Origin: a virus | Lineage: Duplodnaviria > Heunggongvirae > Uroviricota > Caudoviricetes | Reading direction: 5' to 3' (one strand) | DNA: 64,000 nucleotides | Virus record (IMG/VR): IMGVR_UViG_2728369130_000006 | Span: 43,200 to 107,199 of that record | Shown here: in pieces, positions 1 through 64,000 of the stretch | Numbering within the stretch: position 1 is the stretch's first letter | How the letters are laid out: every line of letters starts with the position of its first letter | Notes under the pieces: model-generated | Database searches by the model: none | Seen by the model: only the letters and a program-made list of their open reading frames with translations | Told to the model about the DNA's origin: nothing | Translations under genes and position numbers: made by a program

Positions 1-105
1 CAAAGGTATGCAATAAAGCGAAACGGAAACCTTGTTTATGATTTTGATGATGGACAGCATGGGAATAATTTAGACTTTTTCAAAGCAATTTGCAAATGCG
101 TTTAA
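1..105 (+). CDS. 3' end of an upstream gene (partial, ...KAICKCV*)
   Basis: Open frame from the window edge to a TAA at 103-105. Confidence 0.4.
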   Translation, partial: QRYAIKRNGNLVYDFDDGQHGNNLDFFKAICKCV

Positions 106-130
106 AATATTTATTTTATTAAGGAGATTC

Positions 131-691
131 ATGATGAAAGATAGAGATAGAGCTATTGATAGTATATTAAAGTTTTTAGAAGATGAAACGAAAAGAATAC
201 TCTTGGTAAGAGGGTATGATCATAATGCCAAAGCAAGAGTAGTTCTTTCTTGTTTAAATGCAATGTTTGATAGAGGAATTATAAGAACAAATTCTATGTC
301 CAATATATCATACCGTATACATCAAGCCTTCGACTTTAAGAAAAAATTTTTACCTGATGCAGTCAAATCAACAACAAGTTACAAAATAGGAAATATGACA
401 ATTAGAATAAATAGTTATGGAAGCAATACTAAGGTTGATTTGAAGGGTAATGAAAATACATTTACTCTATACTTTCCTGTTCAACTAGTCCTACAAAATC
501 AAAAAGATTATAGCAATTTTTTAAATGACATAAAGAATTGTAATTCAAGAAAAATAATATTGATTACAACAAATGAATGGGGCATAAAAGATTGGGATAT
601 TGAAAAGCATGTTGATGAAGTGTTTTTTTATGATGTTAAGCATGATAATCCGCAACTTATGAGCAATTTAAGAAATAATGGTGCAATTTAA
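131..691 (+). CDS. hypothetical protein
   Basis: 186-aa ORF with an AGGAG RBS at 122-126 before the ATG. No recognisable motif. Confidence 0.5.
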   Translation: MMKDRDRAIDSILKFLEDETKRILLVRGYDHNAKARVVLSCLNAMFDRGIIRTNSMSNISYRIHQAFDFKKKFLPDAVKSTTSYKIGNMTIRINSYGSNTKVDLKGNENTFTLYFPVQLVLQNQKDYSNFLNDIKNCNSRKIILITTNEWGIKDWDIEKHVDEVFFYDVKHDNPQLMSNLRNNGAI

Positions 692-780
692 AAATCATTA
701 TACTTTCAATTTAAATTCGTTGGCAAAATTGTAAAGATGATTTATGGTCGAATATCTACAATTTTGCCACCGGATTTAAG

Positions 781-809
781 TTGACAAAACTAATTAATAA
801 TGATATAAT
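781..809 (+). promoter_or_regulatory. sigma-A-like promoter TTGACA-N17-TATAAT with the conserved spacer AAACTAATTAATAATGA
   Basis: ttgacaaaactaattaataatgatataat read directly from the sequence. Lies upstream of the 853 gene. Confidence 0.6.
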
Positions 810-852
810 AAAAATATAGAAAAGAAGATAACATATATAGGGGGAATTATTA

Positions 853-1272
853 ATGAAAAACAAAAAGATGAAGAGTGTTGTATTAGCTGTCGGATTAGCT
901 GGAGCTTTGGTAGGAGGAACTGTAACATATGCCGCAACGAATTGGTTTGAACAATTAAAGAGTGAATCTGTAGCAAGTATTCAAGCTCCAAGCGTAGATT
1001 ATAAAAAGGCATTTCAATCAGACTTAGATAAATTAAAAAGTGCTTTAAAAGATGAGGCATCAGATTTAGTAGAAGAAAATAATCAAAATCTAAAGTATGA
1101 TCTCAATGAGTACAAAAAGACAAAAACAAAAGATATGGAAAAGAAAGTTATTGGCGAAAAACTAAAAGAAATTAGAACAGCTCTAGAAAGCGCCGAAGCA
1201 AAAGCATTAGAGAATGGGAAGGCAAAAATTGATACTGCATATGAGCAAGTATTGCAAGAGAATGGCTTTTAA
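853..1272 (+). CDS. membrane-anchored/secreted coiled-coil protein
   Basis: N-terminal hydrophobic segment MKSVVLAVGLAGALVGG and a good RBS GGGGGAAT. Confidence 0.5.
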   Translation: MKNKKMKSVVLAVGLAGALVGGTVTYAATNWFEQLKSESVASIQAPSVDYKKAFQSDLDKLKSALKDEASDLVEENNQNLKYDLNEYKKTKTKDMEKKVIGEKLKEIRTALESAEAKALENGKAKIDTAYEQVLQENGF

Positions 1273-1286
1273 GAGGAGGGTATATA

Positions 1287-1556
1287 ATGGAATTAGAAAC
1301 AATTATGGGTGTCGAAATATTGAAATGGGAAGAATATGATATCCTTGAAGGAGATACACTTCAATTTTACAATGTTGAATTTCTTTTACCTGAACTAGAA
1401 AGTTATAATACAGGAAATGTTATTGTCGCTTTGAGTCGGCAAGGAGAACTTGCAATTTATGATGATGAAAAATTTGTGAAAGAATTAAACATTGCCTCAT
1501 TAAGATCATTTAGAGAAAAACTCAATGAATATTGGGAGACAAAAACAGAGAAATAA
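1287..1556 (+). CDS. hypothetical protein
   Basis: 89-aa ORF with RBS AGGAGGG. Confidence 0.45.
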   Translation: MELETIMGVEILKWEEYDILEGDTLQFYNVEFLLPELESYNTGNVIVALSRQGELAIYDDEKFVKELNIASLRSFREKLNEYWETKTEK

Positions 1557-1580
1557 GACAGCTTATGCTGTCTTATTTTC
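1554..1580 (+). terminator. rho-independent terminator hairpin
   Basis: taagacagc-ttat-gctgtctta followed by tttt. Confidence 0.5.
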
Positions 1581-1602
1581 ATATAGAAGGGATGTAGGCT
1601 AT

Positions 1603-2571
1603 TTGCAGAAACGACTAATTGAATTACTTAACATTTATGCTCCATCAGGTGCAGAATCCGCAGTACGATCCTATTTAAAGCCTATATTGAAGAAATTAAT
1701 GACAGACGTTTTCGAAGATTCTTATGGAAATCTTTTAGCATCAAAAAAATTTGGAACGGGTAAGGGAGCCACGATAATGCTCTCAGCTCATATGGATACC
1801 GTATACGGGATAAAAAGAGAGAAGAGGGTGGTTAATAAGGGTGGGATTATTACCGCAGAGTTGCCTGATGGTTCTCGTACGATTCTAGGTGCGGATGATA
1901 GAGCAGGAATAGCAATTATCCTTTCAGTTATTGAGAAAATTCCAGAACATTTTAACGGTACGATTAAAGTCGCATTCAGCAGAGAAGAAGAAATAGGTCT
2001 TGTCGGAGCAGAAAAGATAAACAAGTCATTTTATAAGGATGTTGATTTGGCGATTGTTGTAGATCGTCAAGGGAGTAGAGATATTGTTGTAGGATCAGAA
2101 TATCCTTTCTGCTGTAATGAGGTTGGCGATTTTGTTGAAAGAATTTCAAAAGAGATCGGTTTAGATTATTCATGTGTAAAAGGAAGGTCATCTGATGCGT
2201 GCATTTTCGCTAAGAATGGAGTCAATACAATAAATTTGAGCGCAGGATACCAGAATGAGCATACAGAATTGGAATTTTTGTCGATATATAATATGAAGGA
2301 TACAATTAAATTAATCTTAATGATTCTTTCTTCAATTAACGATAGTTATCAAGATTTTGTTAATGTGCCGCGTGAGAGCAAATGGATAGCTTATAGTGAG
2401 TATGAAAAAGAATTTATTTGGGAAGAAGAGGAGGATGATTGTGGCTTAGTGTGTGCTTATATGGTCGATGGGAAAATTACAATAAAACAAGGAGAAGATG
2501 AGATTATTATGTCACCAGATAATTTTTTTAATTTATCCAGAAAAATTGTTAAAACATTTGGAAAAACATAG
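1603..2571 (+). CDS. M42/M20-like metallopeptidase
   Basis: Motifs SAHMDTV, GADDRAG, REEEIGLVGA and NEHTE match the co-catalytic metal ligand pattern of M42/M20 peptidases. Start assigned to the in-frame TTG at 1603, after the terminator and after GAAGGGA. Confidence 0.45.
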   Translation: MQKRLIELLNIYAPSGAESAVRSYLKPILKKLMTDVFEDSYGNLLASKKFGTGKGATIMLSAHMDTVYGIKREKRVVNKGGIITAELPDGSRTILGADDRAGIAIILSVIEKIPEHFNGTIKVAFSREEEIGLVGAEKINKSFYKDVDLAIVVDRQGSRDIVVGSEYPFCCNEVGDFVERISKEIGLDYSCVKGRSSDACIFAKNGVNTINLSAGYQNEHTELEFLSIYNMKDTIKLILMILSSINDSYQDFVNVPRESKWIAYSEYEKEFIWEEEEDDCGLVCAYMVDGKITIKQGEDEIIMSPDNFFNLSRKIVKTFGKT

Positions 2572-2605
2572 TATAATAGTCTCACAACGCATAAGGAGGA
2601 AATTC

Positions 2606-3238
2606 ATGAGACTTTTTAAGAAAATAGCCATTGTCGCTTTAACGATTGGAATAGGAATTTTTATAGTGGCGTGGGTAAGTGGCAATGCAATGAAATCAAA
2701 CAAAGAGGAAGTGTCTACAGAAAGCAAAAGCAATGACACATCTGTTGAAAAAGTATCTAATGAGACTGACGAAATGGAAGATGAACATTATCAAATGGAA
2801 TTTACACCCGAAGAATTTCAACAGCATTACAATGAAGAAGCGGTGAATTTATTAGGAAACGATCTGTTGAATATCCACCCCGTTTTAAAAGAAGGAGAAG
2901 AAACAAATATTTTTTATCATAATTTTAATAATAATTTTTCCTTAATGGGCAATTTCGATGAGGATTCAAAAGAGGTAAGCGATCTGATTCTCATTAAAAG
3001 AGGAGATATATCAGAAGACCTTGAAGATTATTATAGAGTTATTGGGGTTTTAATGAATGTGTTTAATCCTGATATGTCTAAAAATGATAGAGGTAAGTTG
3101 TTATTCACTGATTTAGATGCTGAGAACACTATAAAAAATAAGACAGCTAAATCAAAAGAATACCACGACTTAAAATATACTCTGGATTACTCCAGTGAAA
3201 AATTAGGCTTGATGTTTACCATAGCAAAACCAGAATAA
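2606..3238 (+). CDS. membrane-anchored hypothetical protein
   Basis: RBS AAGGAGGA before the ATG at 2606. Transmembrane helix IAIVALTIGIGIFIVAWV. Confidence 0.5.
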   Translation: MRLFKKIAIVALTIGIGIFIVAWVSGNAMKSNKEEVSTESKSNDTSVEKVSNETDEMEDEHYQMEFTPEEFQQHYNEEAVNLLGNDLLNIHPVLKEGEETNIFYHNFNNNFSLMGNFDEDSKEVSDLILIKRGDISEDLEDYYRVIGVLMNVFNPDMSKNDRGKLLFTDLDAENTIKNKTAKSKEYHDLKYTLDYSSEKLGLMFTIAKPE

Positions 3239-3261
3239 TAAACTTTTGTTTTTGAAATCCT

Positions 3262-3290
3262 TTGACAAAGTCCAATTATAATGTTATAAT
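3262..3290 (+). promoter_or_regulatory. sigma-A-like promoter (TTGACA-17-TATAAT) with a conserved upstream TTTTTGAAATCC element
   Basis: Read directly from the sequence. About 30 nt upstream are shared with the promoter at 5775. Confidence 0.5.
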
Positions 3291-3311
3291 ATTTATAACA
3301 TTATAATTGGA
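3271..3311. promoter_or_regulatory. perfect 19-bp inverted repeat (operator-like) overlapping the -10
   Basis: tccaattataatgttataa-tat-ttataacattataattgga. Confidence 0.55.
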
Positions 3312-3342
3312 CACAAAACGAAAATAACATTGAAAAGGATTG

Positions 3343-4623
3343 ATGAGAATGAAAACAACTAGCCCCTCATGGAGCATTAAAGACTTATTCAGGATGGCAG
3401 AAAGTGGAGAGTTGAATTTTAACTATCCAATTCAAAGACCAAGTGGTCAATGGGATGAACTACAAAAATCGTTATATATTCATACAGCGGCATCTGGATG
3501 GGCGATGCCACCTATCTTAGTTTTTAAGGCAGATAAATATGAATATGTATTAGACGGTAAACAGCGTAGCACTAACCTTATAAATTTCGTTAGAGGTGTA
3601 AGAGACCCTGAAACAGGAGTATATCCTGACAAGGCATACCCCTTACATGTAGAAACTCCAGACCTTTTTATACAAGGAATGAAAGGTAAGATTGAAAAGG
3701 TTAAGATAGCAGGTAAATATTTTGATGAATTGCCTCAAGATATACAAGCTGAAATCATGACCACTAATATTCCAGTCCAAAGAATTGAAGATGCTACTGA
3801 CGAAGAGATTGAGGAGCTATTCTTTAGATGGAATAATGGTACACCATTGACAAAACAGCAAAAATCACGTGCGAAAATGGGAACAAAAAATGCAATTATG
3901 ATCGAAGAATTGTTGAAACATCCATTTATGAAGGAGGTTGCACAGTTTACTCCATTGCAACGTAGAAGAAGTGATGATGAAGCAGTTATTCTACAGGCAA
4001 TCATGCTGATGAAGGATAAAGATCAAATTGAAAGCTTTGTCGCGGATAAAATTTTGAATTTCGCCACGGATATGAGAAATACTGATTTAACATCAATCGT
4101 GAAAGAGTTTAAAGATATTCTTAATTATGCTTATTCTGCAAACATCTCAAGCCCATTGTTCAAAAAGCTTCAATTGCCAACGGTCTTCATGGTAGCAAAA
4201 AAAGCTAAGGATAAAAAATTATCTCCTGAAATCTTTGGTAAATGGGTTGAAGATTTCAACTTCGCACTTGGTAAAAGGTCGAAAGAAAAGGCTCTTGTTA
4301 AAGTCGAAGACGACTATAAAGAGAAGTATCAAGGAGCGGGTAGTGTAAAACGGAATAAAATACTTGGTCGCTTGAATGCAATGATGGCGCATTTTGATGA
4401 GTTTGTTGCCTTGCAAGAGAAATTAGAAGAAAAACCAAAAGAAGAGCCGAAAAAAGAACAAAAGAAAGAAGAAAACGTTAAAAAAGATCAGAAGTCTAAA
4501 GATAAAGAAGTAAAAGCTAAGACGGAGAAAAAAGAGGAAGAGCCAAAGAAAGAGAAGAAAGATAAAAGCGGTGATTTGAAAGATATTGTCGCAGAACCAA
4601 AACATGTGACAACAAAATCTTAA
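3343..4623 (+). CDS. DUF262 (ParB/Srx-like nuclease/NTPase domain) protein with a Lys/Glu-rich C-terminal tail
   Basis: N-terminal DGKQRST motif and surrounding pattern typical of DUF262 (GmrSD N-domain). No DUF1524/HNH partner. Tail KEEPKKEQKKEENVKKDQKSKDKE. Confidence 0.5.
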   Translation: MRMKTTSPSWSIKDLFRMAESGELNFNYPIQRPSGQWDELQKSLYIHTAASGWAMPPILVFKADKYEYVLDGKQRSTNLINFVRGVRDPETGVYPDKAYPLHVETPDLFIQGMKGKIEKVKIAGKYFDELPQDIQAEIMTTNIPVQRIEDATDEEIEELFFRWNNGTPLTKQQKSRAKMGTKNAIMIEELLKHPFMKEVAQFTPLQRRRSDDEAVILQAIMLMKDKDQIESFVADKILNFATDMRNTDLTSIVKEFKDILNYAYSANISSPLFKKLQLPTVFMVAKKAKDKKLSPEIFGKWVEDFNFALGKRSKEKALVKVEDDYKEKYQGAGSVKRNKILGRLNAMMAHFDEFVALQEKLEEKPKEEPKKEQKKEENVKKDQKSKDKEVKAKTEKKEEEPKKEKKDKSGDLKDIVAEPKHVTTKS

Positions 4624-4650
4624 CGCAGGGATATTTCCTGCGTTTTTCTT
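4623..4650 (+). terminator. rho-independent terminator
   Basis: acgcagg-gatattt-cctgcgt followed by ttttctt. Confidence 0.5.
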
Positions 4651-4728
4651 ATTATTTATTTAAAAGTTTGTCATTATCAAATATAATAGAAGAGTGTTTA
4701 TGTAAAGTAAATATCAAGGAGTTTTAAT

Positions 4729-5091
4729 ATGATTTTAAATGAAAGGTTGAAGATATTAAGAGATCAACATAGTCCTAAGTTATCTCAGAAGGCTCTCTGT
4801 AAAAAAATAGGTTTAAATCGCTCAACATATGCAAGATATGAGACTGGCGCTAATGAACCAGATTGTCGGACATTAATTAAAATCGCCGACTTCTTCAATG
4901 TTACAGTAGACTATTTATTAGGTCGCTCCAATGAAAAGTGGATACTAAATGAAGAGTTTAACGATGAAAATTTAGAGAGTGCCTTAAGAGGAGCTTTACA
5001 CTTATCAGATGAATCAAAACAACAGATTATTGATTTCATAAATTTTCTTAAAGAAAAGGAGAATAAAAAATTGTCAAAAGAGGAGTTTTAA
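4729..5091 (+). CDS. XRE-family HTH transcriptional regulator
   Basis: LSQKALCKKIGLNRSTYARYETGANEPDCRTLIKIADFFNVTVDYLLG is a classic Cro/CI-type HTH. Confidence 0.6.
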   Translation: MILNERLKILRDQHSPKLSQKALCKKIGLNRSTYARYETGANEPDCRTLIKIADFFNVTVDYLLGRSNEKWILNEEFNDENLESALRGALHLSDESKQQIIDFINFLKEKENKKLSKEEF

Positions 5092-5103
5092 GAAGATATT
5101 TTC

Positions 5104-5138
5104 GAGGGAGGAGACTGAATAGCTTCTCCCTCTTTGGG
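5104..5138 (+). terminator. putative terminator hairpin
   Basis: gagggaggag...cttctccctc followed by tttggg. Confidence 0.35.
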
Positions 5139-5356
5139 CTGAAAAAAGAAAGTCCAAAATCAAATAATGACGAAGACGATTGATTTTGAACAGAGGGCGT
5201 ACCCTCTATAACTATTGTAGCAATGAATATAATCTGGATCAATAATATTTAATCGTCTTGGAAAGAAATTCATTATTTATATGTGAACATTATGGTAAAT
5301 TTGTTATAATCTAAAGGTAATGTTATTTAACTATGTTGTTGTTGAGGAGTGATAAA

Positions 5357-5722
5357 ATGATTAAAGATGTGGAAGGCAGGATTGAAATTTTTCGAGACAT
5401 CATAAAACTCGCAGAGAAAAGAAGGAAGCTTGTAGAAAGTAATCGAGAGTATACAAAAGAAAATGATACTTTAAAAAATTATGTCGATAATCTTAGCTTT
5501 GAAGATGTAAAAGTTTTGCAAACAGTTATGTATCTAGGTAGAGATAGAGAGTATGATGAAAATTTATCATCCAGTGAAATCTATAAAGAAGTAAGGAAAA
5601 GTTTTGATATGCAAGGATGGGATAGCAAAGAGATTGAGGCACATCAGATGACAGGTAAAGTTCCTTTAGATCAATACCTTAATAGTGGGCTTGAAATATT
5701 AGAGATTAATTGGGAAAAGTAA
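5357..5722 (+). CDS. hypothetical protein
   Basis: RBS GAGGAGTGA before the ATG at 5357. Confidence 0.4.
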   Translation: MIKDVEGRIEIFRDIIKLAEKRRKLVESNREYTKENDTLKNYVDNLSFEDVKVLQTVMYLGRDREYDENLSSSEIYKEVRKSFDMQGWDSKEIEAHQMTGKVPLDQYLNSGLEILEINWEK

Positions 5723-5774
5723 CACATCAAAAAGAGTCGGTCTAAAGCTGATTCTTTTTGGTTTTTGAAATCTT

Positions 5775-5803
5775 TTGACAAAGGATTGTATTGATGGTAT
5801 AAT
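5775..5803 (+). promoter_or_regulatory. sigma-A-like promoter (TTGACA-17-TG-n-TATAAT), second copy of the TTTTTGAAATC upstream class
   Basis: Read directly from the sequence. Confidence 0.5.
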
Positions 5804-5878
5804 TTAAATATAAACAATTGAAAGCTGTAACCGATAAGAGTAATAGAATAATGGTTGTATAGGGCTGGAGTGAATATT

Positions 5879-6076
5879 TTGAGCGAAATTAAAGATAGAA
5901 GACGATATCTTATTTTTGAACTTTTAAAGTTTAGAGCTTATTTCAGCAAAGAAGATATACCTTGGTTGGAAAGCCGATCTCTTGCCAAATTAGAAATACT
6001 TCATATTAGAATGAAGTGCTCAAAAGGAAGAAAGATAGAAGTTGAAAGTCGAGATATAAGGAATTTTAATAAATAA
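5879..6076 (+). CDS. hypothetical protein (start uncertain)
   Basis: ORF downstream of the promoter. TTG at 5879 lies after GGAGTG. Confidence 0.3.
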   Translation: MSEIKDRRRYLIFELLKFRAYFSKEDIPWLESRSLAKLEILHIRMKCSKGRKIEVESRDIRNFNK

Positions 6077-6091
6077 AAGCTTGAAATTCCT

Positions 6092-6120
6092 TTTACGAAA
6101 CTAATTAATAATGCTATAAT
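6092..6120 (+). promoter_or_regulatory. promoter with the conserved AAACTAATTAATAATG spacer (degenerate -35, TATAAT -10)
   Basis: Read directly from the sequence. Confidence 0.45.
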
Positions 6121-6151
6121 AAGTGTATAAAGGTGTAAAGGAGAAATAAAA

Positions 6152-6352
6152 ATGAGTGTAGATATTAAAAAAATCGAATCTGTAAGCTTTGTTAAATTAA
6201 ATCAGGAAGTTATGAAAATTATCCGTGAACATGCAAAAGAGGGTTCTGAACTTGAAAAAGATTTATACGCTTTAACTAATCTTATCGATAATGAAAGAAA
6301 GAAAAATGAAAAGATTAAAGAACTTGCCTACTTTTTGTCAAATGCATTATAA
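6152..6352 (+). CDS. hypothetical protein
   Basis: RBS AAAGGAG. Confidence 0.45.
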   Translation: MSVDIKKIESVSFVKLNQEVMKIIREHAKEGSELEKDLYALTNLIDNERKKNEKIKELAYFLSNAL

Positions 6353-6467
6353 GTCAATTGGAGCGATAAAAATTATACAGTTTATACTTGTTATTTGGTT
6401 AATACAAACGATCTTGTTAGGACTATACACATTAATTAATTATATGAAGAGCTAAAAGATTGGAGAG

Positions 6468-7193
6468 ATGTTAATGGATAAGTTCGGAGACAGAATGAAA
6501 GGGTATGAAAATACTTATCGAATGAAGTTACCAAAACGAATGCCAATTATCATTAGAATAGATGGGAAATCGTTTCATACATACACAAGAGGATTGGAGA
6601 AACCATTTGATCGGTATTTGACGTATGCGATGTGGGAAACGTGCAAATATCTTGCACAAAATATTATGGGTTGTAAATTAGCCTATACGCAGTCAGATGA
6701 GATTAGTTTACTTCTTACCAACTACGATAAACTAACAACAGAGTCGTGGTTTGATAACAATCTTCAAAAGATAGTTTCGGTCTCTGCTTCACTTGCTACG
6801 GCAAAATTTAATGAGATTATGCGTGAGGAATACCCAGAAAAACAGTTCGCCTTGTTTGATGCTAGAGCGTGGGTGTTACCTAAAGATGAAGTGTGTAATT
6901 ATTTTTTGTGGAGGCAACAGGATGCAACGAAAAATAGCATTTCAATGGTTGCACAAGCAAACTTTCCACATAATCAACTTCAAGGTTTAAATGGCGATCA
7001 GATGCAAGATAAGTTATTCTTAGAGAAGGGTATTAATTGGAATGACATTCCCACGTGGCAAAAACGCGGAGCTTGTATTAAAAAGATTTATTTTGAAAAG
7101 AACGGAGCTATAAGAAACGTGTGGGATGTAGACCTTGAAACACCTATTTTTTCACAGGATAGAGAATATGTTGAACAATATGTGTATTTATAA
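6468..7193 (+). CDS. Thg1-like protein (tRNA-His guanylyltransferase family, 3'-5' nucleotidyltransferase)
   Basis: IRIDGKSFHTYT, KPFD and AYTQSDEISLL correspond to the Thg1 signature RLDGRNFH, KPND and AYGQSDEYSFV. Confidence 0.6.
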   Translation: MLMDKFGDRMKGYENTYRMKLPKRMPIIIRIDGKSFHTYTRGLEKPFDRYLTYAMWETCKYLAQNIMGCKLAYTQSDEISLLLTNYDKLTTESWFDNNLQKIVSVSASLATAKFNEIMREEYPEKQFALFDARAWVLPKDEVCNYFLWRQQDATKNSISMVAQANFPHNQLQGLNGDQMQDKLFLEKGINWNDIPTWQKRGACIKKIYFEKNGAIRNVWDVDLETPIFSQDREYVEQYVYL

Positions 7194-7219
7194 AACGCTA
7201 GTCTTGAGGAGGATTTTAA

Positions 7220-7414
7220 ATGTCTGTAAGAAAACATGGAAGAAAAAGAGTAAGATGTAACGGTAAAGTGTGGGGCAATACTCAAGTGTTCGAATACCGA
7301 TCTCCTTCGATTACGTTGGATTGTGAAAAGCTAACAGATGAAGAATTTAAAAAATTAAGTGGTGAAGTAAAGACTTATAACATAAAAGACTTAAAAGACA
7401 AAAATAAAAATTGA
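7220..7414 (+). CDS. hypothetical small protein
   Basis: RBS GAGGAGGA. Confidence 0.4.
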   Translation: MSVRKHGRKRVRCNGKVWGNTQVFEYRSPSITLDCEKLTDEEFKKLSGEVKTYNIKDLKDKNKN

Positions 7415-7450
7415 ACAGATAAAATCTTAATTTTATACAGGGGCGATAAA

Positions 7451-7660
7451 ATGGCTGTAGATATATTTAAAGAGACTATGAACAATCAACAATTGATTGA
7501 AGTATATGAAGAAATTGGTGATAAATGCTTAGGAAACAAAGAATATAAATTAACAGAGTTTGAACTATGTATAATGTCCGCAATTTCGAAAAGAAAACTT
7601 ACACATCGAACAAAATTCAAATATGGCTCACCTTCAAGGTATAATGAAGGCAGATATTGA
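7451..7660 (+). CDS. hypothetical small protein
   Basis: Conserved TTTTATACAGGGG junction upstream. Confidence 0.4.
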   Translation: MAVDIFKETMNNQQLIEVYEEIGDKCLGNKEYKLTEFELCIMSAISKRKLTHRTKFKYGSPSRYNEGRY

Positions 7661-7691
7661 TAAAGGTTTAATCTTATACTGAGGTGATTGA

Positions 7692-7895
7692 ATGAGTAGT
7701 GTAGCTAGAGAGATGATTGAAGATCATGAAAGAATGGCTAGAAGGGTTCAGAATTTCATATGGGAAGGCAAACCATTTAAAAGCAAGAAGATAGAGCATA
7801 CAGTCGAAGAGTTTGAAGATTTTCTAGAAGGTCTTAGAAAAGATTGTTGGGATAGTTATGATACAGGTGCTTGTGAAATGGGATGGAGAAAATAA
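7692..7895 (+). CDS. hypothetical small protein
   Basis: RBS GAGGTGA. Confidence 0.4.
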   Translation: MSSVAREMIEDHERMARRVQNFIWEGKPFKSKKIEHTVEEFEDFLEGLRKDCWDSYDTGACEMGWRK

Positions 7896-7923
7896 AAGAT
7901 TAGACATATAGGGAGGTTCTTAA

Positions 7924-8142
7924 ATGAGAAGCATGGAGGAAATTGTAGCAGAATTATCGGATGAAAAATTGAAAGAAGCATTTGAAGAGATTGTCGAATG
8001 GCGAAAAGATGGAGTATTGAAGGCAGGGGTTATTAGAAATATATATGATACCTATGTTAAACAGGGTGTGACATATCCTTTTTATATGATGGAAAATCCT
8101 ATACTCTTTGAAATTTCTAAAAGAAGCTACATTGGAAAATAG
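7924..8142 (+). CDS. hypothetical small protein (intact paralog of the disrupted ORF at 10357)
   Basis: RBS GGGAGG. Shares sequence with the 10357 ORF. Confidence 0.45.
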   Translation: MRSMEEIVAELSDEKLKEAFEEIVEWRKDGVLKAGVIRNIYDTYVKQGVTYPFYMMENPILFEISKRSYIGK

Positions 8143-8175
8143 ATAAAAGTTTACTTTTATACAGGGGATGATTAT

Positions 8176-8427
8176 ATGAAGAAATTAATTATACCAGTGG
8201 TTACATTAACACTGATACTGGTATCTTGTAGCAGTGAAGAGGAAAAAGTAAATGCTTCATTAGGAAGATTAGAAAAGATTGGCTCGGATGACATTGGTAG
8301 TGGTATTGATATTTTTAGAGATAAAGAGACAGGATGTCAATACATGAATATAAGTGCAGGTTATGGTCAAGTAATTGAACCAATGGTGCAAGCAGATGGC
8401 AAACCCTATTGTCCAAAAAAGAAATAA
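8176..8427 (+). CDS. lipoprotein
   Basis: Signal peptide with lipobox LILVSC. Confidence 0.5.
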   Translation: MKKLIIPVVTLTLILVSCSSEEEKVNASLGRLEKIGSDDIGSGIDIFRDKETGCQYMNISAGYGQVIEPMVQADGKPYCPKKK

Positions 8428-8443
8428 AAGGAGGCGTGTTTCC

Positions 8444-8713
8444 ATGCCTATAAAAGCAGAAGAAGTTGTTGTATCATTAAACAGTCTAATGGAATCTAGA
8501 GGGAGTATCGTCAGGTTTAAAACAGACCGAGGGAGAGCATACCTTCCTTCGATCGAGATTGTGATATATGATGATTATATTGACAGCTTTATTATCAATA
8601 TGGACGATAAGTTCTACAATGAATTGGCAAATCATTTAAAAGCCAAATTTAAAATCTTTAACATTAGTTTCAACAATACACGCTCATGCTTCTGGCATCA
8701 AGATATTGTCTAA
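8444..8713 (+). CDS. hypothetical protein
   Basis: RBS AAAGGAGG before the ATG at 8444. Confidence 0.4.
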   Translation: MPIKAEEVVVSLNSLMESRGSIVRFKTDRGRAYLPSIEIVIYDDYIDSFIINMDDKFYNELANHLKAKFKIFNISFNNTRSCFWHQDIV

Positions 8714-8743
8714 AAAGTTTAAATAAACACGAGGTGGAAGAAA

Positions 8744-9618
8744 TGCTTGAAGATAATTATATATTAGGATTACTGTATGGAGATGGTTATTTTCAGCAGA
8801 AAAATAGATATGAATGGTTTTTGTTTTCTACTACACATAAAGAATTGTCTGATAAAGTTATAAGTTATTTAGATAAAAACAATATTAAATACTTTAATCA
8901 TAGAAGACATTTTCCTAAAGGACATAAAAAAGAAAATTATGAAATTCTTGAATTAATTGAGATTACTGATGAAAAATTCAGAGAGTATCTATTATGTCAA
9001 GGCTTCAATTCAGACAATGCAAGTGAAAGAATTAAATGGAACAGGGATTTTATTAGGGGAATAATTGAGACGAAAGGTTCTCTATTCACTTACCAACATA
9101 GGAACAGTATTGCTTGGCGCATATCTATTAGTGGTAATGAAGATGATGTTAAATATATCAAGCATATGTTGGAAACAGAATTGAATGTTTCAGTAGGCGA
9201 TGTATCCAGAAGAAGAGATAGAGAAAGCAAAGGAATCATTAGTGAATCATACAGACTCAATATTCAGAATAGAGCAGGTGTAAGAGAAGTAGTCAACTTT
9301 ATCAAGGGAGAAAATATATCTAAGTATCTAAATGAAATGATTGAGAAATTTGAGAAATTTGATTTGGAAACTCCATACAACATGAAAAGAAAAGTATTTA
9401 AACATTATAAATTCGCAGTTGGAGCGATGGCTAGAGATTTAGGCATTGTTATCAAAGGAAAGCGTGGAGGGGGAAGAAATTTCAAACCTATATACCTATG
9501 GGAAGGTGATACAGAAATAGCTTGTTTCTCTGGATGGGAAAATGCTTATAAGTGGACGTGTAAAATGTACGAAGAAGAGTTGTGTCGCATTCCGCCAGAA
9601 GTACACAGTGAAGATTGA
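8744..9618 (+). CDS. LAGLIDADG-family homing endonuclease (two-motif, free-standing)
   Basis: LGLLYGDGYF and FIRGIIETKGSL are LAGLIDADG motifs 1 and 2. RBS GAGGTGG before the ATG at 8744. Confidence 0.55.
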
Positions 9619-9853
9619 TAAAACTTTAATTTTATGAAGAGGTGAAAATTTTGGGGAAGCGTTACAATTAATCGGATATCTACTGTATATTTCTATTTTG
9701 TCTCTGGTCAGTTTTATAATGTTTAATCTAATTTTTACACTCCCCCAATCAATCATCTTGGTGTTGTCAACATTGTTAATCTCATTTATGTTGGGGTGGG
9801 AATTTAGAGATATTGATGTGTGGGAAAAATATTAATTATTAATAGAGGAGTAG

Positions 9854-10066
9854 GTGATATTTATGCATCTAAATATTGTGCATGGCGATTACACTTTCGC
9901 CGCATGGAGAGATGGAGAAGATAAAAAGTTTAATAAAAAAGTTCATGAATTAAGAATGCAAGGTTACAGGAAGGTAGGAAAAGATTGCGATTATCTTAAT
10001 TATTATGAATATTACAAGAAAAAGAAGAATAAGAAAGTTATCACTTTAACGATTATGTGTTCTTGA
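9854..10066 (+). CDS. hypothetical small protein
   Basis: RBS GAGGAG. Confidence 0.4.
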   Translation: MIFMHLNIVHGDYTFAAWRDGEDKKFNKKVHELRMQGYRKVGKDCDYLNYYEYYKKKKNKKVITLTIMCS

Positions 10067-10077
10067 GGAGTAGTGAA

Positions 10078-10299
10078 ATGAAAGAAAATAAAAAAGGAAA
10101 CACAGAAACAAACAAAAGAGATAGACACCTGAATGACGAAATGCATGAAATATTGCAGTTGTTTATAGAAAATGGCAAGAAAGCAACAGGATATTTTGAA
10201 ATAGGTAAGATTGGTACGGAATCAATGATAAAAATCAAAAGGGAGAATATTGAAAGCACAGAGCATCTGATTAGAGAACTGATAAAGATTCACGCTTAA
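10078..10299 (+). CDS. hypothetical small protein
   Basis: RBS GAGGAG before the ATG at 10078. Confidence 0.4.
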   Translation: MKENKKGNTETNKRDRHLNDEMHEILQLFIENGKKATGYFEIGKIGTESMIKIKRENIESTEHLIRELIKIHA

Positions 10300-10356
10300 A
10301 ATTCAAAGCAAAGATTTAAAAGAAAAAATATCAACACATCAATTGGAGGTAAAACC

Positions 10357-10581
10357 ATGGTTACAATTGAAGAAATGATTGCACAGTTGTCTGACGATGA
10401 ATTACGTCAAGCTTTTAATGAGATTTTAGAATGGAGAGCTACATGAGAGTTATCGATAGATGGTATAGTTAGAAACGTACTATCCAGATATAATAATCAA
10501 GGATTTAACTATCCACTTCATGTTATAGATACTCCCTTCTTATTTGAAATTTCAAGAAGGCATTATCAGGAGGGAGAGTAA
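10357..10581 (+). pseudogene. paralog of the 7924 gene interrupted by an in-frame TGA (10444-10446)
   Basis: The frame reads MVTIEEMIAQLSDDELRQAFNEILEWRAT*ELSIDGIVRNV...FLFEISRR. The 7924 product reads ...LSDEKLKEAFEEIVEWRKDGVLKAGVIRNI...LFEISKR. Confidence 0.45.
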
Positions 10582-10700
10582 TTGAAATTTGATTTAAAAA
10601 ACCATGCAAAGACTGTCCTTTTATCAAGGGGAGTTCTACTAATCGTACATTATCTAAAGAAAGATTAGATGGCATTGTAGATGACATTAGTAACAATGAT

Positions 10701-10883
10701 ATGACTTTTACATGTCATAAAACTTTAAATCTTCCTGAAAGAGAACAACAACACTGTGCGGGTGCTCTAATTTATTTAGAGAGAGAAGATAATCCTAATC
10801 AGATGATGAGAATCGCAGAACGATTAGAGCTTTATGATCGTAGAGAGTTGAATATGACCGCGGACATTATCGACAAAAAGTAA
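10701..10883 (+). CDS. hypothetical protein, possibly N-terminally truncated or frameshifted
   Basis: The frame is open upstream to 10593 and encodes CKDCPF without a canonical start. A TTG ORF at 10582 lies in the +1 frame. Confidence 0.3.
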   Translation: MTFTCHKTLNLPEREQQHCAGALIYLEREDNPNQMMRIAERLELYDRRELNMTADIIDKK

Positions 10884-10898
10884 ATTTTAAATATTCTG

Positions 10899-10927
10899 TT
10901 GACAAAAGATAATAAAATTGATATAAT
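10899..10927 (+). promoter_or_regulatory. sigma-A-like promoter TTGACA-17-TATAAT
   Basis: Read directly from the sequence. Confidence 0.45.
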
Positions 10928-11071
10928 TATTAATAAATAATGAAATATAATTGACAAACACTTTTTAATTGAAAAATGTTATCATTGGAGAGAGTTATAA
11001 TATGATTAGCAGTAATAACATAAAGAATTGGCGTTCAACAATCTATAAAACTGAGTAAAGGAAGAGAACAT

Positions 11072-11464
11072 ATGAGAAATGTCTTTAAATTCAAAGTTGG
11101 TGATCAAATAAGAATTAAAAAAGAATTAATTCTTGGTGAAGCATATTCAATGCAAAATTCGGACATAACGAGTATACTCACAAAAGAAATGAGTAAGCAC
11201 CTTGGAGAAAGGGCTACAATTATGGCCGTTTCTGAAAAGGGTTATACTTTAGACATTTCTCCAAGGTGCTATTTCGTTGACGAAATGTTAAAGCGCGTAA
11301 TTGATCTAAAAGCGAAGTCATTATATACACCAATTAGAGAGGTAGAAGAATTTCACGAACATATGCTTCGCTTGGTTAAGAAACAGCAGATTGATCAAGT
11401 GCTTGACACAAAAAACAAAAAATTATTTAGCCAATTATTAAACAATAAAAATTATCCGAAATAA
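11072..11464 (+). CDS. hypothetical protein
   Basis: RBS AAGGAAGAG. Confidence 0.45.
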   Translation: MRNVFKFKVGDQIRIKKELILGEAYSMQNSDITSILTKEMSKHLGERATIMAVSEKGYTLDISPRCYFVDEMLKRVIDLKAKSLYTPIREVEEFHEHMLRLVKKQQIDQVLDTKNKKLFSQLLNNKNYPK

Positions 11465-11481
11465 ACATCGAATCATTATGT

Positions 11482-11511
11482 TTGATTAAAACTCATTAAT
11501 AATGATATAAT
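11482..11511 (+). promoter_or_regulatory. promoter with a variant conserved spacer (AAACTCATTAATAATGA, TATAAT)
   Basis: Read directly from the sequence. No protein gene lies directly downstream. Confidence 0.4.
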
Positions 11512-11536
11512 AGTGATATAAGGTGAGGGGAGGAGG

Positions 11537-11554
11537 ATGCGAACAATTCTTTGA
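11537..11554 (+). other. 5-codon mini-ORF (MRTIL*) behind a strong RBS
   Basis: aggtgaggggaggagg followed by ATG cga aca att ctt tga. Confidence 0.25.
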
Positions 11555-11736
11555 AAATGTTGTGGTAAAATAAGTAAAATAATGTGTATACAATTCATAA
11601 GAAAAAGTAAAAATAAACGTAAATAAACAGAAAGGACTGAGCATAAAAGGCTGTCAATAAGACGCTTTTTAATCACTCACAATTCGAATACACTCCGTCT
11701 TATATAGGTTCTAAGTTAACATTATTAATCATATTT

Positions 11737-11765
11737 TTGACTATATATACATTAAATGATAAAAT
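11737..11765 (+). promoter_or_regulatory. promoter TTGACT-17-TAAAAT
   Basis: Read directly from the sequence. Lies upstream of the 11833 gene. Confidence 0.4.
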
Positions 11766-11832
11766 TTTAAACAGAAAAATCACCCTAGAACCATTGATAT
11801 AAGCAAATAAATGAGAATCTACATAAAACGAA

Positions 11833-12900
11833 TTGGGAGATGATTTTGGTATGGTGATGAACATGACAAAAGAAATTAATAATGATTTATTTAACGCAAA
11901 AGTAAAAGAAGATTACCTATCTGAAATGGTTGAAAACCATAGTATTTCAGAAGCTACAGTTACCAGTTATAGGAGAATATTTACCATTACCGCAGAATAT
12001 GAAAACGCATTGAAAAAAGATTTGAATCAATTCAATTTCCAAGAAGTTGAAACAATCTTATATGGTTTTAACTCAAAACACAAAAACACTGTTGAAGGCT
12101 ATGCGAGAATAATTTCATCTTATTTGAAGTGGTCGGTACGGAAAGGACTGACTAATGAAAATGTACTCCAAGATTTAAAGCCAACTGATTTCGAAAAATA
12201 TGTAACAGAGGCAGAAGAATACATTACAGAGAAGCAATTGAGAAGATATGAAGATTTAACTGAAAATTATCAAGACTCTGCACTGTTGAGACTTTACTTT
12301 TTAGGAGTAGGCGGGAAGAATTTATCGGAAATTAGATATTTTGAGAAGACAGATATTGATTTCAACAATAAAATATTAAGGCTAAAAAATGTATTTGAAG
12401 AAGGAAATAGTGATAATGATTTTGAACCGATTAAATTCACTGAAAGGTATTTGCCAGTAGACGATAGGACGCTCTATTTACTTAAAGGAGCAATGAATCA
12501 AAAGGTTTACATGAAGAAGAATGGTAATATATCACATTTGAAAAATAATGTTAAACCTTATATGGATTTGGTCGATAACAAGTATGTATTCAGGCCATCG
12601 ATTTCAAACTTGCAAAATTGGAGAAGTCCTATTAAAAAGCATGTCCTATTCACGAGGATAAATCAACTCGCAGAAAACCTTGGTATTGATTATTTAACAT
12701 CTAAGTTTCTCCAGAGAAGTGGGATGATTTATTATGCAAGCCAACTTGTAAAAGATGGTGTGCTTTCTTATCAAGATAGGCAAATGGTTGCAGAGCATTA
12801 TAACGTTAAATCTGCTACCAATTTAAGAGGATTTCTAACAATTGAAAATATTATTAAGACGTACCCGCAAGTTGTTGAAGGAGATGATAAAGTTGAGTAG
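11833..12900 (+). CDS. hypothetical protein, with an N-terminal region weakly resembling the SAM-like core-binding domain of tyrosine recombinases
   Basis: 355-aa ORF. No R-H-R-Y catalytic signature recognised. Confidence 0.35.
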   Translation: MGDDFGMVMNMTKEINNDLFNAKVKEDYLSEMVENHSISEATVTSYRRIFTITAEYENALKKDLNQFNFQEVETILYGFNSKHKNTVEGYARIISSYLKWSVRKGLTNENVLQDLKPTDFEKYVTEAEEYITEKQLRRYEDLTENYQDSALLRLYFLGVGGKNLSEIRYFEKTDIDFNNKILRLKNVFEEGNSDNDFEPIKFTERYLPVDDRTLYLLKGAMNQKVYMKKNGNISHLKNNVKPYMDLVDNKYVFRPSISNLQNWRSPIKKHVLFTRINQLAENLGIDYLTSKFLQRSGMIYYASQLVKDGVLSYQDRQMVAEHYNVKSATNLRGFLTIENIIKTYPQVVEGDDKVE

Positions 12901-13231
12901 AGCAAGCAACAAGAAACCCTACACCATTCATAAGATCGAGATGCACATTAATAAAGAAAGATTGAAAATGCTTCTAGAAAGCAGAGGCATTGGTGAATAT
13001 AAAGATTTATATGAACTGATAAAAGACAAATATGGGTTAGACCTTTCTTATAAAGGGTTTATGAGCCTATTGTCGAATCAGTCTACTTGGAAATTGCTTT
13101 ATGCCTGGGCAATTGCAAAGGTTGTAAATGTAAATATACCAGACATTTTCAATGAAGTTCAAATTGATGTAGAGAAAAAGAAGAAGGAAAAAGAGAAGTG
13201 GAAAGAAGAGTATCAGAATAAGGGTAAGTAA
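12893..13231 (+). CDS. putative HTH (XRE-like) DNA-binding protein
   Basis: LSYKGFMSLLSNQSTWKLLYAWAIAKVVNVNIPDIF resembles an HTH followed by the ...DELF ending. Start uncertain (TTG at 12893). Confidence 0.3.
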   Translation: MSRASNKKPYTIHKIEMHINKERLKMLLESRGIGEYKDLYELIKDKYGLDLSYKGFMSLLSNQSTWKLLYAWAIAKVVNVNIPDIFNEVQIDVEKKKKEKEKWKEEYQNKGK

Positions 13232-13386
13232 AGTTCTACCCTTATTCTACATACATAACCAAAAAAAGAGTAGACATTACTAAAGTCTTATGATATAGTA
13301 ACCATACAGAAAAAATACGAACACATGATCGGTTTTTAGATTGACGATCAAGAGTGTACAACTAAATAAAAGGGAGAGGTTAATTT

Positions 13387-13773
13387 ATGTTACAAGTATT
13401 TGTGGAAGTGGCCGAACAATTCATCCAATCTTTATCACTGCCTTCAATTGCAAAAGGGATATTGAAGTCAGAAGATGATTGCGATCTTTTCTTTAAAAAA
13501 TTCTATAAGAGAAATAGAAGCAAATTGGATGATTTGCTCGATTTCAAAGAATATAAAATTTCAAACTCGCAAATGACTTTAGATAGATTTTTAGATAATT
13601 GCCGTACCTATGGGATTCATAAAATATTTGAAGAAACTTTTATGCAATCTTTCTCACCAGAAGACATTGAAATTATAAACAAGGCATTAGATGGTGGAAG
13701 AGTGACGTTAGAGAAAATTTACATAAACTTTGTTTCTAACCCTCACAAAAACATTATGAAGAATGTTTTATAA
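13387..13773 (+). CDS. hypothetical protein
   Basis: RBS AGGGAGAGG. Confidence 0.4.
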   Translation: MLQVFVEVAEQFIQSLSLPSIAKGILKSEDDCDLFFKKFYKRNRSKLDDLLDFKEYKISNSQMTLDRFLDNCRTYGIHKIFEETFMQSFSPEDIEIINKALDGGRVTLEKIYINFVSNPHKNIMKNVL

Positions 13774-13777
13774 CGCC

Positions 13778-13806
13778 TTGACAAAAATGATTAATAATGT
13801 TATAAT
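13778..13806 (+). promoter_or_regulatory. promoter TTGACA-AAAATGATTAATAATGT-TATAAT
   Basis: Read directly from the sequence. Confidence 0.5.
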
Positions 13807-13819
13807 AATTGTATGTTGT

Positions 13820-13843
13820 GAGGGAGATCACCTCTCCCTTTTC
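13820..13843 (+). terminator. small hairpin with a T-run between the two motif copies
   Basis: gagggaga-tcacc-tctccctt followed by tt. Confidence 0.35.
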
Positions 13844-13847
13844 AGTA

Positions 13848-13863
13848 CAAAACTAATTAATAA
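13848..13863 (+). promoter_or_regulatory. conserved AAACTAATTAATAATG element without a -10 hexamer, 20 nt before the ATG
   Basis: acaaaactaattaataatgaatcaggagg followed by the ATG at 13883. Confidence 0.4.
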
Positions 13864-13882
13864 TGAATCAGGAGGATTTTGA

Positions 13883-15028
13883 ATGGCAGAATTGCAACAA
13901 ACTAAGAATAGCTTTAGATTTAAAGGGAAAGTGACTCGAATCGATAAGGACGGAGCTTTCAAAGAGGATGTTTCCAAAAATCAAGGCAAGTTATATAGAA
14001 GCTTACGTTTTGGAGTGAAAACAAGCCCGAATAATGAAATGATGGTTTCTATGTTTGATTTTAAACCAGACGAGGTTTTCTTATGGAATAGCGAAAAAGC
14101 AAAAAAAGCAAAAGAAGAGAATAAGTCTTATAAAGGAGAAAGGATTCCTTTTGAAGAGTGGGTAGAGAAAGAAGACGAGCTTAGGGAATCAGGATATGCA
14201 GTGTTGCAATCGAGAATTGGCCTTGAATATGATGAAGATGGTAAATTAAATAGTAAGGGTGTACCCTCTTATGTTGCCTCGAAAGAAATTTATGATCAAT
14301 TAAGTAATAATGACAGTGTAGTAGTGGAAGGCAAGATTCGATATAATACATATGAGAATCAACAAGGCAAGACGGTTGAGAGAAAAGACTTTCAAATAGA
14401 AAAAGTACATAGATTAAAAGATATTGATTTTGAAAGTGAAAAATTTGAGGAAGTTACATATTTTGAGCAAGACATGGTTTATGTTGATGCAGAATTGGAT
14501 AGGGAACAAAATAAGGTCTATATAACTGGTCGAACAATTGACTATAATAAAAATTGGCATGATTCTCAATTTGTAATCGATTATTCCGATGGTCAAGACG
14601 GAATTGATGAAGGTATGAAGAAGCTTGGAGATTCGTTTTTAAAACGTATTAAGTTTGGAGACCTTGTTTCGGTATTCGGAAACGCTTTGAATCAAATGGT
14701 CGTAGAAGAATCTGAGGATGAGGAAGAAAATCCAGATGAATTATTGAAATCTCTTGGAGGAAGGTCTAAACCTGCACATGCACAGAAATACACCATTCGA
14801 AATTACATTCAAGAGATGAGAATTGAAGGTATTGATGCATGGGAAAGAAAAATGTATAAAGAAGAGGATTTTGTAGACAATGGTTTGCTTCAAAAAGATG
14901 AAGACCTTCAAAATGAATTAGGTGGCAAATCTAAAAAAGAATCTAGCAATCCTTTTGATACTGATGACGATCCATTCGCAAATGATGGAAAGCCGATTGA
15001 CATCTCTGATGATGATTTACCTTTCTGA
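13883..15028 (+). CDS. SSB-like single-stranded DNA-binding protein with an acidic C-terminal tail
   Basis: C-terminus DISDDDLPF mimics the SSB tail DDDIPF. Position lies next to the recombinase ATPase. Confidence 0.45.
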   Translation: MAELQQTKNSFRFKGKVTRIDKDGAFKEDVSKNQGKLYRSLRFGVKTSPNNEMMVSMFDFKPDEVFLWNSEKAKKAKEENKSYKGERIPFEEWVEKEDELRESGYAVLQSRIGLEYDEDGKLNSKGVPSYVASKEIYDQLSNNDSVVVEGKIRYNTYENQQGKTVERKDFQIEKVHRLKDIDFESEKFEEVTYFEQDMVYVDAELDREQNKVYITGRTIDYNKNWHDSQFVIDYSDGQDGIDEGMKKLGDSFLKRIKFGDLVSVFGNALNQMVVEESEDEEENPDELLKSLGGRSKPAHAQKYTIRNYIQEMRIEGIDAWERKMYKEEDFVDNGLLQKDEDLQNELGGKSKKESSNPFDTDDDPFANDGKPIDISDDDLPF

Positions 15029-15053
15029 TAAAACTAATTAATAATGATAAAAT
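15025..15053 (+). promoter_or_regulatory. promoter-like copy of the conserved element (weak -35, -10 TAAAAT)
   Basis: Read directly from the sequence. Confidence 0.4.
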
Positions 15054-15148
15054 AAACATATTAAACTGATAACGTAATAAACGTAGGATGTTAAATCAAG
15101 AATGGAAGCATCCCCATTCACAATTAAATGTGAAAAAGGGGAAAATAT

Positions 15149-16217
15149 AATGTCATTTTTAAAACAACTTAAACCAAACAAACCAACAGCAAGCTTGGAA
15201 GGATATTTTATCTCAATGCTCGCAAAGTCAAAGTTTGGGAAAACGACTTTCTCAGTAGATTTAGCAAAAGAGTTCTATGGAAATTTAGATAGTACACTGC
15301 TCTTGGCTACTGAGATTGGATATAAAACAATGGATGGAGTCTTTGCTGTTCCAGTTACAGGATTTGATTACGCGGAAGAAGATGATGGTCAACAACGTGG
15401 TTTTATTGAGACGATTGATGAGCTGATTGAAAACAAATCTGATGTTCCGTTTCGATTTATCATCATTGACACTATCACAGCTTTAGAAAGATATGCGATT
15501 GCATATGTCTTAAGAAAAGCGGGTCGTGAAGATGGTAAACGATATACAGACATCTCTGATATCCCTTGGGGGAAAGGCTACAATATGGTGGCTGAAGAAA
15601 TTTACAAGCAGATTGATAGACTTAAGAAAGCTGGATTCGGTGTATTCATTATCGGTCATGAAAAAACGCGTAAGATTACAAATAAAGATGGTTTTGAATA
15701 TGATTATACGACATTCAATGTGTTGTCAAAGACCTCTGATATTATCGAGCGCGAAGCGGATATGATCATCTATGGTGATCTGCAAGTCGAAAAAAGTGAA
15801 GAAGGTAAAGCTTTTGAGACTAGAAAACTTCGCTTTCGTAGTGATGGAAATATCCTTTGTGGAACGCGATTCCGCACCTTTCCAAGTGTGATTGATAATG
15901 ACGCAAAAATTTTCGTGAAAACTTTCAAAGAAGCAATTTTGGGATTATACAATGGTGACGAAAAGGCCGTTGCAGAGGCTCAAAAAGAACAGAAAGAAGA
16001 AGCGGAAGTAAAGGCAGAAAAATCAATTGAAAAGGAAAAACGATCTGCTGAATTTTTAATTAAAGACATTGAAAAAATAGTTGGAAGTTTAGACAACGAT
16101 GTTAAGAAAGAAATTGCTGTTTATTTCAAAGAAATCCTAGGTAATGTAAACTTTAGGAAATCCGAAGACGTAGATGCTTTGGAAAAGGCTTTAAAATTTG
16201 TGAAAAGCAAACGGTAA
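15149..16217 (+). CDS. AAA_24/Sak4-like RecA-fold ATPase (phage recombination)
   Basis: P-loop AKSKFGKTT. The hydrophobic stretch FRFIIIDTIT resembles a Walker B motif. Confidence 0.5.
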
Positions 16218-16231
16218 TCAAACAATAAAAT

Positions 16232-16266
16232 AGTAGGAAGCTTATGCCTTCCTACTATTTTTTTAT
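16232..16266 (+). terminator. rho-independent terminator
   Basis: agtaggaag-cttatgc-cttcctact followed by atttttttat. Confidence 0.55.
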
Positions 16267-16312
16267 CCTTTAACACATCATTCTAGAGTAACGATTCTAG
16301 GAAGTGATAAAT

Positions 16313-16987
16313 ATGAAGAAAAATAAAATTACAACATGTGTACTTGCTGTAGGGCTGGTAGTGTCGGTAGGCGGTTGGACTTTAGCACATGATGATGTAA
16401 ATCGCCTTAAAAATGAAACAGAAGAACAGAAAAAAGATTTAGACAATAAAGAAGCCAAGATAGCCAACCTAGATGATGTTGTTAAAAACAAGGATAAAGA
16501 ACTAAAAGAGAATAAAAAGGTTATCGTAAAAAAAGAATCACAAATTGAAAATAAAGAAAAACTTTTAAAGAAGAAAAATAAAGAGATTAAGCAATTAAAA
16601 AATAAACTAAATAAAAAAGAACAGAAAAATTTTAATATCGAGAAGAAAGGAAGTGATGTGGGCGGTTATCACATTGGGAAATTTGAGATGACTTCCTATA
16701 TTGCAATGTGTCAAGAAGGATGTACAGGGATCACAAGGACAGGAATAGATATTAAAGATCGTATTACCTATGAAGGGTACAGAATTATAGCAACCGATCC
16801 AAATGTAATACCGCTATGGTCTATTGTTAAAATTCACACAAAGTCAGGAAGTTTTACCGCTATAAGCCTTGATACAGGTGGAGGCATCAAAGGTAAAATA
16901 ATTGATTTCTTAGTATCATCCGAGAATGAAGCCAGAATAAATGGTAGGCAGATGGTGGATATAGAGATTATTAGAAGGGGGAAGTGA
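16313..16987 (+). CDS. membrane-anchored coiled-coil protein with a C-terminal 3D domain (MltA/YuiC-like peptidoglycan-binding or lytic fold)
   Basis: Transmembrane helix, K/E-rich coiled coil, and a 3D-like pattern in TGGGIKG....D. Confidence 0.45.
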   Translation: MKKNKITTCVLAVGLVVSVGGWTLAHDDVNRLKNETEEQKKDLDNKEAKIANLDDVVKNKDKELKENKKVIVKKESQIENKEKLLKKKNKEIKQLKNKLNKKEQKNFNIEKKGSDVGGYHIGKFEMTSYIAMCQEGCTGITRTGIDIKDRITYEGYRIIATDPNVIPLWSIVKIHTKSGSFTAISLDTGGGIKGKIIDFLVSSENEARINGRQMVDIEIIRRGK

Positions 16988-16990
16988 GAA

Positions 16991-17575
16991 ATGGAAATCT
17001 TCATTCTGGAAGGGTGCAGAGGAACTGGTAAAACATCTGTGGCAATTAAGTTACGCCAAAGAACCCCAGAAACTACTTTAATCAACTTTACAGGATTTCA
17101 TGATGATGGAGAGAGTGGTTTAAGCAAAGTTAAGCATTACTATGATTCGTGGATGAACGCGCTTTTTTCTCTAAGTAGTCATCAATCAAAATTTGTTTTC
17201 GACAGATTTTATTTTTCTGAAATGGTATATTCTCACCTCTATAAAGAATATTCTTTCAAGGATAATTACGAAAATTTAAATGACTTATTAGAAGACCTAT
17301 CGGAAATGGGAGTGAAAATTCATATTATCCTATTGACCATTAATGATGAAACCGAACTTTCATCTAGATTAATGAGAGATAAAGTTCCTTTCAATAAGGT
17401 AGATGATAATGTTCAAGAGTCATTAAAACAACAAGAAATTTATAAGAAATTGTTTGATCAATTTTATTTTAAATACGGAAGTGAAAATTTGCAACTACAT
17501 GAAATTGATACAAGTGGCAAAGAAAGTGATGAAGTTTTTAATTTAATTATTGAAAATCTAAATAAAGGCCGTTAA
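16991..17575 (+). CDS. P-loop (deoxy)nucleotide kinase-like protein
   Basis: FILEGCRGTGKTS resembles the dNMP/thymidylate kinase P-loop. Confidence 0.4.
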   Translation: MEIFILEGCRGTGKTSVAIKLRQRTPETTLINFTGFHDDGESGLSKVKHYYDSWMNALFSLSSHQSKFVFDRFYFSEMVYSHLYKEYSFKDNYENLNDLLEDLSEMGVKIHIILLTINDETELSSRLMRDKVPFNKVDDNVQESLKQQEIYKKLFDQFYFKYGSENLQLHEIDTSGKESDEVFNLIIENLNKGR

Positions 17576-17591
17576 TCGGTCTTTATTTAGA

Positions 17592-17620
17592 TTGACCAAA
17601 CCAATTAATAATGATATAAT
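17592..17620 (+). promoter_or_regulatory. promoter TTGACC-AAACCAATTAATAATGA-TATAAT
   Basis: Read directly from the sequence. Confidence 0.55.
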
Positions 17621-17650
17621 AATAATATGAAAAATAAAAGGGGGATTGCT

Positions 17651-18241
17651 ATGGCTAAAATGACAAGAAAGTGTCAGTATTGTGGATTAGATGACACGCA
17701 TGTAGATGAAATGGAGTTTGAATATGTTGGGAAGAAAAAGCCGCAGAAGAAATATTATCACAAGCATTGTTGGGAAAAACATTTAAAAGAAAAAGAGTTT
17801 CGAGAAAAAGAGAGGAAAGAACTTGATAGGCTAGTTGAAACAATAAAAAACATATACGGTTTAAAAAAGTTTCCAAATAACATTTATCCATATCTACAAG
17901 ATTTAAGAAATGGAACAGAGTTTTTTGGAAAGCATGATTATAAATATAAAGAAGGTTATTCTTACGATTTAATTGCAGAAACTTTCGAATACTGTTCCGA
18001 AACAATTGAAAATGCAAATAGAAAGAAGTCTTTTAGTGGAGCAACAAATGCAATTAGATATGGATTGACTATTGTGTGCAATAAATTGTCAATTGTTGAA
18101 GAGCGAAGAAGACAAAAAGAAGAGCAGGAAAGACAGATTAGAAAACATTTTGAAAACATAAATGAAGAAGAGTATATCTTTGAAAATAGTTATAAAAAGC
18201 CTTCTAAACATACAGATATCACTGATTTTTTAGATGACTAG
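17651..18241 (+). CDS. zinc-finger protein, hypothetical
   Basis: CQYCG...HKHC. RBS AAAGGGGG. Confidence 0.4.
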   Translation: MAKMTRKCQYCGLDDTHVDEMEFEYVGKKKPQKKYYHKHCWEKHLKEKEFREKERKELDRLVETIKNIYGLKKFPNNIYPYLQDLRNGTEFFGKHDYKYKEGYSYDLIAETFEYCSETIENANRKKSFSGATNAIRYGLTIVCNKLSIVEERRRQKEEQERQIRKHFENINEEEYIFENSYKKPSKHTDITDFLDD

Positions 18242-18256
18242 GAGAGATGTTTTTAG

Positions 18257-19789
18257 ATGGCGAAAGATAATACAAAAGAGTTGGTCAAAAGAGAAGTAAA
18301 AGAAATTCGTGAAAAGGCTTCAATCAATGAAGCATATTTTGTAGGGCTTTTATGGTCTGATCCGTTCAATAACTATAGTGAATATAGTGAATTAATCAAT
18401 CAAGAAGAATTTATTCATGATGTTTGGGGATTTTATTTTGAGCTGGGGCGAAAAATGTTTGATGAAGGCATTAAACAATTTGACGACATCACTGTCCACA
18501 CAAAAGTAAAAGAGTATAACATCATGGATGACTTTGAAAAGTTCGGAAAAATGACGACCATCGATGATGCGGTTTCAATAGTTCGTGGTAATCCTGCAAA
18601 TATTTCCTACTATTTTGAAACTGTTAAGAAAAATTATGTAATCAGAAGACTTTTTGAGTTATTTGGAGACAAAGTGTTAATCGAAAAGGGAAAGTATAAG
18701 TGGAGAGAGATGAATAGAGAACAGCTTTCTATGTACTGGAATGATAAGATTAACAAAATTAGTATGAATAATGTCAACAACAGATATGAAACAGAGAATT
18801 TATACATAGAAGCAGAAGAGTTTATTAGGCGATTAGAACAAGACACTGCGGATATGCTACCTTTTTATAATAGCACTCTTATGAACAGTATAACGCAAGG
18901 AGTGGCTAGAGGACATGTCTTAATGTTCGGTGGCTTTGGTAATACAGGTAAATCATCAATTACCGCTGAAAAGTTTACGATGAGTTGTATTGATAACAAT
19001 GAGAAGCTTCTAGTGGTCTTAAATGAAGAAGATGCACAGGCATATAGACAAAAGATCGTATTATCTATCCTGTTTCATGAGTATAAAACAGGAATAGATA
19101 GACGGCGTATGGTTAATGGGAAGCTTCAACAAAATGATAAAGATAAGATTCACAATGCATTTGCAAAAATGAAGGAACTGATTGATAAGGAAACAATCAA
19201 AATAATCTTCATGGAAAAATACGTAATTAGAGACCTTGAAAAAATAATTAGATTCTGGGCAAATAGAGGTTATATAAATCTTCTTATCGATACGCACAAA
19301 GTCTCCGATGATTCACATCATGACAAGCGTTGGGAAACTTTTGTTGAAGATATGAAGACTATATATCGTATTACTCGTAAGAATGCTGGCGGTTGCAACC
19401 TTCGTACTCTTGTTACATTTCAGTTGGCTGACTATGCAATTAAGAATCGCTATTTAGACTTTGATGCAATTGGAGAAGGGAAAGCGGCGAAGAACGAAGC
19501 ATCTGTTGTTATGATGTTTAGACCTATTTGGGCAGATGAATACAAAGGTGAAAAGAAGGAATTAAACTGCTATAGATTAAAGAAAAACCCTAAAGGAGAT
19601 GGGTATCTTAAAGAGTTTTTCCAATTAGAAAAAGGGAAAACATATTACCTAGTCTTTACTCCTAAAAACAGATTCGGAGCTAATAACGACAATGGACAGC
19701 CTGTGTTAGTTATTGAACCAATATTTAATAGTAATCACTTTAAAGAGATTGGGTGGACGTTTGTACCAAACGAAAAAGCAGGAAGGTAG
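18257..19789 (+). CDS. DnaB-like replicative DNA helicase
   Basis: Size, N-terminal domain plus a RecA-like core with P-loop GGFGNTGKSS, and its position in the replication module. Confidence 0.45.
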   Translation: MAKDNTKELVKREVKEIREKASINEAYFVGLLWSDPFNNYSEYSELINQEEFIHDVWGFYFELGRKMFDEGIKQFDDITVHTKVKEYNIMDDFEKFGKMTTIDDAVSIVRGNPANISYYFETVKKNYVIRRLFELFGDKVLIEKGKYKWREMNREQLSMYWNDKINKISMNNVNNRYETENLYIEAEEFIRRLEQDTADMLPFYNSTLMNSITQGVARGHVLMFGGFGNTGKSSITAEKFTMSCIDNNEKLLVVLNEEDAQAYRQKIVLSILFHEYKTGIDRRRMVNGKLQQNDKDKIHNAFAKMKELIDKETIKIIFMEKYVIRDLEKIIRFWANRGYINLLIDTHKVSDDSHHDKRWETFVEDMKTIYRITRKNAGGCNLRTLVTFQLADYAIKNRYLDFDAIGEGKAAKNEASVVMMFRPIWADEYKGEKKELNCYRLKKNPKGDGYLKEFFQLEKGKTYYLVFTPKNRFGANNDNGQPVLVIEPIFNSNHFKEIGWTFVPNEKAGR

Positions 19790-19836
19790 TCTCTCTCAAG
19801 TTGATTATTTAGTTAGTAAAAGAGGTGGTAAGATGG

Positions 19837-20931
19837 ATGTCGGACTTGCAGGAAATCAAAGAAAGGATACTTAGAGAAGATAAGGTCGAAGATATTTACA
19901 GAGCAATGGGCTGTGAGTATATATCATACAGTGGAGGAAGAATAGAAGCTCAATTGCCATCAAGGTATCATAGCAACAATAAGAGAGCGGTTCAGACCAA
20001 GCTTAATAAATGGCTTACCTCAGCTATCCGCAATAGACCAGATTTTGAGAGCGGAAATATCGACTCTTCGCCGGATATATTTTCTCTTATATCTTATATT
20101 GTCAATGATAAACGTGGAGAAGATATCTTAAAGGATTTACATAATGCAAAGACATTTATCTGCGAACATCTAGGATGGACAGAGTTTTTAAAAGGTGGAT
20201 CGTTTAAAACAAAAAAAGATTATGTAGCACCTCTTAAAGCTATTTTAAAAGATAAAAAAAGGGTTAAAGAAATTAGACCAAACCCTGTTCTTCCAGAAGA
20301 AATCTTAAATGATTATTACTTTTATAATAAACCTCTACCTTATAAAGGATGGATTGATGAGGGGATTTCATATAAAACTCAAGAAATGTATGGGATTGGT
20401 TTCGATCTTGATACAAAAAGAGTAATCATTCCAATGAGAAATAGATTTGGACAATTGGTTGGTGTCAAAGGCAGAATAATGAAAGATGAGGATGATGACA
20501 GAAAATACCTCTATCTTTATCCTTATCAAAATCGCTATGAGTGGTTTAACTTTCATTACGCACTTCCCTACATACAGATGGAGAAAAGAGTATATATCTT
20601 TGAAGCGGAAAAGTCTAATATGAAAGCTTTTGATAATGGGATATATAATACATTAGGTATTGGTTCATCTGAGATATCTCCAGAGCAGGCACAAATCGTA
20701 ATGCAAATAGGGTTAGATATAGAAATAGTTCTATGCTATGACAAAGGTATAACGATTGATGAAATACGAAAAAATGCAAAAATATTTGAAGGAAGAAGAG
20801 TGTTTGCGATGTTCGATACAGAAGGTGTTCTTGAAGAGAAAAATTCTCCTATTGACCAAGGTATTGACACATGGAATAAGCTACTTGACAGTTGTGTATT
20901 TGAAGTAAAAATACCTAAAAATAAATCTTAA
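19837..20931 (+). CDS. putative DNA primase (TOPRIM-like)
   Basis: Acidic motifs IFEAEKS and FDTEG in a Toprim-like arrangement. Lies directly downstream of the helicase. Confidence 0.3.
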   Translation: MSDLQEIKERILREDKVEDIYRAMGCEYISYSGGRIEAQLPSRYHSNNKRAVQTKLNKWLTSAIRNRPDFESGNIDSSPDIFSLISYIVNDKRGEDILKDLHNAKTFICEHLGWTEFLKGGSFKTKKDYVAPLKAILKDKKRVKEIRPNPVLPEEILNDYYFYNKPLPYKGWIDEGISYKTQEMYGIGFDLDTKRVIIPMRNRFGQLVGVKGRIMKDEDDDRKYLYLYPYQNRYEWFNFHYALPYIQMEKRVYIFEAEKSNMKAFDNGIYNTLGIGSSEISPEQAQIVMQIGLDIEIVLCYDKGITIDEIRKNAKIFEGRRVFAMFDTEGVLEEKNSPIDQGIDTWNKLLDSCVFEVKIPKNKS

Positions 20932-20940
20932 AAACATATT

Positions 20941-20969
20941 TACAAAACTAATTAATAATGTTATATTGG
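20941..20969 (+). promoter_or_regulatory. promoter TTTACA-AAACTAATTAATAATGT-TATATT
   Basis: Read directly from the sequence. Confidence 0.5.
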
Positions 20970-21066
20970 TTTTATGAGTTTTGTCATAGTTCAATTTTAT
21001 CAGAGGTGATATAATGATCGACATATCCGAAATACATATAACTCCCGAAAGGGGAAATATTCATAT

Positions 21067-21095
21067 TTCATAAAACTAATTAATAATGATGAAAT
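21067..21095 (+). promoter_or_regulatory. second copy of the conserved element (weak hexamers), flanked by direct repeats GAAAGGGGAAAT
   Basis: Read directly from the sequence. Confidence 0.35.
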
Positions 21096-21225
21096 AGTTG
21101 CTTTTGCTTTTGGATATTATTCTGAAAGGGGAAATGAAATATGAAAAATATCGATAAATTAGAAATGGCTAAAGGATATGAAGAAATGGGGAAAATCAAC
21201 TTAGAAATATCTGAGGAGTTTTTCT

Positions 21226-22938
21226 TTGCAGAAGAAGGTGTTATTTATTATGAATTGGATACAAAGAGAACCTACAAGAAAGCCAAATAATGATGATTCG
21301 ATCCTAGAAAGGATTGCAAAAATCAGAGGCATCGAAGATTATCAAAAATTTTTAAACCCTACAGAGGAGGAATTACACGATCCATACTCCATGAAAAATA
21401 TCCAAGATGCAAGCAACCGTATCATAAAGGCAATTGATAAGAATGAAAGAATAATTGTTTCATATGATCCAGATGCGGATGGGTTGACAGCTACAACAAT
21501 CATGTTGAGATATTTGAAAAATTACACCGATAATGTTGATTACATATATGGTGAAAGAAGTGATGGACACGGTATTACGGAGATGATTAAAATCAGTAAT
21601 CTTTCTCCGTCAAAAGACGCTGATCGGATTGAGCATAACAAATCAAATACAGATAAGATTCGCAATGCGGATTTGCTGATTTTAATTGACTCATCATCAA
21701 ATGATGTAGAGACTTGTAAATTTATAAGAGAAAAATTAAATACAGATATTATAATATTAGATCACCACGCTATTGAAAGTAAGAATCCTTATGCACTATT
21801 AGTTAATCCACAGCAGGATGAATGCGAATATCCTAACAAGTATTTGAGTGGTGCAGGAGTAGTATTTAAAACCATTCAAGTAATGGAGGACACATTAAAT
21901 CAGGTAGACGTTTGGCAATACATTGATCTGGTGGCAGTTGGTCTCTATGCGGATGTTATGAGATTAGATATCTTAGAAAACAGATATTTAATCATGCAAG
22001 GATTAAGAAATATGAAGAATACTGGTCTTGTTCGCATTTTAAAAGGTGGAAAAGTGAATACGTACAAAATGAAAGGCGATGCAATTGGATTCACCATTGC
22101 TCCAATGTTAAACGGTGCGGCGCGTATGGACAACATCAAATTAGCAATCGATATATTGTTAGAAGATGATGATAAGGTCTGTAAAAAAATTCGCCTGCAA
22201 ATGCACAAATTAAATCAGTATCGAAAAGAAAAGCAAAAAGAGATTACCGATCAATACAAAAAGAACATTGACGACACCAAAAAAGTTCTTATTGTTACCG
22301 ATGAACAATCAAGTAAAGGATTTAATGGTATTGTAGCTCAACAGCTATCAGAGGAATACAAGCGCCCTGTGATTGTTGGGCGTATACATAACGGTAAGTT
22401 ATCAGGAAGTTTTCGAAGTTATAACGGATTTAAGTTTAAGAGGTTTTTAAATCAATTTGATGGAGAGCTTGATGCTCTTGGACATGAAGGTGCAGGAGGT
22501 ATTGAGATATCTCAAGAGTTACTGCCTGATCTAGAGAAATATATTGAAAGACATATGCCTTCTCTTGAAGATGTGAAACCTACTGTATATTACGATCTAG
22601 ATATCAGCGTAGATGAGGTTGGTCAATATGTAAAAGAGTTAGACAAATTCAATCTGCTTACAGGGAATGGATTCCCTAAAGTGATTGTTCGAGTTAATGG
22701 TATATCGGTAGAAGAGCCGTCTTGTATTGGGGAGACAAAAGAGACAGTGAAAATAGGAACTTTAAATGATATGGAATTAATTAAGTTTAGAGTTAACGAA
22801 GAATACGCGTCAGAACTAAGTTATTTTGATATGATTGATGTAGTAGGTCAGCTAACAATGAACGAGTGGTTCAATTTTGCAACGAGAAAATTAGTAGCTG
22901 TACCACAGGTGATATTACACGATTATGTGAAAAGTTGA
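21226..22938 (+). CDS. RecJ-like DHH-family single-strand exonuclease
   Basis: DHH motifs DPDADG, LLILIDSSSND and IIILDHHA. Confidence 0.55.
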   Translation: MQKKVLFIMNWIQREPTRKPNNDDSILERIAKIRGIEDYQKFLNPTEEELHDPYSMKNIQDASNRIIKAIDKNERIIVSYDPDADGLTATTIMLRYLKNYTDNVDYIYGERSDGHGITEMIKISNLSPSKDADRIEHNKSNTDKIRNADLLILIDSSSNDVETCKFIREKLNTDIIILDHHAIESKNPYALLVNPQQDECEYPNKYLSGAGVVFKTIQVMEDTLNQVDVWQYIDLVAVGLYADVMRLDILENRYLIMQGLRNMKNTGLVRILKGGKVNTYKMKGDAIGFTIAPMLNGAARMDNIKLAIDILLEDDDKVCKKIRLQMHKLNQYRKEKQKEITDQYKKNIDDTKKVLIVTDEQSSKGFNGIVAQQLSEEYKRPVIVGRIHNGKLSGSFRSYNGFKFKRFLNQFDGELDALGHEGAGGIEISQELLPDLEKYIERHMPSLEDVKPTVYYDLDISVDEVGQYVKELDKFNLLTGNGFPKVIVRVNGISVEEPSCIGETKETVKIGTLNDMELIKFRVNEEYASELSYFDMIDVVGQLTMNEWFNFATRKLVAVPQVILHDYVKS

Positions 22939-22968
22939 GGTGAGAAATAATTCTCACCTTTTTCTTTT
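22938..22968 (+). terminator. rho-independent terminator
   Basis: aggtgagaa-ataa-ttctcacct followed by ttttcttttat. Confidence 0.55.
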
Positions 22969-22975
22969 ATATACA

Positions 22976-23004
22976 TTTACAAAACTAACTAATAATGTTA
23001 TAAT
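22976..23004 (+). promoter_or_regulatory. promoter TTTACA-AAACTAACTAATAATGT-TATAAT
   Basis: Read directly from the sequence. Confidence 0.5.
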
Positions 23005-23034
23005 GATAATATCAAAAAGTTAAAGGATGATGAC

Positions 23035-23745
23035 ATGGCAAAGGAAGCAAGGGTTACTCAGTTAAAAAACGATTTGAAACAATTGAACTACAACAATGCC
23101 TTAAGAGCTTTGCATTGGATGATCGAGACAATGAATGCAAACAACAATTATATGAGGCATGATGGAAGCCATTATTATTATCATTTAGTTGATACAGCTC
23201 AGGATTTATTGAATCATGGGATCAGGAATGAATCAATTATTACAGCTTGTATACTTCATGATTCAATAGAAGATATTCCAGAGGTGGACTATTATTTAAT
23301 TGAGGATCAATATGGGAAAGATGTTGCTCATTTGGTTTTGAGTGTCACAAAACAAGATGATATTGATTATAAAATTGAAGAAAATTTAAAAGACTATTTA
23401 AATAATATTTTAATATGCTTGGGAGCTTGCCTAATAAAAGCGGCAGACAGAAAGCATAACTTTAGCACATTGAATGAATCAAATAGGAAACATGAAATGA
23501 AACAGGTGAAGGAAACAGAGGAATTTTATATTCCTTTCTTTAAGCAAGCTCGAAAGAAATATCCAGATTATTCTGCTTATTTTCATTCTGTGAAAACTTC
23601 GATCATGCCCCATTTATTGAGAATTAAGAAAGCTTATAAGGATGAGGCAAAACTAAAAGAGAAAATTAAAGAGCTTGAACACAAACTAGATCAAGAGAGA
23701 ATGAAAAGAAAGGCGTTAGAAAAGAAAGTTAAACGAGGTGAATAA
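23035..23745 (+). CDS. SpoT/RelA-type HD-domain hydrolase (small alarmone hydrolase-like) with a C-terminal coiled coil
   Basis: H..YYYHLVD, ILHDSIEDIPE and LIKAADRKHNFSTL match the (p)ppGpp hydrolase HD signature (LLHDVVEDT ... LADRLHNMRTL). Confidence 0.55.
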   Translation: MAKEARVTQLKNDLKQLNYNNALRALHWMIETMNANNNYMRHDGSHYYYHLVDTAQDLLNHGIRNESIITACILHDSIEDIPEVDYYLIEDQYGKDVAHLVLSVTKQDDIDYKIEENLKDYLNNILICLGACLIKAADRKHNFSTLNESNRKHEMKQVKETEEFYIPFFKQARKKYPDYSAYFHSVKTSIMPHLLRIKKAYKDEAKLKEKIKELEHKLDQERMKRKALEKKVKRGE

Positions 23746-23889
23746 GATTTTAGGCTATATTAAATACATATTAGACACAGCGTGGTTCAACTTAGTTTGG
23801 TATAAATGGCACTTAGGAGCAGACATTAGAATTTTTGAGAATTGTAGTTGGAGAAATTATAGGGAAAATAAAGAAACAGGAGAGAGTCA

Positions 23890-24150
23890 ATGAAAGATGT
23901 TTTACTTGTACATGGTAGTATTATAAAGGCTTATGTACCACGAGACTATGAAAAGATTGAAACGTATATTGTAATTCGTGTAAGACAGGTGAATCCAAAT
24001 ACTATGAATCGCTGGGACTATGCTTGCGTGCCTTTGAGTGAGGGATATCGATTAGACTATAGCAAGTATAGCAAGGATTGGCAGTCAAATATTATATATT
24101 TTAACCATACAGATATCGAAGAAGTTGTTAAAAAAGCAAAACTTTATTAA
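23890..24150 (+). CDS. hypothetical protein
   Basis: RBS GGAGAGAG. Confidence 0.4.
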   Translation: MKDVLLVHGSIIKAYVPRDYEKIETYIVIRVRQVNPNTMNRWDYACVPLSEGYRLDYSKYSKDWQSNIIYFNHTDIEEVVKKAKLY

Positions 24151-24227
24151 AGATAGAAGATCATCTGAAAGTTGGATGTATAAAACCATTCTTTTATTAA
24201 CTATAAATATAGAGGAGAGCGATTATA

Positions 24228-24491
24228 ATGGATTATGGTAGATTTATATTTTTTAGCTTTAAGACAGATCACCCCATAGGTGGGATGTGTGATGTGTTGT
24301 GTCACTTTAATAACCATAATGAAGCTAAAGAACAGCTGAATAATCGAAAAAAACTTATCAACATTTTTAAGCATGACTACTTTGAACTGTTTGACTGTCA
24401 AAGAAGAGAAGTCATCATGCATGCTCAAGGCAACTTGCCAGTGCAATTAGTTGTTGATGTTGTAAAAACTGCTGAGGAGTTGAGTGAATGA
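24228..24491 (+). CDS. hypothetical protein
   Basis: RBS GAGGAGAG. Confidence 0.4.
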   Translation: MDYGRFIFFSFKTDHPIGGMCDVLCHFNNHNEAKEQLNNRKKLINIFKHDYFELFDCQRREVIMHAQGNLPVQLVVDVVKTAEELSE

Positions 24492-24531
24492 CTAAGACTA
24501 AAGATGAAAACCAACGAAAGGAATTGAGTAA

Positions 24532-25014
24532 ATGAAGTTAACTGATAAATTTGTTTTCTTCTGGGGAGCGGAAGATGTTTTTTCAAACTTTCATTACTTT
24601 CCGTTTGAACATCAAGGTATTTTGTTTAAATGGTCAGAACAAGCTGTAATGTATAGAAAGGCAAAGCTTTTTGGAGCACATACAATTGCATCGAAAATCT
24701 TAAAAGCTAATTCACCAAAAGAATGTAAAGCTTTGGGAAGAAGTAGACAAATCCCATTTAATGAAGAAATCTGGTTGAAAAACAGAGAGAGAATTTATAA
24801 AGAAGTCTTAAAGGATAAGTTCTCACATCCACATGCAAAGATCGCAATCCTATCTACAGGGAATAGGATGTTGGTTGAGGCAAGCCCTTATGATAAGATT
24901 TGGGGTATTGGATTAGCGGCAAGTCATCCTGATGCCGAAAACCCTGAAAAGTGGAAAGGCTTAAATTTATTAGGTAAAGTTCTTATGGAGGTTAGGAGTG
25001 AGTTGAGGGAGTGA
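24532..25014 (+). CDS. NADAR (YbiA/DUF1768) domain protein
   Basis: FFWG...SNF..FPF...G..F.S.EQAVMYRKAKLF....A..IL.A.SP...K.LGR matches the YbiA-like NADAR fold. Confidence 0.55.
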   Translation: MKLTDKFVFFWGAEDVFSNFHYFPFEHQGILFKWSEQAVMYRKAKLFGAHTIASKILKANSPKECKALGRSRQIPFNEEIWLKNRERIYKEVLKDKFSHPHAKIAILSTGNRMLVEASPYDKIWGIGLAASHPDAENPEKWKGLNLLGKVLMEVRSELRE

Positions 25015-25311
25015 CTTCTTATACTGCTGAATATATTGAAAATAGACTCGAAATATTATTCCCAAAATACAAGATTGAGCAAGTTGGAATGCATTTAACA
25101 GAGGTTGCTCTTACAAATATTGACTCTCATATAAGACTTTCTTTGGAGTTAAATATGCAAAGAAATATGCTGAATTAAAAGAAGATAGAATTATACATTT
25201 AAATAAAGTTCTGACATTAAGAAGTGTATTGGGAGATATTTACGAAATAAAATTGGGAATAGACGAAGAATCAAAAACTGTTTATTGGAAACCTGTTTGA
25301 AAGGGGAGTAT

Positions 25312-25761
25312 ATGAGCGAAATTATTATCTATGCTGATGGCGGTTGTAGGAATAATGGTAAAGAGAATAATATTGGTGGTTGGGGAGCGGTGCTTCAATA
25401 TAACGGCCATGTAAAAGAGCTTTACGCAGGAGAAAGAAATACTACCAATAATATTCAAGAATTAAAAGGAGCTATCAATGCACTAGAAGCACTTAAAACA
25501 ACAAATATTCCTGTTCGTTTACACATGGATTCTGCTTATGTGGTAAATGGAATAAATCAATGGGTTAAAGGTTGGAAGAAAAAAGGCTGGAAGAAAGGCG
25601 ATGGAAAAAATCCTGAAAACCTTGAGCTTTGGAAACATCTTGATAATCTTGTTTCAAAACAGGAAGATATTCAAGTATTAAAAGTAAAAGGACATGCAGG
25701 TGTTGATCTAAATGAAAGAGCAGATGAGTTGGCGAACTTAGCTATGGACGAGGTGGAGTAA
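25312..25761 (+). CDS. ribonuclease HI
   Basis: IYADGGCRNNG, ELKGAINALE, HMDSAYV and the ...ADELAN catalytic motifs. Confidence 0.65.
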   Translation: MSEIIIYADGGCRNNGKENNIGGWGAVLQYNGHVKELYAGERNTTNNIQELKGAINALEALKTTNIPVRLHMDSAYVVNGINQWVKGWKKKGWKKGDGKNPENLELWKHLDNLVSKQEDIQVLKVKGHAGVDLNERADELANLAMDEVE

Positions 25762-26216
25762 TGATTAAAATTATTCAAGGCGATTTGTTAGAAGCAAAAG
25801 AAAATATTATTGCACATCAGGTAAATTGTAAAGGTGTCATGGGAAGTGGCGTAGCAAAGCAAATTAAGCAAAAATATAATAAAGCGTTTAATGATTATAA
25901 AAATTTAATTACTAGACGAGCCGTGGAAGAACTTTTAGGGAGCGTTCAATATGTGCCCATTGATGACAAGAAATACATTGCCAATTTATTTGGACAATAC
26001 AAATATGGATATGATGGAATCCAATATACAAATATAGAAGCATTATCAGATTGCTTATTTGATTTGAGAAAAGAAGCAGAAAAACATGAGCTATCGGTTG
26101 CTATGCCTTATATGATCGGTTGCGACCGTGGCGGAGCGGACTGGAGAGAAGTTGAAGGACTAATCATTGATGCATTTGAAGGATATGAAGTAACTTTATA
26201 TAAATTGAAAAGGTGA
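25761..26216 (+). CDS. macro-domain protein (ADP-ribose binding/processing)
   Basis: IIQGDLLEAKENIIAHQVNCKGVMGSGVAKQI follows the macro-domain N-terminal pattern. Confidence 0.5.
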   Translation: MIKIIQGDLLEAKENIIAHQVNCKGVMGSGVAKQIKQKYNKAFNDYKNLITRRAVEELLGSVQYVPIDDKKYIANLFGQYKYGYDGIQYTNIEALSDCLFDLRKEAEKHELSVAMPYMIGCDRGGADWREVEGLIIDAFEGYEVTLYKLKR

Positions 26217-26225
26217 AGATGATTT

Positions 26226-26897
26226 ATGGGGAAAGAAACTGTTTATCGAGGTATGAAGCCTTTTTTGCAACTTGCAAATATTAAATTAGACCTTGAAAAA
26301 GCAAAGAAAGATTTTATAAACCTTCTTCCTCCAGAATATCAGGAGGAGTTTAAAAACAAATCATATTTGGCTGGTGGAGCTATCTACAGTTTATACAATA
26401 ATCAAATACCAAAGGATTATGATTTCTTTTTAACAGATGAATCACTCGTAAAAGAATTACGGAGATTCTTTGATAATGGAACACTTAAATATAAAAATGG
26501 TGTCAAAATCGGAAAGTATAAGGGTGAGACTCTTGTATACACTGACAATGCAATATCAATTGGAATGTACCAGATAATTACTAAATGGGTGGGCAAACCA
26601 GAGGATGTAATTGGAGAATTTGACTTTAAACATAATATGTATTACTACATAAATGGAGAGATTGAGACGTTAGTTGGCTGGGAGTATTTAAATGACAATA
26701 AGCTTAAATACAATGAAAAGAGAGCTAGAGATATTTGCGGAACAATTATTAGAATAAAGAAATTTGTTGAGCGCGGATTTACCGTTACTAATCATGAAGT
26801 AGCGAAGATGCTTTTAAAATTACATGAAGTTGGCTTTAATGAAGGAGAGTTAGAAATTTTACATATAAACGATGAAAGAAACGATTTTGGCAGTTGA
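26226..26897 (+). CDS. putative Pol-beta-superfamily nucleotidyltransferase (CCA-enzyme-like head motif)
   Basis: LAGGAIYSLYNNQIPKDYDFFLT versus GGAVRD.LLG..PKDIDIAT. Confidence 0.3.
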   Translation: MGKETVYRGMKPFLQLANIKLDLEKAKKDFINLLPPEYQEEFKNKSYLAGGAIYSLYNNQIPKDYDFFLTDESLVKELRRFFDNGTLKYKNGVKIGKYKGETLVYTDNAISIGMYQIITKWVGKPEDVIGEFDFKHNMYYYINGEIETLVGWEYLNDNKLKYNEKRARDICGTIIRIKKFVERGFTVTNHEVAKMLLKLHEVGFNEGELEILHINDERNDFGS

Positions 26898-26922
26898 CAA
26901 AACTAATTAATAATGAGAAAAT
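26894..26922 (+). promoter_or_regulatory. promoter TTGACA-AAACTAATTAATAATGA-GAAAAT
   Basis: Read directly from the sequence. Confidence 0.45.
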
Positions 26923-26982
26923 AATAAATTATAATACATAATTAATTGTTAGTTCGATCTTGCTTAATAAGGAGAGGTTTTG

Positions 26983-27204
26983 ATGCATTATATATATGAA
27001 TCAAAGTGCAACAAAAAGGCAAAAGAAAGAGCTAATTTTTACTTTACAGAGGTTTATAACAATCTGTACGAAGTAACAAAGCATAAATTCGGGATCACTG
27101 GTCACAGATTAAATTCAAAAGATGTTATGCAAACCTTACAAAATGAAGACAGAGTAGTTATCGAAAGACTGGATGGATCAATTTATGCAAACCATCTTTT
27201 TTAA
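26983..27204 (+). CDS. hypothetical small protein
   Basis: RBS AAGGAGAGG. Confidence 0.4.
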   Translation: MHYIYESKCNKKAKERANFYFTEVYNNLYEVTKHKFGITGHRLNSKDVMQTLQNEDRVVIERLDGSIYANHLF

Positions 27205-27213
27205 AACATTACA

Positions 27214-27229
27214 AAACTAATTAATAATG
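27214..27229 (+). promoter_or_regulatory. conserved element without a -10 hexamer, 21 nt before the ATG
   Basis: acaaaactaattaataatgctagaggag followed by the ATG at 27250. Confidence 0.4.
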
Positions 27230-27249
27230 CTAGAGGAGATATATAAATA

Positions 27250-27486
27250 ATGGAGATTAAAATTTTAAAGTATGAAAAAAGTCATTCAGGCTACTTTTTA
27301 AAACACAAAGCACTGGTAGAAGCATCTGGTGAGATTGATGAAAATGATTTGATTTTCAATGCTAGCATTGAAGTTGGTTATCATCCTAAAGAGTATGGGC
27401 TATATGGTTTTAAAGTGAAAAAATTCTCTATCAAGGATCAGACTAGGTTTATCATTGCTTGGGAAACAGATCGGAGGAAGATTTGA
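27250..27486 (+). CDS. hypothetical small protein
   Basis: RBS AGAGGAG. Confidence 0.4.
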   Translation: MEIKILKYEKSHSGYFLKHKALVEASGEIDENDLIFNASIEVGYHPKEYGLYGFKVKKFSIKDQTRFIIAWETDRRKI

Positions 27487-27998
27487 TGAGAGAAGTACAA
27501 TGCTTCAAAATTAAGCGCGACACAAAATATGATGAAGCTGTTAAGAAGCATTTTTCATTAGTGGATAAATGGAAAGGGATGTATAGCAAAGTAGGAAGTT
27601 TGCTTGATGAGAACATTACAAGACTAGGATTCAATCCAAAAGAACCACATATTGATTTTTCTGAGTTAAAAAAAGAAGAGAATAAGAGAATCTTTAAGCA
27701 AGATGGAACACTTAAAAGAAGTTTTAAAAGATCAAAACAGTTATTAGAAGACTATAAAAATCTAATTCAGGAAGAAGGATTGTCAGAATATGTGAACCTT
27801 TCAATAATTAATTTTTCTTACGGCATGTTGAGAAGAAATGGAGAAAATTTGGAGAGCTTTGTCACAAGTGACCATGACTTATATTACAAAGCAGATTTTG
27901 ATTTAAAAGCACGTTCTAGTGGATTAGTTGAACCAATTACAGAAATCGAATATCAAGAAAAGTATCTAGAAGAACTCAAAAAGCTAAGAGAGGAATAG
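27486..27998 (+). CDS. hypothetical protein
   Basis: RBS GGAGGAAG before the ATG at 27486. Confidence 0.4.
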   Translation: MREVQCFKIKRDTKYDEAVKKHFSLVDKWKGMYSKVGSLLDENITRLGFNPKEPHIDFSELKKEENKRIFKQDGTLKRSFKRSKQLLEDYKNLIQEEGLSEYVNLSIINFSYGMLRRNGENLESFVTSDHDLYYKADFDLKARSSGLVEPITEIEYQEKYLEELKKLREE

Positions 27999-28348
27999 TA
28001 TATGGAGTTAAAGATTAGCGTAAATAAGATTCGCTTTTTAGATTCAAAGCTTACATCTGAAATGTTAAATAATAACGATGCAGTTATAGGAACAATTGAT
28101 GGAAGAACAGTCTTACTAACCGTAGTAGACCTAAAAGACATTATAAAACAAGTAGAAAAGAAGGAGGATCAATTATGATTTGGACTGTTTTAGCTTGTGG
28201 TATTTACAATATTTTTCTCAGTTTAATTTTAAAGACGAGAGATTTTGGTAGTTCGGTATTATTTAAAGTTATCCCATTCTTTTTGGGATTAGGATGTTTA
28301 ATTTATTTTCTAAAAGTAACAGGATTTGCTTTGTAGAGGCAGTGAATT

Positions 28349-28696
28349 ATGAGCGTTTATATGATGTTTTTAATTTTATTATTTGCACATTTGTTGGCTG
28401 ATTACCCATTGCAAGGAGACTTTCTTGCGAATATGAAAGGTAAAAATCTAATTATCTTAGCAACACATGCTGGAATTTGGACGGGTGTCATCTGTATCGC
28501 ATTATGGCTTATGAATATTCTTGTTACACCAATAGATATTGTATGGCTATTTGTAGTTCATACTATTGCAGATTATATGAAGGCAAAACCTCTAGGGTTT
28601 TATAAAAAGTTAAATCCGCTAGGTACAGGATTAGCGATCGATCAGGGTATACATATTTTACAGATCATCATCTTATTGACATATAAAACAATTTGA
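28349..28696 (+). CDS. DUF3307-like integral membrane protein
   Basis: HLLADYPLQ motif and about three transmembrane helices. Confidence 0.4.
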   Translation: MSVYMMFLILLFAHLLADYPLQGDFLANMKGKNLIILATHAGIWTGVICIALWLMNILVTPIDIVWLFVVHTIADYMKAKPLGFYKKLNPLGTGLAIDQGIHILQIIILLTYKTI

Positions 28697-28708
28697 AGGG
28701 AGTAAGGA

Positions 28709-29008
28709 ATGGCCAAATATCGTAAAAAACCTATTGTTGTTGAAGCGAAGTTGTTCGAGATGGGGATGGAAGATGGATACGCGTGTTATCCGTTGTTTTC
28801 CAATAAATTTCTTGGTTTCTATCCGAAAAACGGTTATCTGCCTAGAGCGGGAAGAAAGCCGGCGATGAAGACGCTTGAAGGATGGTATGAAGTAGAAGTT
28901 GGAAAGCACTATATTGTTACAGGTGTTAAAGGTGAGCGATATCCAGTTGAAAAAGAGATTTTTGAAGAGACATATGAATTAATTGAAGAGAGCGGCGTTC
29001 ATAAGTGA
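28709..29008 (+). CDS. hypothetical protein
   Basis: RBS GGGAGTAAGGA. Confidence 0.4.
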   Translation: MAKYRKKPIVVEAKLFEMGMEDGYACYPLFSNKFLGFYPKNGYLPRAGRKPAMKTLEGWYEVEVGKHYIVTGVKGERYPVEKEIFEETYELIEESGVHK

Positions 29009-29074
29009 ATATAAAAAGCAAAAGAGTCGAAATTACAAGGTTTAATAAAAGATAGTTTTTATTAGGAGGACAAA

Positions 29075-29479
29075 ATGGATAAACCTAAAATTGAACATGT
29101 GACATTTTGTAGAAATGAAGGGAAATTTAATTGGTTAGACCCAAAAGAGATAAATGCACAATATGTATTTAATTTTCCTCATCTAACAGTAGAACAAATA
29201 TCGGAAATGGGCTTAAAAACAAGTTTTCTGGTTGATATAGAAAAAGACTATGGCTTCTCGCCAGAATCATATTCACCTCTAGATGTTGCATACGAAATTA
29301 AAGAAATTTACGACAGTTATTGGATTCATACAGGACAAAAAGATATTCAAAAACTTGTCGAGTATTTAGAGTCGATTAATGAAGAACAAGAAGAGTTAAA
29401 GCATAAATACGAGATTGAAAATGCTAAATATCAAATATATTTTTGGGAAAATGAACTTAAACGATTAGAAACACTGTAG
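29075..29479 (+). CDS. hypothetical protein
   Basis: RBS AGGAGGA. Confidence 0.4.
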   Translation: MDKPKIEHVTFCRNEGKFNWLDPKEINAQYVFNFPHLTVEQISEMGLKTSFLVDIEKDYGFSPESYSPLDVAYEIKEIYDSYWIHTGQKDIQKLVEYLESINEEQEELKHKYEIENAKYQIYFWENELKRLETL

Positions 29480-29727
29480 GAAATTTCGTTTTATGTGTGA
29501 GGAGTGAACTAAGTGGATAAAAAATTACAGTGGTGTTTCCAAAAATTAGATGAAAAGTTAAGTGAATTAGGGTAATCAGATTCATCATTTGAATATGCAC
29601 CTCATATTAGAGAGCCTTTTGATAAAGTTATTGAAAGCTTAAATGAGATTCGTACATATTTAGGCGGATATTAAATAAAAGTTAACCGATATTTCAATAA
29701 TGAAGATGAATAAAGGAGGACAAAACA

Positions 29728-30060
29728 ATGGATGGAACATTTTTAGGGAAAATCGTACAAGCTGAATTTGGAACTGTTAAAGAAAGAGATTTTCTTCTCG
29801 GTCTTCAACTTTCATTTAAGTTTAATAGAGGAGATCATGTTAGCGATGGTGGATACCATATTGTAAATGTTAGTGAAAATTGCTTTTGGGAAAGCGAAAT
29901 CCAAAAATATGAAATGTATGAAAGAGTATTGAAAGACTTAAAGAAAGTTCTTGACGATGCAAAAGTTAATTATGTTTCTGAATTGATTGGAAAGCCAATT
30001 GAAATTGAAATAGAAGGCGATCGGTTTAAATCTTTTAGAATACTAACAGAAGTTTTATAG
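29728..30060 (+). CDS. hypothetical protein
   Basis: RBS AAGGAGGA. Confidence 0.4.
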   Translation: MDGTFLGKIVQAEFGTVKERDFLLGLQLSFKFNRGDHVSDGGYHIVNVSENCFWESEIQKYEMYERVLKDLKKVLDDAKVNYVSELIGKPIEIEIEGDRFKSFRILTEVL

Positions 30061-30264
30061 GTGAATAGATATGTTGAAATACTTAAAACGTTTTATATGC
30101 AAATACAGAGATCATGATTGGATTACATATACAGTTAGTACAGGATTTTGGGGTAATGATATTGAGCAGGCTGGATATTGTAGGCGGTGTGGATTTGATA
30201 CACATGGAGAATATGAGAGTTAAAACTGAGTGATTTGAAATATTTTAAGGGAGGAGGATATTGA

Positions 30265-30459
30265 ATGAGCTATTATGCACAATTCTTTTTCAAGTGTAAA
30301 GACTGTGGTTTTATGCTGTCTCTTATGGGACAAGCAGATCGACAATCAGAGGTAGAAATTTGTCCATGTTGTGGTGGAGATTTGGATTATGCGCCAAAGA
30401 AAGATAGAGAAAATTATATTCGTGATTTGAAGGTAGAGATTGCCGAAATTGATATGTGA
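30265..30459 (+). CDS. small zinc-ribbon protein
   Basis: CKDCG...CPCCG. RBS GGGAGGAGG. Confidence 0.45.
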   Translation: MSYYAQFFFKCKDCGFMLSLMGQADRQSEVEICPCCGGDLDYAPKKDRENYIRDLKVEIAEIDM

Positions 30460-30471
30460 GGAGGGTAACTC

Positions 30472-30654
30472 TTGAGAGATGACATAACCATTATTTACAT
30501 GACAATACTAACCGCATCCCCATTTCTAGGGGCTTTTATTGGTCAATTTTTTTCTAAAAAACAAAAAGGAATGGCAATGATGTTAGGAGCAATAATTTCT
30601 ACTTCTGCGGCCTCAGCTTTTACTCCGATACTATTAACAATGACAATCCAATAA
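30472..30654 (+). CDS. small membrane protein
   Basis: Two hydrophobic helices. Confidence 0.35.
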   Translation: MRDDITIIYMTILTASPFLGAFIGQFFSKKQKGMAMMLGAIISTSAASAFTPILLTMTIQ

Positions 30655-30854
30655 GGAGGCTGTTAATGAAAACAAATAAATATAGTTGTATCCTTTTTAT
30701 GTTTGTTATCCTTGGATTTGGTTTGACAATCATAACAACAAATTCTGTCCCCTCTTATATTTATTGGGAAGCAACATACTTTATCTTTTAATTGAAATAG
30801 CTAATATGATACATAAACTTACAAAAGAAAAGGTTAATCTAGGTGAGGATTGTA

Positions 30855-31046
30855 ATGAGACATAAAGATATTAGCTTTGCTTTGGCAGTTTTAGAAAAAG
30901 AAGCAGAGGAAAGAATTGATGCATTATTCAATAAGGAATGGGAAAAACCATATGAAGATGGAGCTGTAACAGATATCAGAATGATTAAATCAGCAATAAA
31001 GAAAATTAAAGATGTATTTAAAGATGAGATAGTGGAAGGAGAGTAA
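30855..31046 (+). CDS. hypothetical small protein
   Basis: RBS GGTGAGGA. Confidence 0.35.
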   Translation: MRHKDISFALAVLEKEAEERIDALFNKEWEKPYEDGAVTDIRMIKSAIKKIKDVFKDEIVEGE

Positions 31047-31048
31047 TT

Positions 31049-31237
31049 TTGAAAATAATTTGTGTAGATAATTTTAATAAAGAAACCGTAGACGACGTGT
31101 TGGTTTGTGAAAACATTAATAAATACCACGGGGAGAAAATTGTTGATTTTTTAAATGAGAAATTTTCAGGATTGGACAGCCTTAAATGTTACCGATTAGT
31201 TGATGATGATTACGAATTATACAAATTTGAAATTTAA
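31049..31237 (+). CDS. hypothetical small protein
   Basis: TTG start after GGAGAG. Confidence 0.3.
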   Translation: MKIICVDNFNKETVDDVLVCENINKYHGEKIVDFLNEKFSGLDSLKCYRLVDDDYELYKFEI

Positions 31238-31436
31238 CTAAAGGAATGAATGAATTTGAAAGCCATTAAATCTCCTTTCAAAATGCTTTTTATTCTTATG
31301 ACTATTAGACAAAAAAATGTTTATATAAACTTTAAACAATTGTCCTACCCTGAAAAGCATTTTTATAAATGGCAATGGAATATTTTAGACAGAATTTATA
31401 ATGACTAAAAGATTAATTGAATGAGGGTGAAATTAA

Positions 31437-31637
31437 ATGTTTTATGAAGGAATGACTTGGTTCGATTTGGTTAGAAAGTATTTTCCTGATGCAGACGATA
31501 AAGAGTGCGAGTTTATTCTTTGGGAAACAACCGAATTTCCATTAGTGCCACCTGAAAAAATTGAGGAAAGATTGAAGGAAAATCAACTTATGTGGCTGGC
31601 GGAAAAGAGAAGTAACAAAAGAATTAGTGGAGAGTGA
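31437..31637 (+). CDS. hypothetical small protein
   Basis: RBS GAGGGTGA. Confidence 0.35.
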   Translation: MFYEGMTWFDLVRKYFPDADDKECEFILWETTEFPLVPPEKIEERLKENQLMWLAEKRSNKRISGE

Positions 31638-31784
31638 AATATGCAGAAGATCACTGTCGAGATACCTCTTGAATGGAAGGGATTAATTGAAGATCGGTAT
31701 GGGTTGATTGAGGATTGGCTGTTTAATGTATGCTATGAAAAGCAAAAACAAATGAAAAAAGCTAAATCATAAAGGAGTGTTTTA

Positions 31785-31991
31785 ATGAAGTTTATATATT
31801 TTAATGATACAGGAAGAGAAATAAGTATACACCCTGCAACGAAAATTCATGGAACTGTATGTGACATGGAGGCAATCAGGCCATATGAAAAGAGAGTTTT
31901 TAATCTTCCAGAGGGCACATATCCTTTGGTTAAAATGTGGGACTATGGTGATAGAGGATTGCAAATTTTAGTTTCACCTAACGTTTGTTAA
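31785..31991 (+). CDS. hypothetical small protein
   Basis: RBS AAGGAGTG. Confidence 0.35.
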   Translation: MKFIYFNDTGREISIHPATKIHGTVCDMEAIRPYEKRVFNLPEGTYPLVKMWDYGDRGLQILVSPNVC

Positions 31992-32038
31992 GTATGAATT
32001 AAGAAGAACATAATCAATATACAAGGGAGAGTTTTCGA

Positions 32039-32224
32039 ATGATTAAGATGCAAAAAGGCTATTTATTGAAAGGCAAAAACAGAGTAGTTACAGATAAATT
32101 AATTATTGCAGATGTAAGAGATGAAGACCTTGAGGAAGTCCAAATTGCTATTCCTGTAAAGCAGATTAAAAATTGGGCAGAAGAAATTGAATTAATGGGA
32201 CTAGATGAAGAAAAGGAATTTTGA
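32039..32224 (+). CDS. hypothetical small protein
   Basis: RBS AGGGAGAG. Confidence 0.35.
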   Translation: MIKMQKGYLLKGKNRVVTDKLIIADVRDEDLEEVQIAIPVKQIKNWAEEIELMGLDEEKEF

Positions 32225-32242
32225 TAATTATGAGGTGAAAAT

Positions 32243-32479
32243 ATGAATGAGTGGAAGATAATGTACCAATGCGATAAATGTGGACATATAAGTGGATGGA
32301 AGCTGGATGAATGTTGTGGCGGTTGCGACACATTGAAAAATCCCATCAAAGATAAATATGGATTTTCAGATGGGTATGATGGATGGGATAAAGTAGTGGT
32401 TAAATGGTCATTCAAAGGGAGTATATTTAATCCTTTTAGCTGGTGTGATTGGGGATGGATTGTAAAATATGATAAATAA
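32243..32479 (+). CDS. small Cys-rich (zinc-binding) protein
   Basis: CDKCG...CCGGC. RBS GAGGTGA. Confidence 0.4.
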   Translation: MNEWKIMYQCDKCGHISGWKLDECCGGCDTLKNPIKDKYGFSDGYDGWDKVVVKWSFKGSIFNPFSWCDWGWIVKYDK

Positions 32480-32505
32480 AATATCATTTTTATCAAGGTG
32501 AGATT

Positions 32506-32709
32506 ATGAACAAAGAAAAATTGAAAGAGTTTTTAAAAGAATTAAATAAGTTGGAAGTTAAGTATGGCATCCATATTAGTGCCGATTATCGAGAAGAGAT
32601 CGATTACAACTGGCATGAAGAACCTTATGTTGGTGGAATTGATGCATATTTAGTCTTTAGTGATGAAGAAGGCAACTCAATGACAGAGAATGACCTTAAT
32701 ATATATTGA
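32506..32709 (+). CDS. hypothetical small protein
   Basis: RBS AGGTGAGA. Confidence 0.35.
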   Translation: MNKEKLKEFLKELNKLEVKYGIHISADYREEIDYNWHEEPYVGGIDAYLVFSDEEGNSMTENDLNIY

Positions 32710-32785
32710 TAATCTAGCCGACATTGAAAATTACTTCATAGACATAAACATCTTAAAATATGTCATAAACGGAAGGATGAAAAGA

Positions 32786-32977
32786 ATGGATTTAGTTGTC
32801 TTTAAAAGAGATGTTTTCTTTGCTGATAATCATAGTGATATTGTTTTTAAAAAAGGTAAAGAATATGAAATTTTGAGCGAAGATAAAGAATTTATATATG
32901 TTAATTCAAAGCCAAAGACAAGTGAATGTTCTAAAATCCCTAAAAAAGAAGAAGGATTTATTTTTGAATACAAGTAG
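32786..32977 (+). CDS. hypothetical small protein
   Basis: RBS GGAAGGA before the ATG at 32786. Confidence 0.3.
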   Translation: MDLVVFKRDVFFADNHSDIVFKKGKEYEILSEDKEFIYVNSKPKTSECSKIPKKEEGFIFEYK

Positions 32978-33026
32978 TACATAGGGTTATACATGAATTT
33001 TTTATCATGGAAGGAGAAATATTATT

Positions 33027-33242
33027 GTGAAAGATTATAAAGATACTAAGTTACTCAGCGAAGATTGTATGGTTAATCGTGCTTTTTACGGAGTCGGAAT
33101 AACTGGAGAAAATAAAGTTCCTCAAAAAAGATTGTCCAATATTACAATAACACATTCTATTCATGGAAAAATTAAATTAGATAGAGAAGAGGCAATAAAT
33201 TTAAAATTGTTTTTAGAAAATTCTTTAGAACAAGAATTTTAA
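33027..33242 (+). CDS. hypothetical small protein
   Basis: GTG start after GGAAGGAGA. Confidence 0.3.
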   Translation: MKDYKDTKLLSEDCMVNRAFYGVGITGENKVPQKRLSNITITHSIHGKIKLDREEAINLKLFLENSLEQEF

Positions 33243-33647
33243 AATCTTACTTTTATTAAGGGGTGATAAACATGGATGGTAGAGAATTTTTGATTATTGG
33301 CAGACTTCAAGCATGGTTGGAAGATAAAATCAAAGAATCTAATGATGACAAGGAGCAATATGTTTACGAACAAGTATTATGGAAAGTTGATGAACTTAGA
33401 AACTGAATAAAAATCTATCCTATAAAGGAGTTTTGAGATGAAACTACAAGATGTTTTAGAAAAATTTAAACAGCAAGGTAATTATGATGTATCACTTTAT
33501 TATGGAGAAAGTGTTGGTTGTGATGATTTAAGTATTCTGCCTCAGCATGAAGAGTATTCAGAAAATGGTGTTTATGTTTGGGTACAGAAAGCGCAATGAA
33601 GTCTTATTTAGAAGGAATCGGAAAAGAAATTTATAAAGGAGAATTTA

Positions 33648-34001
33648 ATGAGAATGCGAATTTCCAAGAGTAATAAGGATAAATTGATGAGTGAGCTGAA
33701 TACATTTATCGATGATCTTATAGATCAGAAAGATCACCTGTCTGAACAGTTAAAGAATTTTAATGCAGAAGAAAAAGTGGCGAAAGCCTTAAAAGAAATC
33801 GAGGAAATTAAAAGAGCAAGTCTCTACGTTATGAATGATCAAGAAGATAAGGATGCAAAAGAATTTATAGAGAAACATTGGAATAGTTGCAAAGGAAATG
33901 TTCAATATATTCTTGAAGGAACTGGCCTTGGTACAGTCATCAGTATTAAATGTAAAGAATGTAATGAAGTAAAAAATATAACAGATGATTCAAATTGGTA
34001 A
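33648..34001 (+). CDS. hypothetical protein with a C-terminal CxxC pair
   Basis: RBS AAGGAGAA. CKGN...CKECNE. Confidence 0.4.
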   Translation: MRMRISKSNKDKLMSELNTFIDDLIDQKDHLSEQLKNFNAEEKVAKALKEIEEIKRASLYVMNDQEDKDAKEFIEKHWNSCKGNVQYILEGTGLGTVISIKCKECNEVKNITDDSNW

Positions 34002-34015
34002 AAGGATGGATACAT

Positions 34016-34276
34016 ATGAGTGAACTATTCCATTATGGAATGTACACCTTTTGGTATAACAATCTTGAAGAGTTTTATGCTTGGTTCAATCAGGAGATGA
34101 AGAGGTTAAGACCAAAAGGAACATGTGCACAAGATATGGCTACGACAACAGGACATACAGCTTTCTGCAAGACATACCCTACTTTTGATGATGCATTTAG
34201 AGCTTATATAAGAAGTGTTGAAGAGAATAGGCATAAAGAGATGTTGACTGATATACAAGGAAAAGAATTGTTGTGA
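34016..34276 (+). CDS. hypothetical protein
   Basis: RBS AAAGGATGG before the ATG at 34016. Confidence 0.35.
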   Translation: MSELFHYGMYTFWYNNLEEFYAWFNQEMKRLRPKGTCAQDMATTTGHTAFCKTYPTFDDAFRAYIRSVEENRHKEMLTDIQGKELL

Positions 34277-34301
34277 TTTCATTTTAATAAGAGGTGGCAA
34301 G

Positions 34302-34484
34302 ATGGAAGGATTGCTGGATTTCTTTAAAGAAAATTGCGTAGCATTACAAATAACAATAGACATAAATCGTAAACCAACGGTACACGCCGTTCCAAAAGGA
34401 CGTAGTTTCATGGATATGGAATCTACAGATGGTGAAACAGTTGTAGAAGCTTTGAAAAATATGAAGAATAGGTTGTTTGGATAA
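34302..34484 (+). CDS. hypothetical small protein
   Basis: RBS AGAGGTGG. Confidence 0.35.
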   Translation: MEGLLDFFKENCVALQITIDINRKPTVHAVPKGRSFMDMESTDGETVVEALKNMKNRLFG

Positions 34485-34511
34485 AACATCAATAGATAAT
34501 AAGGAGATAAC

Positions 34512-34739
34512 ATGATTAAAAAATATGTAGTTGCTTATTACAGTAATATCTATACGAATGTATTTTTAAACGGCGGATGGGAAAATCAATACATAGGGCA
34601 AGGCATTGTACATGAATCTAAAAAATTCAACCATCCTCCTAAAACATTGAGTTCGTGTTTAAATCTAGTTAGTCATTATGCTCCAAAAGACAAGGGATAT
34701 GACTATGCAAAAATTGAAGAGAGATATTATAAAAGTTAA
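34512..34739 (+). CDS. hypothetical small protein
   Basis: RBS AAGGAGA. Confidence 0.35.
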   Translation: MIKKYVVAYYSNIYTNVFLNGGWENQYIGQGIVHESKKFNHPPKTLSSCLNLVSHYAPKDKGYDYAKIEERYYKS

Positions 34740-34758
34740 ATTGGTTTAGGAGAATTAT

Positions 34759-35100
34759 ATGGATGAACTTGTTCAATATTATATTGTAAACAAAGAACTT
34801 AATATGTCAAAAGGAAAAATGTCTGCACAAGTTGCACATGGCGCAACTATTTCCGCTGTGATGCTGAGTGAGCAAGAGACATTTCAGAAATGGTATGAGA
34901 AGGATCAAAAAAAGATCATACTTCAAGGGAAAGAAAAAGACTTACATAAAATTTTATCGAATGTCACTTACAGCTTTATGGTTACTGATAATGGCTTAAC
35001 AGAGATACCAAAAGGATCAAAGACTGTTGTTGTCTTACCGCCTATGAAAAAATCAGAGGCGCAAAGATATGTGAAGAGATTACAGTTATTCAAAGGTTAG
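34759..35100 (+). CDS. PTH2-family peptidyl-tRNA hydrolase
   Basis: YIVNKELNMSKGKMSAQVAHGA, KIILQGKEKDL, DNGLTEIPKGSKTVVVLPP match PTH2 (VVRTDL.MGKGKIAAQ.SHA ... DAG.T.I..GS.TVL.IGP). Confidence 0.55.
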   Translation: MDELVQYYIVNKELNMSKGKMSAQVAHGATISAVMLSEQETFQKWYEKDQKKIILQGKEKDLHKILSNVTYSFMVTDNGLTEIPKGSKTVVVLPPMKKSEAQRYVKRLQLFKG

Positions 35101-35111
35101 GAGAGAAATAG

Positions 35112-35447
35112 ATGTCGAAATTTGAATTTGACGTGGAAAGAAAAGGTTTAATTAGCGATGGATATCATACTTTTGATGAATTATATTATCATCGAATGAT
35201 CTTATTTTCTGTCATTTGTAATACATACAAAGATAAAGCATGGAAGTCTTGGAAACATGATGATGGAACAATGTTTGATGACTACTTCATTGTTGGGATT
35301 GAGACTACTCACGGCCACTATACTTATCACTATCACAAAGATTATTGGGAATTGTTTGATGTTAAAAAATTAGAATTTGCTCCAAAATGGGATGGGCATA
35401 AATCAGAAGATATTGATAGATTGTTCAGCTTAATTGGCAATAGCTAA
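35112..35447 (+). CDS. hypothetical protein
   Basis: RBS GGAGAGAAA. Confidence 0.4.
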   Translation: MSKFEFDVERKGLISDGYHTFDELYYHRMILFSVICNTYKDKAWKSWKHDDGTMFDDYFIVGIETTHGHYTYHYHKDYWELFDVKKLEFAPKWDGHKSEDIDRLFSLIGNS

Positions 35448-35580
35448 AAGGGGAATTATAAATGTATTTTGAATTTGGTGAACTTCTTATCATGCTCATT
35501 CTGCAAGGATTTACATGTTATTGTATTGGATATAGGGTTGGAAAGGAGTAAATTCAGTATTTTTATAAAGGAGTTATATT

Positions 35581-35865
35581 ATGTTTTCATTGGAGAATAT
35601 TAAGAGTCGAATAGCTAAAGATGATGGTGTAGGAAACTACGCCAACGTCTCTTGTGAGGAGATAGATTGGATTGTAGAGCTGGCATCGAAAGCCAAGGAG
35701 TATGAAGAGATTATATCTTTTATTGCGAATATTGATGTTATCTTCATGAATCCAGATGGCACAGAAAGAGAATGGGATGATAAAGAAGCTTTGAAGAAAA
35801 TTGACGAATTAGCTACACCTGTGTGGGAAGAAATATGTAGGAAAAGTAGGAGAAGTGATGAATGA
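35581..35865 (+). CDS. hypothetical acidic protein
   Basis: RBS AAGGAG. Confidence 0.4.
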   Translation: MFSLENIKSRIAKDDGVGNYANVSCEEIDWIVELASKAKEYEEIISFIANIDVIFMNPDGTEREWDDKEALKKIDELATPVWEEICRKSRRSDE

Positions 35866-36089
35866 AATTTCCATTTTATACAGGAGTCGATAAAGATTGA
35901 ATATTGAAGGATTTATTGAATTGGCAGAAAAAGAAATAAAACAACTAAAAGAGGATATGCACTATTCTAGGCACGATGTTTCTATAAGGATTCTTTTACA
36001 AGCAATAGAAGATAGACAAAAGACAATTGAAGAAGTTAAAGAGAAATATCTTAATAGATAAAATGCGAGTTTTATAAAGGAGGATAACA

Positions 36090-36365
36090 ATGAAATTTGC
36101 AAAAGTAAGTGGAGACAATGTAGTGATTAAGTTGCCAATTAATTTATTACAGGTCGCATTCGACAACAACCCAAACAATTATGATGAAGAGATTAAGGTT
36201 AAATATAAAAGGAGATTTGCACAGGCATTTGCCAATAAGGTTAATAGCACATCTGCAAACAGCGAGAGTGGTTTGACAGTATTCCAGGAGTGGATAGATG
36301 AAATTTTCGAGGAAATGATTGAAGATGAAGAATCATATATTAAATATCCCAAAGAAGAAGAATAA
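36090..36365 (+). CDS. hypothetical acidic protein
   Basis: Preceded by the repeat AAATGCGAGTTTTATAAAGGAGG. Confidence 0.4.
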   Translation: MKFAKVSGDNVVIKLPINLLQVAFDNNPNNYDEEIKVKYKRRFAQAFANKVNSTSANSESGLTVFQEWIDEIFEEMIEDEESYIKYPKEEE

Positions 36366-36399
36366 TATATAAATGCGAGTTTTATAAAGAGGTGTGAAT

Positions 36400-36774
36400 A
36401 TGAAAACCAAGCTATTTAAAATCCGCAACAAAGAGACAGGAGAGTTTTCTAAAGGTGGCACGTGGAGATATGGTATTTGGACTAAAGGTGGGAAAACATG
36501 GACTAATATAGGTCATGTTAAAAGTCACCTAAATCAGTTTCTAATAGATTATAGAAATAACCATGAAAGATATCCATATCATAATGCTGAAATAGTCGAG
36601 GTGGAAGTTGATTATGATGATTGTTTTGCTTACGATGTTAATATTCTTGTAGAAGAAATAGAAGATAAACAAAAGGCAAAAGAAAAGAAAGCAGAAGAAC
36701 TATATAAAAAATGGGAAGAAGAACGTGAGCGAAAACTGTTAGAAGAACTAAAAAAGAAATATCCTAATGGATGA
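36400..36774 (+). CDS. hypothetical protein
   Basis: Preceded by a second copy of the AAATGCGAGTTTTATAAAGAGG junction. Confidence 0.4.
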   Translation: MKTKLFKIRNKETGEFSKGGTWRYGIWTKGGKTWTNIGHVKSHLNQFLIDYRNNHERYPYHNAEIVEVEVDYDDCFAYDVNILVEEIEDKQKAKEKKAEELYKKWEEERERKLLEELKKKYPNG

Positions 36775-37003
36775 AATTTTCATCTTGAAAGAGGTGTATT
36801 AGTGTGAAGTTGACAGATGAAGAATTAAAAAAATTGCCTAAAAATTGCTTGAATTGGAATGAAAAAGATGGATTAATTATTAATAAAGATATTCTAAAGT
36901 CGATATGCAATGAGTTGTTAGAATACAGAAAAAAGAATAATGGATAAACCTCTTCTAGTTTATACATATGAAAAATCAAACTGATTAAAGGAGAATGATT
37001 GAT

Positions 37004-37213
37004 ATGGAACTCAATAAAACAACCCTCAATACAAAGAATCTGCGTATTAATAGCGATTTATTTCTAATTAACAATAACGATGGTAGCTACTACGTAGGGA
37101 AAAGCAGATTCTCTCAGTCGGGAGTAACTATTGATGAAAATGAATACAGATACCTTCTTTCACTTAGTAAATATCCAATTGTTTTAAATAAAGTATGTTT
37201 ATCACAATTATAA
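37004..37213 (+). CDS. hypothetical small protein
   Basis: RBS AAGGAGA. Confidence 0.35.
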   Translation: MELNKTTLNTKNLRINSDLFLINNNDGSYYVGKSRFSQSGVTIDENEYRYLLSLSKYPIVLNKVCLSQL

Positions 37214-37458
37214 AAAGTTTTTTTGTAAGGGAGAGTGAAAATATGAATAAGATACATAAGATATTAAGCTATGAGTGTAAGGATTTATCTATACTTACTC
37301 ATCAATTGAATAAAGATATTGATAACTATGACAATTGGAAAACCGATTGATTGATGCAAATAGAGAGTCTGGATGCTACTTTTACATTTTGACAGTTTAT
37401 AAATAATGAAACAAATAACGAAGTGATTAAACTGGCGAAAATAGGAGGGAAAACAGCA

Positions 37459-37689
37459 ATGAATGAATTTCTTTATACATTAGCTGAAATAAAATATAGG
37501 ATGTATCATGAGCTTTTTATATTTAAGCCTACTGCATATACAGACGATGAATGTAATCGCAGAATAAAGTACCTTGCAAAATATGAGCAAACCTTGGCAA
37601 TTATTAATTTACTACCCATTGAGGAAGAAAGAAGGTTGCGAGCAATTGAGAATGAGTATTTTTCAGATGCACCATATGTCAGCAAATAG
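37459..37689 (+). CDS. hypothetical small protein
   Basis: RBS AGGAGGGAAA before the ATG at 37459. Confidence 0.35.
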   Translation: MNEFLYTLAEIKYRMYHELFIFKPTAYTDDECNRRIKYLAKYEQTLAIINLLPIEEERRLRAIENEYFSDAPYVSK

Positions 37690-37724
37690 ATAAAATTCAA
37701 CTTTTATGAAGGAGGGTCTCCAGT

Positions 37725-38045
37725 ATGGAAAGTTATGTGCACATTAAATGCCCTAAATGTACCTATAGTTTTAATGAGTATATCGACAATCACTATTCTC
37801 ATGTAAGTGATTTTGAGGTATGTGAACATTGCGGTTCAGTGAACCAGATTACAAAATTCAATGAAATCAAAGATACAGATGTAATTCTCGATATCATTGG
37901 TGAAGAATTAGAAAATGCGAATTATCATAGCTTTACCTCACTTCCGATGTGTATTTTTGATGTAGTTAAAGATTTTGCTAAACCAGAAGATCATGTGAAT
38001 CTTGCAAGGAGAATTGCTCTAGCTATTCATGAAGGGGTGAGATAA
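37725..38045 (+). CDS. zinc-ribbon protein, hypothetical
   Basis: CPKC...CEHCG. RBS GAAGGAGGG. Confidence 0.4.
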   Translation: MESYVHIKCPKCTYSFNEYIDNHYSHVSDFEVCEHCGSVNQITKFNEIKDTDVILDIIGEELENANYHSFTSLPMCIFDVVKDFAKPEDHVNLARRIALAIHEGVR

Positions 38046-38181
38046 AGCATGAAGGTTGTAATTGGTTCTCTGATTATCTTGTTTATTTTTGCTTTTGGAG
38101 TATGGTTAATGCTAAGCCCAACTTTCGGGAAAGTAGGCAAGCAAGCAACTAAAATTAAAAAAATTATGGAGGAAGATAAGA

Positions 38182-38982
38182 ATGAATAAAAAGATTATTG
38201 GTGGAATTATTGTTGGTGGAGCATTGGTATTAGGAGGGATTCTGGGATCAATGTTTATTGAGAAGATCCCAAATGGATATGTAGGAGTTGTTTACTCACC
38301 AAATGGTGGAGTGAAAGATACGACATTAGATCAAGGATGGCATGTGGTTGGTCTGTTTGACAAGGTAACAGAATATCCTGTTCGTATGCAAACTGTGAAC
38401 AATGAAGATATTAAAGTAGCTACTTCTGATGGGAAAAACATTTCAATGGATATCGCCTATAACTATGTCGTTCAGCCAGATAAAGTAGTTGATGTATTCA
38501 ATAAGTTCGGTGCAGTTGATGTTGAACAAATTGAAAATACATACTTGAAAACGCGTCTATGGGATGCGGCAAGACAATCAATTTCTAAATATTCAGTAAT
38601 TGATACATATGGTCAAAAATCTTCCGAAGCGGCCGCAGAAGTTCAAAAGGCTTTTGCAGAAGACATGAAGAAATATGGATTCATTATTGATGATTTAACT
38701 CTTGGTGTTCCAAAACCAGATAAAGCTACACAAGAAGCAATTGACGCGCGTGTGAAATCATCTCAAGAGCTTGAGCGTTCTCAAACAGAAATCAAAATTG
38801 CAGAAGCAGAAGCTAAGAAGAAAAAGATTGAAGCGCAAGGTATTGCAGACTATAACGAAACCATTAGAAAATCGATGTCAGATGAAATGATCAAATATCA
38901 ATGGATTCAAAAATGGGACGGTAAGACACCTAAAGCAACTGGCTCAAATTCAATGATTCAACTGCCGTTAGAGGATAAGTAA
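38182..38982 (+). CDS. SPFH/band-7 (prohibitin/HflK-like) membrane protein
   Basis: N-terminal transmembrane helix, then GYVGVVYS....TL.QGWHVV..FDKV...P...Q.......V.T.DG, then an A/E/K coiled coil. Confidence 0.55.
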   Translation: MNKKIIGGIIVGGALVLGGILGSMFIEKIPNGYVGVVYSPNGGVKDTTLDQGWHVVGLFDKVTEYPVRMQTVNNEDIKVATSDGKNISMDIAYNYVVQPDKVVDVFNKFGAVDVEQIENTYLKTRLWDAARQSISKYSVIDTYGQKSSEAAAEVQKAFAEDMKKYGFIIDDLTLGVPKPDKATQEAIDARVKSSQELERSQTEIKIAEAEAKKKKIEAQGIADYNETIRKSMSDEMIKYQWIQKWDGKTPKATGSNSMIQLPLEDK

Positions 38983-38983
38983 T

Positions 38984-39014
38984 AAAGTCAAGGGAGCTAC
39001 TCCCTGGCTTTATT
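38984..39014 (+). terminator. putative terminator hairpin
   Basis: aagtcaagggag-cta-ctccctggctt followed by tatt. Confidence 0.35.
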
Positions 39015-39052
39015 ATAAGATTAAAAATTCAATAATAAGGGAGAGATAAAAT

Positions 39053-39247
39053 ATGAAAAGATATGAAGTTGAATTAGAAATTGTTCAAAAATTCACTACT
39101 ACAGTAGTTGTTCAGGGTGACTTTAAAGATAGTCTCGATCCAAGAATCGATAAACTTGCTGAGGAAAAGGCAGATTTAATGAATCATGATGATTGGAACT
39201 ATGAAGAGACTGAATTTGAAATTTTAAATGTATTCGAAGAAAAATAA
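39053..39247 (+). CDS. hypothetical small acidic protein
   Basis: RBS AGGGAGAG. Confidence 0.35.
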   Translation: MKRYEVELEIVQKFTTTVVVQGDFKDSLDPRIDKLAEEKADLMNHDDWNYEETEFEILNVFEEK

Positions 39248-39278
39248 AAGGAAGAGTTAAAATGCAGGTGAAGTATGT

Positions 39279-39638
39279 ATGATAAAGGTTTCGGTATATA
39301 CAGCAAATACAGATATAGACCATAATCATGGAACATTTACGAAAGGTACGAAGTATTTTGGAAGACATTCATTAAGCGGTGATATGTTTCTTATGATGAG
39401 TAATGAAGGATATTGGATTCCTTTTGTTGTAAGGTATTTTGCTAAGGGCGGTCTAAATTCTTTTTTGAAAAACTTTAAGAAAGAAAAAGAATGTTTATAC
39501 ATACGAAATAAAAAGGATATTTATAAAATTGGATTAACTCATGAATGGGAAAGCTTAAACGAATTTACAAATGTGTATTCTCGATGTGAGGGGTGTTATT
39601 ACTCTAAGGCATTTTGCAACTGTGAAGAAGAAGACTAA
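39279..39638 (+). CDS. hypothetical Cys-rich protein
   Basis: C-terminal CEGCYYSKAFCNCEE. Confidence 0.35.
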   Translation: MIKVSVYTANTDIDHNHGTFTKGTKYFGRHSLSGDMFLMMSNEGYWIPFVVRYFAKGGLNSFLKNFKKEKECLYIRNKKDIYKIGLTHEWESLNEFTNVYSRCEGCYYSKAFCNCEEED

Positions 39639-39708
39639 TTTGGCAAGGAAAAAGATATTATATCCAATTCATTAAAGATGATTTAGGTTTAAAAAAGGAG
39701 AGGAATAA

Positions 39709-40290
39709 ATGAGAGTAGATATTATGGTAGACATTGAATCACTTGGTAAAAAGATCGATTCAACAATCATTCAAATTGCCGCAATATCTTTCGATATTAA
39801 CACAGGTAAATACATATCAAGTTTTAATCAGGTTGTTGATTTGGGAAGAAATTCTGAACAACCAAATCTGGACGCGGACACAATTAAATGGTGGATTGAA
39901 ACAGATGTCAAACTCTTTGCAGAGCTTATTAGCAATGGAACTGTGTCTTCATCTGAGTTGTTTAATAATTTTTATAAATGGATTGTAGATCAGGGAGAAA
40001 AGAAAAGCATTTATCTATGGGGAAATGGGATTCTTTTTGATAATAAGATGATACAGTATCAACTTGAAAATCATCACAATCTTCCATACCCTATATTTTA
40101 TAAAAATGATAGAGACGTTAGAACAATCCTAGAATTGGCAAGTAAAAAGAGCGGGGTTAACGAAAGAGAGATAAAAGAAAGAGTAAAACATTTTATGATT
40201 GATGAAAATTTAGTTGAGCATAATGCATTGGATGATGTTAAATATCAAATCAGATTAGTCACGGAATGTTATAGAACTTTAATTTCTTAA
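39709..40290 (+). CDS. DEDDh-family 3'-5' exonuclease (DnaQ/oligoribonuclease-like)
   Basis: VDIESLG (Exo I) and VEHNALDDV (Exo III, H-x4-D). Confidence 0.5.
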   Translation: MRVDIMVDIESLGKKIDSTIIQIAAISFDINTGKYISSFNQVVDLGRNSEQPNLDADTIKWWIETDVKLFAELISNGTVSSSELFNNFYKWIVDQGEKKSIYLWGNGILFDNKMIQYQLENHHNLPYPIFYKNDRDVRTILELASKKSGVNEREIKERVKHFMIDENLVEHNALDDVKYQIRLVTECYRTLIS

Positions 40291-40317
40291 AAAGAGCGAT
40301 ATAATCGTTCTTTTTTG
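40291..40317 (+). terminator. putative terminator
   Basis: aagagcgat-ataa-tcgttctt followed by ttttt. Confidence 0.35.
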
Positions 40318-40346
40318 TTTACTAAACTAATTAATAATGTTATAAT
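40318..40346 (+). promoter_or_regulatory. promoter TTTACT-AAACTAATTAATAATGT-TATAAT
   Basis: Read directly from the sequence. A perfect 7-bp stem GGCACTT-gttta-AAGTGCC lies in the leader at 40367-40385. Confidence 0.5.
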
Positions 40347-40478
40347 AGACTTATCAATAAAAAGACGGCACTTGTTTAAAGTGCCGCAGAAAAGAAGAAA
40401 ACATAGTGTTGTGGGAATTAATATAGCCCTCTTATTGTACTATAGTTCTGAATAAAATTCAACAAAGGAGATAGATAT

Positions 40479-41201
40479 ATGACTACAGATAGAGAAATTG
40501 TCTTAAAAGCGTTGGTGGGGAGTCATAATTATAATTTAGCAACAGAAGAGTCTGATAAGGATTATAAAGTATTTGTCGCTCCAACTTTTGAAGACTTATA
40601 TATGGGAAAAGAATATTCAAAATCAGTAATTACTGATTCGGAAGACAATGATTTTCATGATATCAGAAAGCTGTCAAAGTTGCTTTTTAAATCAAATATC
40701 AACTTCCTTGAGGTATTGGCCTCGACAGAAATCGAAGTAGCGAACAACCCTGAAATTGAAGAAATCTATTCAATGAGGGAGGACATTTTTCGAATGAATC
40801 TGCCGTATTTATATAATGCTTGCGGCGGAATGCATAAGAACAAAATGAGTCTTTTACATAAAGGAACAGAAGGAACTCAACATTTAGTTGATAAGTTTGG
40901 ATATGACACCAAACAAGCTCAGCACGCTTATAGATGCTTAAAGGTAATTGTAGATTACGCAGAGAATAAATTTGAAGACTTTGAAGCGGTTATTAAATAC
41001 TCTGGAGAAGATAAAGAATTTATGATGGATATTAGGAATGGAGTTTTTGAAAGAGAGGTTTTTGAAAACTTTATTAAACATTATCATGATTCTATGTTTT
41101 CTCATCTCAAAGAGGTGTATCACTCACATGAACCCAACTTAGAATTAAAGTCAAAAATTGATAAGTTAATCATGCAGTTAGTAAAAAGAAAACTAAAATA
41201 A
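40479..41201 (+). CDS. Pol-beta-superfamily nucleotidyltransferase (pfam10127/RlaP-like)
   Basis: LVGSHNYNLATEESDKDYKVFV fits the hG[GS]x9-13Dh[DE]h motif. Confidence 0.45.
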   Translation: MTTDREIVLKALVGSHNYNLATEESDKDYKVFVAPTFEDLYMGKEYSKSVITDSEDNDFHDIRKLSKLLFKSNINFLEVLASTEIEVANNPEIEEIYSMREDIFRMNLPYLYNACGGMHKNKMSLLHKGTEGTQHLVDKFGYDTKQAQHAYRCLKVIVDYAENKFEDFEAVIKYSGEDKEFMMDIRNGVFEREVFENFIKHYHDSMFSHLKEVYHSHEPNLELKSKIDKLIMQLVKRKLK

Positions 41202-41248
41202 AACTACATATTAATAGAAAAACATTTAATTTAATAAGGGGGAAGTTT

Positions 41249-41833
41249 ATGAAAAACTGTACTAATCATTTCAATTTAAGGTGGACAGAGAGGATAGTTG
41301 GAATTGAAGATGAAAAGGAAATTAAAGATTATGTAGCAAAGAATAAGGATTTGATTTATGAACATGCGAATAAAACATTTGAATTTGCTACATTTATTTA
41401 TAAAGGACAGATTGGGGATAATGTTACAAGAAATTACCACATCAAAGACAATATCATTTTTGTAACAAATACCACAGATGATGCATTTATCACAACCTAT
41501 AAAATTGATTTTGGGCTTCCAGAAGACTTAAATGCAACAATTAGAAAACGTCTGATCGAAGAGATCGAAAAGCTAAGGAATGAAAAAGAAAATATTGAGC
41601 TTAAGATCTTAGAGGAAGTTGAAGACAAAGAGCATGAAATTAAAACAACAGAAGATAATATAAAAATATTAGAAGAACAGCTTTCAAATTTTCGTAAACA
41701 AAAAGAATTTTTACAAAATGAAGTGAAGTCTATAAAAAGTAAGTCATTAAACGTTGGATTAGAGTTAAAAAGATACACCTTAATGTTGGTTAACTCTAAA
41801 GATTATAAAAAAGATTTAACAACTTTAAAATAA
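41249..41833 (+). CDS. hypothetical coiled-coil protein
   Basis: RBS GGGGGAAG. Confidence 0.4.
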   Translation: MKNCTNHFNLRWTERIVGIEDEKEIKDYVAKNKDLIYEHANKTFEFATFIYKGQIGDNVTRNYHIKDNIIFVTNTTDDAFITTYKIDFGLPEDLNATIRKRLIEEIEKLRNEKENIELKILEEVEDKEHEIKTTEDNIKILEEQLSNFRKQKEFLQNEVKSIKSKSLNVGLELKRYTLMLVNSKDYKKDLTTLK

Positions 41834-41863
41834 AAAATACATAAAAATTGTAAGGATGATGAT

Positions 41864-42685
41864 ATGAATAAAAGAAAAATGGGAGTGGACAGAAAAGGAG
41901 TGGTGATATGGAAAGATGAAAACAATAAAAGAGTTTGCTCAGTTGAAAATTGTTTTATAAAACACAATAAGCAGGGGTATTGTGTAAAGCATTATAGAGA
42001 ACTAAAAGAGGACAAGGTGTGCAAGGTTGAAAATTGCTATCTGAAAATTTTAGCCTCAAATTTATGTACAAGGCATTATAAACAAAAATACAGAAATGGT
42101 GAAACTGTAAATAGGACTATATATGATAAAAATGAAATAATTCTTCATAGTCAATATGCAGAAATAAAAATGTTTGATAAGTATGGAAAGTATGTAGCAT
42201 CAACAATTATTGATATTGAAGATGTGGATAAAGTGAAAAAATATAAATGGCATTTGAATGATAATGGATATGTTAGAAGTAGAAGTATTAATACATATAT
42301 TCATAGGTTTTTATTAAATGCTGTTTTAGATGATGTTGATCATATAAATCATGACACATTAGATAACAGAAAAGGCAACTTAAGAGAATGTTCGCATTCC
42401 GATAATAATAAAAATTCTGTGAAAGTCAACTCAAACACAGGGATCAGAGGGGTTTATTATTCAAAAAATAATAACAAATATTATAGCTCCATACATTCGA
42501 ATGGAAAGAGATATGCAACAGAGTTTTGTGAAACTTTATCGGAAGCACTAAATTATAGAGAAATAATGGAATTATACTTACATAAAGAATATTCTCCTAA
42601 ATACGATTATCTTTTGTCTAAATACGGGGAGATAAATGAAGAGGAGTTTTTAAATATCGCTAAATATATTAGCAATTACAGTTGA
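41864..42685 (+). CDS. HNH-family homing endonuclease with an AP2 DNA-binding domain (free-standing)
   Basis: YVRSRS...HRFLL....DHINHDTLDNRKGNLRECS..DN (HNH_3) and GIRGVYY...NKYYSSIHSNGKRY (AP2). N-terminal CxxH/CxxHY repeats. Confidence 0.5.
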   Translation: MNKRKMGVDRKGVVIWKDENNKRVCSVENCFIKHNKQGYCVKHYRELKEDKVCKVENCYLKILASNLCTRHYKQKYRNGETVNRTIYDKNEIILHSQYAEIKMFDKYGKYVASTIIDIEDVDKVKKYKWHLNDNGYVRSRSINTYIHRFLLNAVLDDVDHINHDTLDNRKGNLRECSHSDNNKNSVKVNSNTGIRGVYYSKNNNKYYSSIHSNGKRYATEFCETLSEALNYREIMELYLHKEYSPKYDYLLSKYGEINEEEFLNIAKYISNYS

Positions 42686-42695
42686 GGTGAAGTGA

Positions 42696-44654
42696 ATGTC
42701 AGAAAACATCAAGCAATTGTCAGAGAAAGATAAAGTTAGAAGAAAAATATCCGTATGGTTAGGGGCTTCTAATCATATTGCTGTAATTCATACAGTTAAA
42801 GAACTTGTAGGGAATAGTGTAGACGAAATAAACAAGGGCAATGGAGACAGAATTAAAATTACTTTACATAATGATAAAACTATAACTGTCGAAGACAATT
42901 GTAAAGGACTTCCCTTTGAAGGAAAAAATGAAAATGGTGTTGAAAATTATAAGCTTTTAACAGAGACGTTATTCGCGGGAACAAAATATGATAATGGTAT
43001 TGAAAATGAAAATTATACGGTTGGAACAAATGGCGTGTTTCTGACTGTGCTCACATTTTCATCACAGAAAGTTGAGTATGAAGTATCTCGACCGAATGGG
43101 AAAGTATACTCTCTTTCATATGAAAAAGGGGAGATTGCTCAGCCTTTTGCTGAAATTGGAGAGAACGATAAAACCTATACAAAAATAAAATATACGTTAG
43201 ATGATGATGTTTATGAAGAAAATTACTTCACATTTGATGAATTATGCGAATTAGCTTCACAACAAGCATCCCTAATTAACGGGCAGATTGAAGTTGTTGA
43301 TGAAATCAATAATATAGAAAAGTGTTTTAAATATGAAAATGGAATACGAGAACTTTTAGAATTGCAAACTTCTCAATTAGAATCTATTCACGACACTATT
43401 TTTTTTGAAAAAGAAGCGTCATTCGAGGCAAAACAAGATGGGAAAAGTGTATTAGATAATATGAAAATTTCTTTAGCTCTAACTTATACTAAAGAAGATG
43501 AAGATAATTTACAAATTGAGTTTTTAAATGGAAGTAATCTTATCCATCATGGAACAATTTACGATGGTCTTGTTAGTGGATTAAGGAATATTATAAATAG
43601 ATATTTAAATGAAAATAATATGTATAAAAAAAATGAAAAACAGATAACCAAAGATGATGTTACTGTTGGCCTAAATTATATTATTAATTTTAAATCTTAT
43701 TTTCCTGTCTTCGCAAACCAAACCAAGTTCGCATCATATGTAAAATATTATGAATCTGTCATGAAAAATACCTTGGAATCATTTTTTGAGTCCTACGTTA
43801 TCGAAAATAAAAACTCAATGGATATTATCGCAAAAAAAGTATTAGTAAACAAAAATAGTCGAGAAAAAGCTGAGGCGACAAGGCTCAATGTCAAAAAGAA
43901 ACTGTCGGGTACGGTTAACAATTTAACCAATCGTGTTGAGGGTTTTGTAAACTGTAAATCAAAAGATAATACAAAAACAGAATTATATCTTGTGGAAGGG
44001 AAGTCAGCTTTAGGATCAACCAAACAAGGAAGAGATGCTGAGTTTCAGGCTATATATGCATTGCGTGGCAAGATTCTCAACTGCTTAAAGGCTGATTATG
44101 ACAAAATTTTTAAAAATGACATTATTATCGATCTGATTAAATTACTTGGGTGTGGCATCGAAGTTAAATCTAAACATGCCAAAGACTTGAATAGTTTTGA
44201 TATCAACAAATTACGATGGTCAAAAATAGTCATTACAACAGATGCAGACGTAGATGGATTCCACATTAGAACACTCCTTCTTACGGCTATCTATAGGCTT
44301 ATGCCTACTCTTATTGAAAAGGGATATGTATATATTGCAGAATCTCCATTATATGAAATTGAACAAGATGACACATCAGTATTTGCATACAGTGACAAAG
44401 AAAAAGATGAAATTGTATCAAATATGAAAGGTGACTATACGGTTCAACGATCTAAAGGGTTAGGAGAGAATACCGCAGAAATGATGTGGGAAACCACCAT
44501 GAATCCTGAAACGCGTAAATTAATCAAGGTAACTCCAAGCGGCATAGAAGACACTTTGCATTACTTTGAAATGTTTCTAGGAGACGATTTATCTGCACGC
44601 AAAAAATATATTGAAGATAACCTTCATCTTTATATAGAAGATGCGCTTGATTAG
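42696..44654 (+). CDS. type II DNA topoisomerase, ATPase/TOPRIM subunit (GyrB/ParE/T4 gp39-like)
   Basis: GHKL ATPase N-terminus (VKELVGNSVDE). TOPRIM region LYLVEGKSA...ITTDADVDGFHI. Confidence 0.6.
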   Translation: MSENIKQLSEKDKVRRKISVWLGASNHIAVIHTVKELVGNSVDEINKGNGDRIKITLHNDKTITVEDNCKGLPFEGKNENGVENYKLLTETLFAGTKYDNGIENENYTVGTNGVFLTVLTFSSQKVEYEVSRPNGKVYSLSYEKGEIAQPFAEIGENDKTYTKIKYTLDDDVYEENYFTFDELCELASQQASLINGQIEVVDEINNIEKCFKYENGIRELLELQTSQLESIHDTIFFEKEASFEAKQDGKSVLDNMKISLALTYTKEDEDNLQIEFLNGSNLIHHGTIYDGLVSGLRNIINRYLNENNMYKKNEKQITKDDVTVGLNYIINFKSYFPVFANQTKFASYVKYYESVMKNTLESFFESYVIENKNSMDIIAKKVLVNKNSREKAEATRLNVKKKLSGTVNNLTNRVEGFVNCKSKDNTKTELYLVEGKSALGSTKQGRDAEFQAIYALRGKILNCLKADYDKIFKNDIIIDLIKLLGCGIEVKSKHAKDLNSFDINKLRWSKIVITTDADVDGFHIRTLLLTAIYRLMPTLIEKGYVYIAESPLYEIEQDDTSVFAYSDKEKDEIVSNMKGDYTVQRSKGLGENTAEMMWETTMNPETRKLIKVTPSGIEDTLHYFEMFLGDDLSARKKYIEDNLHLYIEDALD

Positions 44655-44666
44655 GAGGAAAAGTAA

Positions 44667-46838
44667 ATGACTAACATGATTGAAGAAAACATTGTTGAAA
44701 CGCTTACCAAAAATTATATGCCTTATACAGCGCATGTTATTATGGAGAGAGCTTTACCTGAAATCGATGGGTTAAAACCATCTCAAAGAAGGATATTATA
44801 CACCATGTACAAGATGGGTTTACAAAAGGGAGGCCGTAAAAAATCTCAAGGTGTAGTAGGACAAACTATGTTTTTGCATCCTCATGGTGATGCGGCTATC
44901 TATGAGACACTCGTAAGGATGTCTAAAGATGCAGAAGCACTTTTGATTCCATTTATCGATTCGAAAGGTAACTTCGGGAAGCAGTATTCCAGAGATATGA
45001 AGTACGCATCAGCGCGATATACTGAGGTAAGACTTACTGAAATTGCTAAAGAACTGTTTAAAAACATTGATAAAAATACCGTTGAGATGATCGATAACTA
45101 TGATGGAACACTGAAAGAGCCAAGATACCTTCCTGTAACTTTCCCAGCAATATTAACGAATCCGCAGAATGGGATTGCGAATGGCATGGCATCAAGTATT
45201 GCACCATTCAATCTAAATGAAGTAATTGACTACACTATTCAATACATCAAAAATCCAAAACATACAAAGGTTTCTGACTATATTAAAGCTCCAGACTTTC
45301 CTACAGGCGGAAATATTGTGTATAACCAAAGTGAACTTGAAAGAATTTATGATACTGGCAAAGGATCAGTGGTTATTCGCTCTTCATACAGGTTTGAGAA
45401 AAACTCAATTATTTTTGAGGACATTCCTTATACAACATCCTTTGAAGCGGTCATAGAGAAGATTTCCCAGCTTGTTAAAGAAGGGAAACTTAAAGAGGTT
45501 GTAGATGTAGATGATATTTACGGAATCAATTCAAAGGGTATTGAAGTTACAGTTAAAAACAATATTGACAAAAAGCTACTCGTAGAAAAGTTATTCAAAT
45601 TAACTCCGCTACAATCTTCTTTCGGATGCAACTTCAATATCATTGTAAATGGTAGACCAAAGGTTTTGGGAGTAAAGCAAATTATTCACGAATGGTTAGC
45701 TTTTAGAGCAAATACAATCAAACGTGGATTTAGATTTGAAAAGCAGAAGAAGGAATCTAAAATGCATTTGTTGTCTGCATTAAAACAGGTTCTTTTAGAT
45801 ATTGATAAAGCGATCAAGATCATTAGAGAAACCAAGACAAATAATGAAGTTGTCGAAAGACTTATGACTGTGTTTTCGATTGATAAAGAACAAGCAGAAT
45901 TTGTTGCGGAGATTAAATTAAGACATCTCAATAAAGAATATCTAATTAATCGTATTAAAGATATTGAAAACCTAAAGTGTGAAATTGAGAACTTAGACGA
46001 CCTTTTAAACAATCGCAAAAGGTTGGCTCAGTATATTATCGATGAATTGGCTAATGTTAAAAAACTATACGGGAAGCAAAGAAAGTCAAACGTTATCCAA
46101 CTAAGTGATATCCCGAAAATAGAAGCGGATAAAATTGAAGTTGATGATTACAATGTAAAAGTCTTTATAACTAAAGATGGTTATCTGAAAAAAGTTCCTC
46201 TCACATCTCTAAGGGGAAATTACTCGATTAAAGTTAAAGACGGGGATGAAGTTATTAAAGAAGTGGAAACCACTAATAACTCAGAAGTTTTAGTATTTAC
46301 GGATCAGCACCGAGTGTACAAGCACAAAATTTATGAAATTGAAGACCACAAACCATCTAGCTTAGGAGAGTATTTACCGTCATTATTAGAATTAAAAGAA
46401 GAAAACGTTCTTTTTGTAACAGTGACTAATGATTATGATGGGTATCTAATTGTTGGGTTTGAGGACGGAAAGGTTGCAAAAATTGATCTTTCTGCATACC
46501 AAACTAAACAAAATAGAAAAATGCTTACTAAAGCTTATGCAGATAAAACAGCCATTTTCTTTGAGCACATTAGAGAAGATATTGATATTTTGGTGGTTTC
46601 TTCAATTGGAAAGGCTTTAGTATTTAATACATCAATGATTAATTCAAAAACCAGCAAGACTACAATAGGTGTTCAAGTGTTAAAATCAAAGAATGACAGT
46701 ATTGCCGAGGCGTATTATTTACTAAAAGACAAGTTTGAAGAGGCAGAATATTACCGAACTGCAAATGCCGGAGTTGGAAAGTATCTTCGTAAGGAAGACT
46801 TTTCAGATATTTTATTAACGCTTGACAAAACTAATTAA
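44667..46838 (+). CDS. type II DNA topoisomerase, DNA breakage-reunion subunit (GyrA/ParC/T4 gp52-like)
   Basis: YMPYTAHVIMERALPEIDGLKPSQRRILY and active-site region KYASARYTEVRL. Confidence 0.6.
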   Translation: MTNMIEENIVETLTKNYMPYTAHVIMERALPEIDGLKPSQRRILYTMYKMGLQKGGRKKSQGVVGQTMFLHPHGDAAIYETLVRMSKDAEALLIPFIDSKGNFGKQYSRDMKYASARYTEVRLTEIAKELFKNIDKNTVEMIDNYDGTLKEPRYLPVTFPAILTNPQNGIANGMASSIAPFNLNEVIDYTIQYIKNPKHTKVSDYIKAPDFPTGGNIVYNQSELERIYDTGKGSVVIRSSYRFEKNSIIFEDIPYTTSFEAVIEKISQLVKEGKLKEVVDVDDIYGINSKGIEVTVKNNIDKKLLVEKLFKLTPLQSSFGCNFNIIVNGRPKVLGVKQIIHEWLAFRANTIKRGFRFEKQKKESKMHLLSALKQVLLDIDKAIKIIRETKTNNEVVERLMTVFSIDKEQAEFVAEIKLRHLNKEYLINRIKDIENLKCEIENLDDLLNNRKRLAQYIIDELANVKKLYGKQRKSNVIQLSDIPKIEADKIEVDDYNVKVFITKDGYLKKVPLTSLRGNYSIKVKDGDEVIKEVETTNNSEVLVFTDQHRVYKHKIYEIEDHKPSSLGEYLPSLLELKEENVLFVTVTNDYDGYLIVGFEDGKVAKIDLSAYQTKQNRKMLTKAYADKTAIFFEHIREDIDILVVSSIGKALVFNTSMINSKTSKTTIGVQVLKSKNDSIAEAYYLLKDKFEEAEYYRTANAGVGKYLRKEDFSDILLTLDKTN

Positions 46839-46850
46839 TAATGATATTAT
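46822..46850 (+). promoter_or_regulatory. promoter TTGACA-AAACTAATTAATAATGA-TATTAT, embedded in the last codons of the topoisomerase A gene
   Basis: acg ctt gac aaa act aat taa gives ...TLDKTN*. Confidence 0.5.
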
Positions 46851-46920
46851 AATAAGTGTAACGTGTTGAATAGGAGGTCGTCTAAGCCAATGAAGTTTAA
46901 ATGATTTTAAAAAAACAACA

Positions 46921-46936
46921 AAACTAATTAATAATG
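46921..46936 (+). promoter_or_regulatory. conserved element without a -10 hexamer, 20 nt before the nrdH start
   Basis: acaaaactaattaataatgacaaaggag followed by the TTG at 46956. Confidence 0.4.
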
Positions 46937-46955
46937 ACAAAGGAGTTTGATTTAA

Positions 46956-47189
46956 TTGAAAAATGTAATGGTTTATACAAAAAACGGATGTCCACAATGT
47001 GAAATGACAAAAAGATTTTTAACAGGAGAAGACATTGAATTTACATCTATCAATGTAGAAGAAGATGAAAAAGCAATGGATTATGTTAAACATACTTTAG
47101 GCTTGACAGCTATGCCTGTTGTGGTTGTAGAGGGAGAAGAACCATTCACAGGTTTTAGACCAGATAAATTAGAAGAACTTAAAAAATAA
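46956..47189 (+). CDS. nrdH: NrdH glutaredoxin-like redoxin
   Basis: VYTKNGCPQCEMTKRFL (CxxC), about 77 aa, immediately upstream of nrdI and nrdE. Confidence 0.6.
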   Translation: MKNVMVYTKNGCPQCEMTKRFLTGEDIEFTSINVEEDEKAMDYVKHTLGLTAMPVVVVEGEEPFTGFRPDKLEELKK

Positions 47190-47578
47190 TGTTGTTAGTT
47201 TTTGTTTCACTAACAGGCAATGTTAGAAACTTTGTTGGCAGGGTTGGAATGGATAGTCTTGAATTAGATTATTCCAACCCTTTAACAGAGGTTGATGAAG
47301 ATTATATTGTGGTAACTCCCTCATATGATGATGATTTGACAGATGTTATAAGTGAATTTATCGAATACAAAGATAACTTAAAACACTTGGTTGGGTTTGT
47401 TGGCAGTGGAAATAGGAATTTTGATGATGAGTATTGTTTTAATGCTAGAGACCTTTCAAATAAATACAATAAACCATTGATATTCAAGTTTGAATTTAGT
47501 GGTACAGAAAAAGATATAACTGATTTTAAAAAGGAAGTGCATAAATTTGGAGTCACCGAAATTAACAAAGAAAGTTAA
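47189..47578 (+). CDS. nrdI: NrdI flavodoxin-like protein
   Basis: [15 protein letters not shown]-terminal motif, 129 aa, synteny with nrdE. Confidence 0.55.
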
Positions 47579-48704
47579 AGATGATAGTTATTTTACTTTG
47601 AATAACTTATTAAACATCCCTAAAGATGGAAAGATTCAACTTGAGAAAGATAGAGAGGCCGCAAGAGCATACTTTCTAGAGCATGTAAATCCAAATACAG
47701 TGTTTTTTCATACCCTTGATGAAAAGCTTGATTACTTAGTTGAAAATAAATACATAAAAGATGACATTTTGAACAAGTATAGCAGAAAGTTTATTAAACG
47801 GTTATTTAAAAAATTGTATAATCACAAATTTAGATTCCGTAGCTTTATGGGAGCTTATAAATTTTATCAGCAATATGCAATGAAAACCAATGATAAAGAA
47901 AGATTCTTAGAAAGATTTGAAGACAGAATTGCTTTCACTGCATTAGCAATAGCTAACGGTGATGAACATTTTGCAATGGACTTGGCAGATGAAATGATTA
48001 ATCAGCGATATCAACCTGCAACACCTACATTTTTAAACATTGGTAAAGAGAGAGCGGGAGAAATGGTTTCTTGCTTCTTGCTAACTTTGTCAGATGATAT
48101 GAACAGTATTGGTCGGTCAATTAATTCAGCTTTACAACTGTCTAAACGAGGTGGAGGAGTTGGAATAAATCTATCCAACATCAGGGCAAATAATGATCCG
48201 ATTAAAGGGATTTATGGATTGGCCGATGGAGTAGTTCCTATCATGAAACTATTTGAAGATGCTTTTTCTTATGCAAATCAAGGTGGGGCAAGAGATGGAG
48301 CTGGTGTAGTCTATCTCAATATCTTCCATCCAGATGTTGTAGATTTCTTAGCAGTTCGGAAAGAAAATGCCGATGAGAAAGTTCGAATTAAAACGCTATC
48401 GCTCGGCTTGGTTGTTCCAGACAAATATTATGAACTTATCAAAAAAAATGAATATATGTATCTCTTTTCTCCACATGATGTAGAAAAAGCTTATGGCGTT
48501 CCATTCTCTTATGTTGATATCACGAAAGAGTATGAGAACATGGTCAACAACCCTGAAATTAGAAAAACTAAAATCAAGGCGCGTGAGCTTGAAACAGAGA
48601 TTAGCAACTTACAGAATGAGAGTGGATACCCATACATAATCAATATTGATACGGCTAATAATGCGAATCCTATTAACGGAAAGATTATTATGTCTAACTT
48701 GTGT
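47547..48704 (+). CDS. nrdE: ribonucleotide reductase class Ib large subunit NrdE, exon 1 (ends ...IIMSNLC)
   Basis: N-terminus matches NrdE ([21 protein letters not shown]). The frame hits TAA immediately after the conserved SNLC. The remainder of the protein resumes at 49769. Confidence 0.65.
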
Positions 48705-49768
48705 TAAACGTAGCACCTTCATACAGCAATGTATGTCGAAAACCTTGTTAAAACGGTGGAAGTCTTACTGAGATAATACCGTAGGAAGCATTAATCACAA
48801 TCAGCAGATGCCTTTAATAATTAGAGATTATTGGAGGAATCAATATAGAAGATAAATATTTTGGATTTATTTATGAGACTACCAATCTAATCAATTGAAT
48901 TAAATACATTGGAAAATGCATATTTAAGCGTCAAAATAATTGGAAGACTTATTTAGGCTCTGGAACGTATTTGAAAAGAGCAATAAAAAAATATGGAAAA
49001 GAAAATTTTAAGCGAGAAATATTATTTTTAGCATTGGATAATGAAGAGTTAAATGAATTAGAAGAATTTATCATAAAGATAAGTGATGCAGTTGAGTCTT
49101 CAAACTATTATAATTTAAAAATCACTTCTATTGGTGGAGATGTTTTTACCTACAACCCACGAAAAGAAGAAATAAGAGAGATACGAAGACAGCAATTTTC
49201 AGGAGAGGGTAATTATTGGTATGGAAGAGAAAAGCCCTCTTACATCATTCAATCTATTAAAGAGGCAAATTCAAAAAAGATAATTGCTGACGGAGTTTTA
49301 TATGACAGTATTACTGAGTGTGCAAAATTAACTGGATTAAAGATATCGACAATACATGCACGGTTAAACAGTGATACGAATGATAAATTTTTCTATGCAG
49401 ATAAGTATGGCAATACAATTCCTAAAAGACTAAGAAACAAAAAAATCAATTCAAGTAAAAGCCTGTAAAAATAAAAATTGAAGGGAAAATATTCAATTCT
49501 AAAAAAGAAGCTCGAAAAGAATTGCATATTGGTCAGGCAACTCTTGAAAAAATGATTAGTGAAGGTAGATGCAAAATTGTGGATTAATGAACCTCTAACG
49601 ACTATCGAAACCACGCAAAAGCGGAAGGGAGTAGAGTACACCACAAGCGATTGGTGGTGGAAAAGCAAGGAATCCTACAGGGATTATGATATAGTCTGCT
49701 CTGCATGGCGACATGTAGCTGTGGTTTGCCCACGCCTTAGACGTAGCGAATCTAGGGGAACATATAGG
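48705..49768 (+). other. group I intron in nrdE (about 1064 nt) carrying a degenerate homing-endonuclease ORF
   Basis: Exon 1 ends on U after SNLC. The downstream frame restores the conserved ...TEIFQ... (NLCxEI). The 3' roughly 200 nt (49560-49768) are GC-richer, look structured and end in G. Confidence 0.55.
48845..49468 (+). pseudogene. decayed GIY-YIG homing endonuclease gene (I-TevI-like) inside the intron
   Basis: KYFGFIYETTNLIN then a frameshift into IKYIGK...GSGTYLKRAIKKYG (GIY-YIG motifs). The ORF has no ATG. The C-terminal HTH repeat GVLYDSITECAKLTGLKISTIHARL is followed, after a stop, by a second repeat KIFNSKKEARKELHIGQATLEKMIS. Confidence 0.5.
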
Positions 49769-50797
49769 ACAGAAATCTTTCAAATTATGAAAGATTCAAT
49801 CATTAGAGACGATCAAACATATGAGATTCTAGGAAGTGACATTAGTTGCAATTTAGGATCAACCAATGTTGTAAAGCTCATGGAGTCACCGAACTTTGGG
49901 AAATCGGTTAGGACAATGCTACGTGCACTAACTTACGTTACTGATAATTCAAATATCGATTCTGTACCAACAGTGAAAAATGGGAATGACAGATATCATT
50001 CTGTTGGTCTTGGAGCTATGAATCTTCATGGTTATCTAGCAAAAAATCATATTGAATATGGCTCTCCAGAAGCTTTAGAGTTTACAGACATTTATTTTAT
50101 GCTATTAAACTTTTGGACTCTTGCTGAAAGTAATGATATTGCTCGAGAAAGAGGAGAGACATTTTTTGAATTTGAAAAATCAAAATATGCAGATGGAACT
50201 TATTTTGATATGTATTTAAATGCTCCTGATTTCGAATTTAAGCATGAAAAAGTTAAAAAACTATTTGAGGGAATCTTTATTCCTAAGCATCAAGATTGGA
50301 AAAGACTTAAAGAAAATATCATGAGATATGGACTTTATAATGCATATAGATTGGCAACTGCACCAACAGGCTCTATTTCATACATTAATGAAGCAACGGC
50401 CTCAATTCACCCGATTACTCAGCGAATTGAGGAGAGAACCGAAGGCAAGCGAGGTAAAGTATATTATCCAGTTCCATATCTTTCTGATGACACGATTCCT
50501 TATTATAAAACGGCCTATGATATTGATCAACGCAAGATTATTAATACATATGCAATAGCGCAAAAACATGTTGATCAAGGCATGAGCATGACTCTGTTCT
50601 TTAGAGAAGAGCTTCCAGAAGGTATGTATGAATGGAAGGCTGATAGCGAATACCCTACTAAAAAGACCACTCGTGATTTAAGCATTCTTAGAAACTATGC
50701 ATGGAAAAAAGGTATTAAATCAGTCTATTACATTAGAACATTCACTGATGATGGAGATATGATCGGAGCTAATGAATGTGAAAGTTGCTCAATTTAA
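49769..50797 (+). CDS. nrdE: NrdE exon 2 (C-terminal half, ending ...CESCSI)
   Basis: Conserved RNR large-subunit C-terminal region and redox-active C-terminal cysteines. Confidence 0.6.
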   Translation, partial: TEIFQIMKDSIIRDDQTYEILGSDISCNLGSTNVVKLMESPNFGKSVRTMLRALTYVTDNSNIDSVPTVKNGNDRYHSVGLGAMNLHGYLAKNHIEYGSPEALEFTDIYFMLLNFWTLAESNDIARERGETFFEFEKSKYADGTYFDMYLNAPDFEFKHEKVKKLFEGIFIPKHQDWKRLKENIMRYGLYNAYRLATAPTGSISYINEATASIHPITQRIEERTEGKRGKVYYPVPYLSDDTIPYYKTAYDIDQRKIINTYAIAQKHVDQGMSMTLFFREELPEGMYEWKADSEYPTKKTTRDLSILRNYAWKKGIKSVYYIRTFTDDGDMIGANECESCSI

Positions 50798-50815
50798 GGA
50801 GGAAGTGTTTTAAAG

Positions 50816-51784
50816 ATGAATAATGAAAAGGTGATAAATATCCTTAAGCCAATTAACTGGAACGCTGTTGAGGATATGTTAGATAAGAAAACTTATGAAC
50901 AACTTGCTAGTCAATTCTGGTTAGCGAATCGTATGCCTGTTGGAAAAGATAAGAAAGATTGGAGTTTGCTTTCTGAAATTGAACAAAAGCTAGTTGGCAA
51001 AGTATTTGGAGGATTAACTGGACTAGATACTTTACAATCAGAAGACGGAATTGATGCAATCAAAAAAGATGCAATCACTCAACATGAAAGAGCGGTTTAT
51101 AACAATATAGCATTTATGGAATCTGAGCATGCAAAAAGTTACTCTTCTATTTTTAGCACTTTGAATACTCCAAAAGAAATTCGTGAGATTTTTGAGTGGG
51201 CGGAAAACAATGAGTACCTACAAAAGAAAGCTTCCATTATCAGAGAGGTATATCATAATGGAAGTCCTTTGCAAAAGAAAGTTGCAAGTGTTTTTCTAGA
51301 ATCATTCTTATTTTACTCAGGATTTTACACACCTCTTTATTATATGGGGAGAGGAAAATTAATCAATGTAGCTGAGGTAATCAAGCTAATCATTCGTGAT
51401 GAATCAGCTCATGGAGCTTACATTGGATACAAGTTTAAAGTAGGATTCAATAAATTGCCTGATCAAGAAAAAGAAGAATTAAAATCTTGGGCATATAATT
51501 TACTATATACCCTTTACGAAAATGAATGTAAATACACAGAATACCTATATGACAAAATTGGATGGACTGAAGATGTCAAAGTATTTCTCAGATATAATGC
51601 GAACAAAGCTTTGATGAATTTAGGATTGTCTCCATTATTCCCTGACACTGCGGATGATGTAAATCCAATAGTCATTAATGGTCTTTCAACTACTACAACA
51701 AATCATGATTTCTTTAGTGCGGTCGGGAATGGATACCTGATGTCAGTTGTAGAAGATATGAGAGACTCTGATTACGATTATTAA
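50816..51784 (+). CDS. nrdF: ribonucleotide reductase small subunit NrdF (R2)
   Basis: Ferritin-like diiron motifs (ESEHAKSY, RDESAHGAY) and the C-terminal ...DYDY. Confidence 0.65.
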   Translation: MNNEKVINILKPINWNAVEDMLDKKTYEQLASQFWLANRMPVGKDKKDWSLLSEIEQKLVGKVFGGLTGLDTLQSEDGIDAIKKDAITQHERAVYNNIAFMESEHAKSYSSIFSTLNTPKEIREIFEWAENNEYLQKKASIIREVYHNGSPLQKKVASVFLESFLFYSGFYTPLYYMGRGKLINVAEVIKLIIRDESAHGAYIGYKFKVGFNKLPDQEKEELKSWAYNLLYTLYENECKYTEYLYDKIGWTEDVKVFLRYNANKALMNLGLSPLFPDTADDVNPIVINGLSTTTTNHDFFSAVGNGYLMSVVEDMRDSDYDY

Positions 51785-51805
51785 ACTAATTAATAATGAT
51801 AAAAT
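51777..51805 (+). promoter_or_regulatory. promoter-like copy of the conserved element (weak -35, -10 TAAAAT)
   Basis: Read directly from the sequence. Confidence 0.35.
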
Positions 51806-51826
51806 ACATTAATGAGGAGAATGAAC

Positions 51827-52570
51827 ATGGAAAAAGGGAAAAGACGCTATTACAAAGTAGGAGAAATTGTTTGGGTTATCAAAGAAAAGACAGAGGCGAA
51901 AGTCCTCTCTATCGATCCAAACTCTCTTGAGGTAAAAGTTGAAATTAAACTCGATAAGAGCGCAAAAAAAGAAAAAACATTAAAAATGTGGGAAATCGAC
52001 AAGCTGAAATATGAAGCAAAAGAAAGATTTCTAAAATCAAGAAAACAAAAAAATAAAAAGGTTACATACTTCGCATCAGTTAATGGAGGGGTAATCCCTA
52101 CAAAAGATAAAGAAAATGGTGGTAGGGATTGCTATGCAAGATTAGAACCAATTGTTCGTGAGGGGAAAGAGATTTACGAATTACATATTCCGAAATTAAC
52201 ATTAGCTAAAATCCCTTTGGGATTTGCCTCCTACCTAAATCTTGGAGATGTTTTATCCCTAAAACACGAACGCTCATCGATTGGATCAATTGGGATGGCA
52301 AATTTAAGTGGACTGATCGATGCGACATATCAAGGTGAAGTTATTTTGCAAGTAGTTCCATTGATCGCCGATGTAATCATCTCAAGTGAAGTGGACGAAC
52401 TTTTCCATGATAAAAAAACAGATACATATTTTGTACCGTATTCTAAAGCAATTGCTCAAGCTGTTGTCTTAAAGCAGTCGGATGCAGAAGATGAACATAT
52501 TTCATATGAAGAGTTGATTAAGAAACCTAGTACACGTGGAACTGGTGGTTGGGGTTCTACAGGAAAATAA
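51827..52570 (+). CDS. dut: dUTPase with an N-terminal extension
   Basis: RSSIGSIGMANLSGLIDATYQGEV matches dUTPase motif 3 (RSG...G.IDSDYRGEV). RBS GAGGAGAATG. Confidence 0.5.
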   Translation: MEKGKRRYYKVGEIVWVIKEKTEAKVLSIDPNSLEVKVEIKLDKSAKKEKTLKMWEIDKLKYEAKERFLKSRKQKNKKVTYFASVNGGVIPTKDKENGGRDCYARLEPIVREGKEIYELHIPKLTLAKIPLGFASYLNLGDVLSLKHERSSIGSIGMANLSGLIDATYQGEVILQVVPLIADVIISSEVDELFHDKKTDTYFVPYSKAIAQAVVLKQSDAEDEHISYEELIKKPSTRGTGGWGSTGK

Positions 52571-52573
52571 ATA

Positions 52574-52610
52574 AAAAAATAGAGAGTGAAATTTCACTCT
52601 CTATTTTTTA
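52574..52610. terminator. perfectly palindromic (bidirectional) rho-independent terminator
   Basis: aaaaaatagagagtgaaatttcactctctatttttt. Confidence 0.6.
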
Positions 52611-52626
52611 AAAAGGAGATAATAAT

Positions 52627-52914
52627 ATGCTATCATCTGTAACAATTTTAATTTGTGCGTCAGCCCTAGTGGTAATCATAGGAGCGTTTTCAGAGCTTAG
52701 AGTTCACTTTTATGAGAAAAGGTATATGGATATCCTTAGAGCATCTGAGGACAGGGAGGTCAATGTCGATAAATTGGCAAGGGCATCGTTACAGATGATT
52801 AAAGAACACGAATTGATTTTAGAGCAGAATAATATTCTTCGTAGTATTTTAACACAACATTTTAGTGATGAAGAAATTAAAAATATGATTAAGAAAATCG
52901 GAGAGGATAGATGA
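52627..52914 (+). CDS. small membrane protein
   Basis: RBS AAGGAGA. N-terminal transmembrane helix. Confidence 0.4.
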   Translation: MLSSVTILICASALVVIIGAFSELRVHFYEKRYMDILRASEDREVNVDKLARASLQMIKEHELILEQNNILRSILTQHFSDEEIKNMIKKIGEDR

Positions 52915-52975
52915 ACCATGAGCGATTTACACAAGGATATTGAAGAACTATTGTCAGGAAAAAGAAAAATAGAAA

Positions 52976-53004
52976 TTGACTAAACTAATTAATAATGTTA
53001 TAAT
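52976..53004 (+). promoter_or_regulatory. promoter TTGACT-AAACTAATTAATAATGT-TATAAT
   Basis: Read directly from the sequence. Confidence 0.55.
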
Positions 53005-53043
53005 AATTGTATAAGTTGATGAAATATCTAAAGGAGTTTTTAA

Positions 53044-53595
53044 ATGGCACTATTTATAATTACAGCTCCAAGTGGAGCTGGGAAGACAACGATTATGAAT
53101 GAAATTAAAAATTACACTGAAATGATCGGAGAATGTATTTCTACAACAACTAGACCTATAAGAAAAGGTGAGGTGGATGGTGAGTCGTACTATTTCCTTA
53201 CAAAAAAAGAGTTTACTTCTGCAATAAATGATGGTGAATTTGCTGAACATGTTGTCTATGGAGGTCATTACTATGGGATAACCAAGTATCAAATTGAAAC
53301 TGTTTTGAAGAAATATAACCATGCATATATAATCGCTGATTATCATGGATATGAACAATTAAAAGAAGTATATCCAGATGCAGTTGGAATCTTCCTACAC
53401 ATGAGCAAAGAGGATTGTCTAGCGAACATGCTCCTAAGAGGAGACGCCATTGAACAGTCCTTATCACGAATTGAAACTTATGAAAATGAAATGAAGAATA
53501 GAGATAAGTTTGACTATGTGGTTAAAAATGTTCGAGGGAAAGGTATGAGATTTACAGTGCAAATTATTTTAAACATTATTAATCAATACTCTTAG
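53044..53595 (+). CDS. gmk: guanylate kinase-like nucleoside monophosphate kinase
   Basis: ITAPSGAGKTT, ISTTTRPIRKGEVDGESYYF, ....GEFAEHVVYGGHYYG match the guanylate kinase signature. Confidence 0.55.
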   Translation: MALFIITAPSGAGKTTIMNEIKNYTEMIGECISTTTRPIRKGEVDGESYYFLTKKEFTSAINDGEFAEHVVYGGHYYGITKYQIETVLKKYNHAYIIADYHGYEQLKEVYPDAVGIFLHMSKEDCLANMLLRGDAIEQSLSRIETYENEMKNRDKFDYVVKNVRGKGMRFTVQIILNIINQYS

Positions 53596-53605
53596 GAGGC
53601 TTAAG

Positions 53606-53788
53606 ATGAATCAACTTAAAGATGAATTAAGAGCTTTATTTAAAAAGAAAACATACTTAGAAAAATTAATGGATCAGTCAAGTGACGTAAAGATTGAGAT
53701 TAATAGAATCTGTAATGATATACATAAGAAAAAGATTGAAATGATGGAATTAATGAAGCAGAGTATTCTTCAATCGAAAATTGTTTAA
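53606..53788 (+). CDS. hypothetical small coiled-coil protein
   Basis: RBS AGGAGG. Confidence 0.35.
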   Translation: MNQLKDELRALFKKKTYLEKLMDQSSDVKIEINRICNDIHKKKIEMMELMKQSILQSKIV

Positions 53789-54258
53789 ACAGTTGATATA
53801 ACTAGCATAAGGAGGGATATTCTTGGAAGAAGAATTAAATCGTTCAAAAGTAGAGCTTAATAAAATTGAAAAGAGATTAGAATCTGCTTTGAAAGCAATC
53901 GAATCATCTAAAGAATATATAGCTTACTTAGAAAATGAAAACAATTTACTTTATGGTCGATTAAACAATATTGTTAATTTGGCGAGTAAAGAAATAAAGT
54001 AGTTCAAATTTTAAGATAAGAGAGTTAATAAAATAAGGATTTTATGCAGGAGAAAACACATGGAAAACAGATACTTATTAAACGAAGGAGACTTGGAAAT
54101 TTTAAATTCTCTAAAAACACAGCTTGATATTCATGTGTCACAGCTTGTGGATCGCGGAGTAAGAAAAGCGAATATTGAAATTGAGATACTGTCTCACGTT
54201 AAAAAGCTTTTAAAAGAAGAAGCAATTTACGATTAGGATTTTGTAGAGGTGAAACGTT

Positions 54259-54858
54259 ATGGAAGATGAACAATATGAAACACGAGATACAATTGATGAG
54301 CCAATCATAAAAGTATATTCATATGGTTCTAGCGTTTATAATTCTCAAACTAAAAACTCAGACTCAGACTATATTGTCGTAGTGGATTCTGACGACAGGA
54401 ATCTGTATTACAGTGTGCGAGAAGAGGGAGCAGATTACACAGTTTATAGTGAAGGTAAATTTATTGAGAGGATTAAAGATCATCATATTAGTGTCATGGA
54501 GTGTATCTTTCAAAACCCAAATGATCCATACCTTAAATATTTTATGCTTGATAAAGAAAAACTTAGGCGTGAAATTTCTGCTGTATCATCTAATAGCTTT
54601 GTAAAATGCAAAAAGAAACTGGCTATTGGAGAGGACTATATTGGGAAAAAGAGCATGTTTCATTCATTAAGAATTTTGATGTTCGGTATTCAAATTGCAA
54701 AACATAGCAAAATCATTGACTATTCATGCGCCAATCATCTTTTGGACGAGATTTTAAAAATGAACTCTTGGGATGAAATTAGAGAGGTGTTTAAGCCTAT
54801 CTATAATAATTTAAAAACTGAATTTAGAGAGGTTGCACCGTTAGGAGATGATAAGTAA
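54259..54858 (+). CDS. Pol-beta-superfamily nucleotidyltransferase (pfam10127-like, paralog of the 40479 gene)
   Basis: KVYSYGSSVYNSQTKNSDSDYIVVVD. Confidence 0.45.
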   Translation: MEDEQYETRDTIDEPIIKVYSYGSSVYNSQTKNSDSDYIVVVDSDDRNLYYSVREEGADYTVYSEGKFIERIKDHHISVMECIFQNPNDPYLKYFMLDKEKLRREISAVSSNSFVKCKKKLAIGEDYIGKKSMFHSLRILMFGIQIAKHSKIIDYSCANHLLDEILKMNSWDEIREVFKPIYNNLKTEFREVAPLGDDK

Positions 54859-55132
54859 AGTGATTAATTTAATTAAAAGATTGTTTTGTAATCATGATTT
54901 CAAACTTGTGGCTACATATAAAAGAGATATTGATAAGACTGTTGGTTATGAACTGAAAGAAATTTATATCATCTATTGTCCTAAATGTAAAAAGGAAAAA
55001 GAAGTTTTGAGACATGATTATGACAGGATTTGCGAGAAACAAAAATATGATGAGGAATATAGGAATAAAAAGGAGATAAGAAAAACTCAAAAGGAGAAAA
55101 GAAGACTTGAAAGGAAAAGAAATCGATCTTGA
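54848..55132 (+). CDS. zinc-ribbon protein with a basic tail
   Basis: CNHD...CPKCKKEKE. Confidence 0.35.
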   Translation: MISKVINLIKRLFCNHDFKLVATYKRDIDKTVGYELKEIYIIYCPKCKKEKEVLRHDYDRICEKQKYDEEYRNKKEIRKTQKEKRRLERKRNRS

Positions 55133-55946
55133 CAAAATTGAGGTGTTTGACTCTCCAAGAAGAGATGATGGCGAAATTGATTGGGGATTAAAAGCGATCA
55201 ATGCTCCTAACGTGTGGAGCAAAACAAAAGGAGAAGGTGTCCGTATACTTCTTATGGATACGGGAGTAGACACAGATCATCCTGAATTATCCCATGCATT
55301 TAAATCTGGTTATAACTTTTTTGAAAGAAGCCATAACGTTGAAGATGAGAAAGGGCATGGAAGTCATGTTGCTGGATTATTGGTAGGGAAAAATACTGGA
55401 GTTGCACCAGAAGCAGAACTGCATGTTATCAAAGTTTTAAACGATAACGGCAAGGGAAATATGGCAAGCGTAATGGATGGAATTACTTATGCAATTAACT
55501 ATGGCTTTGATGTCTTATGTATGTCTTTAGGGGTTGATAGAGAACTTCCCAATATTTTTAAAGAGAGGATCGAGAGAGCTTATAATGAAGGGATTGTCAT
55601 GGTTTGTGCAACTGGCAATGATGGGAACAACGAATCATTGTATCCTGCACGCTTGGACGAAGTGATAGCTGTTGGTGGTGTTGATAAAGATAAAAAAATT
55701 ACTCCATTTACTAATAGAGGATTCGATGTTCTTGCACCTTCAACTGAAATTCTAAGCTCTTATAAAGATGGGAAATATGCAAAAATGACTGGAACTTCAA
55801 TGGCGTCACCATTAGTTGCGGGAGCAATTGCATTATTAATCTCCCACTATAAAAATAACGGAAAGCAAATAGATATTAGAGAGATTAAGAAAAAGATGGA
55901 GAGTTTAAACAATAAGATTCTTGATTTAAATGAATTTATTACTTGA
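55107..55946 (+). CDS. subtilisin-like (S8) serine protease, no signal peptide
   Basis: Catalytic triad motifs LLMDTGVDTDH (D), HGSHVAGL (H), GTSMASPLVAG (S). TTG start after AAGGAG. Overlaps the upstream ORF by 26 nt. Confidence 0.55.
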   Translation: MKGKEIDLDKIEVFDSPRRDDGEIDWGLKAINAPNVWSKTKGEGVRILLMDTGVDTDHPELSHAFKSGYNFFERSHNVEDEKGHGSHVAGLLVGKNTGVAPEAELHVIKVLNDNGKGNMASVMDGITYAINYGFDVLCMSLGVDRELPNIFKERIERAYNEGIVMVCATGNDGNNESLYPARLDEVIAVGGVDKDKKITPFTNRGFDVLAPSTEILSSYKDGKYAKMTGTSMASPLVAGAIALLISHYKNNGKQIDIREIKKKMESLNNKILDLNEFIT

Positions 55947-57118
55947 TAAGTGAGCTGATAAGATTGGAATCATTAAAAGAAATCTTATATTCAAAGTTGC
56001 CAACAATGAAAAGTGAAGAATATAAAAAATACTTAGAAGAATCGGAGAACGGGTATATCAACATCAAGAGTCATCCAGAAGATGAGAACATAAAAATATT
56101 GTGTTATACAAAACTTACTGTATATGAGAAACGATGGAATCATGAGACTATGACCGCCAGAGGTTTAATTATTGACACAACAGAACTAAGTAATAATGGA
56201 TTAATATACATATTAGCAAAACCGTTTGATAAGTTCTTTAATTATGGTGAGAATCCAGAATATGAAAAAGACATTAACTTTTCAAAAATTGAATCTGTTA
56301 TGGAAAAAATCGATGGTTCATTAGGGATTTCCTACTTCTTTAACAATGAAATTCGATTTGCTACAAAAGGCAGTTTTACATCAGATCAGGCAATTAAAGC
56401 TACCGAAATGTGGAAAGAAAAATATTCACAAAATGAAGATATTGGTCACTATTGTCGAACGCCAGTAACTTATCTTGTCGAAATTATCTACCCAGAAAAT
56501 AGAGTGGTTGTTGATTATAAAGATAGTGAACACTTAGTGTTGCTTGGTGTTATATATCTCTTCGGCTCTATTCATGATGCTAATCGTGAAAATGTCGATT
56601 GGGAAGCTTACAGATTAAATATGTCTCTTGCTAAGCAATATAAATACAAATTTGAAGAGCTGATTCAAATGAAAGATATGCTGTCAGCTAATGAAGAAGG
56701 TTGGGTGATTAGATTTTCAAATGGTAAACGTTTGAAAATTAAAGGCAATGAATACTTACAGGTGCATAGATTAATGCATGGTCTGTCTACTAAGGCTAAA
56801 TATAAAGCTTGGGCAGAAAATAGAATTGATGAATACATATTGTCATTACCAGAAGAGTTCAGGCCAGAGATTGAGGGCTTTAAAAATAAGATCGATAGAA
56901 TTTTCGAAGCTCAATCAAAACTAATCCGAATGACCTTTAATCAAATTGCAAAAACCGACAAGAAAAAAGAGTTTGCTCTATTTGTAACAGAAAATATTCC
57001 ACCAGAGTTGCAAAAATATATGTTCGCAATGTATAACACAGGAAGATTCCCAGAACGAATGCTTAAAGAAGATATTTATAAAAACTATGGTGAATACGAA
57101 AAAGAGGAGATGTGCTAA
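55943..57118 (+). CDS. Rnl1-family ATP-dependent RNA ligase (T4 RnlA-like)
   Basis: Nucleotidyltransferase motif I EKIDGSL (KxDGSL). The upstream FDKFFNYGENP region resembles T4 Rnl1. TTG start overlaps the protease stop. Confidence 0.5.
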   Translation: MISELIRLESLKEILYSKLPTMKSEEYKKYLEESENGYINIKSHPEDENIKILCYTKLTVYEKRWNHETMTARGLIIDTTELSNNGLIYILAKPFDKFFNYGENPEYEKDINFSKIESVMEKIDGSLGISYFFNNEIRFATKGSFTSDQAIKATEMWKEKYSQNEDIGHYCRTPVTYLVEIIYPENRVVVDYKDSEHLVLLGVIYLFGSIHDANRENVDWEAYRLNMSLAKQYKYKFEELIQMKDMLSANEEGWVIRFSNGKRLKIKGNEYLQVHRLMHGLSTKAKYKAWAENRIDEYILSLPEEFRPEIEGFKNKIDRIFEAQSKLIRMTFNQIAKTDKKKEFALFVTENIPPELQKYMFAMYNTGRFPERMLKEDIYKNYGEYEKEEMC

Positions 57119-58140
57119 TGGAACAATTGAGATTTCTAATGCTAATTGGTTTGCCTGCAAGTGGAAAGTCCACATTTGCAAAAGAACTAATTGAAGGAGA
57201 AAACGGTGCTCAAAGAGATGACATTAAATATCTTTCATCAGATAAGATTCGAGAAGAATTATATGGGGATGAGAGTGTTCAGACTGACCCTTCAAAAGTT
57301 TTTGAACTAATGAGGACAAGAACATTAGACGCATTAAAAGAAGGTAAACACGTCATTTATGATGCTACTAATATTGGCCGAAAAAAGCGTAAAGGATTGC
57401 TTCAACAGCTTCCAAAAGGGGTGCATAAAACGGCAGTATACATGGCGACAGGCTATGGGACATGCATAGATATGAACACTCATCGTGAGAGAACTGTGCC
57501 AAAAATCGCAATAGACAATATGTATAAAAGTCTACAAATCCCTATTTATTCAGAAGGCTGGGACAATATTGTCTTCAACTATCCAGAAGGGCTAATTGAA
57601 GATGCGCTCCCTAAGCAATTTGTTGACGCGGTGAGAGCGGGAGTCTTGTTAAATAGAGAAGGATATAATCTTATGGATTTTCTTGCTTCATACTTTAGAG
57701 AGTTCTTTGCGATTCACGACTTTCCACAGGATTCGAAATATCATAGCTTTTCGACAAGTAGGCATACATATTACGTTTACAAACATGTTTTAGACAACTA
57801 TAAGACAGAAGATGAAACTGAGAAAGAATTGATGCTTTGGACTGCTCTTCTCCATGATATTGGGAAGCCATTCTGCAAGAGCTTTGCCAACAGAAAAGGT
57901 GAAGAGGTGAGATATGCCAACTTTATTGGACATGAATACGTTGGTTCACAATTAGCCGTACACCTTCTTAAACAAATGGGTTTTGACGATGGTTTTATAC
58001 ATACTGTTGTAACATTGATTCAATTTCATATGTATCTCTTAAATCAAGACGCTAATAAAGAAAAGCTTAAGAGATATGTGGGAGAGGATTTATTTAAGAA
58101 GTTAGAATTTCTAAGGGAAGCAGATACATTAGCACATTAA
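57118..58140 (+). CDS. polynucleotide kinase (P-loop) fused to an HD-domain phosphohydrolase (RNA end-healing enzyme)
   Basis: LIGLPASGKSTFAKEL (Walker A) plus the C-terminal H...HDIGKP...H...H HD signature. Adjacent to the RNA ligase. Confidence 0.5.
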   Translation: MEQLRFLMLIGLPASGKSTFAKELIEGENGAQRDDIKYLSSDKIREELYGDESVQTDPSKVFELMRTRTLDALKEGKHVIYDATNIGRKKRKGLLQQLPKGVHKTAVYMATGYGTCIDMNTHRERTVPKIAIDNMYKSLQIPIYSEGWDNIVFNYPEGLIEDALPKQFVDAVRAGVLLNREGYNLMDFLASYFREFFAIHDFPQDSKYHSFSTSRHTYYVYKHVLDNYKTEDETEKELMLWTALLHDIGKPFCKSFANRKGEEVRYANFIGHEYVGSQLAVHLLKQMGFDDGFIHTVVTLIQFHMYLLNQDANKEKLKRYVGEDLFKKLEFLREADTLAH

Positions 58141-58154
58141 AGAGGAGTGGAGTT

Positions 58155-58406
58155 ATGTTTTTAAAGTTTTTTAAGAAAAAAGAAGAAAAGAAGCCTGAGT
58201 TGAAAGTTTTTTCTTATACAATTTATAAAACTGATGGTTCTTCTATTGATGCTTTAGAATACATAGAAAGTGAGAGTAAGCTTTCAAATTTCTTAGTCAA
58301 TTCATTAGAATACAACAACACACTATGGGTTGTAGATCAGGACGATAAAAGATTCATTCTTAAAACAAAGGATATAAAAGAGATTGTAATTAATGGAGAG
58401 ATTTGA
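58155..58406 (+). CDS. hypothetical small protein
   Basis: RBS AGAGGAGTGGAG. Confidence 0.35.
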   Translation: MFLKFFKKKEEKKPELKVFSYTIYKTDGSSIDALEYIESESKLSNFLVNSLEYNNTLWVVDQDDKRFILKTKDIKEIVINGEI

Positions 58407-58409
58407 CTA

Positions 58410-58604
58410 TTGAATCTTAAATTTGAATTGAAAGACGGACGAATTTTCCTTATCGTAGAAATCAACATTTGGGATGGGGTTGTTGAGAGAAGAGATGTTA
58501 CAGATGATCTATATCCAATTATAGGGGAATATCTTAACCAGCCATATGCTCACGATTATCAAGAATTGGCCGAAATAAGAAAAACATTGAGAGGGGAAAT
58601 CTAA
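58410..58604 (+). CDS. hypothetical small protein
   Basis: TTG start. Confidence 0.3.
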   Translation: MNLKFELKDGRIFLIVEINIWDGVVERRDVTDDLYPIIGEYLNQPYAHDYQELAEIRKTLRGEI

Positions 58605-58605
58605 T

Positions 58606-59175
58606 ATGTCAGAAAAAGAAAAAAATAATACTCAAAATATTAGCGGCAAAAAACGAGACCTAATTCTCGGAGGAACGGTCAATGAAGAAAGCATCCATAA
58701 ATTAGTAGAGAAAATTATTGAAATCAATAGGTATGACGAGGATAAATTAGAAAAAGATAGTTCATATACGCCAAAACCAATCAAAATTTATGTTAATACA
58801 TATGGTGGTGTGCTGTACGATGCTAACATGCTAATTGGTGTAATCGAAAGCAGTAAAACTCCTATTCATACATACTGTAGTGGAAAAGCTATGAGCGCTG
58901 GGTTGTATATTTATGTATCAGGGCATAAGCGTTTCGCATCTAAGCTGGCTACTTTTATGTATCATGATGCTTCCACTGGTCAAAAAGACACTGTTGAAGG
59001 ATTAAAACGTGAAATTGATCATGTTGAAAAGCTTCGTGACAGATATGATCAATATATCATTAGCCGAACTAAGCTTCCTAAAGAACTAATGGATAAAACA
59101 AAGCGACACAAAGAAGAGCTTTACCTATTTGCAGATGAAGCGTTGGAATATGGAATTGTAGACGAAATTATTTAA
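58606..59175 (+). CDS. ClpP-like (S14) serine protease
   Basis: IYVNTYGGVLYDANMLIGVIESSKTPIHTYCSGKAMSAGLYIYVSG parallels ClpP I.SPGG.V.AG.AIYD......V.T.C.G.AASM. Catalytic Ser in GKAMSAG. Confidence 0.5.
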   Translation: MSEKEKNNTQNISGKKRDLILGGTVNEESIHKLVEKIIEINRYDEDKLEKDSSYTPKPIKIYVNTYGGVLYDANMLIGVIESSKTPIHTYCSGKAMSAGLYIYVSGHKRFASKLATFMYHDASTGQKDTVEGLKREIDHVEKLRDRYDQYIISRTKLPKELMDKTKRHKEELYLFADEALEYGIVDEII

Positions 59176-59177
59176 CT

Positions 59178-59206
59178 AATATAAAACTAATTAATAATGA
59201 ATAATG
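59178..59206 (+). promoter_or_regulatory. promoter-like copy of the conserved element (weak hexamers)
   Basis: Read directly from the sequence. Confidence 0.35.
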
Positions 59207-59216
59207 AGGTGTATCA

Positions 59217-60521
59217 GTGAAGGAATTAGTAAAGATATTTCACGAATTAAAAAATGAATCATCTCGAAACGGCAAAGAGGTGATTCTGAAAAAGTATGAA
59301 GATAATGAATTGTTTAAAGAAGTTTTAAAGTTTGTGTTCAACCCATACATAGTGACTGGAATCTCAACTAAGAAAATTAATAAAAACATAAAGCTTGATG
59401 AATATGTAACGATTATTCGAGACATTCAAGGTTTGATGGATTATTTGAAACGTCTCAATAGTGGTAGAGATGCAGACATTTTAAGTGTGCAATATTTCAT
59501 AGATAAACTTGAAACCGATGATGAAAAAGAATTAGCGAAACAAATCGCTACAAAAGATTTAAAAGTTGGTATTACCCAGAAAACTATCAACAAGGTTTAC
59601 GGCAAAGGTTTCATCCCAAGCTTTTCAGTAATGTTAGCAGAATCCTATGCCAAGAAAGAACCAAAAGTAAAGGGAAAATTCTATGTCACATTAAAGCTTG
59701 ACGGTAATCGATGTGTTGCAATCAAAGATGAGGGTAAGGTTAACTTTTTTACGCGGCAAGGGAAAGAAATCAATGGAATGACCGAGTTAGAAGAGCAGTT
59801 TAGATATTTGCCTGACGGATGGGTTTTCGATGGAGAACTTCTACTTGCTAATGAAGAGAATCTTTCTTCCGATGATCTTTTTAGAGCAACACAAAAAGTC
59901 GTTCGTAAAGATGGAGAAAAGAAAGATTTAGAGTTTTACATGTTTGATACTCTACCTCTTGCAGAATTTAAAGATGGGAAATCAAAAAATACATATGAAA
60001 AACGTAGAAATCAACTTGATTTATTTGATGGTATCCTTTCTGAAAACAGTTCGAATAACATAAGAATCTTGCCAGTTCTTTATGCAGGAGAGGACAAAGA
60101 AATGATCTCTGTCTTGATGAAGTGGGCAGAAGAGGCAGATCACGAAGGACTTATGATTAACAAGGCAGATGGCCTATATGCCACAAAGCGAACTGATAGC
60201 TTATTGAAAGTGAAAAAATTCAAAACAGCAGACCTTATTGTTACATCAATTGAAAAAGCTATCGATGGTCAGTTCAAAGGACTGCTTTCTAGAGTAAATG
60301 TTGAATACAAAGGCAATATCGTTGGTGTTGGATCAGGATTTACCCCTGATCAAAGAAGGGAATTTGGCGATAATCCTGACCTCATCTGTGGAAAAATTAT
60401 CGAGGTTCAATATTTCGAAGAATCTAAAGATGAAAAAACAGGACAGCCATCTTTGAGGTTTCCAGTATTTAAAGGCATTAGATATGACAAAGGAGTTGAT
60501 GATATTAATTATGGAGAATAG
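59217..60521 (+). CDS. ATP-dependent DNA ligase
   Basis: Motif I VTLKLDGNRCVA (KxDGxR), downstream nucleotidyltransferase motifs and an OB-like C-terminus. 434 aa. Confidence 0.55.
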   Translation: MKELVKIFHELKNESSRNGKEVILKKYEDNELFKEVLKFVFNPYIVTGISTKKINKNIKLDEYVTIIRDIQGLMDYLKRLNSGRDADILSVQYFIDKLETDDEKELAKQIATKDLKVGITQKTINKVYGKGFIPSFSVMLAESYAKKEPKVKGKFYVTLKLDGNRCVAIKDEGKVNFFTRQGKEINGMTELEEQFRYLPDGWVFDGELLLANEENLSSDDLFRATQKVVRKDGEKKDLEFYMFDTLPLAEFKDGKSKNTYEKRRNQLDLFDGILSENSSNNIRILPVLYAGEDKEMISVLMKWAEEADHEGLMINKADGLYATKRTDSLLKVKKFKTADLIVTSIEKAIDGQFKGLLSRVNVEYKGNIVGVGSGFTPDQRREFGDNPDLICGKIIEVQYFEESKDEKTGQPSLRFPVFKGIRYDKGVDDINYGE

Positions 60522-60909
60522 ACCAAAGAAAATTTTAATTACATATTTTAATAGTCAAGATATCTCTTCTATAGGAGCAAGAGAGGCAATGTTTCAGAAA
60601 GTTGTTAAAGACTTGGTTTCCGAAGGGAAAAAGACAGCGAGCTATCAAACACCTTCCCCTCAATTACGAAAAGAGTTTTTTACAGATGGAAGTGTAATTT
60701 ATTTTGCACCAATTGGACAAATAGAAGCGGATGAGAAATTCACACAAATCTTCGTAGATAAATCAATAATGTCCACTCAAAATGGTGTTGATTTTGTTAA
60801 AAATTCAATAATGACCAGAGTTAATTTGAATTTTAACACTGAGAAAAAACAAATCAATTTCTTTTCTTTAGAGAATGGAAAATTAAAAGTGACAACAGAA
60901 GGAGAGTAA
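60508..60909 (+). CDS. hypothetical protein
   Basis: ORF, start uncertain. Confidence 0.35.
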   Translation: MMENRPKKILITYFNSQDISSIGAREAMFQKVVKDLVSEGKKTASYQTPSPQLRKEFFTDGSVIYFAPIGQIEADEKFTQIFVDKSIMSTQNGVDFVKNSIMTRVNLNFNTEKKQINFFSLENGKLKVTTEGE

Positions 60910-60913
60910 TAAA

Positions 60914-61483
60914 ATGAGCGAACAAATCAAAGCTGTAATCAATCTAAATGAAAATGATGTTGAAAAATCTATTACTAAAGGAGATAACCTTGTAAAAGGT
61001 GATGAAATTATTGTTAGAGAATTTGTTAATGGAATTGACGTTTCGTTTAAACGAGTTATCAACAATCTCGTGGGATTTTCCACATCTCGCGATAAAGAAT
61101 CTGTTCTTGAATTTCATAAATTTGTTGACCATTTAAAAATTCATGTTGGTGATGGATATACTTTTTTAGGAAAGTGGTTAAAAAAAGGGGAATTTCTGCT
61201 TGAGGACATTCTTGACAATGAAACAGATCAGCACTTGCCTCATACAGCAGTAAAACGAATTGGACAAGATTTAGGGTTGAATGTAGCTCCTTTATTGTAT
61301 GCAGGGGAATATAAAGGAGCTGATCAGATTACAGAAATTGCTCTAAATGTTAAAGGTGATTTTGAAATTAAAACAGTCAAAAAACCATTTCAAATGAAAA
61401 TCATTAATAAAAAAGAAGAGAAAGTTAAAGCGGAGAACAAAGAAAAACAAAGCAAAAGGCAAATTAGCTCTAAAAAGAAATGA
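60914..61483 (+). CDS. hypothetical protein with a Lys-rich C-terminal tail
   Basis: RBS AGGAGAG. Confidence 0.4.
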   Translation: MSEQIKAVINLNENDVEKSITKGDNLVKGDEIIVREFVNGIDVSFKRVINNLVGFSTSRDKESVLEFHKFVDHLKIHVGDGYTFLGKWLKKGEFLLEDILDNETDQHLPHTAVKRIGQDLGLNVAPLLYAGEYKGADQITEIALNVKGDFEIKTVKKPFQMKIINKKEEKVKAENKEKQSKRQISSKKK

Positions 61484-62025
61484 GTTGCTTTCAATTTGAA
61501 ATAAATTTTGATAAAACCCTTGCTTTTACAGGTCATAGACCAGATAAATTGTTTGGCTATGACCCTCTGGAAGAGGGGAATATGCGACTGTTTCTAAAAT
61601 TAAAAACCCTTGTTGAGCGACTTATTAATAGAAGAGGAATAGATACATTTGTCTCAGGTATGGCACTTGGATCAGACATGTGGTCAGCGCAAGTAATCCT
61701 TTCTTTAAAAAAGAAATACCCACATATTAAATTGATTTGTGCAGTCCCCTGTATGAATCAAAGCGAAAAGTGGAAGAGAGGAGACAAAGATACATATCAT
61801 AATATTTTAAAAGATGCAGATCATATCTGCTATATATCAAAAGAAGATTACACTCCTTGGTGTATGCAAAAAAGAAATGAGTGGATGGTAGACAACTCTA
61901 AATTTCTAATAGCAATTTGGGATGGAATTGAAGCCGGAGGAACTTGGAATACAGTTAAATATGCTAATAAGAGACAAAGAAGTGTAATACGGCTTGATCC
62001 TAAATCTTTAAGTATCACTTTGTAG
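61480..62025 (+). CDS. YpsA-like (DUF1273) SLOG-domain protein
   Basis: LAFTGHRPDKL...SGMALGSDMWSAQVIL...WMVDNSKFLIAIWDG..GGTWNTVKYA matches the YpsA/UPF0398 pattern. Confidence 0.5.
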   Translation: MSCFQFEINFDKTLAFTGHRPDKLFGYDPLEEGNMRLFLKLKTLVERLINRRGIDTFVSGMALGSDMWSAQVILSLKKKYPHIKLICAVPCMNQSEKWKRGDKDTYHNILKDADHICYISKEDYTPWCMQKRNEWMVDNSKFLIAIWDGIEAGGTWNTVKYANKRQRSVIRLDPKSLSITL

Positions 62026-62314
62026 TGTAAGAAAAGGTGAGAATCAATTGAGTCAATTAAATAAAGTTAGTTTCATTCAAAAAAAATTTGACGAAAACGA
62101 TGTTGAAAAGACTTTAACATATTGCTATCAACTAATCTGGAATGATTTAAGGTTAAATGGAGTTTTGAATGGAGTAATTAATAGAGTAGAAGAATGATGT
62201 TAATACATAATAAGAAAGAGATGAATGCAAGATTTTCATCTCTTTCTTTTCAAATACTATAATAGTGTATATAATTAATATGAGAGTTGTGTACACTTCG
62301 GGAGATGAATTGTC

Positions 62315-63937
62315 ATTAGATATACAGCAATTTATACGCGTGTGTCCACAGATAAGCAAGTAGATCATGGAACAAGTCTTGAATATCAAAGAGAGGCTTG
62401 TTTAAGGAAGGCTGGAGAGCTTGGTATTCCCAACGAGTTTATTCTTGAATATGAAGAAAGAGGTTTCTCTGGTGAAGATATTGAACGTCCTCGAATGGAT
62501 GAATTGCGAGAGGATGTAAAAAAAGAAAAGATAGAAAGAATTATCATCGTTCACCCTGATCGCTTAAGTCGGAATATGATTGACCGACTTCTTGTTTGTA
62601 CTGAATTTGAAAAAAATAATGTTGAACTTGTCTTCGTTGATACTGAGTATAAGAATACAGAAGAAGGGAAGCTCTTTTTTAATATTCAGTCGTCAATCGC
62701 CGAGTATGAATTGGCTTTAATCAAAAAAAGAACAAGAAGAGGATCAATCAAGGCAGTTAAAAATGGATTCGTTATGCCTATGCGTGTACCGCCTTATGGA
62801 TACGACTATGTAGATAGGCAATTAGTTATCAACAAAGAAGAAGCAAAATTCGTTAGGAAAATTTATCAATGGTATGTTTATGATAAGTTGAAAATCAGAG
62901 AAATTGGTGAACGACTTTCCATATTGGGTGCTAAAACAAAAATGAAAAAAAGTCATTTATGGAATCAAAGCACCATCAATAAAATTCTTAAAAATGAAAC
63001 ATACATTGGGAAATTTTATTACAACAAGAAAAAAATGAAAAAGATTAAAGGCGAAAAAACTAAATCAGGTAAACCAAAAAGAGCTTATGAAAATAGAGAT
63101 AAAGAAGAATGGATCGAAGTATCTGTTCCTCCTATAGTCGATTTCGCGACATTCACATTAGCAGAAAATCAACGAGTCAAAAATACAAGTCATTCAGGGA
63201 ATGTGAAACATCAGTACCTTCTGAGGAAAATGATTAGGTGTGCTCACTGCGGTGCAAAATACTCGTCCTACACAACAACCTCTAAAACGAGATCAAGAGT
63301 AACAGGAGAGGTTACATCGACACATTCATACAAAAATTATAGATGTGTGAATAAGAATGGTCGAGTTTTCGGAGAAGGTGCAAAAAGTTGTTGTTCAAAA
63401 ATTTTAAAAGCGAATGAAATTGAAAAACAAATTTGGGAAATGGTTTATGATTTTATTTTTGATCCTTCGAAAATTGTTCATGCTGGAAAAGAAGAAAGAG
63501 CAAATGATTCAGTTAGACAAGCATACGATTTATTGAAGTTTAAATTAGAGGAGATATCTAAAGAACGAAAGAGAATACTTCAATTATTTAAAAAAGGTTA
63601 CATTGAAGAGAACGAAATGGATTTAGATATACAAAAGCTAAATGAAAAAGAAAAGTTAATCAAAGTTGAAATATCAAAATATGAGGATCAGATTCAAGAT
63701 AAAGAAATCGACAATCAGAATAAAAAGGATTTAATAAAATTTATTGGACAAATTAAAAATGAAATCAAGAATCAAGATAAGATTTCTTTTGAAGCAAAGC
63801 AAAAAATCATATCCTCACTCATCGATGAAATTATAGTTGAGTGGGAAGGTGAGCAATATAATATCTCAATTGTCGGTATGATTGGCAATCTCATTAAAGG
63901 ACGTAAAGAGCAATCAGAAACATACCTCGCCAGCTAA
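62315..63937 (+). CDS. large serine recombinase (resolvase catalytic domain + recombinase domain + zinc ribbon + coiled coil)
   Basis: In-frame AIYTRVSTDKQ.....SLEYQ, then ...VHPDRLSRN and the ELVF...EY motifs, CxxC...C pairs and a C-terminal coiled coil. Canonical GTG at 62342. The conserved N-terminus requires an ATT/ATA-type start near 62315. Confidence 0.6.
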   Translation: MRYTAIYTRVSTDKQVDHGTSLEYQREACLRKAGELGIPNEFILEYEERGFSGEDIERPRMDELREDVKKEKIERIIIVHPDRLSRNMIDRLLVCTEFEKNNVELVFVDTEYKNTEEGKLFFNIQSSIAEYELALIKKRTRRGSIKAVKNGFVMPMRVPPYGYDYVDRQLVINKEEAKFVRKIYQWYVYDKLKIREIGERLSILGAKTKMKKSHLWNQSTINKILKNETYIGKFYYNKKKMKKIKGEKTKSGKPKRAYENRDKEEWIEVSVPPIVDFATFTLAENQRVKNTSHSGNVKHQYLLRKMIRCAHCGAKYSSYTTTSKTRSRVTGEVTSTHSYKNYRCVNKNGRVFGEGAKSCCSKILKANEIEKQIWEMVYDFIFDPSKIVHAGKEERANDSVRQAYDLLKFKLEEISKERKRILQLFKKGYIEENEMDLDIQKLNEKEKLIKVEISKYEDQIQDKEIDNQNKKDLIKFIGQIKNEIKNQDKISFEAKQKIISSLIDEIIVEWEGEQYNISIVGMIGNLIKGRKEQSETYLAS

Positions 63938-64000
63938 TCGTATTTTAAGAATATTGGCTCATCCATACTATGCTAGTTGATAATATAACGGCAAAGCGTT

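Follow-up and report, generated by a model that had tools for sequence, protein, structure and literature searches.

Distribution and anatomy of the repeated box

Why does one short element recur across the 64-kb window (the whole stretch of phage DNA analysed here), mostly inside promoters, and what reads it? An earlier note on this DNA had described an element repeated about 17 times. The repetition is real, and the 19-mer ACAAAACTAATTAATAATG (hereafter the box) is found 20 times at three or fewer mismatches, eight times exactly and always on the plus strand, against a chance expectation from shuffled sequence of 0.15 copies on average and one at most (Table 1). The sites first noted are the same ones, displaced by 1-5 nt, and two coding copies with two mismatches each (11866 and 56180) had been missed. 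All 20 copies share the orientation of the genes, and 18 of them are intergenic in a window whose intergenic share is 9.5% (binomial P = 6e-17).

As had also been proposed, the box fills the 17-nt spacer of sigma-A-type promoters with TG at -15/-14. This holds for 12-14 copies, in one constant register (-35 hexamer from site-3 to site+2, -10 hexamer from site+20 to site+25), and a conserved TAT lies near the expected transcription start. The box is asymmetric and AT-rich; its span takes in the ACA of the -35 hexamer at one end and the TG of the extended -10 at the other. The hexamers around it do vary (TTGACA, TTTACA, TTTACT or CTGATA at -35; TATAAT, TAAAAT or GAAAAT at -10) while the spacer is constant, but part of this contrast is ascertainment, because the sites were located via the spacer. 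In seven box promoters the hexamers match at 11-12 of 12 positions and the TG is present; in several the hexamers are poor. The suggestion that these are something other than generic sigma-A promoters does not hold, as most copies lie within good sigma-A-type extended -10 promoters; any factor site would therefore be embedded in promoters of that type. Nor does the proposed related class of sites survive: its member at 17601 is the 17595 copy, altered by a single T>C change, and that at 3272 is the diverged spacer of the perfect promoter at 3262-3290.

Table 1. Box copies, box-less promoters and associated genes in the window.
Feature	Position	Strand	Context
Box copy, exact	784..802	+	Spacer of perfect promoter TTGACA-17-TATAAT (781-809), 5' of gene 853..1272
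Perfect promoter	3262..3290	+	Spacer AAGTCCAATTATAATGT, only a diverged relative of the box; 5' of DUF262/GmrSD_N gene 3340..4623
Perfect promoter without box	5775..5803	+	5' of gene 5855..6076
Box copy, 1 mismatch	6095..6113	+	Promoter TTTACG-17-TATAAT, 5' of gene 6152..6352
Perfect promoter without box	10899..10927	+	5' of gene 11072..11464
Box variant, 3 mismatches	11486..11504	+	-10 TATAAT, weak -35; then a 370-nt ORF-poor stretch 5' of the mrpR-like gene
Box-less promoter-like site	11737..11765	+	TTGACT-17-TAAAAT, 5' of the mrpR-like gene
MrpR/YopR/SroF-like integrase-fold protein gene	11863..12900	+	Pfam and PDB matches
Box-like copy, 2 mismatches, coding	11866..11884	+	Overlaps first codons of the mrpR-like gene
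Box-less promoter with LexA/Cheo-like box	13271..13331	+	TAGACA-17-TATAGT; CGAACACATGATCG (13318-13331) 18 nt later
128-aa gene	13387..13773	+	One ORF 3' of the mrpR-like gene; candidate SOS-controlled antirepressor by position only
Box copy, 2 mismatches	13781..13799	+	Perfect promoter 13778-13806; first of tandem pair 5' of YorF-like gene
Orphan box, exact	13847..13865	+	Unusable hexamers AGTACA / ATCAGG; RBS begins 5 nt downstream, start codon of gene 13883..15028 17 nt downstream
Box copy, 1 mismatch	15028..15046	+	Promoter CTGATA-17-TAAAAT, 5' of AAA_24 (YorG/Sak4-like) gene 15102..16217
Box copy, 2 mismatches	17595..17613	+	Promoter TTGACC-17-TATAAT, 5' of gene 17627..18241
Box copy, exact	20942..20960	+	Promoter TTTACA-17-TATATT
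Box copy, 1 mismatch	21070..21088	+	Weak hexamers TTCATA / TGAAAT; 128 nt past the 20942 copy; 5' of RecJ-like gene region
Box copy, 1 mismatch	22979..22997	+	Promoter TTTACA-17-TATAAT immediately 3' of terminator 22937-22960; 5' of HD-domain gene 23035..23745
Box copy, exact	26897..26915	+	Promoter TTGACA-17-GAAAAT, 5' of gene 26980..27204
Orphan box, exact	27211..27229	+	ATTACA / TAGAGG; continues into RBS of gene 27250..27486, head of a 13-kb small-gene array
Box copy, 1 mismatch	40321..40339	+	Promoter TTTACT-17-TATAAT immediately 3' of terminator 40289-40315
Box copy, exact	46825..46843	+	Promoter TTGACA-17-TATTAT; contains gyrA stop codon; first of tandem pair
Orphan box, exact	46918..46936	+	ACAACA / CAAAGG; continues into RBS of gene 46956..47189
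Box copy, 2 mismatches	51780..51798	+	No -35 (ATTATT); -10 is TG + TAAAAT; 5' of gene 51812..52570
Box copy, 1 mismatch	52979..52997	+	Promoter TTGACT-17-TATAAT, 5' of guanylate kinase gene 53044..53595
Box-like copy, 2 mismatches, coding	56180..56198	+	Within RNA ligase gene
Orphan box, 1 mismatch	59181..59199	+	AATATA / ATAATG; fills 41-nt gap 5' of DNA ligase gene 59217..60521

Selection on the box beyond promoter function

Four near-perfect copies (13847, 27211, 46918 and 59181) have no usable hexamers and continue directly into a ribosome-binding site (RBS), ending 3-7 nt 5' of the Shine-Dalgarno sequence and often lying 54-93 nt 3' of a box-bearing promoter. Together these orphans retain 75 of 76 box positions, with one mismatch, and have lost 28 of the 36 positions of the hexamers that lie beyond it (Fisher P = 4e-18). 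In comparison with a 96%-identical relative, substitutions affect 3 of 285 box positions and 61 of 1080 flanking positions (P = 4e-4), although the difference in substitution rate between box and hexamers is not significant alone (P = 0.22). Because the hexamer-less orphans stay near-perfect and the flanks of the box have changed faster than the box itself, the sequences indicate that the box is under selection independent of promoter function.

It could be argued that the spacer belongs to the promoter itself and is recognised by the host sigma-A RNA polymerase, or that it is uniform by descent or gene conversion, with no dedicated factor and with the hexamer-less copies as relics. An exact register everywhere would be expected of a polymerase-read element or of common descent, whereas a free-standing operator needs less precise placement; TG at -15/-14 is part of a known polymerase contact, and the box and hexamer rates just mentioned are compatible with this view. 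Comparison with relatives bears on it in two ways. The 3' half, AATAATG + TATAAT, is common to all tyroviruses (Tsamsa-like phages, see below) examined, whose hosts include B. anthracis, B. cohnii and B. subtilis, and in most of these relatives only that half of the spacer (AAAAATAATG) is conserved, loosely, so that RNA polymerase could read it equally well. Yet the 5' half differs between phages of one host, FADO and SPbeta, and is alike in phages of two hosts, Skywalker (B. anthracis) and 136 (B. cohnii). These last two have AAAAATAATG in common, the FADO (B. subtilis) box is GTGATACAAATAATG, and that of SPbeta, also from B. subtilis, is different again; as judged from these sequences, the box type goes with the phage lineage and not with the host. 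Moreover, relics should decay evenly, which the orphans have not done; similarity among the copies ends at about 29 bp, making recent duplication or long conversion tracts unlikely; and three perfect TG-extended promoters in the window have no box sequence. We therefore regard a spacer without a dedicated reader as unlikely.

Still less probable, and to our minds barely credible, is that the element, in the RBS-adjacent copies if not in all, works in RNA, as an A/U-rich signal of the 5' UTR that would serve translation, processing or pairing with a small RNA. The closeness of these copies to the Shine-Dalgarno sequence is in keeping with such a role, and in a tandem pair the upstream promoter would carry them into the transcript. 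In the 12-14 promoter copies, however, the element is 5' of the expected start, and the listed terminators at 22937-22960 and 40289-40315, as well as a hairpin with a T-run 5' of the 17595 copy (read by eye and absent from the terminator-scan list), would leave it outside the RNA at those sites. The window holds no complementary copy of the box, Rfam gave no match, and a single DNA-level mechanism would cover promoter and orphan classes alike, as in SPbeta.

A putative regulon and a candidate reader

The window comes from a Tsamsa-like giant temperate siphovirus ("tyrovirus"), of which it is the arm for replication and nucleotide metabolism. The phage is integrated as a prophage of roughly 160 kb in several Bacillus assemblies, one of them a 4.3-Mb chromosome, so that its consensus promoters have to be kept silent by some means. 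Boxes in the window precede replication, nucleotide-metabolism and RNA-repair genes; in a relative, with about 29 boxes in the roughly 90 kb covered, they also precede genes for an endolysin, a tail protein and a sigma-factor-like protein. Promoters without a box lie 5' of the mrpR-like and DUF262 genes and of those for an XRE regulator and a serine recombinase.

The product of gene 11863-12900 (349 aa in public gene calls, which start it 12 nt earlier) matches the Pfam families MrpR_N_CB (5.8e-20) and MrpR_C_cat (1.3e-11) and, over its full length, the PDB structures of YopR/MrpR (8bj6/8a0a; E = 4e-18). MrpR/YopR/SroF is the SPbeta master repressor, a monomeric, catalytically dead protein of integrase fold. 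By alignment the window protein, 26-27% identical to MrpR/SroF, has neither R-I, H-II and H/W-III nor the nucleophilic Tyr, that column being Phe where SPbeta MrpR keeps Tyr. The residues aligned to base-contacting positions of the phi3T protein are K-F-Y-R/H in 11 orthologs from generic-spacer phages, K-H-F-T/T in the window protein and K-Q-Y-R/H in FADO. On an alignment at 27% identity and over few independent lineages, the box type thus tracks these putative DNA-reading residues of the repressor, not the host.

The earlier idea that a phage DNA-binding factor recognises the spacer thus has indirect support from the hexamer-less near-perfect copies, the slow evolution of the box and the encoded MrpR/SroF homolog. 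The 19-bp element is probably the operator of the MrpR-like repressor, silencing lytic promoters in the lysogen, and as such would correspond to SPBRE, the repeated element of SPbeta. We infer that the window protein binds the box and that binding represses. In the lysogen each box would be wrapped by one repressor monomer, which would exclude the host sigma-A RNA polymerase because the box takes in both the -35 ACA and the TG of the extended -10, so that many near-consensus lytic promoters would stay silent. Hexamers could then drift, setting strength promoter by promoter, while repressibility would need an intact box at each, and this would account for an invariant spacer amid variable hexamers. 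Hexamer-less copies 5' of an RBS may serve as second locks or as roadblocks against read-through.

As a counterpoint to an MrpR-like reader, further DNA-binding proteins are encoded nearby, such as an XRE-family helix-turn-helix protein at 4729-5091. The box might accordingly be read by another phage factor, either a repressor such as this one or one that acts positively (an activator or sigma-like protein) and marks a lytic regulon. The relative with boxes before the endolysin and tail genes encodes a 140-aa protein weakly similar to phage sigma-factor families behind a tandem box pair, and the box promoters with poor hexamers might need help. XRE dimers, though, normally read dyads and the box is asymmetric; the seven promoters with near-complete hexamers should need no activator; one box ahead of replication, lysis and tail genes is a misfit for a temporal-class activator; and transcripts from orphan copies would begin inside or after the RBS, so the orphans are not promoters of the downstream gene. 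A Pfam scan of window ORFs of at least 100 aa found no RNA polymerase, appropriation factor or MotA/AsiA-like gene. That result and the presence of the box before both early-type (replication) and late-type (endolysin, tail) genes also tell against the phage-modified RNA polymerase once suggested, and we hold a reader other than the MrpR-like protein to be doubtful.

Comparison with known systems

Operator reading by an MrpR-like protein is apparently undescribed for tyroviruses; the kind of system is already known from SPbeta, where MrpR binds SPBRE at about 10 promoter regions, as seen by ChAP-seq, EMSA and reporter assays (PMC10516654). The phi3T homolog SroF, a monomer, recognises an AT-rich box that is asymmetric and found at many genomic sites, reading 24 of its 26 bp (bioRxiv 10.1101/2025.11.27.690993). 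In our own reading of SPbeta, a shared 13-mer, which we take to be SPBRE, occupies the 17-nt spacer at yonP, yorE and aimR, continues into the RBS without hexamers at yopM and yopV, and forms a tandem pair 64 nt apart at yonX; between ACA and the -10, 12 of 20 positions of the SPbeta sequence agree with the window box. The systems have in common a large temperate Bacillus phage, homologous repressors of integrase fold whose catalytic residues are degenerate, and a long, AT-rich, asymmetric box that recurs at many promoter regions. With SPbeta the window further shares placement of the box in the 17-nt spacer, where it starts at the -35 ACA and extends to the -10, RBS-adjacent orphans, a tandem pair, and boxes 5' of homologous replication genes (yorE/F/G against the YorF-like and AAA_24 genes). 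In the window, as in the SPbeta/phi3T system, the gene that follows one ORF 3' of the repressor gene has a LexA-like box at its promoter; the product of that gene in the window has no sequence similarity to Sar or YopT.

The differences are also considerable. The link between window protein and box rests on 26-27% protein identity and parallels of layout, and the box sequences are unlike. The single box located in phi3T adjoins the upstream side of the -35, outside the spacer. The sites are about three times as many (at least 18 in the 64 kb of the window and about 29 in the roughly 90 kb covered of the relative, where SPbeta has about 10 in 134 kb), the window lacks the sroA-F operon layout upstream of the mrpR-like gene, and no arbitrium genes were seen in it. 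The phage belongs to another group, the Tsamsa-like tyroviruses, and its operator is a predicted one.

Other systems bear comparison as well. The stoperators of mycobacteriophage L5 gp71 are likewise many asymmetric sites spread through the genome in short intergenic gaps, in one orientation relative to transcription, some overlapping promoters and others not, and bound by a monomeric repressor; a 1997 EMBO J study by Brown and colleagues reportedly demonstrated their roadblock role, whereas that of the window orphans is conjectural, and gp71, which has a helix-turn-helix and no relation to MrpR, reads a GC-rich site of 13 bp. The repressor of phi105, also a temperate Bacillus phage, uses non-palindromic, directly repeated 14-bp operators, but its six sites cluster at the immunity region rather than genome-wide and the protein is of another family. 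T4 MotA boxes are phage-specific sequences at a constant position in host-type promoters; the MotA box, however, replaces the -35, requires a good -10 and activates, while in the window the -35 is often perfect, the orphans lack a -10 and the Pfam scan showed no MotA/AsiA-like genes. T4-type early promoters and PeSL cassettes are conserved far beyond the hexamers, but there the hexamers are conserved best and hexamer-less copies are no feature.

As for the two coding copies, that at 11866..11884 is kept in the 96%-identical relative and is possibly an autoregulatory site, or else chance. At the codon position homologous to the copy at 56180, Skywalker has a perfect promoter.

The box and its promoters

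An earlier note on this DNA had described a short element reiterated through the window, and our counts bear this out. The 19-mer ACAAAACTAATTAATAATG (the box) has 20 matches at ≤3 mismatches in the window, eight of them exact, against a mean of 0.15 and a maximum of 1 in dinucleotide-preserving shuffles. All 20 lie on the + strand, which carries all window genes. Equal frequency inside coding regions, which the note had raised as a reason for doubt, is not what we find: 18 copies are intergenic (P = 6e-17), though 90.5% of the window is coding. The sites it had listed are the same as ours, with positions a few bases off and the copies at 11866 and 56180 overlooked.

When the sites are aligned on the element, they fall into a single register. 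The first three bases (ACA) form the end of the -35 hexamer, the remainder of the element plus one base makes up the 17-nt spacer, and the terminal TG is the -15/-14 dinucleotide of an extended -10, followed by a TATAAT-like hexamer. A TAT is conserved at the expected transcription start, and the similarity between sites ends after about 29 bp. Of the 18 intergenic copies, 12-14 agree with the proposal that the element serves as the spacer of sigma-A-type promoters: they combine TTGACA- and TATAAT-like hexamers at 17 ± 1 nt with TG at -15/-14; the four copies without usable hexamers (orphans) do not. In an independent hexamer scan, the box promoters and three box-less promoters were the top + strand sites. 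A listed terminator lies directly 5' of the box at two sites, and a hairpin with a T-run, seen by eye and absent from the terminator scan listing, precedes a third.

Other readings of the sites were rejected. A -10 hexamer inside the box (AATAAT or TAATAA) with a more distant upstream -35 finds no conservation at that place, and an ECF-type AAC...CGT reading lacks the CGT. For a T7-like single-subunit promoter starting from the final G, no phage RNA polymerase was found among the scanned window ORFs of at least 100 aa. A dyad operator or a MerR-type spacer operator was dismissed because the box is asymmetric, with no dyad symmetry on inspection, and the spacer has the optimal 17 nt.

Could the spacer simply be intrinsic to the promoter? 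Its 3' half is common across the phage family and readable by RNA polymerase, and a strictly fixed register is equally expected of a polymerase-read element. We nevertheless regard this as unlikely. At 15 orthologous sites of the window and a ~96% identical 159,776-bp IMG/VR contig (the relative), we counted 3 differences over 285 box positions against 61 over 1080 flanking positions (P = 4e-4), and 3 over the 90 positions of the -10 hexamers; on this comparison the box is constrained beyond promoter function. In the ~90 kb examined of the 159.8 kb, the relative has ~29 boxes on both strands, each co-oriented with a same-strand downstream ORF and some beyond the region homologous to the window. 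Genes behind these boxes include an endolysin, a 1614-aa tail protein, an exonuclease V-like helicase and a sigma-factor-like protein.

The orphans bear on the same question. They carry the element intact or with one mismatch, but their hexamer positions are unrecognisable (1 of 76 box positions mismatched versus 28 of 36 hexamer positions outside the box in the four copies, P = 4e-18). A Shine-Dalgarno sequence begins 3-7 nt past the element and the start codon follows 17-20 nt past it. RNA started at the usual distance would lack the ribosome-binding site, so the orphans do not serve the downstream gene as promoters. Leaderless mRNAs were also rejected, since the expected starts would leave only 4-7 nt ahead of a GTG or TTG start codon, which is implausible. 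We consider it highly improbable that the box, at these or other copies, is an RNA-level signal. Rfam and tRNA scans found nothing. Three of the four orphans have a box-bearing promoter upstream, at 66, 93 and 314 nt. Between one perfect promoter and the orphan at 13847 lies a hairpin followed by a T-run, and transcripts from this promoter may terminate early unless something intervenes.

A candidate repressor with an integrase fold

The product of the mrpR-like gene matches Pfam MrpR_N_CB (5.8e-20) and MrpR_C_cat (1.3e-11), the CB and CAT domains of the integrase fold, and has no Phage_integrase match in Pfam at E ≤ 0.001. It aligns over its full length with YopR/MrpR in the PDB (E = 4e-18, residues 9-331 to 2-306). 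MrpR, the master repressor of SPbeta, has a tyrosine-recombinase fold without recombinase activity, keeps three of seven recombinase catalytic residues, and binds the 15-bp SPbeta repeated element (SPBRE) in ~10 promoter regions, as seen by ChAP-seq, EMSA, ITC and reporters (PMC10516654). In an alignment at 26% identity, the window protein retains E, K and R-II of the positions in Table 3 of the MrpR paper, and is changed at R-I (V/G), H-II (K), H/W-III (gap) and the nucleophile Tyr (Phe324). The nucleophile column is without Tyr in all close tyrovirus orthologs (45-52% identity; mostly Phe, Leu/Ile in two), and Tyr is retained in three remoter homologs (32-35% identity to the window protein). 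R-I, H-II and H/W-III are also absent from the orthologs of Skywalker, phage 136 and FADO, which were aligned in detail. With its catalytic positions degenerate, one of the three 'tyrosine recombinases' of tyroviruses, as the Tsamsa-like giant temperate siphoviruses have been named (PMC9703825), is likely no recombinase, and the gene so annotated, or annotated as integrase, probably encodes a repressor.

The most economical explanation of the element, and on balance the one we favour, is that it is the operator of this MrpR-like protein. A prophage with dozens of near-consensus host-type promoters must silence them all, and apart from the hexamers the box alone is common to those promoters. 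The hexamers would then set the strength of each promoter, and the box would be invariant so that every promoter stays repressible. As in the MrpR/SroF-SPBRE system, a long asymmetric AT-rich box is found at many promoter and intergenic sites.

A different phage factor or an activator might read the box instead, which seems to us improbable. In the middle promoters of T4, read with the help of MotA/AsiA-like factors, a box replaces the -35 and a good -10 is kept; unlike these, many window copies have a perfect or near-perfect -35, and the orphans lack a -10. No MotA/AsiA-like factor was found among window ORFs of at least 100 aa and some small ORFs. Rok, a host nucleoid protein that binds AACTA, was also considered as a reader of the box.

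The six-gene sroA-F (yopM-R) operon layout, with the repressor last, is absent at the mrpR-like gene, which is preceded by a 130-aa ORF and an ORF-poor stretch of 370 nt. A Pfam scan of window ORFs of at least 100 aa found nothing YopP/YopQ-like or AimR-like. The ORF directly 3' was considered as a YopS-like HTH protein and dropped, as Pfam gave no support. The ORF-poor stretch, from a box promoter to the mrpR-like gene, has no convincing ORF; other promoter-like sites occur in it, as does a box-like sequence in reverse orientation with four mismatches. A small RNA or a regulatory leader may lie there.

Three perfect and four weaker box-less promoters precede genes for a DUF262/GmrSD_N protein, an XRE regulator, the mrpR-like protein, a large serine recombinase and a gene with a LexA-like box, kinds expected to be expressed in the lysogen or separately controlled. 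The LexA/Cheo-like box, CGAACACATGATCG, has one mismatch to CGAAC-N4-GTTCG, lies 18 nt past the -10 of a box-less promoter, and precedes a 128-aa gene one ORF downstream of the mrpR-like gene; it is kept in the close relative. This layout is that of the SOS-controlled antirepressor Sar/YopT in phi3T and SPbeta: in phi3T the small antirepressor Sar releases the repressor SroF, and sar is LexA-controlled and lies one ORF downstream (10.1101/2025.11.27.690993). The 128-aa product has no sequence similarity to phi3T_99 (Sar) or YopT, and an indexed search gave two homologs. Skywalker and phage 136 have no comparable LexA-like box, and FADO has one with a single mismatch farther upstream, ahead of the promoter.

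Comparison with SPbeta, phi3T and L5

SroF binds as a monomer that nearly encircles the DNA, contacting 24 of 26 bp of an asymmetric AT-rich box with multiple sites across the phi3T genome (10.1101/2025.11.27.690993). In SPbeta, a 13-mer, AAAAAATATGTAT, is common to seven published MrpR peak regions with ≤1 mismatch each; we took it as the SPBRE core, whose sequence is not printed in the text of PMC10516654. The text of that paper does not state the positional detail of this presumed SPBRE, namely its placement in spacers, in tandem or beside ribosome-binding sites. All three placements occur in SPbeta (Table), so the odd features of the window exist in a validated system. Over the stretch running from ACA to the -10, 12 of 20 positions are the same in the SPbeta and window boxes. 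In phi3T, the single box that we located abuts the -35 on its upstream side, and spacer placement is thus not universal in the family. Compared with SPBRE/MrpR, the window system is of the same kind in another phage group, with a new box and about threefold site density.

When bound, the stoperators of L5 block elongating RNA polymerase, the repressor being a gp71-type HTH protein. The window boxes are likewise asymmetric, in one orientation to transcription, in short intergenic gaps and in part promoterless. By analogy with these and with SPbeta yopM, yopV and yonX, we infer that the orphans might serve as second locks or roadblocks. More tentatively, the hexamer-less copies could be orientation-specific roadblocks formed by a DNA-encircling monomeric dead integrase, within a network of ~30-40 sites in which hexamers tune the promoters and the invariant spacer keeps them silenceable; this fuller proposal is possible, though we would not count on it. 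If true, this would amount to the SPbeta system in a denser and more complete form.

Table. Coordinates of features in the window and in compared phages
Feature	Genome	Position	Remark
mrpR-like gene	Window	11863..12900 (+)	
ORF-poor stretch	Window	11465-11832	Box promoter at 11486
Reverse box-like sequence	Window	~11720-11738	
Orphan boxes	Window	13847, 27211, 46918, 59181	
Boxes directly 3' of a listed terminator	Window	22979, 40321	
Box 3' of hairpin and T-run	Window	17595	
Box-less promoters, perfect	Window	3262, 5775, 10899	
Box-less promoters, weaker	Window	4659, 11737, 13271, 62247	
LexA/Cheo-like box	Window	13318-13331	Within 13271-13773
128-aa gene	Window	13387..13773	
Perfect promoter ahead of orphan	Window	13778-13806	
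Hairpin, then T-run	Window	13820-13836	
Box-like copy in RNA ligase gene	Window	56180-56198	Gene 55943..57118
Ribonucleotide reductase large subunit, two parts	Window	47547..48707, 49559..50797	Region 47547-50797
ORF between the parts	Window	48971..49468	
RNA-repair/tRNA toolkit	Window	6468-7193, 40479-41201, 55943-58140	
LAGLIDADG homing endonuclease	Window	8686..9618	
HNH homing endonuclease	Window	41864..42685	
140-aa protein gene	IMGVR_UViG_3300019135_000009 (section L108)	864-1283 (-)	
yonP	SPbeta		TAGACA-AATACAAATAATATGTA-TATAAT
yorE	SPbeta		TAGACA-AAGATAAAAAATATGTA-TATAAT
aimR	SPbeta		ATTACA-AATACAAAAAATATGTA-TAAAAT
yopM, yopV	SPbeta		No hexamers; runs into GGAGG
yonX	SPbeta NC_001884 (section L118)	10713, 10777	Tandem copies 64 nt apart, second adjoins ribosome-binding site
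Further sites	SPbeta NC_001884 (section L118)	19892, 25415	

Box types across phages

Skywalker (B. anthracis) and phage 136 (B. cohnii) share the spacer TTGACA-n5-6-AAAAATAATGR-TATAAT, FADO (B. subtilis) has a nearly invariant spacer, AGTGATACAAATAATGA, and SPbeta (B. subtilis) has one distinct from both types. The generic tyrovirus type is AAAAATAATG, and among 41 further IMG/VR loci most tyrovirus-like phages have a loose generic spacer. Box type follows the phage rather than the host. At the columns of the base-contacting residues of phi3T (233, 234, 237 and 238 in alpha-13; 300 in alpha-18), K-F-Y-R/H is common to eleven orthologs of generic-type phages that are 45-62% identical overall; the window lineage has K-H-F-T/T, FADO K-Q-Y-R/H, and a locus with the repeat GTGATAAATAAAAT K-M-Y-R. 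This covariation of box type with the putative DNA-reading residues is suggestive, the independent lineages being few.

The gene order of the window agrees with that of two tyroviruses, Bacillus phages Skywalker and vB_BcoS-136. Its genes serve replication, nucleotide metabolism and RNA repair, those named including YorF-like, AAA_24, helicase, primase, RecJ, gyrase B/A, NrdEF/I and ligases. Several Bacillus assemblies carry the same phage integrated, one of them a complete 4.3-Mb chromosome, and a GTDB scan found the box promoter in a Metabacillus MAG only. Scanning viral contigs with a 16-mer gave 115 loci, mostly chance coding matches (K-L-I-N-N), with multiple copies in one phage lineage only. 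Promoters and motifs are not analysed in the Tsamsa, tyrovirus (PMC9703825) and Perkons papers, a literature search with the box sequence returned only an irrelevant phytoplasma paper, and we found no description of this box/repressor system for tyroviruses in the literature examined. An integrase-fold repressor with a repeated box is a known kind from SPbeta and phi3T, and the tyrovirus case is apparently undescribed.

If the repressor reading is right, silencing by integrase-fold repressors (SPbeta, phi3T; 2023-2025) would extend to the Tsamsa-like giant siphoviruses of the Bacillus cereus and subtilis groups and their relatives. One of the three name-giving 'tyrosine recombinases' would be re-assigned as master repressor, re-annotating the integrase/tyrosine recombinase gene in every sequenced member, and the lytic regulon of tyroviruses would become definable straight from sequence. 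The clean architecture (19-bp box, fixed register, variable hexamers, orphans and tandems) makes this a good natural system in which to test how a monomeric DNA-encircling repressor competes with RNA polymerase and whether elongation is blocked by it. The box/repressor variants of the window, FADO, generic phages and SPbeta offer a set for studying the evolution of specificity and immunity groups.

Additional observations

In the relative (IMGVR_UViG_3300019135_000009), a tandem pair of promoter box and orphan box precedes the gene of a 140-aa protein weakly similar to phage sigma-factor PHROGs (E about 1e-7). This protein could be a late transcription factor of the phage, itself controlled by the repressor. 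The RNA ligase gene of the window contains a box-like copy, and at the homologous codon position the Skywalker ligase gene has a perfect TTGACA-17-TATAAT promoter; an internal ligase-gene promoter appears to be conserved across the phage family. The ribonucleotide reductase large-subunit gene is in two parts, and the ORF that separates them carries an I-TevI-like DNA-binding domain. The arrangement resembles an intron that encodes a homing endonuclease, but no match to an Rfam intron model passed the threshold. The RNA-repair/tRNA toolkit comprises a Thg1-like tRNA-His guanylyltransferase, an RlaP nucleotidyltransferase, a T4-type RNA ligase, a kinase/HD phosphatase and PTH2.

Follow-up and report, generated by a model that had tools for sequence, protein, structure and literature searches.

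An intact bacterial-type Thg1-like protein in an SPbeta-like Bacillus prophage and its possible part in mending the 5′ ends of tRNAs

Main

The 64,000-nucleotide stretch of viral DNA analysed here (the window; positions 43,200 to 107,199 of IMG/VR record IMGVR_UViG_2728369130_000006) encodes what its sequence identifies as an intact Thg1-like 3′–5′ RNA polymerase (TLP), an ordinary member of a known family. Judged by its active site and its closest structural relative, the protein is a bacterial-type, repair-type TLP, despite the database name tRNA-His guanylyltransferase. We consider it reasonably likely that it acts during infection as a bacterial-type 3′–5′ RNA polymerase that repairs 5′-truncated tRNAs. 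Its closest solved relative, the ‘bacterial’ model enzyme BtTLP from Bacillus thuringiensis, is encoded on the jumbo prophage pBtic235 and is thus itself a phage enzyme, so that the role of bacterial TLPs is most naturally sought in phage infection.

Family membership and active site

The TLP reading frame is uninterrupted (6468–7193, plus strand; 241 amino acids as called mechanically) and contains all three strings, IRIDGKSFHTYT, KPFD and AYTQSDEISLL, that a sequence-only reading of the window had quoted as a Thg1/TLP signature. That assignment is borne out. The profile search that the reading had named as its test, against Pfam PF04446 (Thg1), gives a match at E = 4.6e-33 with 114.4 bits against a cut-off of 29.2 bits, covering the whole profile (positions 2–130 of 130), and PHROG 4717, ‘tRNA-His guanylyltransferase’, matches at E = 6e-117; a search of the protein against NCBIfam returned no match. 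The family counts 6080 cluster representatives at 50% identity (E ≤ 1e-3).

Among solved structures, the best match is BtTLP (4kgk/4kgm; E = 7e-126, 421.8 bits), followed at much weaker scores by the archaeal TLP of Methanosarcina acetivorans (MaTLP, 5axk; E = 5.4e-17, 65 bits) and by eukaryotic Thg1 structures (E = 1.8e-9 to 3.1e-12, 40–50 bits). In a global alignment, residues 1–239 of 4kgk chain A correspond without gaps to residues 3–241 of the query, and 179 of the 239 are identical (74.9%). The family-defining carboxylates are intact as D32, D77 and E78 (D30, D75 and E76 in BtTLP; D29, D76 and E77 in the human enzyme) and align with both BtTLP and the archaeal TLP, so the three catalytic residues on which the sequence-only reading had staked its assignment are all in place. 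Nine further BtTLP residues, E12, R28, T38, K43, L49, S74, R131, R147 and M158, are identical in the window protein, in which the conserved role residues are numbered E14, R30, K45, S76, R133, R149 and M160. All functional residues that we checked are therefore shared, and none of the 60 substitutions relative to BtTLP falls at a known functional site.

Conservation extends across viral relatives: E14, R30, D32, S76, D77, E78, R133 and R149 do not vary among the 60 unique viral homologues that we aligned. The ratio dN/dS is 0.028 against the gene of phage FADO and 0.046 against that of the closest metagenomic relative (L007), indicating strong purifying selection on the TLP gene.

Two observations place the protein with the TLPs and not with Thg1 proper: its far higher score to BtTLP and the missing Thg1 motif. 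Both the window protein and BtTLP read D-A-T-K-N-S-I where bona fide Thg1 has D-C-H-I-N-N-L-Y; in the alignment, DATKNSIS of the window protein stands against Candida DCHINNLY, and the HINNLYN motif is absent. Thg1 carries an asparagine at the position of yeast N161, and TLPs lack it (PMC6471195). The eukaryotic enzymes of yeast, human and Candida (3otb, 3wbz) share with the TLPs the palm fold, the two-metal carboxylates and the two-step chemistry of activation and transfer, but the sole substrate of Thg1 is tRNA-His, which it recognises by the anticodon and to which it adds G-1 without a template. MaTLP, although a distant sequence match to the window protein, has the same fold family, the same carboxylates (D32 corresponds to D21) and the S-D-E motif and, like BtTLP, carries out templated 5′-end repair in vitro. 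It has been described as a dimer on tRNA, and BtTLP as a tetramer.

Start codon and promoter

The true start of the gene is probably ATG 6474. A Shine–Dalgarno-like GGAGAG (6462–6467, plus strand; read from the sequence) has its GGAG core at 6462–6465, which abuts ATG 6468 and lies 8 nt upstream of ATG 6474; BtTLP, the FADO protein and other homologues begin MD(K/S)(F/I)GDRM, with a methionine equivalent to ATG 6474. Because both the spacing and the homologous N termini favour the second ATG, we assign the ribosome-binding site to it and annotate the TLP coding sequence, on the strength of the family matches and the BtTLP alignment, as 6474–7193 (plus strand; 239 amino acids plus stop), which would make the product the same length as BtTLP.

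A promoter scan found a sigma-A-type consensus promoter at 5775–5803 (plus strand; 12/12 matches), consisting of TTGACA, a 17-nt spacer and a TG-extended TATAAT, and no terminator-like sites were found between this promoter and position 9000, a span that includes the TLP gene. The gene has the same orientation as the surrounding small early-type ORFs, which run into replication genes. The promoter probably drives an operon of these small ORFs that would include the TLP gene, and it suggests that the gene is transcribed early, by the host RNA polymerase.

An SPbeta-like prophage and its relatives

Its chromosomal matches and phage marker genes identify the window as a temperate SPbeta-like prophage in the chromosome of Bacillus licheniformis, and no isolated lytic phage. 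First, the initial 16 kb of the window are ~96% identical to CP154901.1, a B. licheniformis chromosome, at ~2.62 Mb. Second, B. licheniformis contigs of 0.6–4.4 Mb carry annotated proteins that are 97–100% identical to the window TLP. Third, downstream of the TLP gene and less than 10 kb from it are homologues of MrpR, the SPbeta master repressor, and of YorF, and at the 3′ end of the window lies a large serine recombinase.

The window phage itself is absent from the phage collection that we searched. The nearest phage records, FADO, PK-3, PJN02 and 2S-4, match no more than 31% of its initial 24 kb, at ~83% identity, and the closest viral contig is IMGVR_UViG_3300019135_000009. FADO infects B. 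subtilis BEST7003. The FADO and PK-3 TLPs, 88% and ~80% identical to the window TLP, are encoded at the syntenic position; upstream of the gene, FADO carries Nampt and Prs, whereas the window carries peptidase, DUF262 and XRE genes. In PJN02, a deletion (corresponding to window positions 6676 to 7857) leaves an 88-amino-acid TLP remnant without D77 and E78, and in 2S-4 the gene is absent from the syntenic site, so that the TLP gene is dispensable in close relatives.

More widely, 164 records of the phage collection carry a TLP homologue, most of them annotated as tRNA-His guanylyltransferase, and a protein identical to the window TLP is annotated in NCBI under the same family name. The phage TLPs of PHROG 4717, among them those of FADO, PK-3, Bc431v3 (gp143), BCP78, Bcp1 and phage G, belong to this same family and mostly bear that name. 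Among the matches listed, homologues occur in large phage genomes only (≥100 kb), and two of the carriers, Bc431v3 and Bcp1, are strictly lytic Bacillus myoviruses.

In strains of B. thuringiensis sv. israelensis, a plasmid of 235,425 bp (NC_018509.1 and NZ_CP051859.1, among others) carries a gene 100% identical to BtTLP. This plasmid, pBtic235, has been described as a circular jumbo prophage that can be induced, forms plaques and has 17 tRNAs (PMC6199540, PMC9700832). A B. tropicus plasmid classed as viral in IMG/VR carries a 96% identical copy of BtTLP. The BtTLP gene and the window gene thus both sit among accessory genes of temperate Bacillus phage genomes, one in a 235-kb jumbo plasmid-prophage and the other in an integrated SPbeta-like prophage of B. 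licheniformis.

Predicted activity

BtTLP prefers 5′-truncated tRNAs 5–160-fold over full-length tRNA-His, adds all four nucleotides in a templated manner, accepts tRNA-Phe as well and adds G-1 opposite C73 with a kcat/KM of ~5500 M-1 s-1 (PMC3061083). It activates 5′-monophosphate ends with ATP or GTP (PMC6471195), and its D75A mutant has dramatically decreased activity (PMC3701042). Given 75% identity and an identical active site, BtTLP-like activity is to be expected of the window enzyme, which very probably performs the same templated 5′-end repair.

The gene is probably an accessory one, transcribed early by the host RNA polymerase. Its product would first activate the 5′-monophosphate end of an RNA with ATP or GTP, K45 being the predicted ATP-specific lysine. 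With two Mg2+ ions on D32 and D77, the 3′-OH of an incoming NTP would then be joined to the activated 5′ end, the choice of NTP being set by Watson–Crick pairing to the acceptor stem’s 3′ strand, and repeated cycles would refill the missing 5′ nucleotides on any tRNA. The enzyme could also place G-1 opposite C73 on tRNA-His, possibly restoring host tRNA-His. Such repair of 5′-truncated tRNAs would maintain a working supply of tRNAs in the infected cell, with the damage coming perhaps from a host or rival nuclease or perhaps from mis-processing of phage tRNAs; a kinase–phosphohydrolase protein encoded elsewhere in the genome (kinase-HD, below) could provide the 5′-phosphate ends. We infer the activity of the window TLP from that of BtTLP, and likewise its in vivo substrate, the timing of its expression and the source of the damage.

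RNA-repair genes and gene neighbourhoods

The sequence-only reading had set the TLP within an RNA-repair theme running through the window, and most of the genes that it named hold up. The window encodes a T4 Rnl1-type RNA ligase (55943–57118, plus strand; PF09511 RNA_lig_T4_1, E = 4.5e-20), the kinase-HD protein, which joins a P-loop polynucleotide-kinase-like domain to an HD phosphohydrolase (57112–58140, plus strand; AAA_33, 8.1e-19; HD, 4.9e-9), PTH2 (34759–35100; E = 2.5e-22), a DEDDh-type Rv2179c-like 3′–5′ exoribonuclease (39709–40290; E = 2.2e-42), an RlaP nucleotidyltransferase (40479–41201) and an NTP_transf_2 protein (54259–54858). The part that does not stand is the third of the three proposed Pol-beta nucleotidyltransferases (26226–26897), a candidate with no Pfam match and only a weak match to a PHROG nucleotidyltransferase (1.1e-6). 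The repair genes named in that reading lie 19–51 kb from the TLP gene and belong to no operon with it.

Another gene of the window recalls the published surroundings of Thg1. The Macro domain has been reported as a contextual partner in bacterial Thg1 operons (PMC2904730), and a Macro-domain protein is encoded 19 kb from the TLP gene (25761–26216, plus strand; Pfam Macro, E = 3.6e-9); going by the reported operon association, the two may be functionally linked. The window also encodes NADAR (17 kb from the TLP gene), SLOG/YpsA (54 kb) and an HD_4 hydrolase; on pBtic235, a SLOG/YpsA gene lies ~1.2 kb upstream of BtTLP.

We compared these arrangements with the neighbourhoods of viral TLP genes at 80 IMG/VR loci (38 lineages at 80% identity; 10-kb flanks). 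Within 10 kb, the recurrent neighbours are HD_4 (13 of 38 lineages), NAD-dependent DNA ligase (12), Nampt and PTH2 (10 each), and NADAR and Macro/SLOG (8 each). Rnl1 occurs in 2 of the 38 lineages and kinase-HD in none, counts on which we reject a tight phage operon of TLP with Rnl1 and PNK. The viral TLP is, by these counts, a companion of large-phage accessory, NAD and translation-rescue genes, with no healing-and-sealing operon.

Bacterial chromosomes show a closer association. At 10 loci in Paenibacillaceae and Thermoactinomycetaceae chromosomes, a gene for a P-loop AAA_33 kinase begins 17–24 nt after the TLP gene. This adjacency agrees with the Thg1–PNK association described by Anantharaman, Iyer and Aravind in 2010, in which the kinase makes the 5′-phosphate that Thg1 needs (PMC2904730). 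Within the window, the best match to the Paenibacillaceae TLP-following kinase is the N-terminal domain of the kinase-HD protein (28% identity, E = 5e-6). The Rnl1 and kinase-HD genes share a genome with the TLP gene at a distance of 49 kb, and FADO carries an equivalent pair. It is possible that the kinase-HD protein acts in trans as a partner that supplies 5′-phosphate ends to the TLP.

Is the TLP a counter-defence enzyme?

The sequence-only reading went further and took the gene as a hint that the phage anticipates host attack on tRNA 5′ ends or on the G-1 of tRNA-His. In the boldest version that we consider, large Bacillus phages would retain a TLP because hosts or competing elements make an undiscovered nuclease that trims the 5′ strand of tRNA acceptor stems or takes G-1 off tRNA-His, and the TLP and the kinase-HD protein would together be the dedicated antidote. 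If so, BtTLP, which has been studied for 15 years as an enzyme of ‘bacterial quality control’, would in truth serve phage counter-defence. We regard the antidote proposal as unlikely, and a counter-defence role for the TLP is one that we purely infer. The immune tRNases described in the papers that we consulted cut at the loop or stem of the anticodon, in the D-loop, on the acceptor stem’s 3′ strand (retron Eco2) or at the CCA tail (Cas12a3 and HEPN-MNT); we found none there that cuts that stem’s 5′ strand or removes G-1. The 49 kb between the TLP gene and the ligase–kinase module, and the dispensability of the gene seen in PJN02 and 2S-4, also count against a repair or counter-defence role.

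The nearest precedent differs in its chemistry. Phage T4 Pnk and Rnl1 repair the break that the PrrC anticodon nuclease makes in the anticodon loop of a host tRNA. As a phage system that mends damaged host tRNAs it resembles the one considered here, and homologues of both T4 enzymes are encoded in the window; the T4 enzymes, however, ligate a break made by a known nuclease, whereas the TLP would act by templated 3′–5′ polymerisation, for which no matching nuclease has been described.

Phage tRNAs as substrates

The damage might instead arise on the phage’s own tRNAs, with the TLP serving as quality control for 5′ ends mis-cut by RNase P or trimmed by exonucleases. The large genomes in which TLPs are found usually carry tRNA arrays, and two relevant ones do: FADO has 15 tRNA genes in its whole genome and pBtic235 has 17, the latter in a single array 13.5 kb from BtTLP. 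In some metagenomic phages the TLP gene lies inside or beside a tRNA array (L029, L051 and L081) or just after a single tRNA gene (L039–L041), and such arrangements are consistent, in general terms, with a tRNA substrate. In FADO, at least two tRNAs begin with U or C at position +1, which also fits a need for 5′-end quality control.

Several observations weigh on the other side. ARAGORN and Rfam found no tRNA genes in the 64-kb window, and at 68 of the 80 viral loci there is none within 10 kb of the TLP gene, as against 12 loci with a tRNA array in that range. In FADO, 13 of the 15 tRNAs have acceptor stems in which every position is paired (the remaining two were not parsed), the ‘8-bp stems’ reported by ARAGORN arise because a U at -1 pairs with the discriminator, and the tRNA genes do not overlap, being at least 1 nt apart. 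With stems paired and genes separate, no encoded need for repair is visible in the FADO tRNAs. The same data lead us to reject two specific sources of substrate, mitochondrion-like 5′ editing of phage tRNAs, since the 13 parsed acceptor stems are free of mismatches, and 5′-truncated products of overlapping tRNA genes. Overall we give quality control of the phage’s own tRNAs a low probability.

Other roles for the enzyme

Repair of 5′-truncated tRNAs during infection remains our preferred reading. A broader role, as a general modifier of RNA 5′ ends that caps non-tRNA RNAs by 5′-adenylylation or guanylylation or prepares them for ligation, strikes us as improbable. Its biochemical basis lies in BtTLP, which can use external templates and in whose reactions App- and Gpp-RNA intermediates build up (PMC6471195); ligation through a 5′-App end has been proposed (PMC2904730), and the window phage encodes an Rnl1 in the same genome. 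The TLP and ligase genes are nevertheless unlinked, and an Rfam search detected no RNA families near the TLP gene.

Less probable still, and in our estimate quite remote, is that the gene is expressed in the lysogen for the benefit of the host, whether in tRNA quality control or within a defence system. The consensus host-type promoter would suit such expression, related genes are chromosomal in Paenibacillus, and a DUF262/GmrSD_N protein that matches PADLOC NsnA is encoded 1.8 kb upstream of the TLP gene. Against this, the TLP gene is co-oriented among small early-type ORFs leading into replication genes, and the strictly lytic phages Bc431v3 and Bcp1 carry a TLP too. The TLP has no match among the PADLOC models, and we reject it as a component of a known defence system on that ground.

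Maturation of a phage-encoded tRNA-His by G-1 addition, the classical job of Thg1 and the one implied by the database name, is barely credible here: BtTLP equals yeast Thg1 in the efficiency with which it adds G-1 opposite C73, and in L051 the TLP gene is followed, 27 nt downstream, by a tRNA-His gene, but that tRNA-His already encodes its own G-1 opposite C73, as bacterial genes do, the window protein is of the TLP type without the Thg1-specific motif, and no tRNA-His lacking an encoded G-1 was found. We reject this role for the clade, as the window has no tRNA-His and neither the 15 tRNAs of FADO nor the 17 of pBtic235 include one.

Prior knowledge and significance

Both the window gene and the counter-defence hypothesis are already known. 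A phage Thg1 was noted in 2010 for phage 201phi2-1, with ‘RNA repair ... aimed against host defenses’ raised as an alternative (PMC2904730); Bc431v3 gp143 was highlighted as a Thg1 in 2013, Thg1 genes of B. megaterium phages were covered in 2018, and Iyer et al. in 2021 placed Thg1 among the RNA-repair counter-measures of jumbo phages. The sequence-only reading had supposed the countermeasure to be uncharacterised in phages. That stands for infection biology, since our literature searches for experiments on any phage TLP during infection found none, but not for the gene and the hypothesis, which were published in 2010 and 2021. Nor is it correct that no phage TLP has been characterised, because the biochemistry and structure of BtTLP in effect describe a phage enzyme of pBtic235. 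This origin seems under-appreciated: three papers on BtTLP and TLPs (PMC3701042, PMC6471195, PMC3061083) do not mention phage, the single ‘bacteriophage’ among them standing in a reference title.

The question of what TLPs are for, that is, the physiological role of the bacterial enzymes, may thus be addressed in phage infection and not in uninfected bacteria. Close homologues of BtTLP are present in genetically tractable SPbeta-like and Bastille-like Bacillus phages, and the natural truncation in PJN02 and the absence of the gene from 2S-4 provide useful comparisons for the role of the TLP.

TLP genes in prophages and related phages

The Bacillus thuringiensis TLP (BtTLP) serves as the model 'bacterial' TLP. 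Its gene is carried by pBtic235, an inducible 235-kb jumbo plasmid-prophage (locus L115, 20001-20738, corresponding to NC_018509.1 140973-141710), 13.5 kb upstream of a 17-tRNA array that contains no tRNA-His. This phage origin of BtTLP goes unmentioned in the TLP papers PMC3701042, PMC6471195 and PMC3061083.

Related phages also provide natural losses of the gene. In PJN02, a deletion corresponding to window positions 6676 to 7857 takes out the catalytic carboxylates D77 and E78 and leaves an 88-aa N-terminal remnant of the TLP (L091 3001-3267), and examination of the syntenic site in 2S-4 (L092) found the TLP gene to be missing. This natural variation among PJN02 and 2S-4 could serve in experiments.

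One database protein, P0001, matches the window TLP at 100% identity; it comes from a 617-kb contig and bears the label Clostridium sporogenes. Because the remaining near-identical copies all come from B. licheniformis, the assembly carrying P0001 is probably mislabelled or contaminated.

Genes neighbouring TLPs

Within 10 kb of viral TLPs, the commonest gene family is HD_4 (RelA/SpoT-type HD hydrolases), found in 13 of 38 viral lineages; the window member, at 23035-23745, corresponds to an annotated 'GTP pyrophosphokinase' in FADO. In FADO (L001 1412-3779) and PJN02 (L091 1-1212), an NAD salvage pair, Nampt and ribose-phosphate pyrophosphokinase, is encoded 2-5 kb upstream of the TLP. Nampt occurs within 10 kb of the TLP in 10 of the 38 lineages and is absent from the 64-kb window.

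tRNA genes also lie close to the TLPs of some metagenomic phages. In L051, a tRNA-His gene (10849-10925) that itself encodes G-1, C73 and CCA lies inside a tRNA array, 27 nt 3′ of the TLP gene. In L039 (8257-8350), and likewise in L040 and L041, a class-II-like tRNA of 94 nt, which matches Rfam tRNA at 44 bits, is encoded around 230 nt upstream of the TLP; for the L039 copy ARAGORN gives no anticodon assignment, reporting a 4-base 'acaa' and Cys or Leu.

A P-loop AAA_33 kinase of 150 aa is conserved beside the TLP in chromosomes of Paenibacillus, Baia and Shimazuella. Its gene begins 17-24 nt 3′ of the TLP (8741-9190 in L006; approximately 8731-9168 in L095-L099, L103, L104, L108 and L110), and in P. 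peoriae the next gene is an unannotated one of 276 aa. An association of Thg1 with PNK was already in print in 2010 (PMC2904730).

Other genes of the window

Window 3340-5091, which may hold a defence or restriction gene borne by the prophage, includes a 427-aa DUF262/GmrSD_N protein (PADLOC NsnA, E=1.8e-21), a strong terminator 3′ of its gene (4622-4644) and, past the terminator, an XRE-family HTH gene (4729-5091). At 34759-35447, PTH2 is encoded first and a WDGH-domain protein (PF25311, E=7e-45) directly 3′ of it. In the region 47547-50797, the alpha subunit of a class Ib ribonucleotide reductase apparently occupies two ORFs, 47547-48707 and 49559-50797, separated by a 165-aa ORF. The split looks like that of a putative intron or intein that carries a homing endonuclease gene, an interruption of the same kind as in SPbeta. 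A LAGLIDADG-like ORF is also present in the window, at 8686-9618.

Follow-up and report, generated by a model that had tools for sequence, protein, structure and literature searches.

The 17-nt sequence AAAACTAATTAATAATG recurs in a 64,000-nt window of a Bacillus-type phage genome (positions 43,200-107,199 of record IMGVR_UViG_2728369130_000006), and it is most likely a DNA operator for a protein of the MrpR/YopR family, with a tyrosine-recombinase fold, encoded by the phage itself. We infer this repressor-operator pairing from the homolog of MrpR that the window encodes and from the precedent of phage SPbeta. The copies fall into two clean classes: those that form the spacer of a promoter, and those that lack promoter hexamers and lie directly before the SD sequence of a gene. 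We consider the chance somewhat better than even that the four copies of the second class are operator-only sites, at which bound repressor would block transcription into the SSB-like gene, a 13-kb cluster of small genes, nrdHIEF and the DNA ligase gene. MrpR/SPBRE-type control in this phage would most likely add a further case to a known type of control and would not amount to a new mechanism.

Two classes of copies in the window

Ten exact copies of the 17-mer were found in the window (0.00 in shuffled sequences), and the 11-nt core AATTAATAATG was present 16 times (0.37 expected), always on the plus strand; the recurrence is thus not coincidental, a point on which an earlier sequence-only reading of this DNA was right. 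All exact 17-mers are intergenic. One core-only copy (11874-11884) lies within the MrpR-like ORF as part of a near-copy at 11868-11884 (plus strand; two mismatches, core 11/11) that spans codons 6-11 of the gene, is retained in the relative L033 and is a possible autoregulatory site. The only minus-strand match (11720-11736, three mismatches) abuts the -35 hexamer of the same gene's promoter (11737), whose own spacer lacks the element. The conserved block, A(C/T)-AAAACTAATTAATAATG, is 17-19 bp long and asymmetric. Gene conversion is unlikely to be the sole source of the identity among copies, as their flanks are unrelated. Among the viral contigs and bacterial genomes scanned, the 17-mer was present in multiple copies solely within this lineage (IMG/VR samples 3300019135 and 3300019132 and a Metabacillus MAG contig), and a scan of viral contigs for the core plus a -10 hexamer gave single chance matches only.

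The element forms the spacer of 11 of the 16 strong sigma-A promoters (TTGACA-17-TGnTATAAT) in the window; these copies are on the plus strand. Three of these promoter-embedded copies lie upstream of a hexamer-less one: 13783-13799 (two mismatches; TTGACA-17-TATAAT) is 66 nt 5' of the copy at 13849, 46827-46843 (17/17) is 93 nt 5' of the copy at 46920, and 26899-26915 (17/17; TTGACA, TG and GAAAAT) is 314 nt 5' of the copy at 27213. Another, at 786-802, is flanked by TTGACA and TATAAT, and further ones start at 6097, 11488, 17597, 20944, 22981, 40323 and 52981. Intermediate copies, also on the plus strand, were detected at 15030-15046, which lacks a -35 hexamer, retains an extended -10 (TGaTAAAAT) and precedes the Sak4-like (YorG-like) gene, and at 51782 (dUTPase-like gene) and 21072.

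The hexamer-less copies, again on the plus strand, number four. The first (13849-13865, 17/17) is preceded by AC and followed by aatcaGGAGG and the ATG (13883) of the SSB-like (YorF-like) gene. The second (27213-27229, 17/17), followed by ctaGAGGAG and an ATG at 27250, heads the 13-kb cluster of about 50 small ORFs, which has no strong promoter. The third (46920-46936, 17/17) is followed by acaAAGGAG and the TTG (46956) of nrdH, after which come nrdI, nrdE and nrdF. The fourth (59183-59199) is followed by aataatGAGGTG and the GTG (59217) of the ATP-dependent DNA ligase gene, where the 41-nt intergenic gap consists essentially of the element and the SD. The sequence-only reading had described the first three and missed the one at 59183; it had correctly placed a ribosome-binding site directly after the element (the SD begins 3-6 nt downstream at these three sites), and the 17-mer is indeed present at all three, although its coordinates for the first (13848-13863) were shifted by 2 relative to the frame of the other two. 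Its remark that TTGACA and TATAAT are missing was also borne out: the -35 hexamers are AGTACA (13849), ATTACA (27213) and ACAACA (46920), with 3-4 of 6 matches, and the hexamers in -10 register are ATCAGG, TAGAGG and CAAAGG at these sites and ATAATG at 59183, with 1-3 of 6 matches and T6 in none of the four. The copy at 59183 likewise has no -35 TTG and no -10 hexamer. The ACA that had been noted before the element is what remains of the -35 hexamers. The AC 5' of the 17-mer is retained in the hexamer-less copies despite the loss of TTG, so the -35 hexamer does not define the conserved block.

The four copies are therefore not ordinary promoters, again as proposed earlier. A canonical or extended -10 sigma-A promoter is ruled out at these sites because no -10 hexamer, for which A2 and T6 are needed, is in register, and because the canonical register would put the transcription start 4-7 nt before the start codon and 3' of the SD. 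A promoter for leaderless mRNA is ruled out as well, since all four genes have an SD and two of them start with TTG or GTG. Relative to the start of the nearest promoter, the copies lie at approximately +37, +61 and +285, and the copy at 59183 is far from any strong promoter.

The spacing to the start codon had been taken as fixed at 20-21 nt. When measured alike from the last G of the element, it is 18, 21 and 20 nt for the three copies and 18 nt for the fourth, and copies with a poor or no -10 in this phage and a 96% relative lie 18, 18, 20, 21, 26, 29, 29, 32, 38, 56 and 65 nt from the start. Rather than being constant, the spacing has a lower limit of about 18 nt. In the window, no copy with at least 4 of 6 matches at the -10 and an identified downstream start comes closer than 29 nt to the start codon, and the four without a -10 are at most 21 nt from it. 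The apparent constancy at 18-21 nt arises because the element abuts the SD, which itself keeps the customary distance of 7-10 nt from the start codon in all four genes. A role of TAATTAATAATG as an upstream ORF or stop-codon trap was discarded, as it closes two reading frames only and its internal ATG has no SD.

The MrpR-like protein and the SPbeta precedent

The MrpR/YopR-family gene (11851-12900, plus strand; 349 aa) lies two genes upstream of the SSB-like gene and is usually annotated as 'integrase'. Its product matched the YopR/MrpR structures PDB 8bj6/8a0a over the full length (residues 13-335, E=4e-18), and both Pfam domains of the family were recognized well above the cutoff of 27 bits (MrpR_N_CB, 75.6 bits; MrpR_C_cat, 48 bits). 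No match to Phage_integrase (PF00589) was found in this protein; the SPbeta protein YopP does match that family. MrpR itself retains only three of the seven recombinase catalytic residues. Its Y304, a Tyr in SPbeta, is aligned with a Phe both in the window protein and in its orthologs from Tsamsa-like phages; the identity to MrpR (27%) is too low to place the Arg and His residues reliably. In solution MrpR occurs as a monomer, as would suit a site without symmetry.

The SPbeta protein MrpR binds a repeated element, SPBRE, and represses SPBRE promoters (Kohm et al. 2023; PMC10516654); such binding and repression are known for SPbeta only. SPBRE (AAAAATATGTATATA) is located in the spacer/-10 region of the yorE, yorZ, yorM and aimR promoters, and at yopM and yopV it immediately precedes GGAG and lacks a -10 hexamer, the ATG being 20 and 26 nt away. 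All six loci are among the ten MrpR ChAP-seq peaks given there for the 134-kb SPbeta genome (PMC10516654). A discussion of the copies that abut an SD was not found in the passages of that paper that were consulted.

The two systems share a short, asymmetric, co-oriented and intergenic repeat at early and replication genes, with copies in sigma-A promoter spacers and hexamer-less copies before an SD, and the SPbeta replication module is syntenic with the window (yorE/F/G-like genes, helicase, primase and RecJ). They differ in that the window element ends at the TG (-14) whereas SPBRE runs into the -10, and in that copy density is higher in the window (at least 16 in 64 kb vs. ten ChAP-seq peaks in 134 kb). 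In spacer register the window element agrees with the SPBRE consensus at 10 of 17 positions, about the level expected of two A/T-rich spacers; homology to SPBRE is not significant, and the element is an analog and not SPBRE itself. Arbitrium genes were not seen in the window. A similar scatter of operators is known from phage P1, whose monomeric C1 repressor has many dispersed, asymmetric operators of about 17 bp over a large phage genome, most of them overlapping promoters; its protein family and host are unrelated to those considered here.

In the promoter spacers, a protein bound to the operator would exclude RNA polymerase. Each of the four hexamer-less sites lies after one transcription unit and before the ribosome-binding site of the gene that follows, where the bound protein would act as a roadblock to polymerases arriving from upstream, either alone or together with a promoter-embedded copy 66-314 bp away. 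The blocked traffic would include polymerases reading through from the operon of the repressor itself, which has a promoter free of the element. The SPbeta copies that abut an SD are at most about 30 nt from a transcription start, consistent with classical occlusion, whereas the hexamer-less copies of the window are further away, so that another and less certain mode (roadblock or looping) has to be assumed. For a DNA roadblock, neither the orientation of a site nor its distance from the SD should matter; nevertheless every copy is co-oriented with the gene, and four adjoin an SD.

If this reading is right, MrpR/SPBRE-type control would extend beyond SPbeta, the sole phage with a described case, to large Tsamsa-like Bacillus siphoviruses (PBC2, FADO, Tsamsa and others) in which the gene is routinely annotated as 'integrase', and a single regulon under a repressor with a recombinase fold would then take in the majority of early promoters in such a phage. 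It would also bear on whether MrpR-type proteins repress by roadblock besides promoter occlusion. In practice, it would offer a corrected annotation and a candidate operator/repressor pair for genetic tools in Bacillus.

Conservation in close relatives and recurrence in other phages

We compared orthologous copies in relatives of about 96% identity, taking ±60 nt as flanks. The element showed 3 changes in 272 nt, all at position 1 or 6, and the core none in 176 nt; 4.8% of the flanking positions were changed. Taken over all orthologous copies, this comparison indicates that the element is under purifying selection. For the four hexamer-less copies alone (1 change in 68 nt vs. 28 in 425 nt of flanks), the signal of selection is only suggestive (Poisson P ∼0.06). 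The copy at 13849 is 17/17 in L033/L097. The copy at 27213 is 17/17 in L261, where 9 of 65 flanking nt are changed and the promoter-embedded copy 26899 is likewise 17/17. At 46920, L032 differs at position 1 only, with 10 changes in the ±60-nt flanks. The copy at 59183 is 17/17 in L073, with three changes in the next 20 nt, and the ligase gene there starts with ATG and not GTG. Pairing of copies in tandem with an upstream early promoter is common.

The architecture at the SSB gene recurs across a phage family whose proteins are 41-60% identical, and the MrpR-like gene adjoins the SSB gene in all Tsamsa-like phages. The copy at 13849 is the positional ortholog of a conserved leader tract in these phages, in which AAUAAU is invariant in 12 of 12 sequences at 4-13 nt before the SD; the spacing from element to SD thus varies, and is 14 nt at position 12360 of L073. 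Between the promoter at 13778 and this copy, the 5' UTR contains a hairpin (13820-13840, plus strand; GAGGGAGA/UCUCCCUU) with compensatory changes in five of its eight pairs across the family. The presence of a covarying hairpin 5' of the element shows, on comparative grounds, that transcription of the SSB gene begins at the sigma-A promoter upstream. The hairpin was rejected as an intrinsic terminator between that promoter and the SSB gene: its tail consists of just four U residues, and since CCUUCACC comes after it in relatives, it is not a terminator across the family.

Two further phages with an MrpR homolog carry repeats of their own with copies that abut an SD, namely PBC2 (34754 and 43121) and Sundance. 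Hexamer-less copies co-oriented with the gene and touching its SD therefore recur in four lineages (the window phage, PBC2, SPbeta and Sundance), including the experimentally bound SPbeta sites. The gap before the PBC2 ligase gene is only 17 nt; at this position the window phage has gained the element. Lactococcus phage 949 has an SSB-like gene and lacks the leader element, and no Lactococcus records were found among the MrpR-homolog matches.

Alternative readings of the hexamer-less copies

The sequence-only reading had these copies act on the DNA or mRNA immediately 5' of the regions where translation is initiated, which we judge to be right, and had offered an RNase processing site, a translational operator or a promoter for an alternative holoenzyme. 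A repressor operator does not appear in it.

The first two proposals amount to a signal in the RNA, in which an unstructured A/U-rich tract 5' of the SD would function as an operator of translation, as a standby site or enhancer for ribosomes, or as a target of an endoribonuclease, possibly read by a phage RNA- or ssDNA-binding protein with gp32- or RegA-like logic such as the SSB-like protein itself. The tract is as described: all four copies adjoin the SD and have the orientation of the gene, and the element is predicted to be unpaired, the RNA at the four sites folding no better than shuffled sequences (z -1.2 to +1.2). One target is the SSB gene, where the tract follows the covarying hairpin, the only structure supported by covariation, within a 5' UTR conserved in the family. 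The autogenous translational control of T4 gene 32 is the classic case for an SSB gene, and the A/U-rich unstructured leader by the SD of replication genes, including that of SSB, with a structured 5' element before it, resembles the gene 32/RegA arrangement; the T4 operators, however, are not copies of a promoter spacer. An RNA signal would leave unexplained why the same 17-mer occupies the spacer, which is not transcribed, in 11 promoters and why the upstream AC is retained, and mere A/U-richness does not need 17/17 identity. The varying distance between element and SD in relatives also counts against it, and no Rfam match at gathering thresholds was found in the whole window. In SPbeta, moreover, the corresponding copies that abut an SD are bound by MrpR on DNA in vivo (PMC10516654). 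We regard the RNA signal as rather unlikely and not as the best-supported function.

A combined reading, in which the sequence is a repressor operator on DNA in the promoter spacers and a translational or processing signal on RNA, recognized by the repressor or by another protein of the phage, at the copies that abut an SD, could explain why the latter are co-oriented and touch the SD in four lineages. The SSB-like protein, for example, may regulate itself and other replication genes in this way. We consider this unlikely.

A stand-alone promoter would use a phage sigma-like protein or appropriator to start host polymerase just 3' of the element, perhaps with AATAAT as the -10, and implies minimal leaders with the SD at their 5' end and, as in T4, early and middle promoters in tandem. 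In T4 middle promoters, the MotA box replaces the -35 and the sigma-70 -10 is kept; T4 late promoters have TATAAATA. The window resembles this arrangement in having a phage-specific box at the place of the -35 and tandem promoters before replication genes, and differs in that its four copies have no in-register -10. The minimum distance to the start codon (range 18-65 nt), the invariant AATAAT in the family leader, the frequent tandem pairing with an early promoter and the replication and nucleotide-metabolism class of the downstream genes would all suit such a promoter. AATAAT, however, has neither a TG nor a consistent -35, an SD at the extreme 5' end would be unusual, and the register and start codons discussed above apply here too. 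Pfam and PHROG scans of window ORFs and the PBC2 annotation (1-150 kb) contained no sigma factor or RNA polymerase; no MotA-, AsiA- or gp55-like protein was found, and the literature searched gave nothing useful on promoters or sigma factors of Tsamsa. With the SSB transcript starting at the upstream sigma-A promoter, we find the proposed alternative-holoenzyme promoter improbable.

We give similarly little weight to the same operator being bound by another protein, such as the XRE-family protein encoded at 4729-5091 (plus strand; HTH_3, E=1.9e-13), some other small protein of the phage, or a nucleoid or regulatory protein of the host. Most small ORFs of the window have no annotation, and the element contains the short palindromes TAATTA and ATTAAT, but XRE dimers as a rule require sites of clear dyad symmetry, which the 17-mer does not have. 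The lineage-specificity of the element tracks the presence of MrpR homologs, and the 17-mer was not repeated in any of the bacterial genomes scanned, both of which speak against this reading.

It is also improbable that the four copies are functionless relics of promoters, decayed for instance by a deletion that fused the spacer to the SD and conserved in appearance through youth: they share exactly the promoter segment from -33 to -14, and the signal of selection on them alone is not statistically firm, but all four persist in the 96% relatives while their flanks change, the same arrangement is found at the SSB gene family-wide and in SPbeta, PBC2 and Sundance, and at the ligase gene the element is a gain within a gap that is otherwise minimal.

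Distribution of the 17-mer and its position before start codons

The 17-mer AAAACTAATTAATAATG was found in 10 exact copies in the window, compared with 0.00 in shuffles. At three or fewer mismatches there were 21 copies (2.5 expected), 20 of them on the + strand, and the 3' core AATTAATAATG occurred 16 times (0.37 expected), always on the + strand. Outside the window's close relatives, none of the viral or bacterial contigs scanned had the 17-mer in repeated copies. Most copies separate the hexamers of a textbook sigma-A promoter (TTGAC|A-AAACTAATTAATAATG-N-TATAAT), in which the terminal TG of the 17-mer supplies the extended -10. The element is present in 11 of the 16 strong sigma-A promoters of the window, in eight of them with the exact core; copies at 15030 and 51782 lack a -35 but carry TGnTAAAAT.

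Four copies, all on the + strand, abut a Shine-Dalgarno sequence (SD) without a promoter of their own (operator-only copies). The first (13849-13865) precedes the SSB-like (YorF-like) gene, the second (27213-27229) the first gene of a 13-kb small-ORF cluster, and the third (46920-46936) nrdH, followed by nrdI, nrdE and nrdF. The fourth (59183-59199) lies 18 nt before the GTG of an ATP-dependent DNA ligase gene, which starts with ATG in a close relative. The sequence-only reading had located the first three and overlooked the fourth; its first coordinate pair was offset by 2 nt relative to the other two. Its statement that its three copies lack TATAAT and TTGACA was confirmed: all four match only 1-3 of 6 positions in the -10 register, none has the final T, and the TTG of the -35 is gone, with the AC ahead of the 17-mer retained.

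The distance to the start codon had been given as a fixed 20-21 nt. Measured alike from the last G, it is 18, 21 and 20 nt for the first three sites, and copies with a poor or no -10 in the window phage and its close relative lie anywhere from 18 to 65 nt before the start. Copies with at least 4/6 matches in the -10 and an identified downstream start are all at least 29 nt from it, and window copies without a -10 are at most 21 nt away. The spacing has a minimum but no fixed value; the 18-21 nt arise because the operator abuts the SD, and the SD must keep its customary gap to the start codon. At the four sites, sigma-A transcription in the canonical register would begin 4-7 nt ahead of the start codon, 3' of good SDs, and two of the genes start with TTG and GTG. 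Ordinary, extended -10 and leaderless promoters were therefore ruled out by hexamers, register and start codons. A promoter-embedded copy precedes three of the four operator-only copies, by 66, 93 and 314 nt, and the close relative has two more tandem pairs, 55 and 56 nt apart.

Comparable sites in SPbeta, Sundance and Tsamsa-like phages

The master repressor of SPbeta, MrpR, is a protein of recombinase fold, monomeric in solution. By ChAP-seq, EMSA and ITC it was shown to bind the 15-bp SPBRE, in ten promoter regions, and it represses SPBRE promoters (PMC10516654). We took the SPBRE positions from the SPbeta sequence itself. TAGACA-type promoters carry AAAAATATGTATATA in the spacer/-10 at yorE, yorZ, yorM and aimR; at yopM and yopV this 15-mer lacks a -10, immediately precedes GGAG(G) and lies 20 and 26 nt from the ATG. 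Each of the six sites coincides with a published MrpR peak (PMC10516654). SPbeta thus has the same two copy classes as the window, and in vivo the repressor occupies the DNA of its operator-only, SD-abutting class as well. The two elements share no significant sequence similarity. The SD-abutting SPbeta copies lie at about +6 to +30 from the transcription start and those of the window further, at about +37, +61 and +285, with 59183 far from any strong promoter. Brevibacillus phage Sundance encodes an MrpR-like protein ('integrase', 27% identical), and its replication module (L355, 104000-122000) has its own ~18-nt repeat, AAGCCAAATAAAGTAYT, before at least six genes; one copy abuts an SD, and a hairpin follows others.

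All Tsamsa-like relatives examined have the same order of features ahead of the SSB-like gene: sigma-A promoter, 5' hairpin, single-stranded tract and SD. The near-invariant tract, ttCACCATAAAAGCAAAAAATAATTACATAAT, matches the family promoter consensus in register at 19 of 29 positions, without TTG, with TT for TG and with CATAAT for TATAAT; AAATAAT is invariant in 12/12 leaders. Copy 13849 is the positional ortholog of this tract, and the SSB-gene site is ancient. Covariation supports the hairpin helix, with compensatory changes in 5 of 8 pairs. In this hairpin (13820-13840; orthologous leaders L092-L119), the 5' arm is SD-like (purine) and the 3' arm anti-SD-like (pyrimidine); in the window, loop and 3' arm (GAUCACCUCUCCCUUU) resemble the 16S rRNA 3' end. 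The hairpin may serve to stabilise the 5' end or as a switch that sequesters the SD.

Promoters of phage PBC2 (L095) share a different spacer, AGCGCAAAAGATAATGA, and two copies of it that have no -35, at 34754 and 43121, abut SDs. The SD-abutting copies of each phage thus match its own promoter spacer, which points to a lineage-specific trans-acting factor reading the element. The leaders at these two PBC2 sites, of PBC2_079 (SSB-like) and PBC2_088, hardly differ across ~40 nt that take in the SD (AAAAGCAAAAAATAATTAnnTAATTGGAGGAAT), and a hairpin precedes each.

A candidate binding protein and a proposed role for the operator-only copies

Two genes ahead of the SSB gene, the ORF at 11851-12900 encodes a protein that is usually annotated 'integrase' and is homologous to SPbeta YopR/MrpR over its full length (PDB 8bj6/8a0a, E=4e-18). 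The product passes both MrpR-specific Pfam models and gave no match to the Phage_integrase model; in it and its Tsamsa-like orthologs a Phe is aligned to MrpR Y304. The MrpR-like gene is conserved beside the SSB gene in all Tsamsa-like phages. Lactococcus records were absent from the MrpR-homolog matches, and the leader element is likewise missing from Lactococcus phage 949. The gene's own promoter (11737) has no element in its spacer. That the gene may be autoregulated is suggested by a near-copy within its codons 6-11 (11868-11884) and by a degenerate, inverted copy abutting the -35 (11720-11736), the sole minus-strand match in the window.

The feature is most likely a further case of the known MrpR/SPBRE repressor-operator kind, in an uncultivated Tsamsa-like phage. 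The element would be an SPBRE-like operator: protein bound in promoter spacers would exclude RNA polymerase, and protein bound to the four operator-only copies would stop polymerases coming from upstream, possibly in cooperation with a nearby promoter-embedded copy. The layout is consistent with this: two tandem operators and a weak hairpin stand between the MrpR-like operon and the SSB gene, into which transcription of the operon would otherwise continue; site 27213 would gate the 13-kb cluster that lacks a strong promoter, and site 46920 separates the gyrase operon from nrdHIEF. We infer both binding and roadblock, and slightly favour this reading. Co-orientation with the gene and SD contact, which hold in four lineages, fit it poorly, since a DNA roadblock needs neither.

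The earlier observation thus stands in part, and the mechanisms named with it (RNase processing, translational operator, alternative-holoenzyme promoter) are not the best supported. A role in the RNA (translational operator, standby site or RNase site) would agree with both the conserved SSB leader and the A/U-rich tract, which is unstructured, but does not account for the copies in promoter spacers; we regard it as unlikely. A stand-alone promoter for a modified polymerase is quite improbable: the minimum-distance pattern fits, but neither the window ORFs scanned nor the PBC2 annotation gave a candidate factor, and the model is at odds with the covarying hairpin upstream. We give similarly little weight to binding by another protein, for example the XRE HTH protein (4729-5091), and to non-functional relics.

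Orthologous copies in close relatives differed at 3 of 272 element positions, all at positions 1 or 6, compared with 4.8% in the ±60-nt flanks; the 11-nt core had no changes (~8 expected, P about 2e-4). In the four operator-only copies alone, 1/68 positions changed vs. 28/425 in the flanks (P about 0.06), a difference that is no more than suggestive. The 27213 copy kept 17/17 positions in the relative, with 9/65 flanking nucleotides changed.

Phage relationships and gene context

Two contigs match the window at ~96% identity, IMG/VR contig 3300019135_000009 and one that was binned with a Metabacillus MAG. The 3.7-kb contig L261 (DASQMK010000067.1), in a Metabacillus sp. MAG, is 91-96% identical to window 24506-28880; its binning is a weak host hint or an artefact. 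The phage is one of the large Tsamsa-like Bacillus siphoviruses (PBC2, FADO, vB_BcoS-136, Tsamsa and others). Its SSB-like protein is 41-60% identical to Tsamsa-like counterparts, and its replication module shows synteny with SPbeta yorE-yorL.

Window 27250-40290 holds ~50 successive small ORFs (40-130 aa), almost without family matches; no strong sigma-A promoter or element copy was found inside these 13 kb. The nrdH leader contains a four-codon mini-ORF (ATG AAG TTT AAA TGA, 46890-46904) with a strong SD, AGGAGG, at 46872-46877, between the promoter at 46822 and the copy at 46920; it is conserved in a relative (L032). The nrdE gene (47547-50797) is split into an N-terminal part (47547-48707) and a C-terminal barrel part (49559-50797), and an ORF between them (48971-49468) has an I-TevI-like DNA-binding domain. 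The interruption resembles an intron that carries a homing endonuclease, of the kind in SPbeta bnrdE; a search of Rfam gave no group I intron at the gathering threshold. A cluster of RNA-repair-type genes (6468-7193, 40479-41201, 55943-58140) encodes a Thg1-like tRNA-His guanylyltransferase, RlaP, a T4 Rnl1-like RNA ligase and a kinase/HD phosphatase, and the window also encodes PTH2 and NADAR domain proteins.
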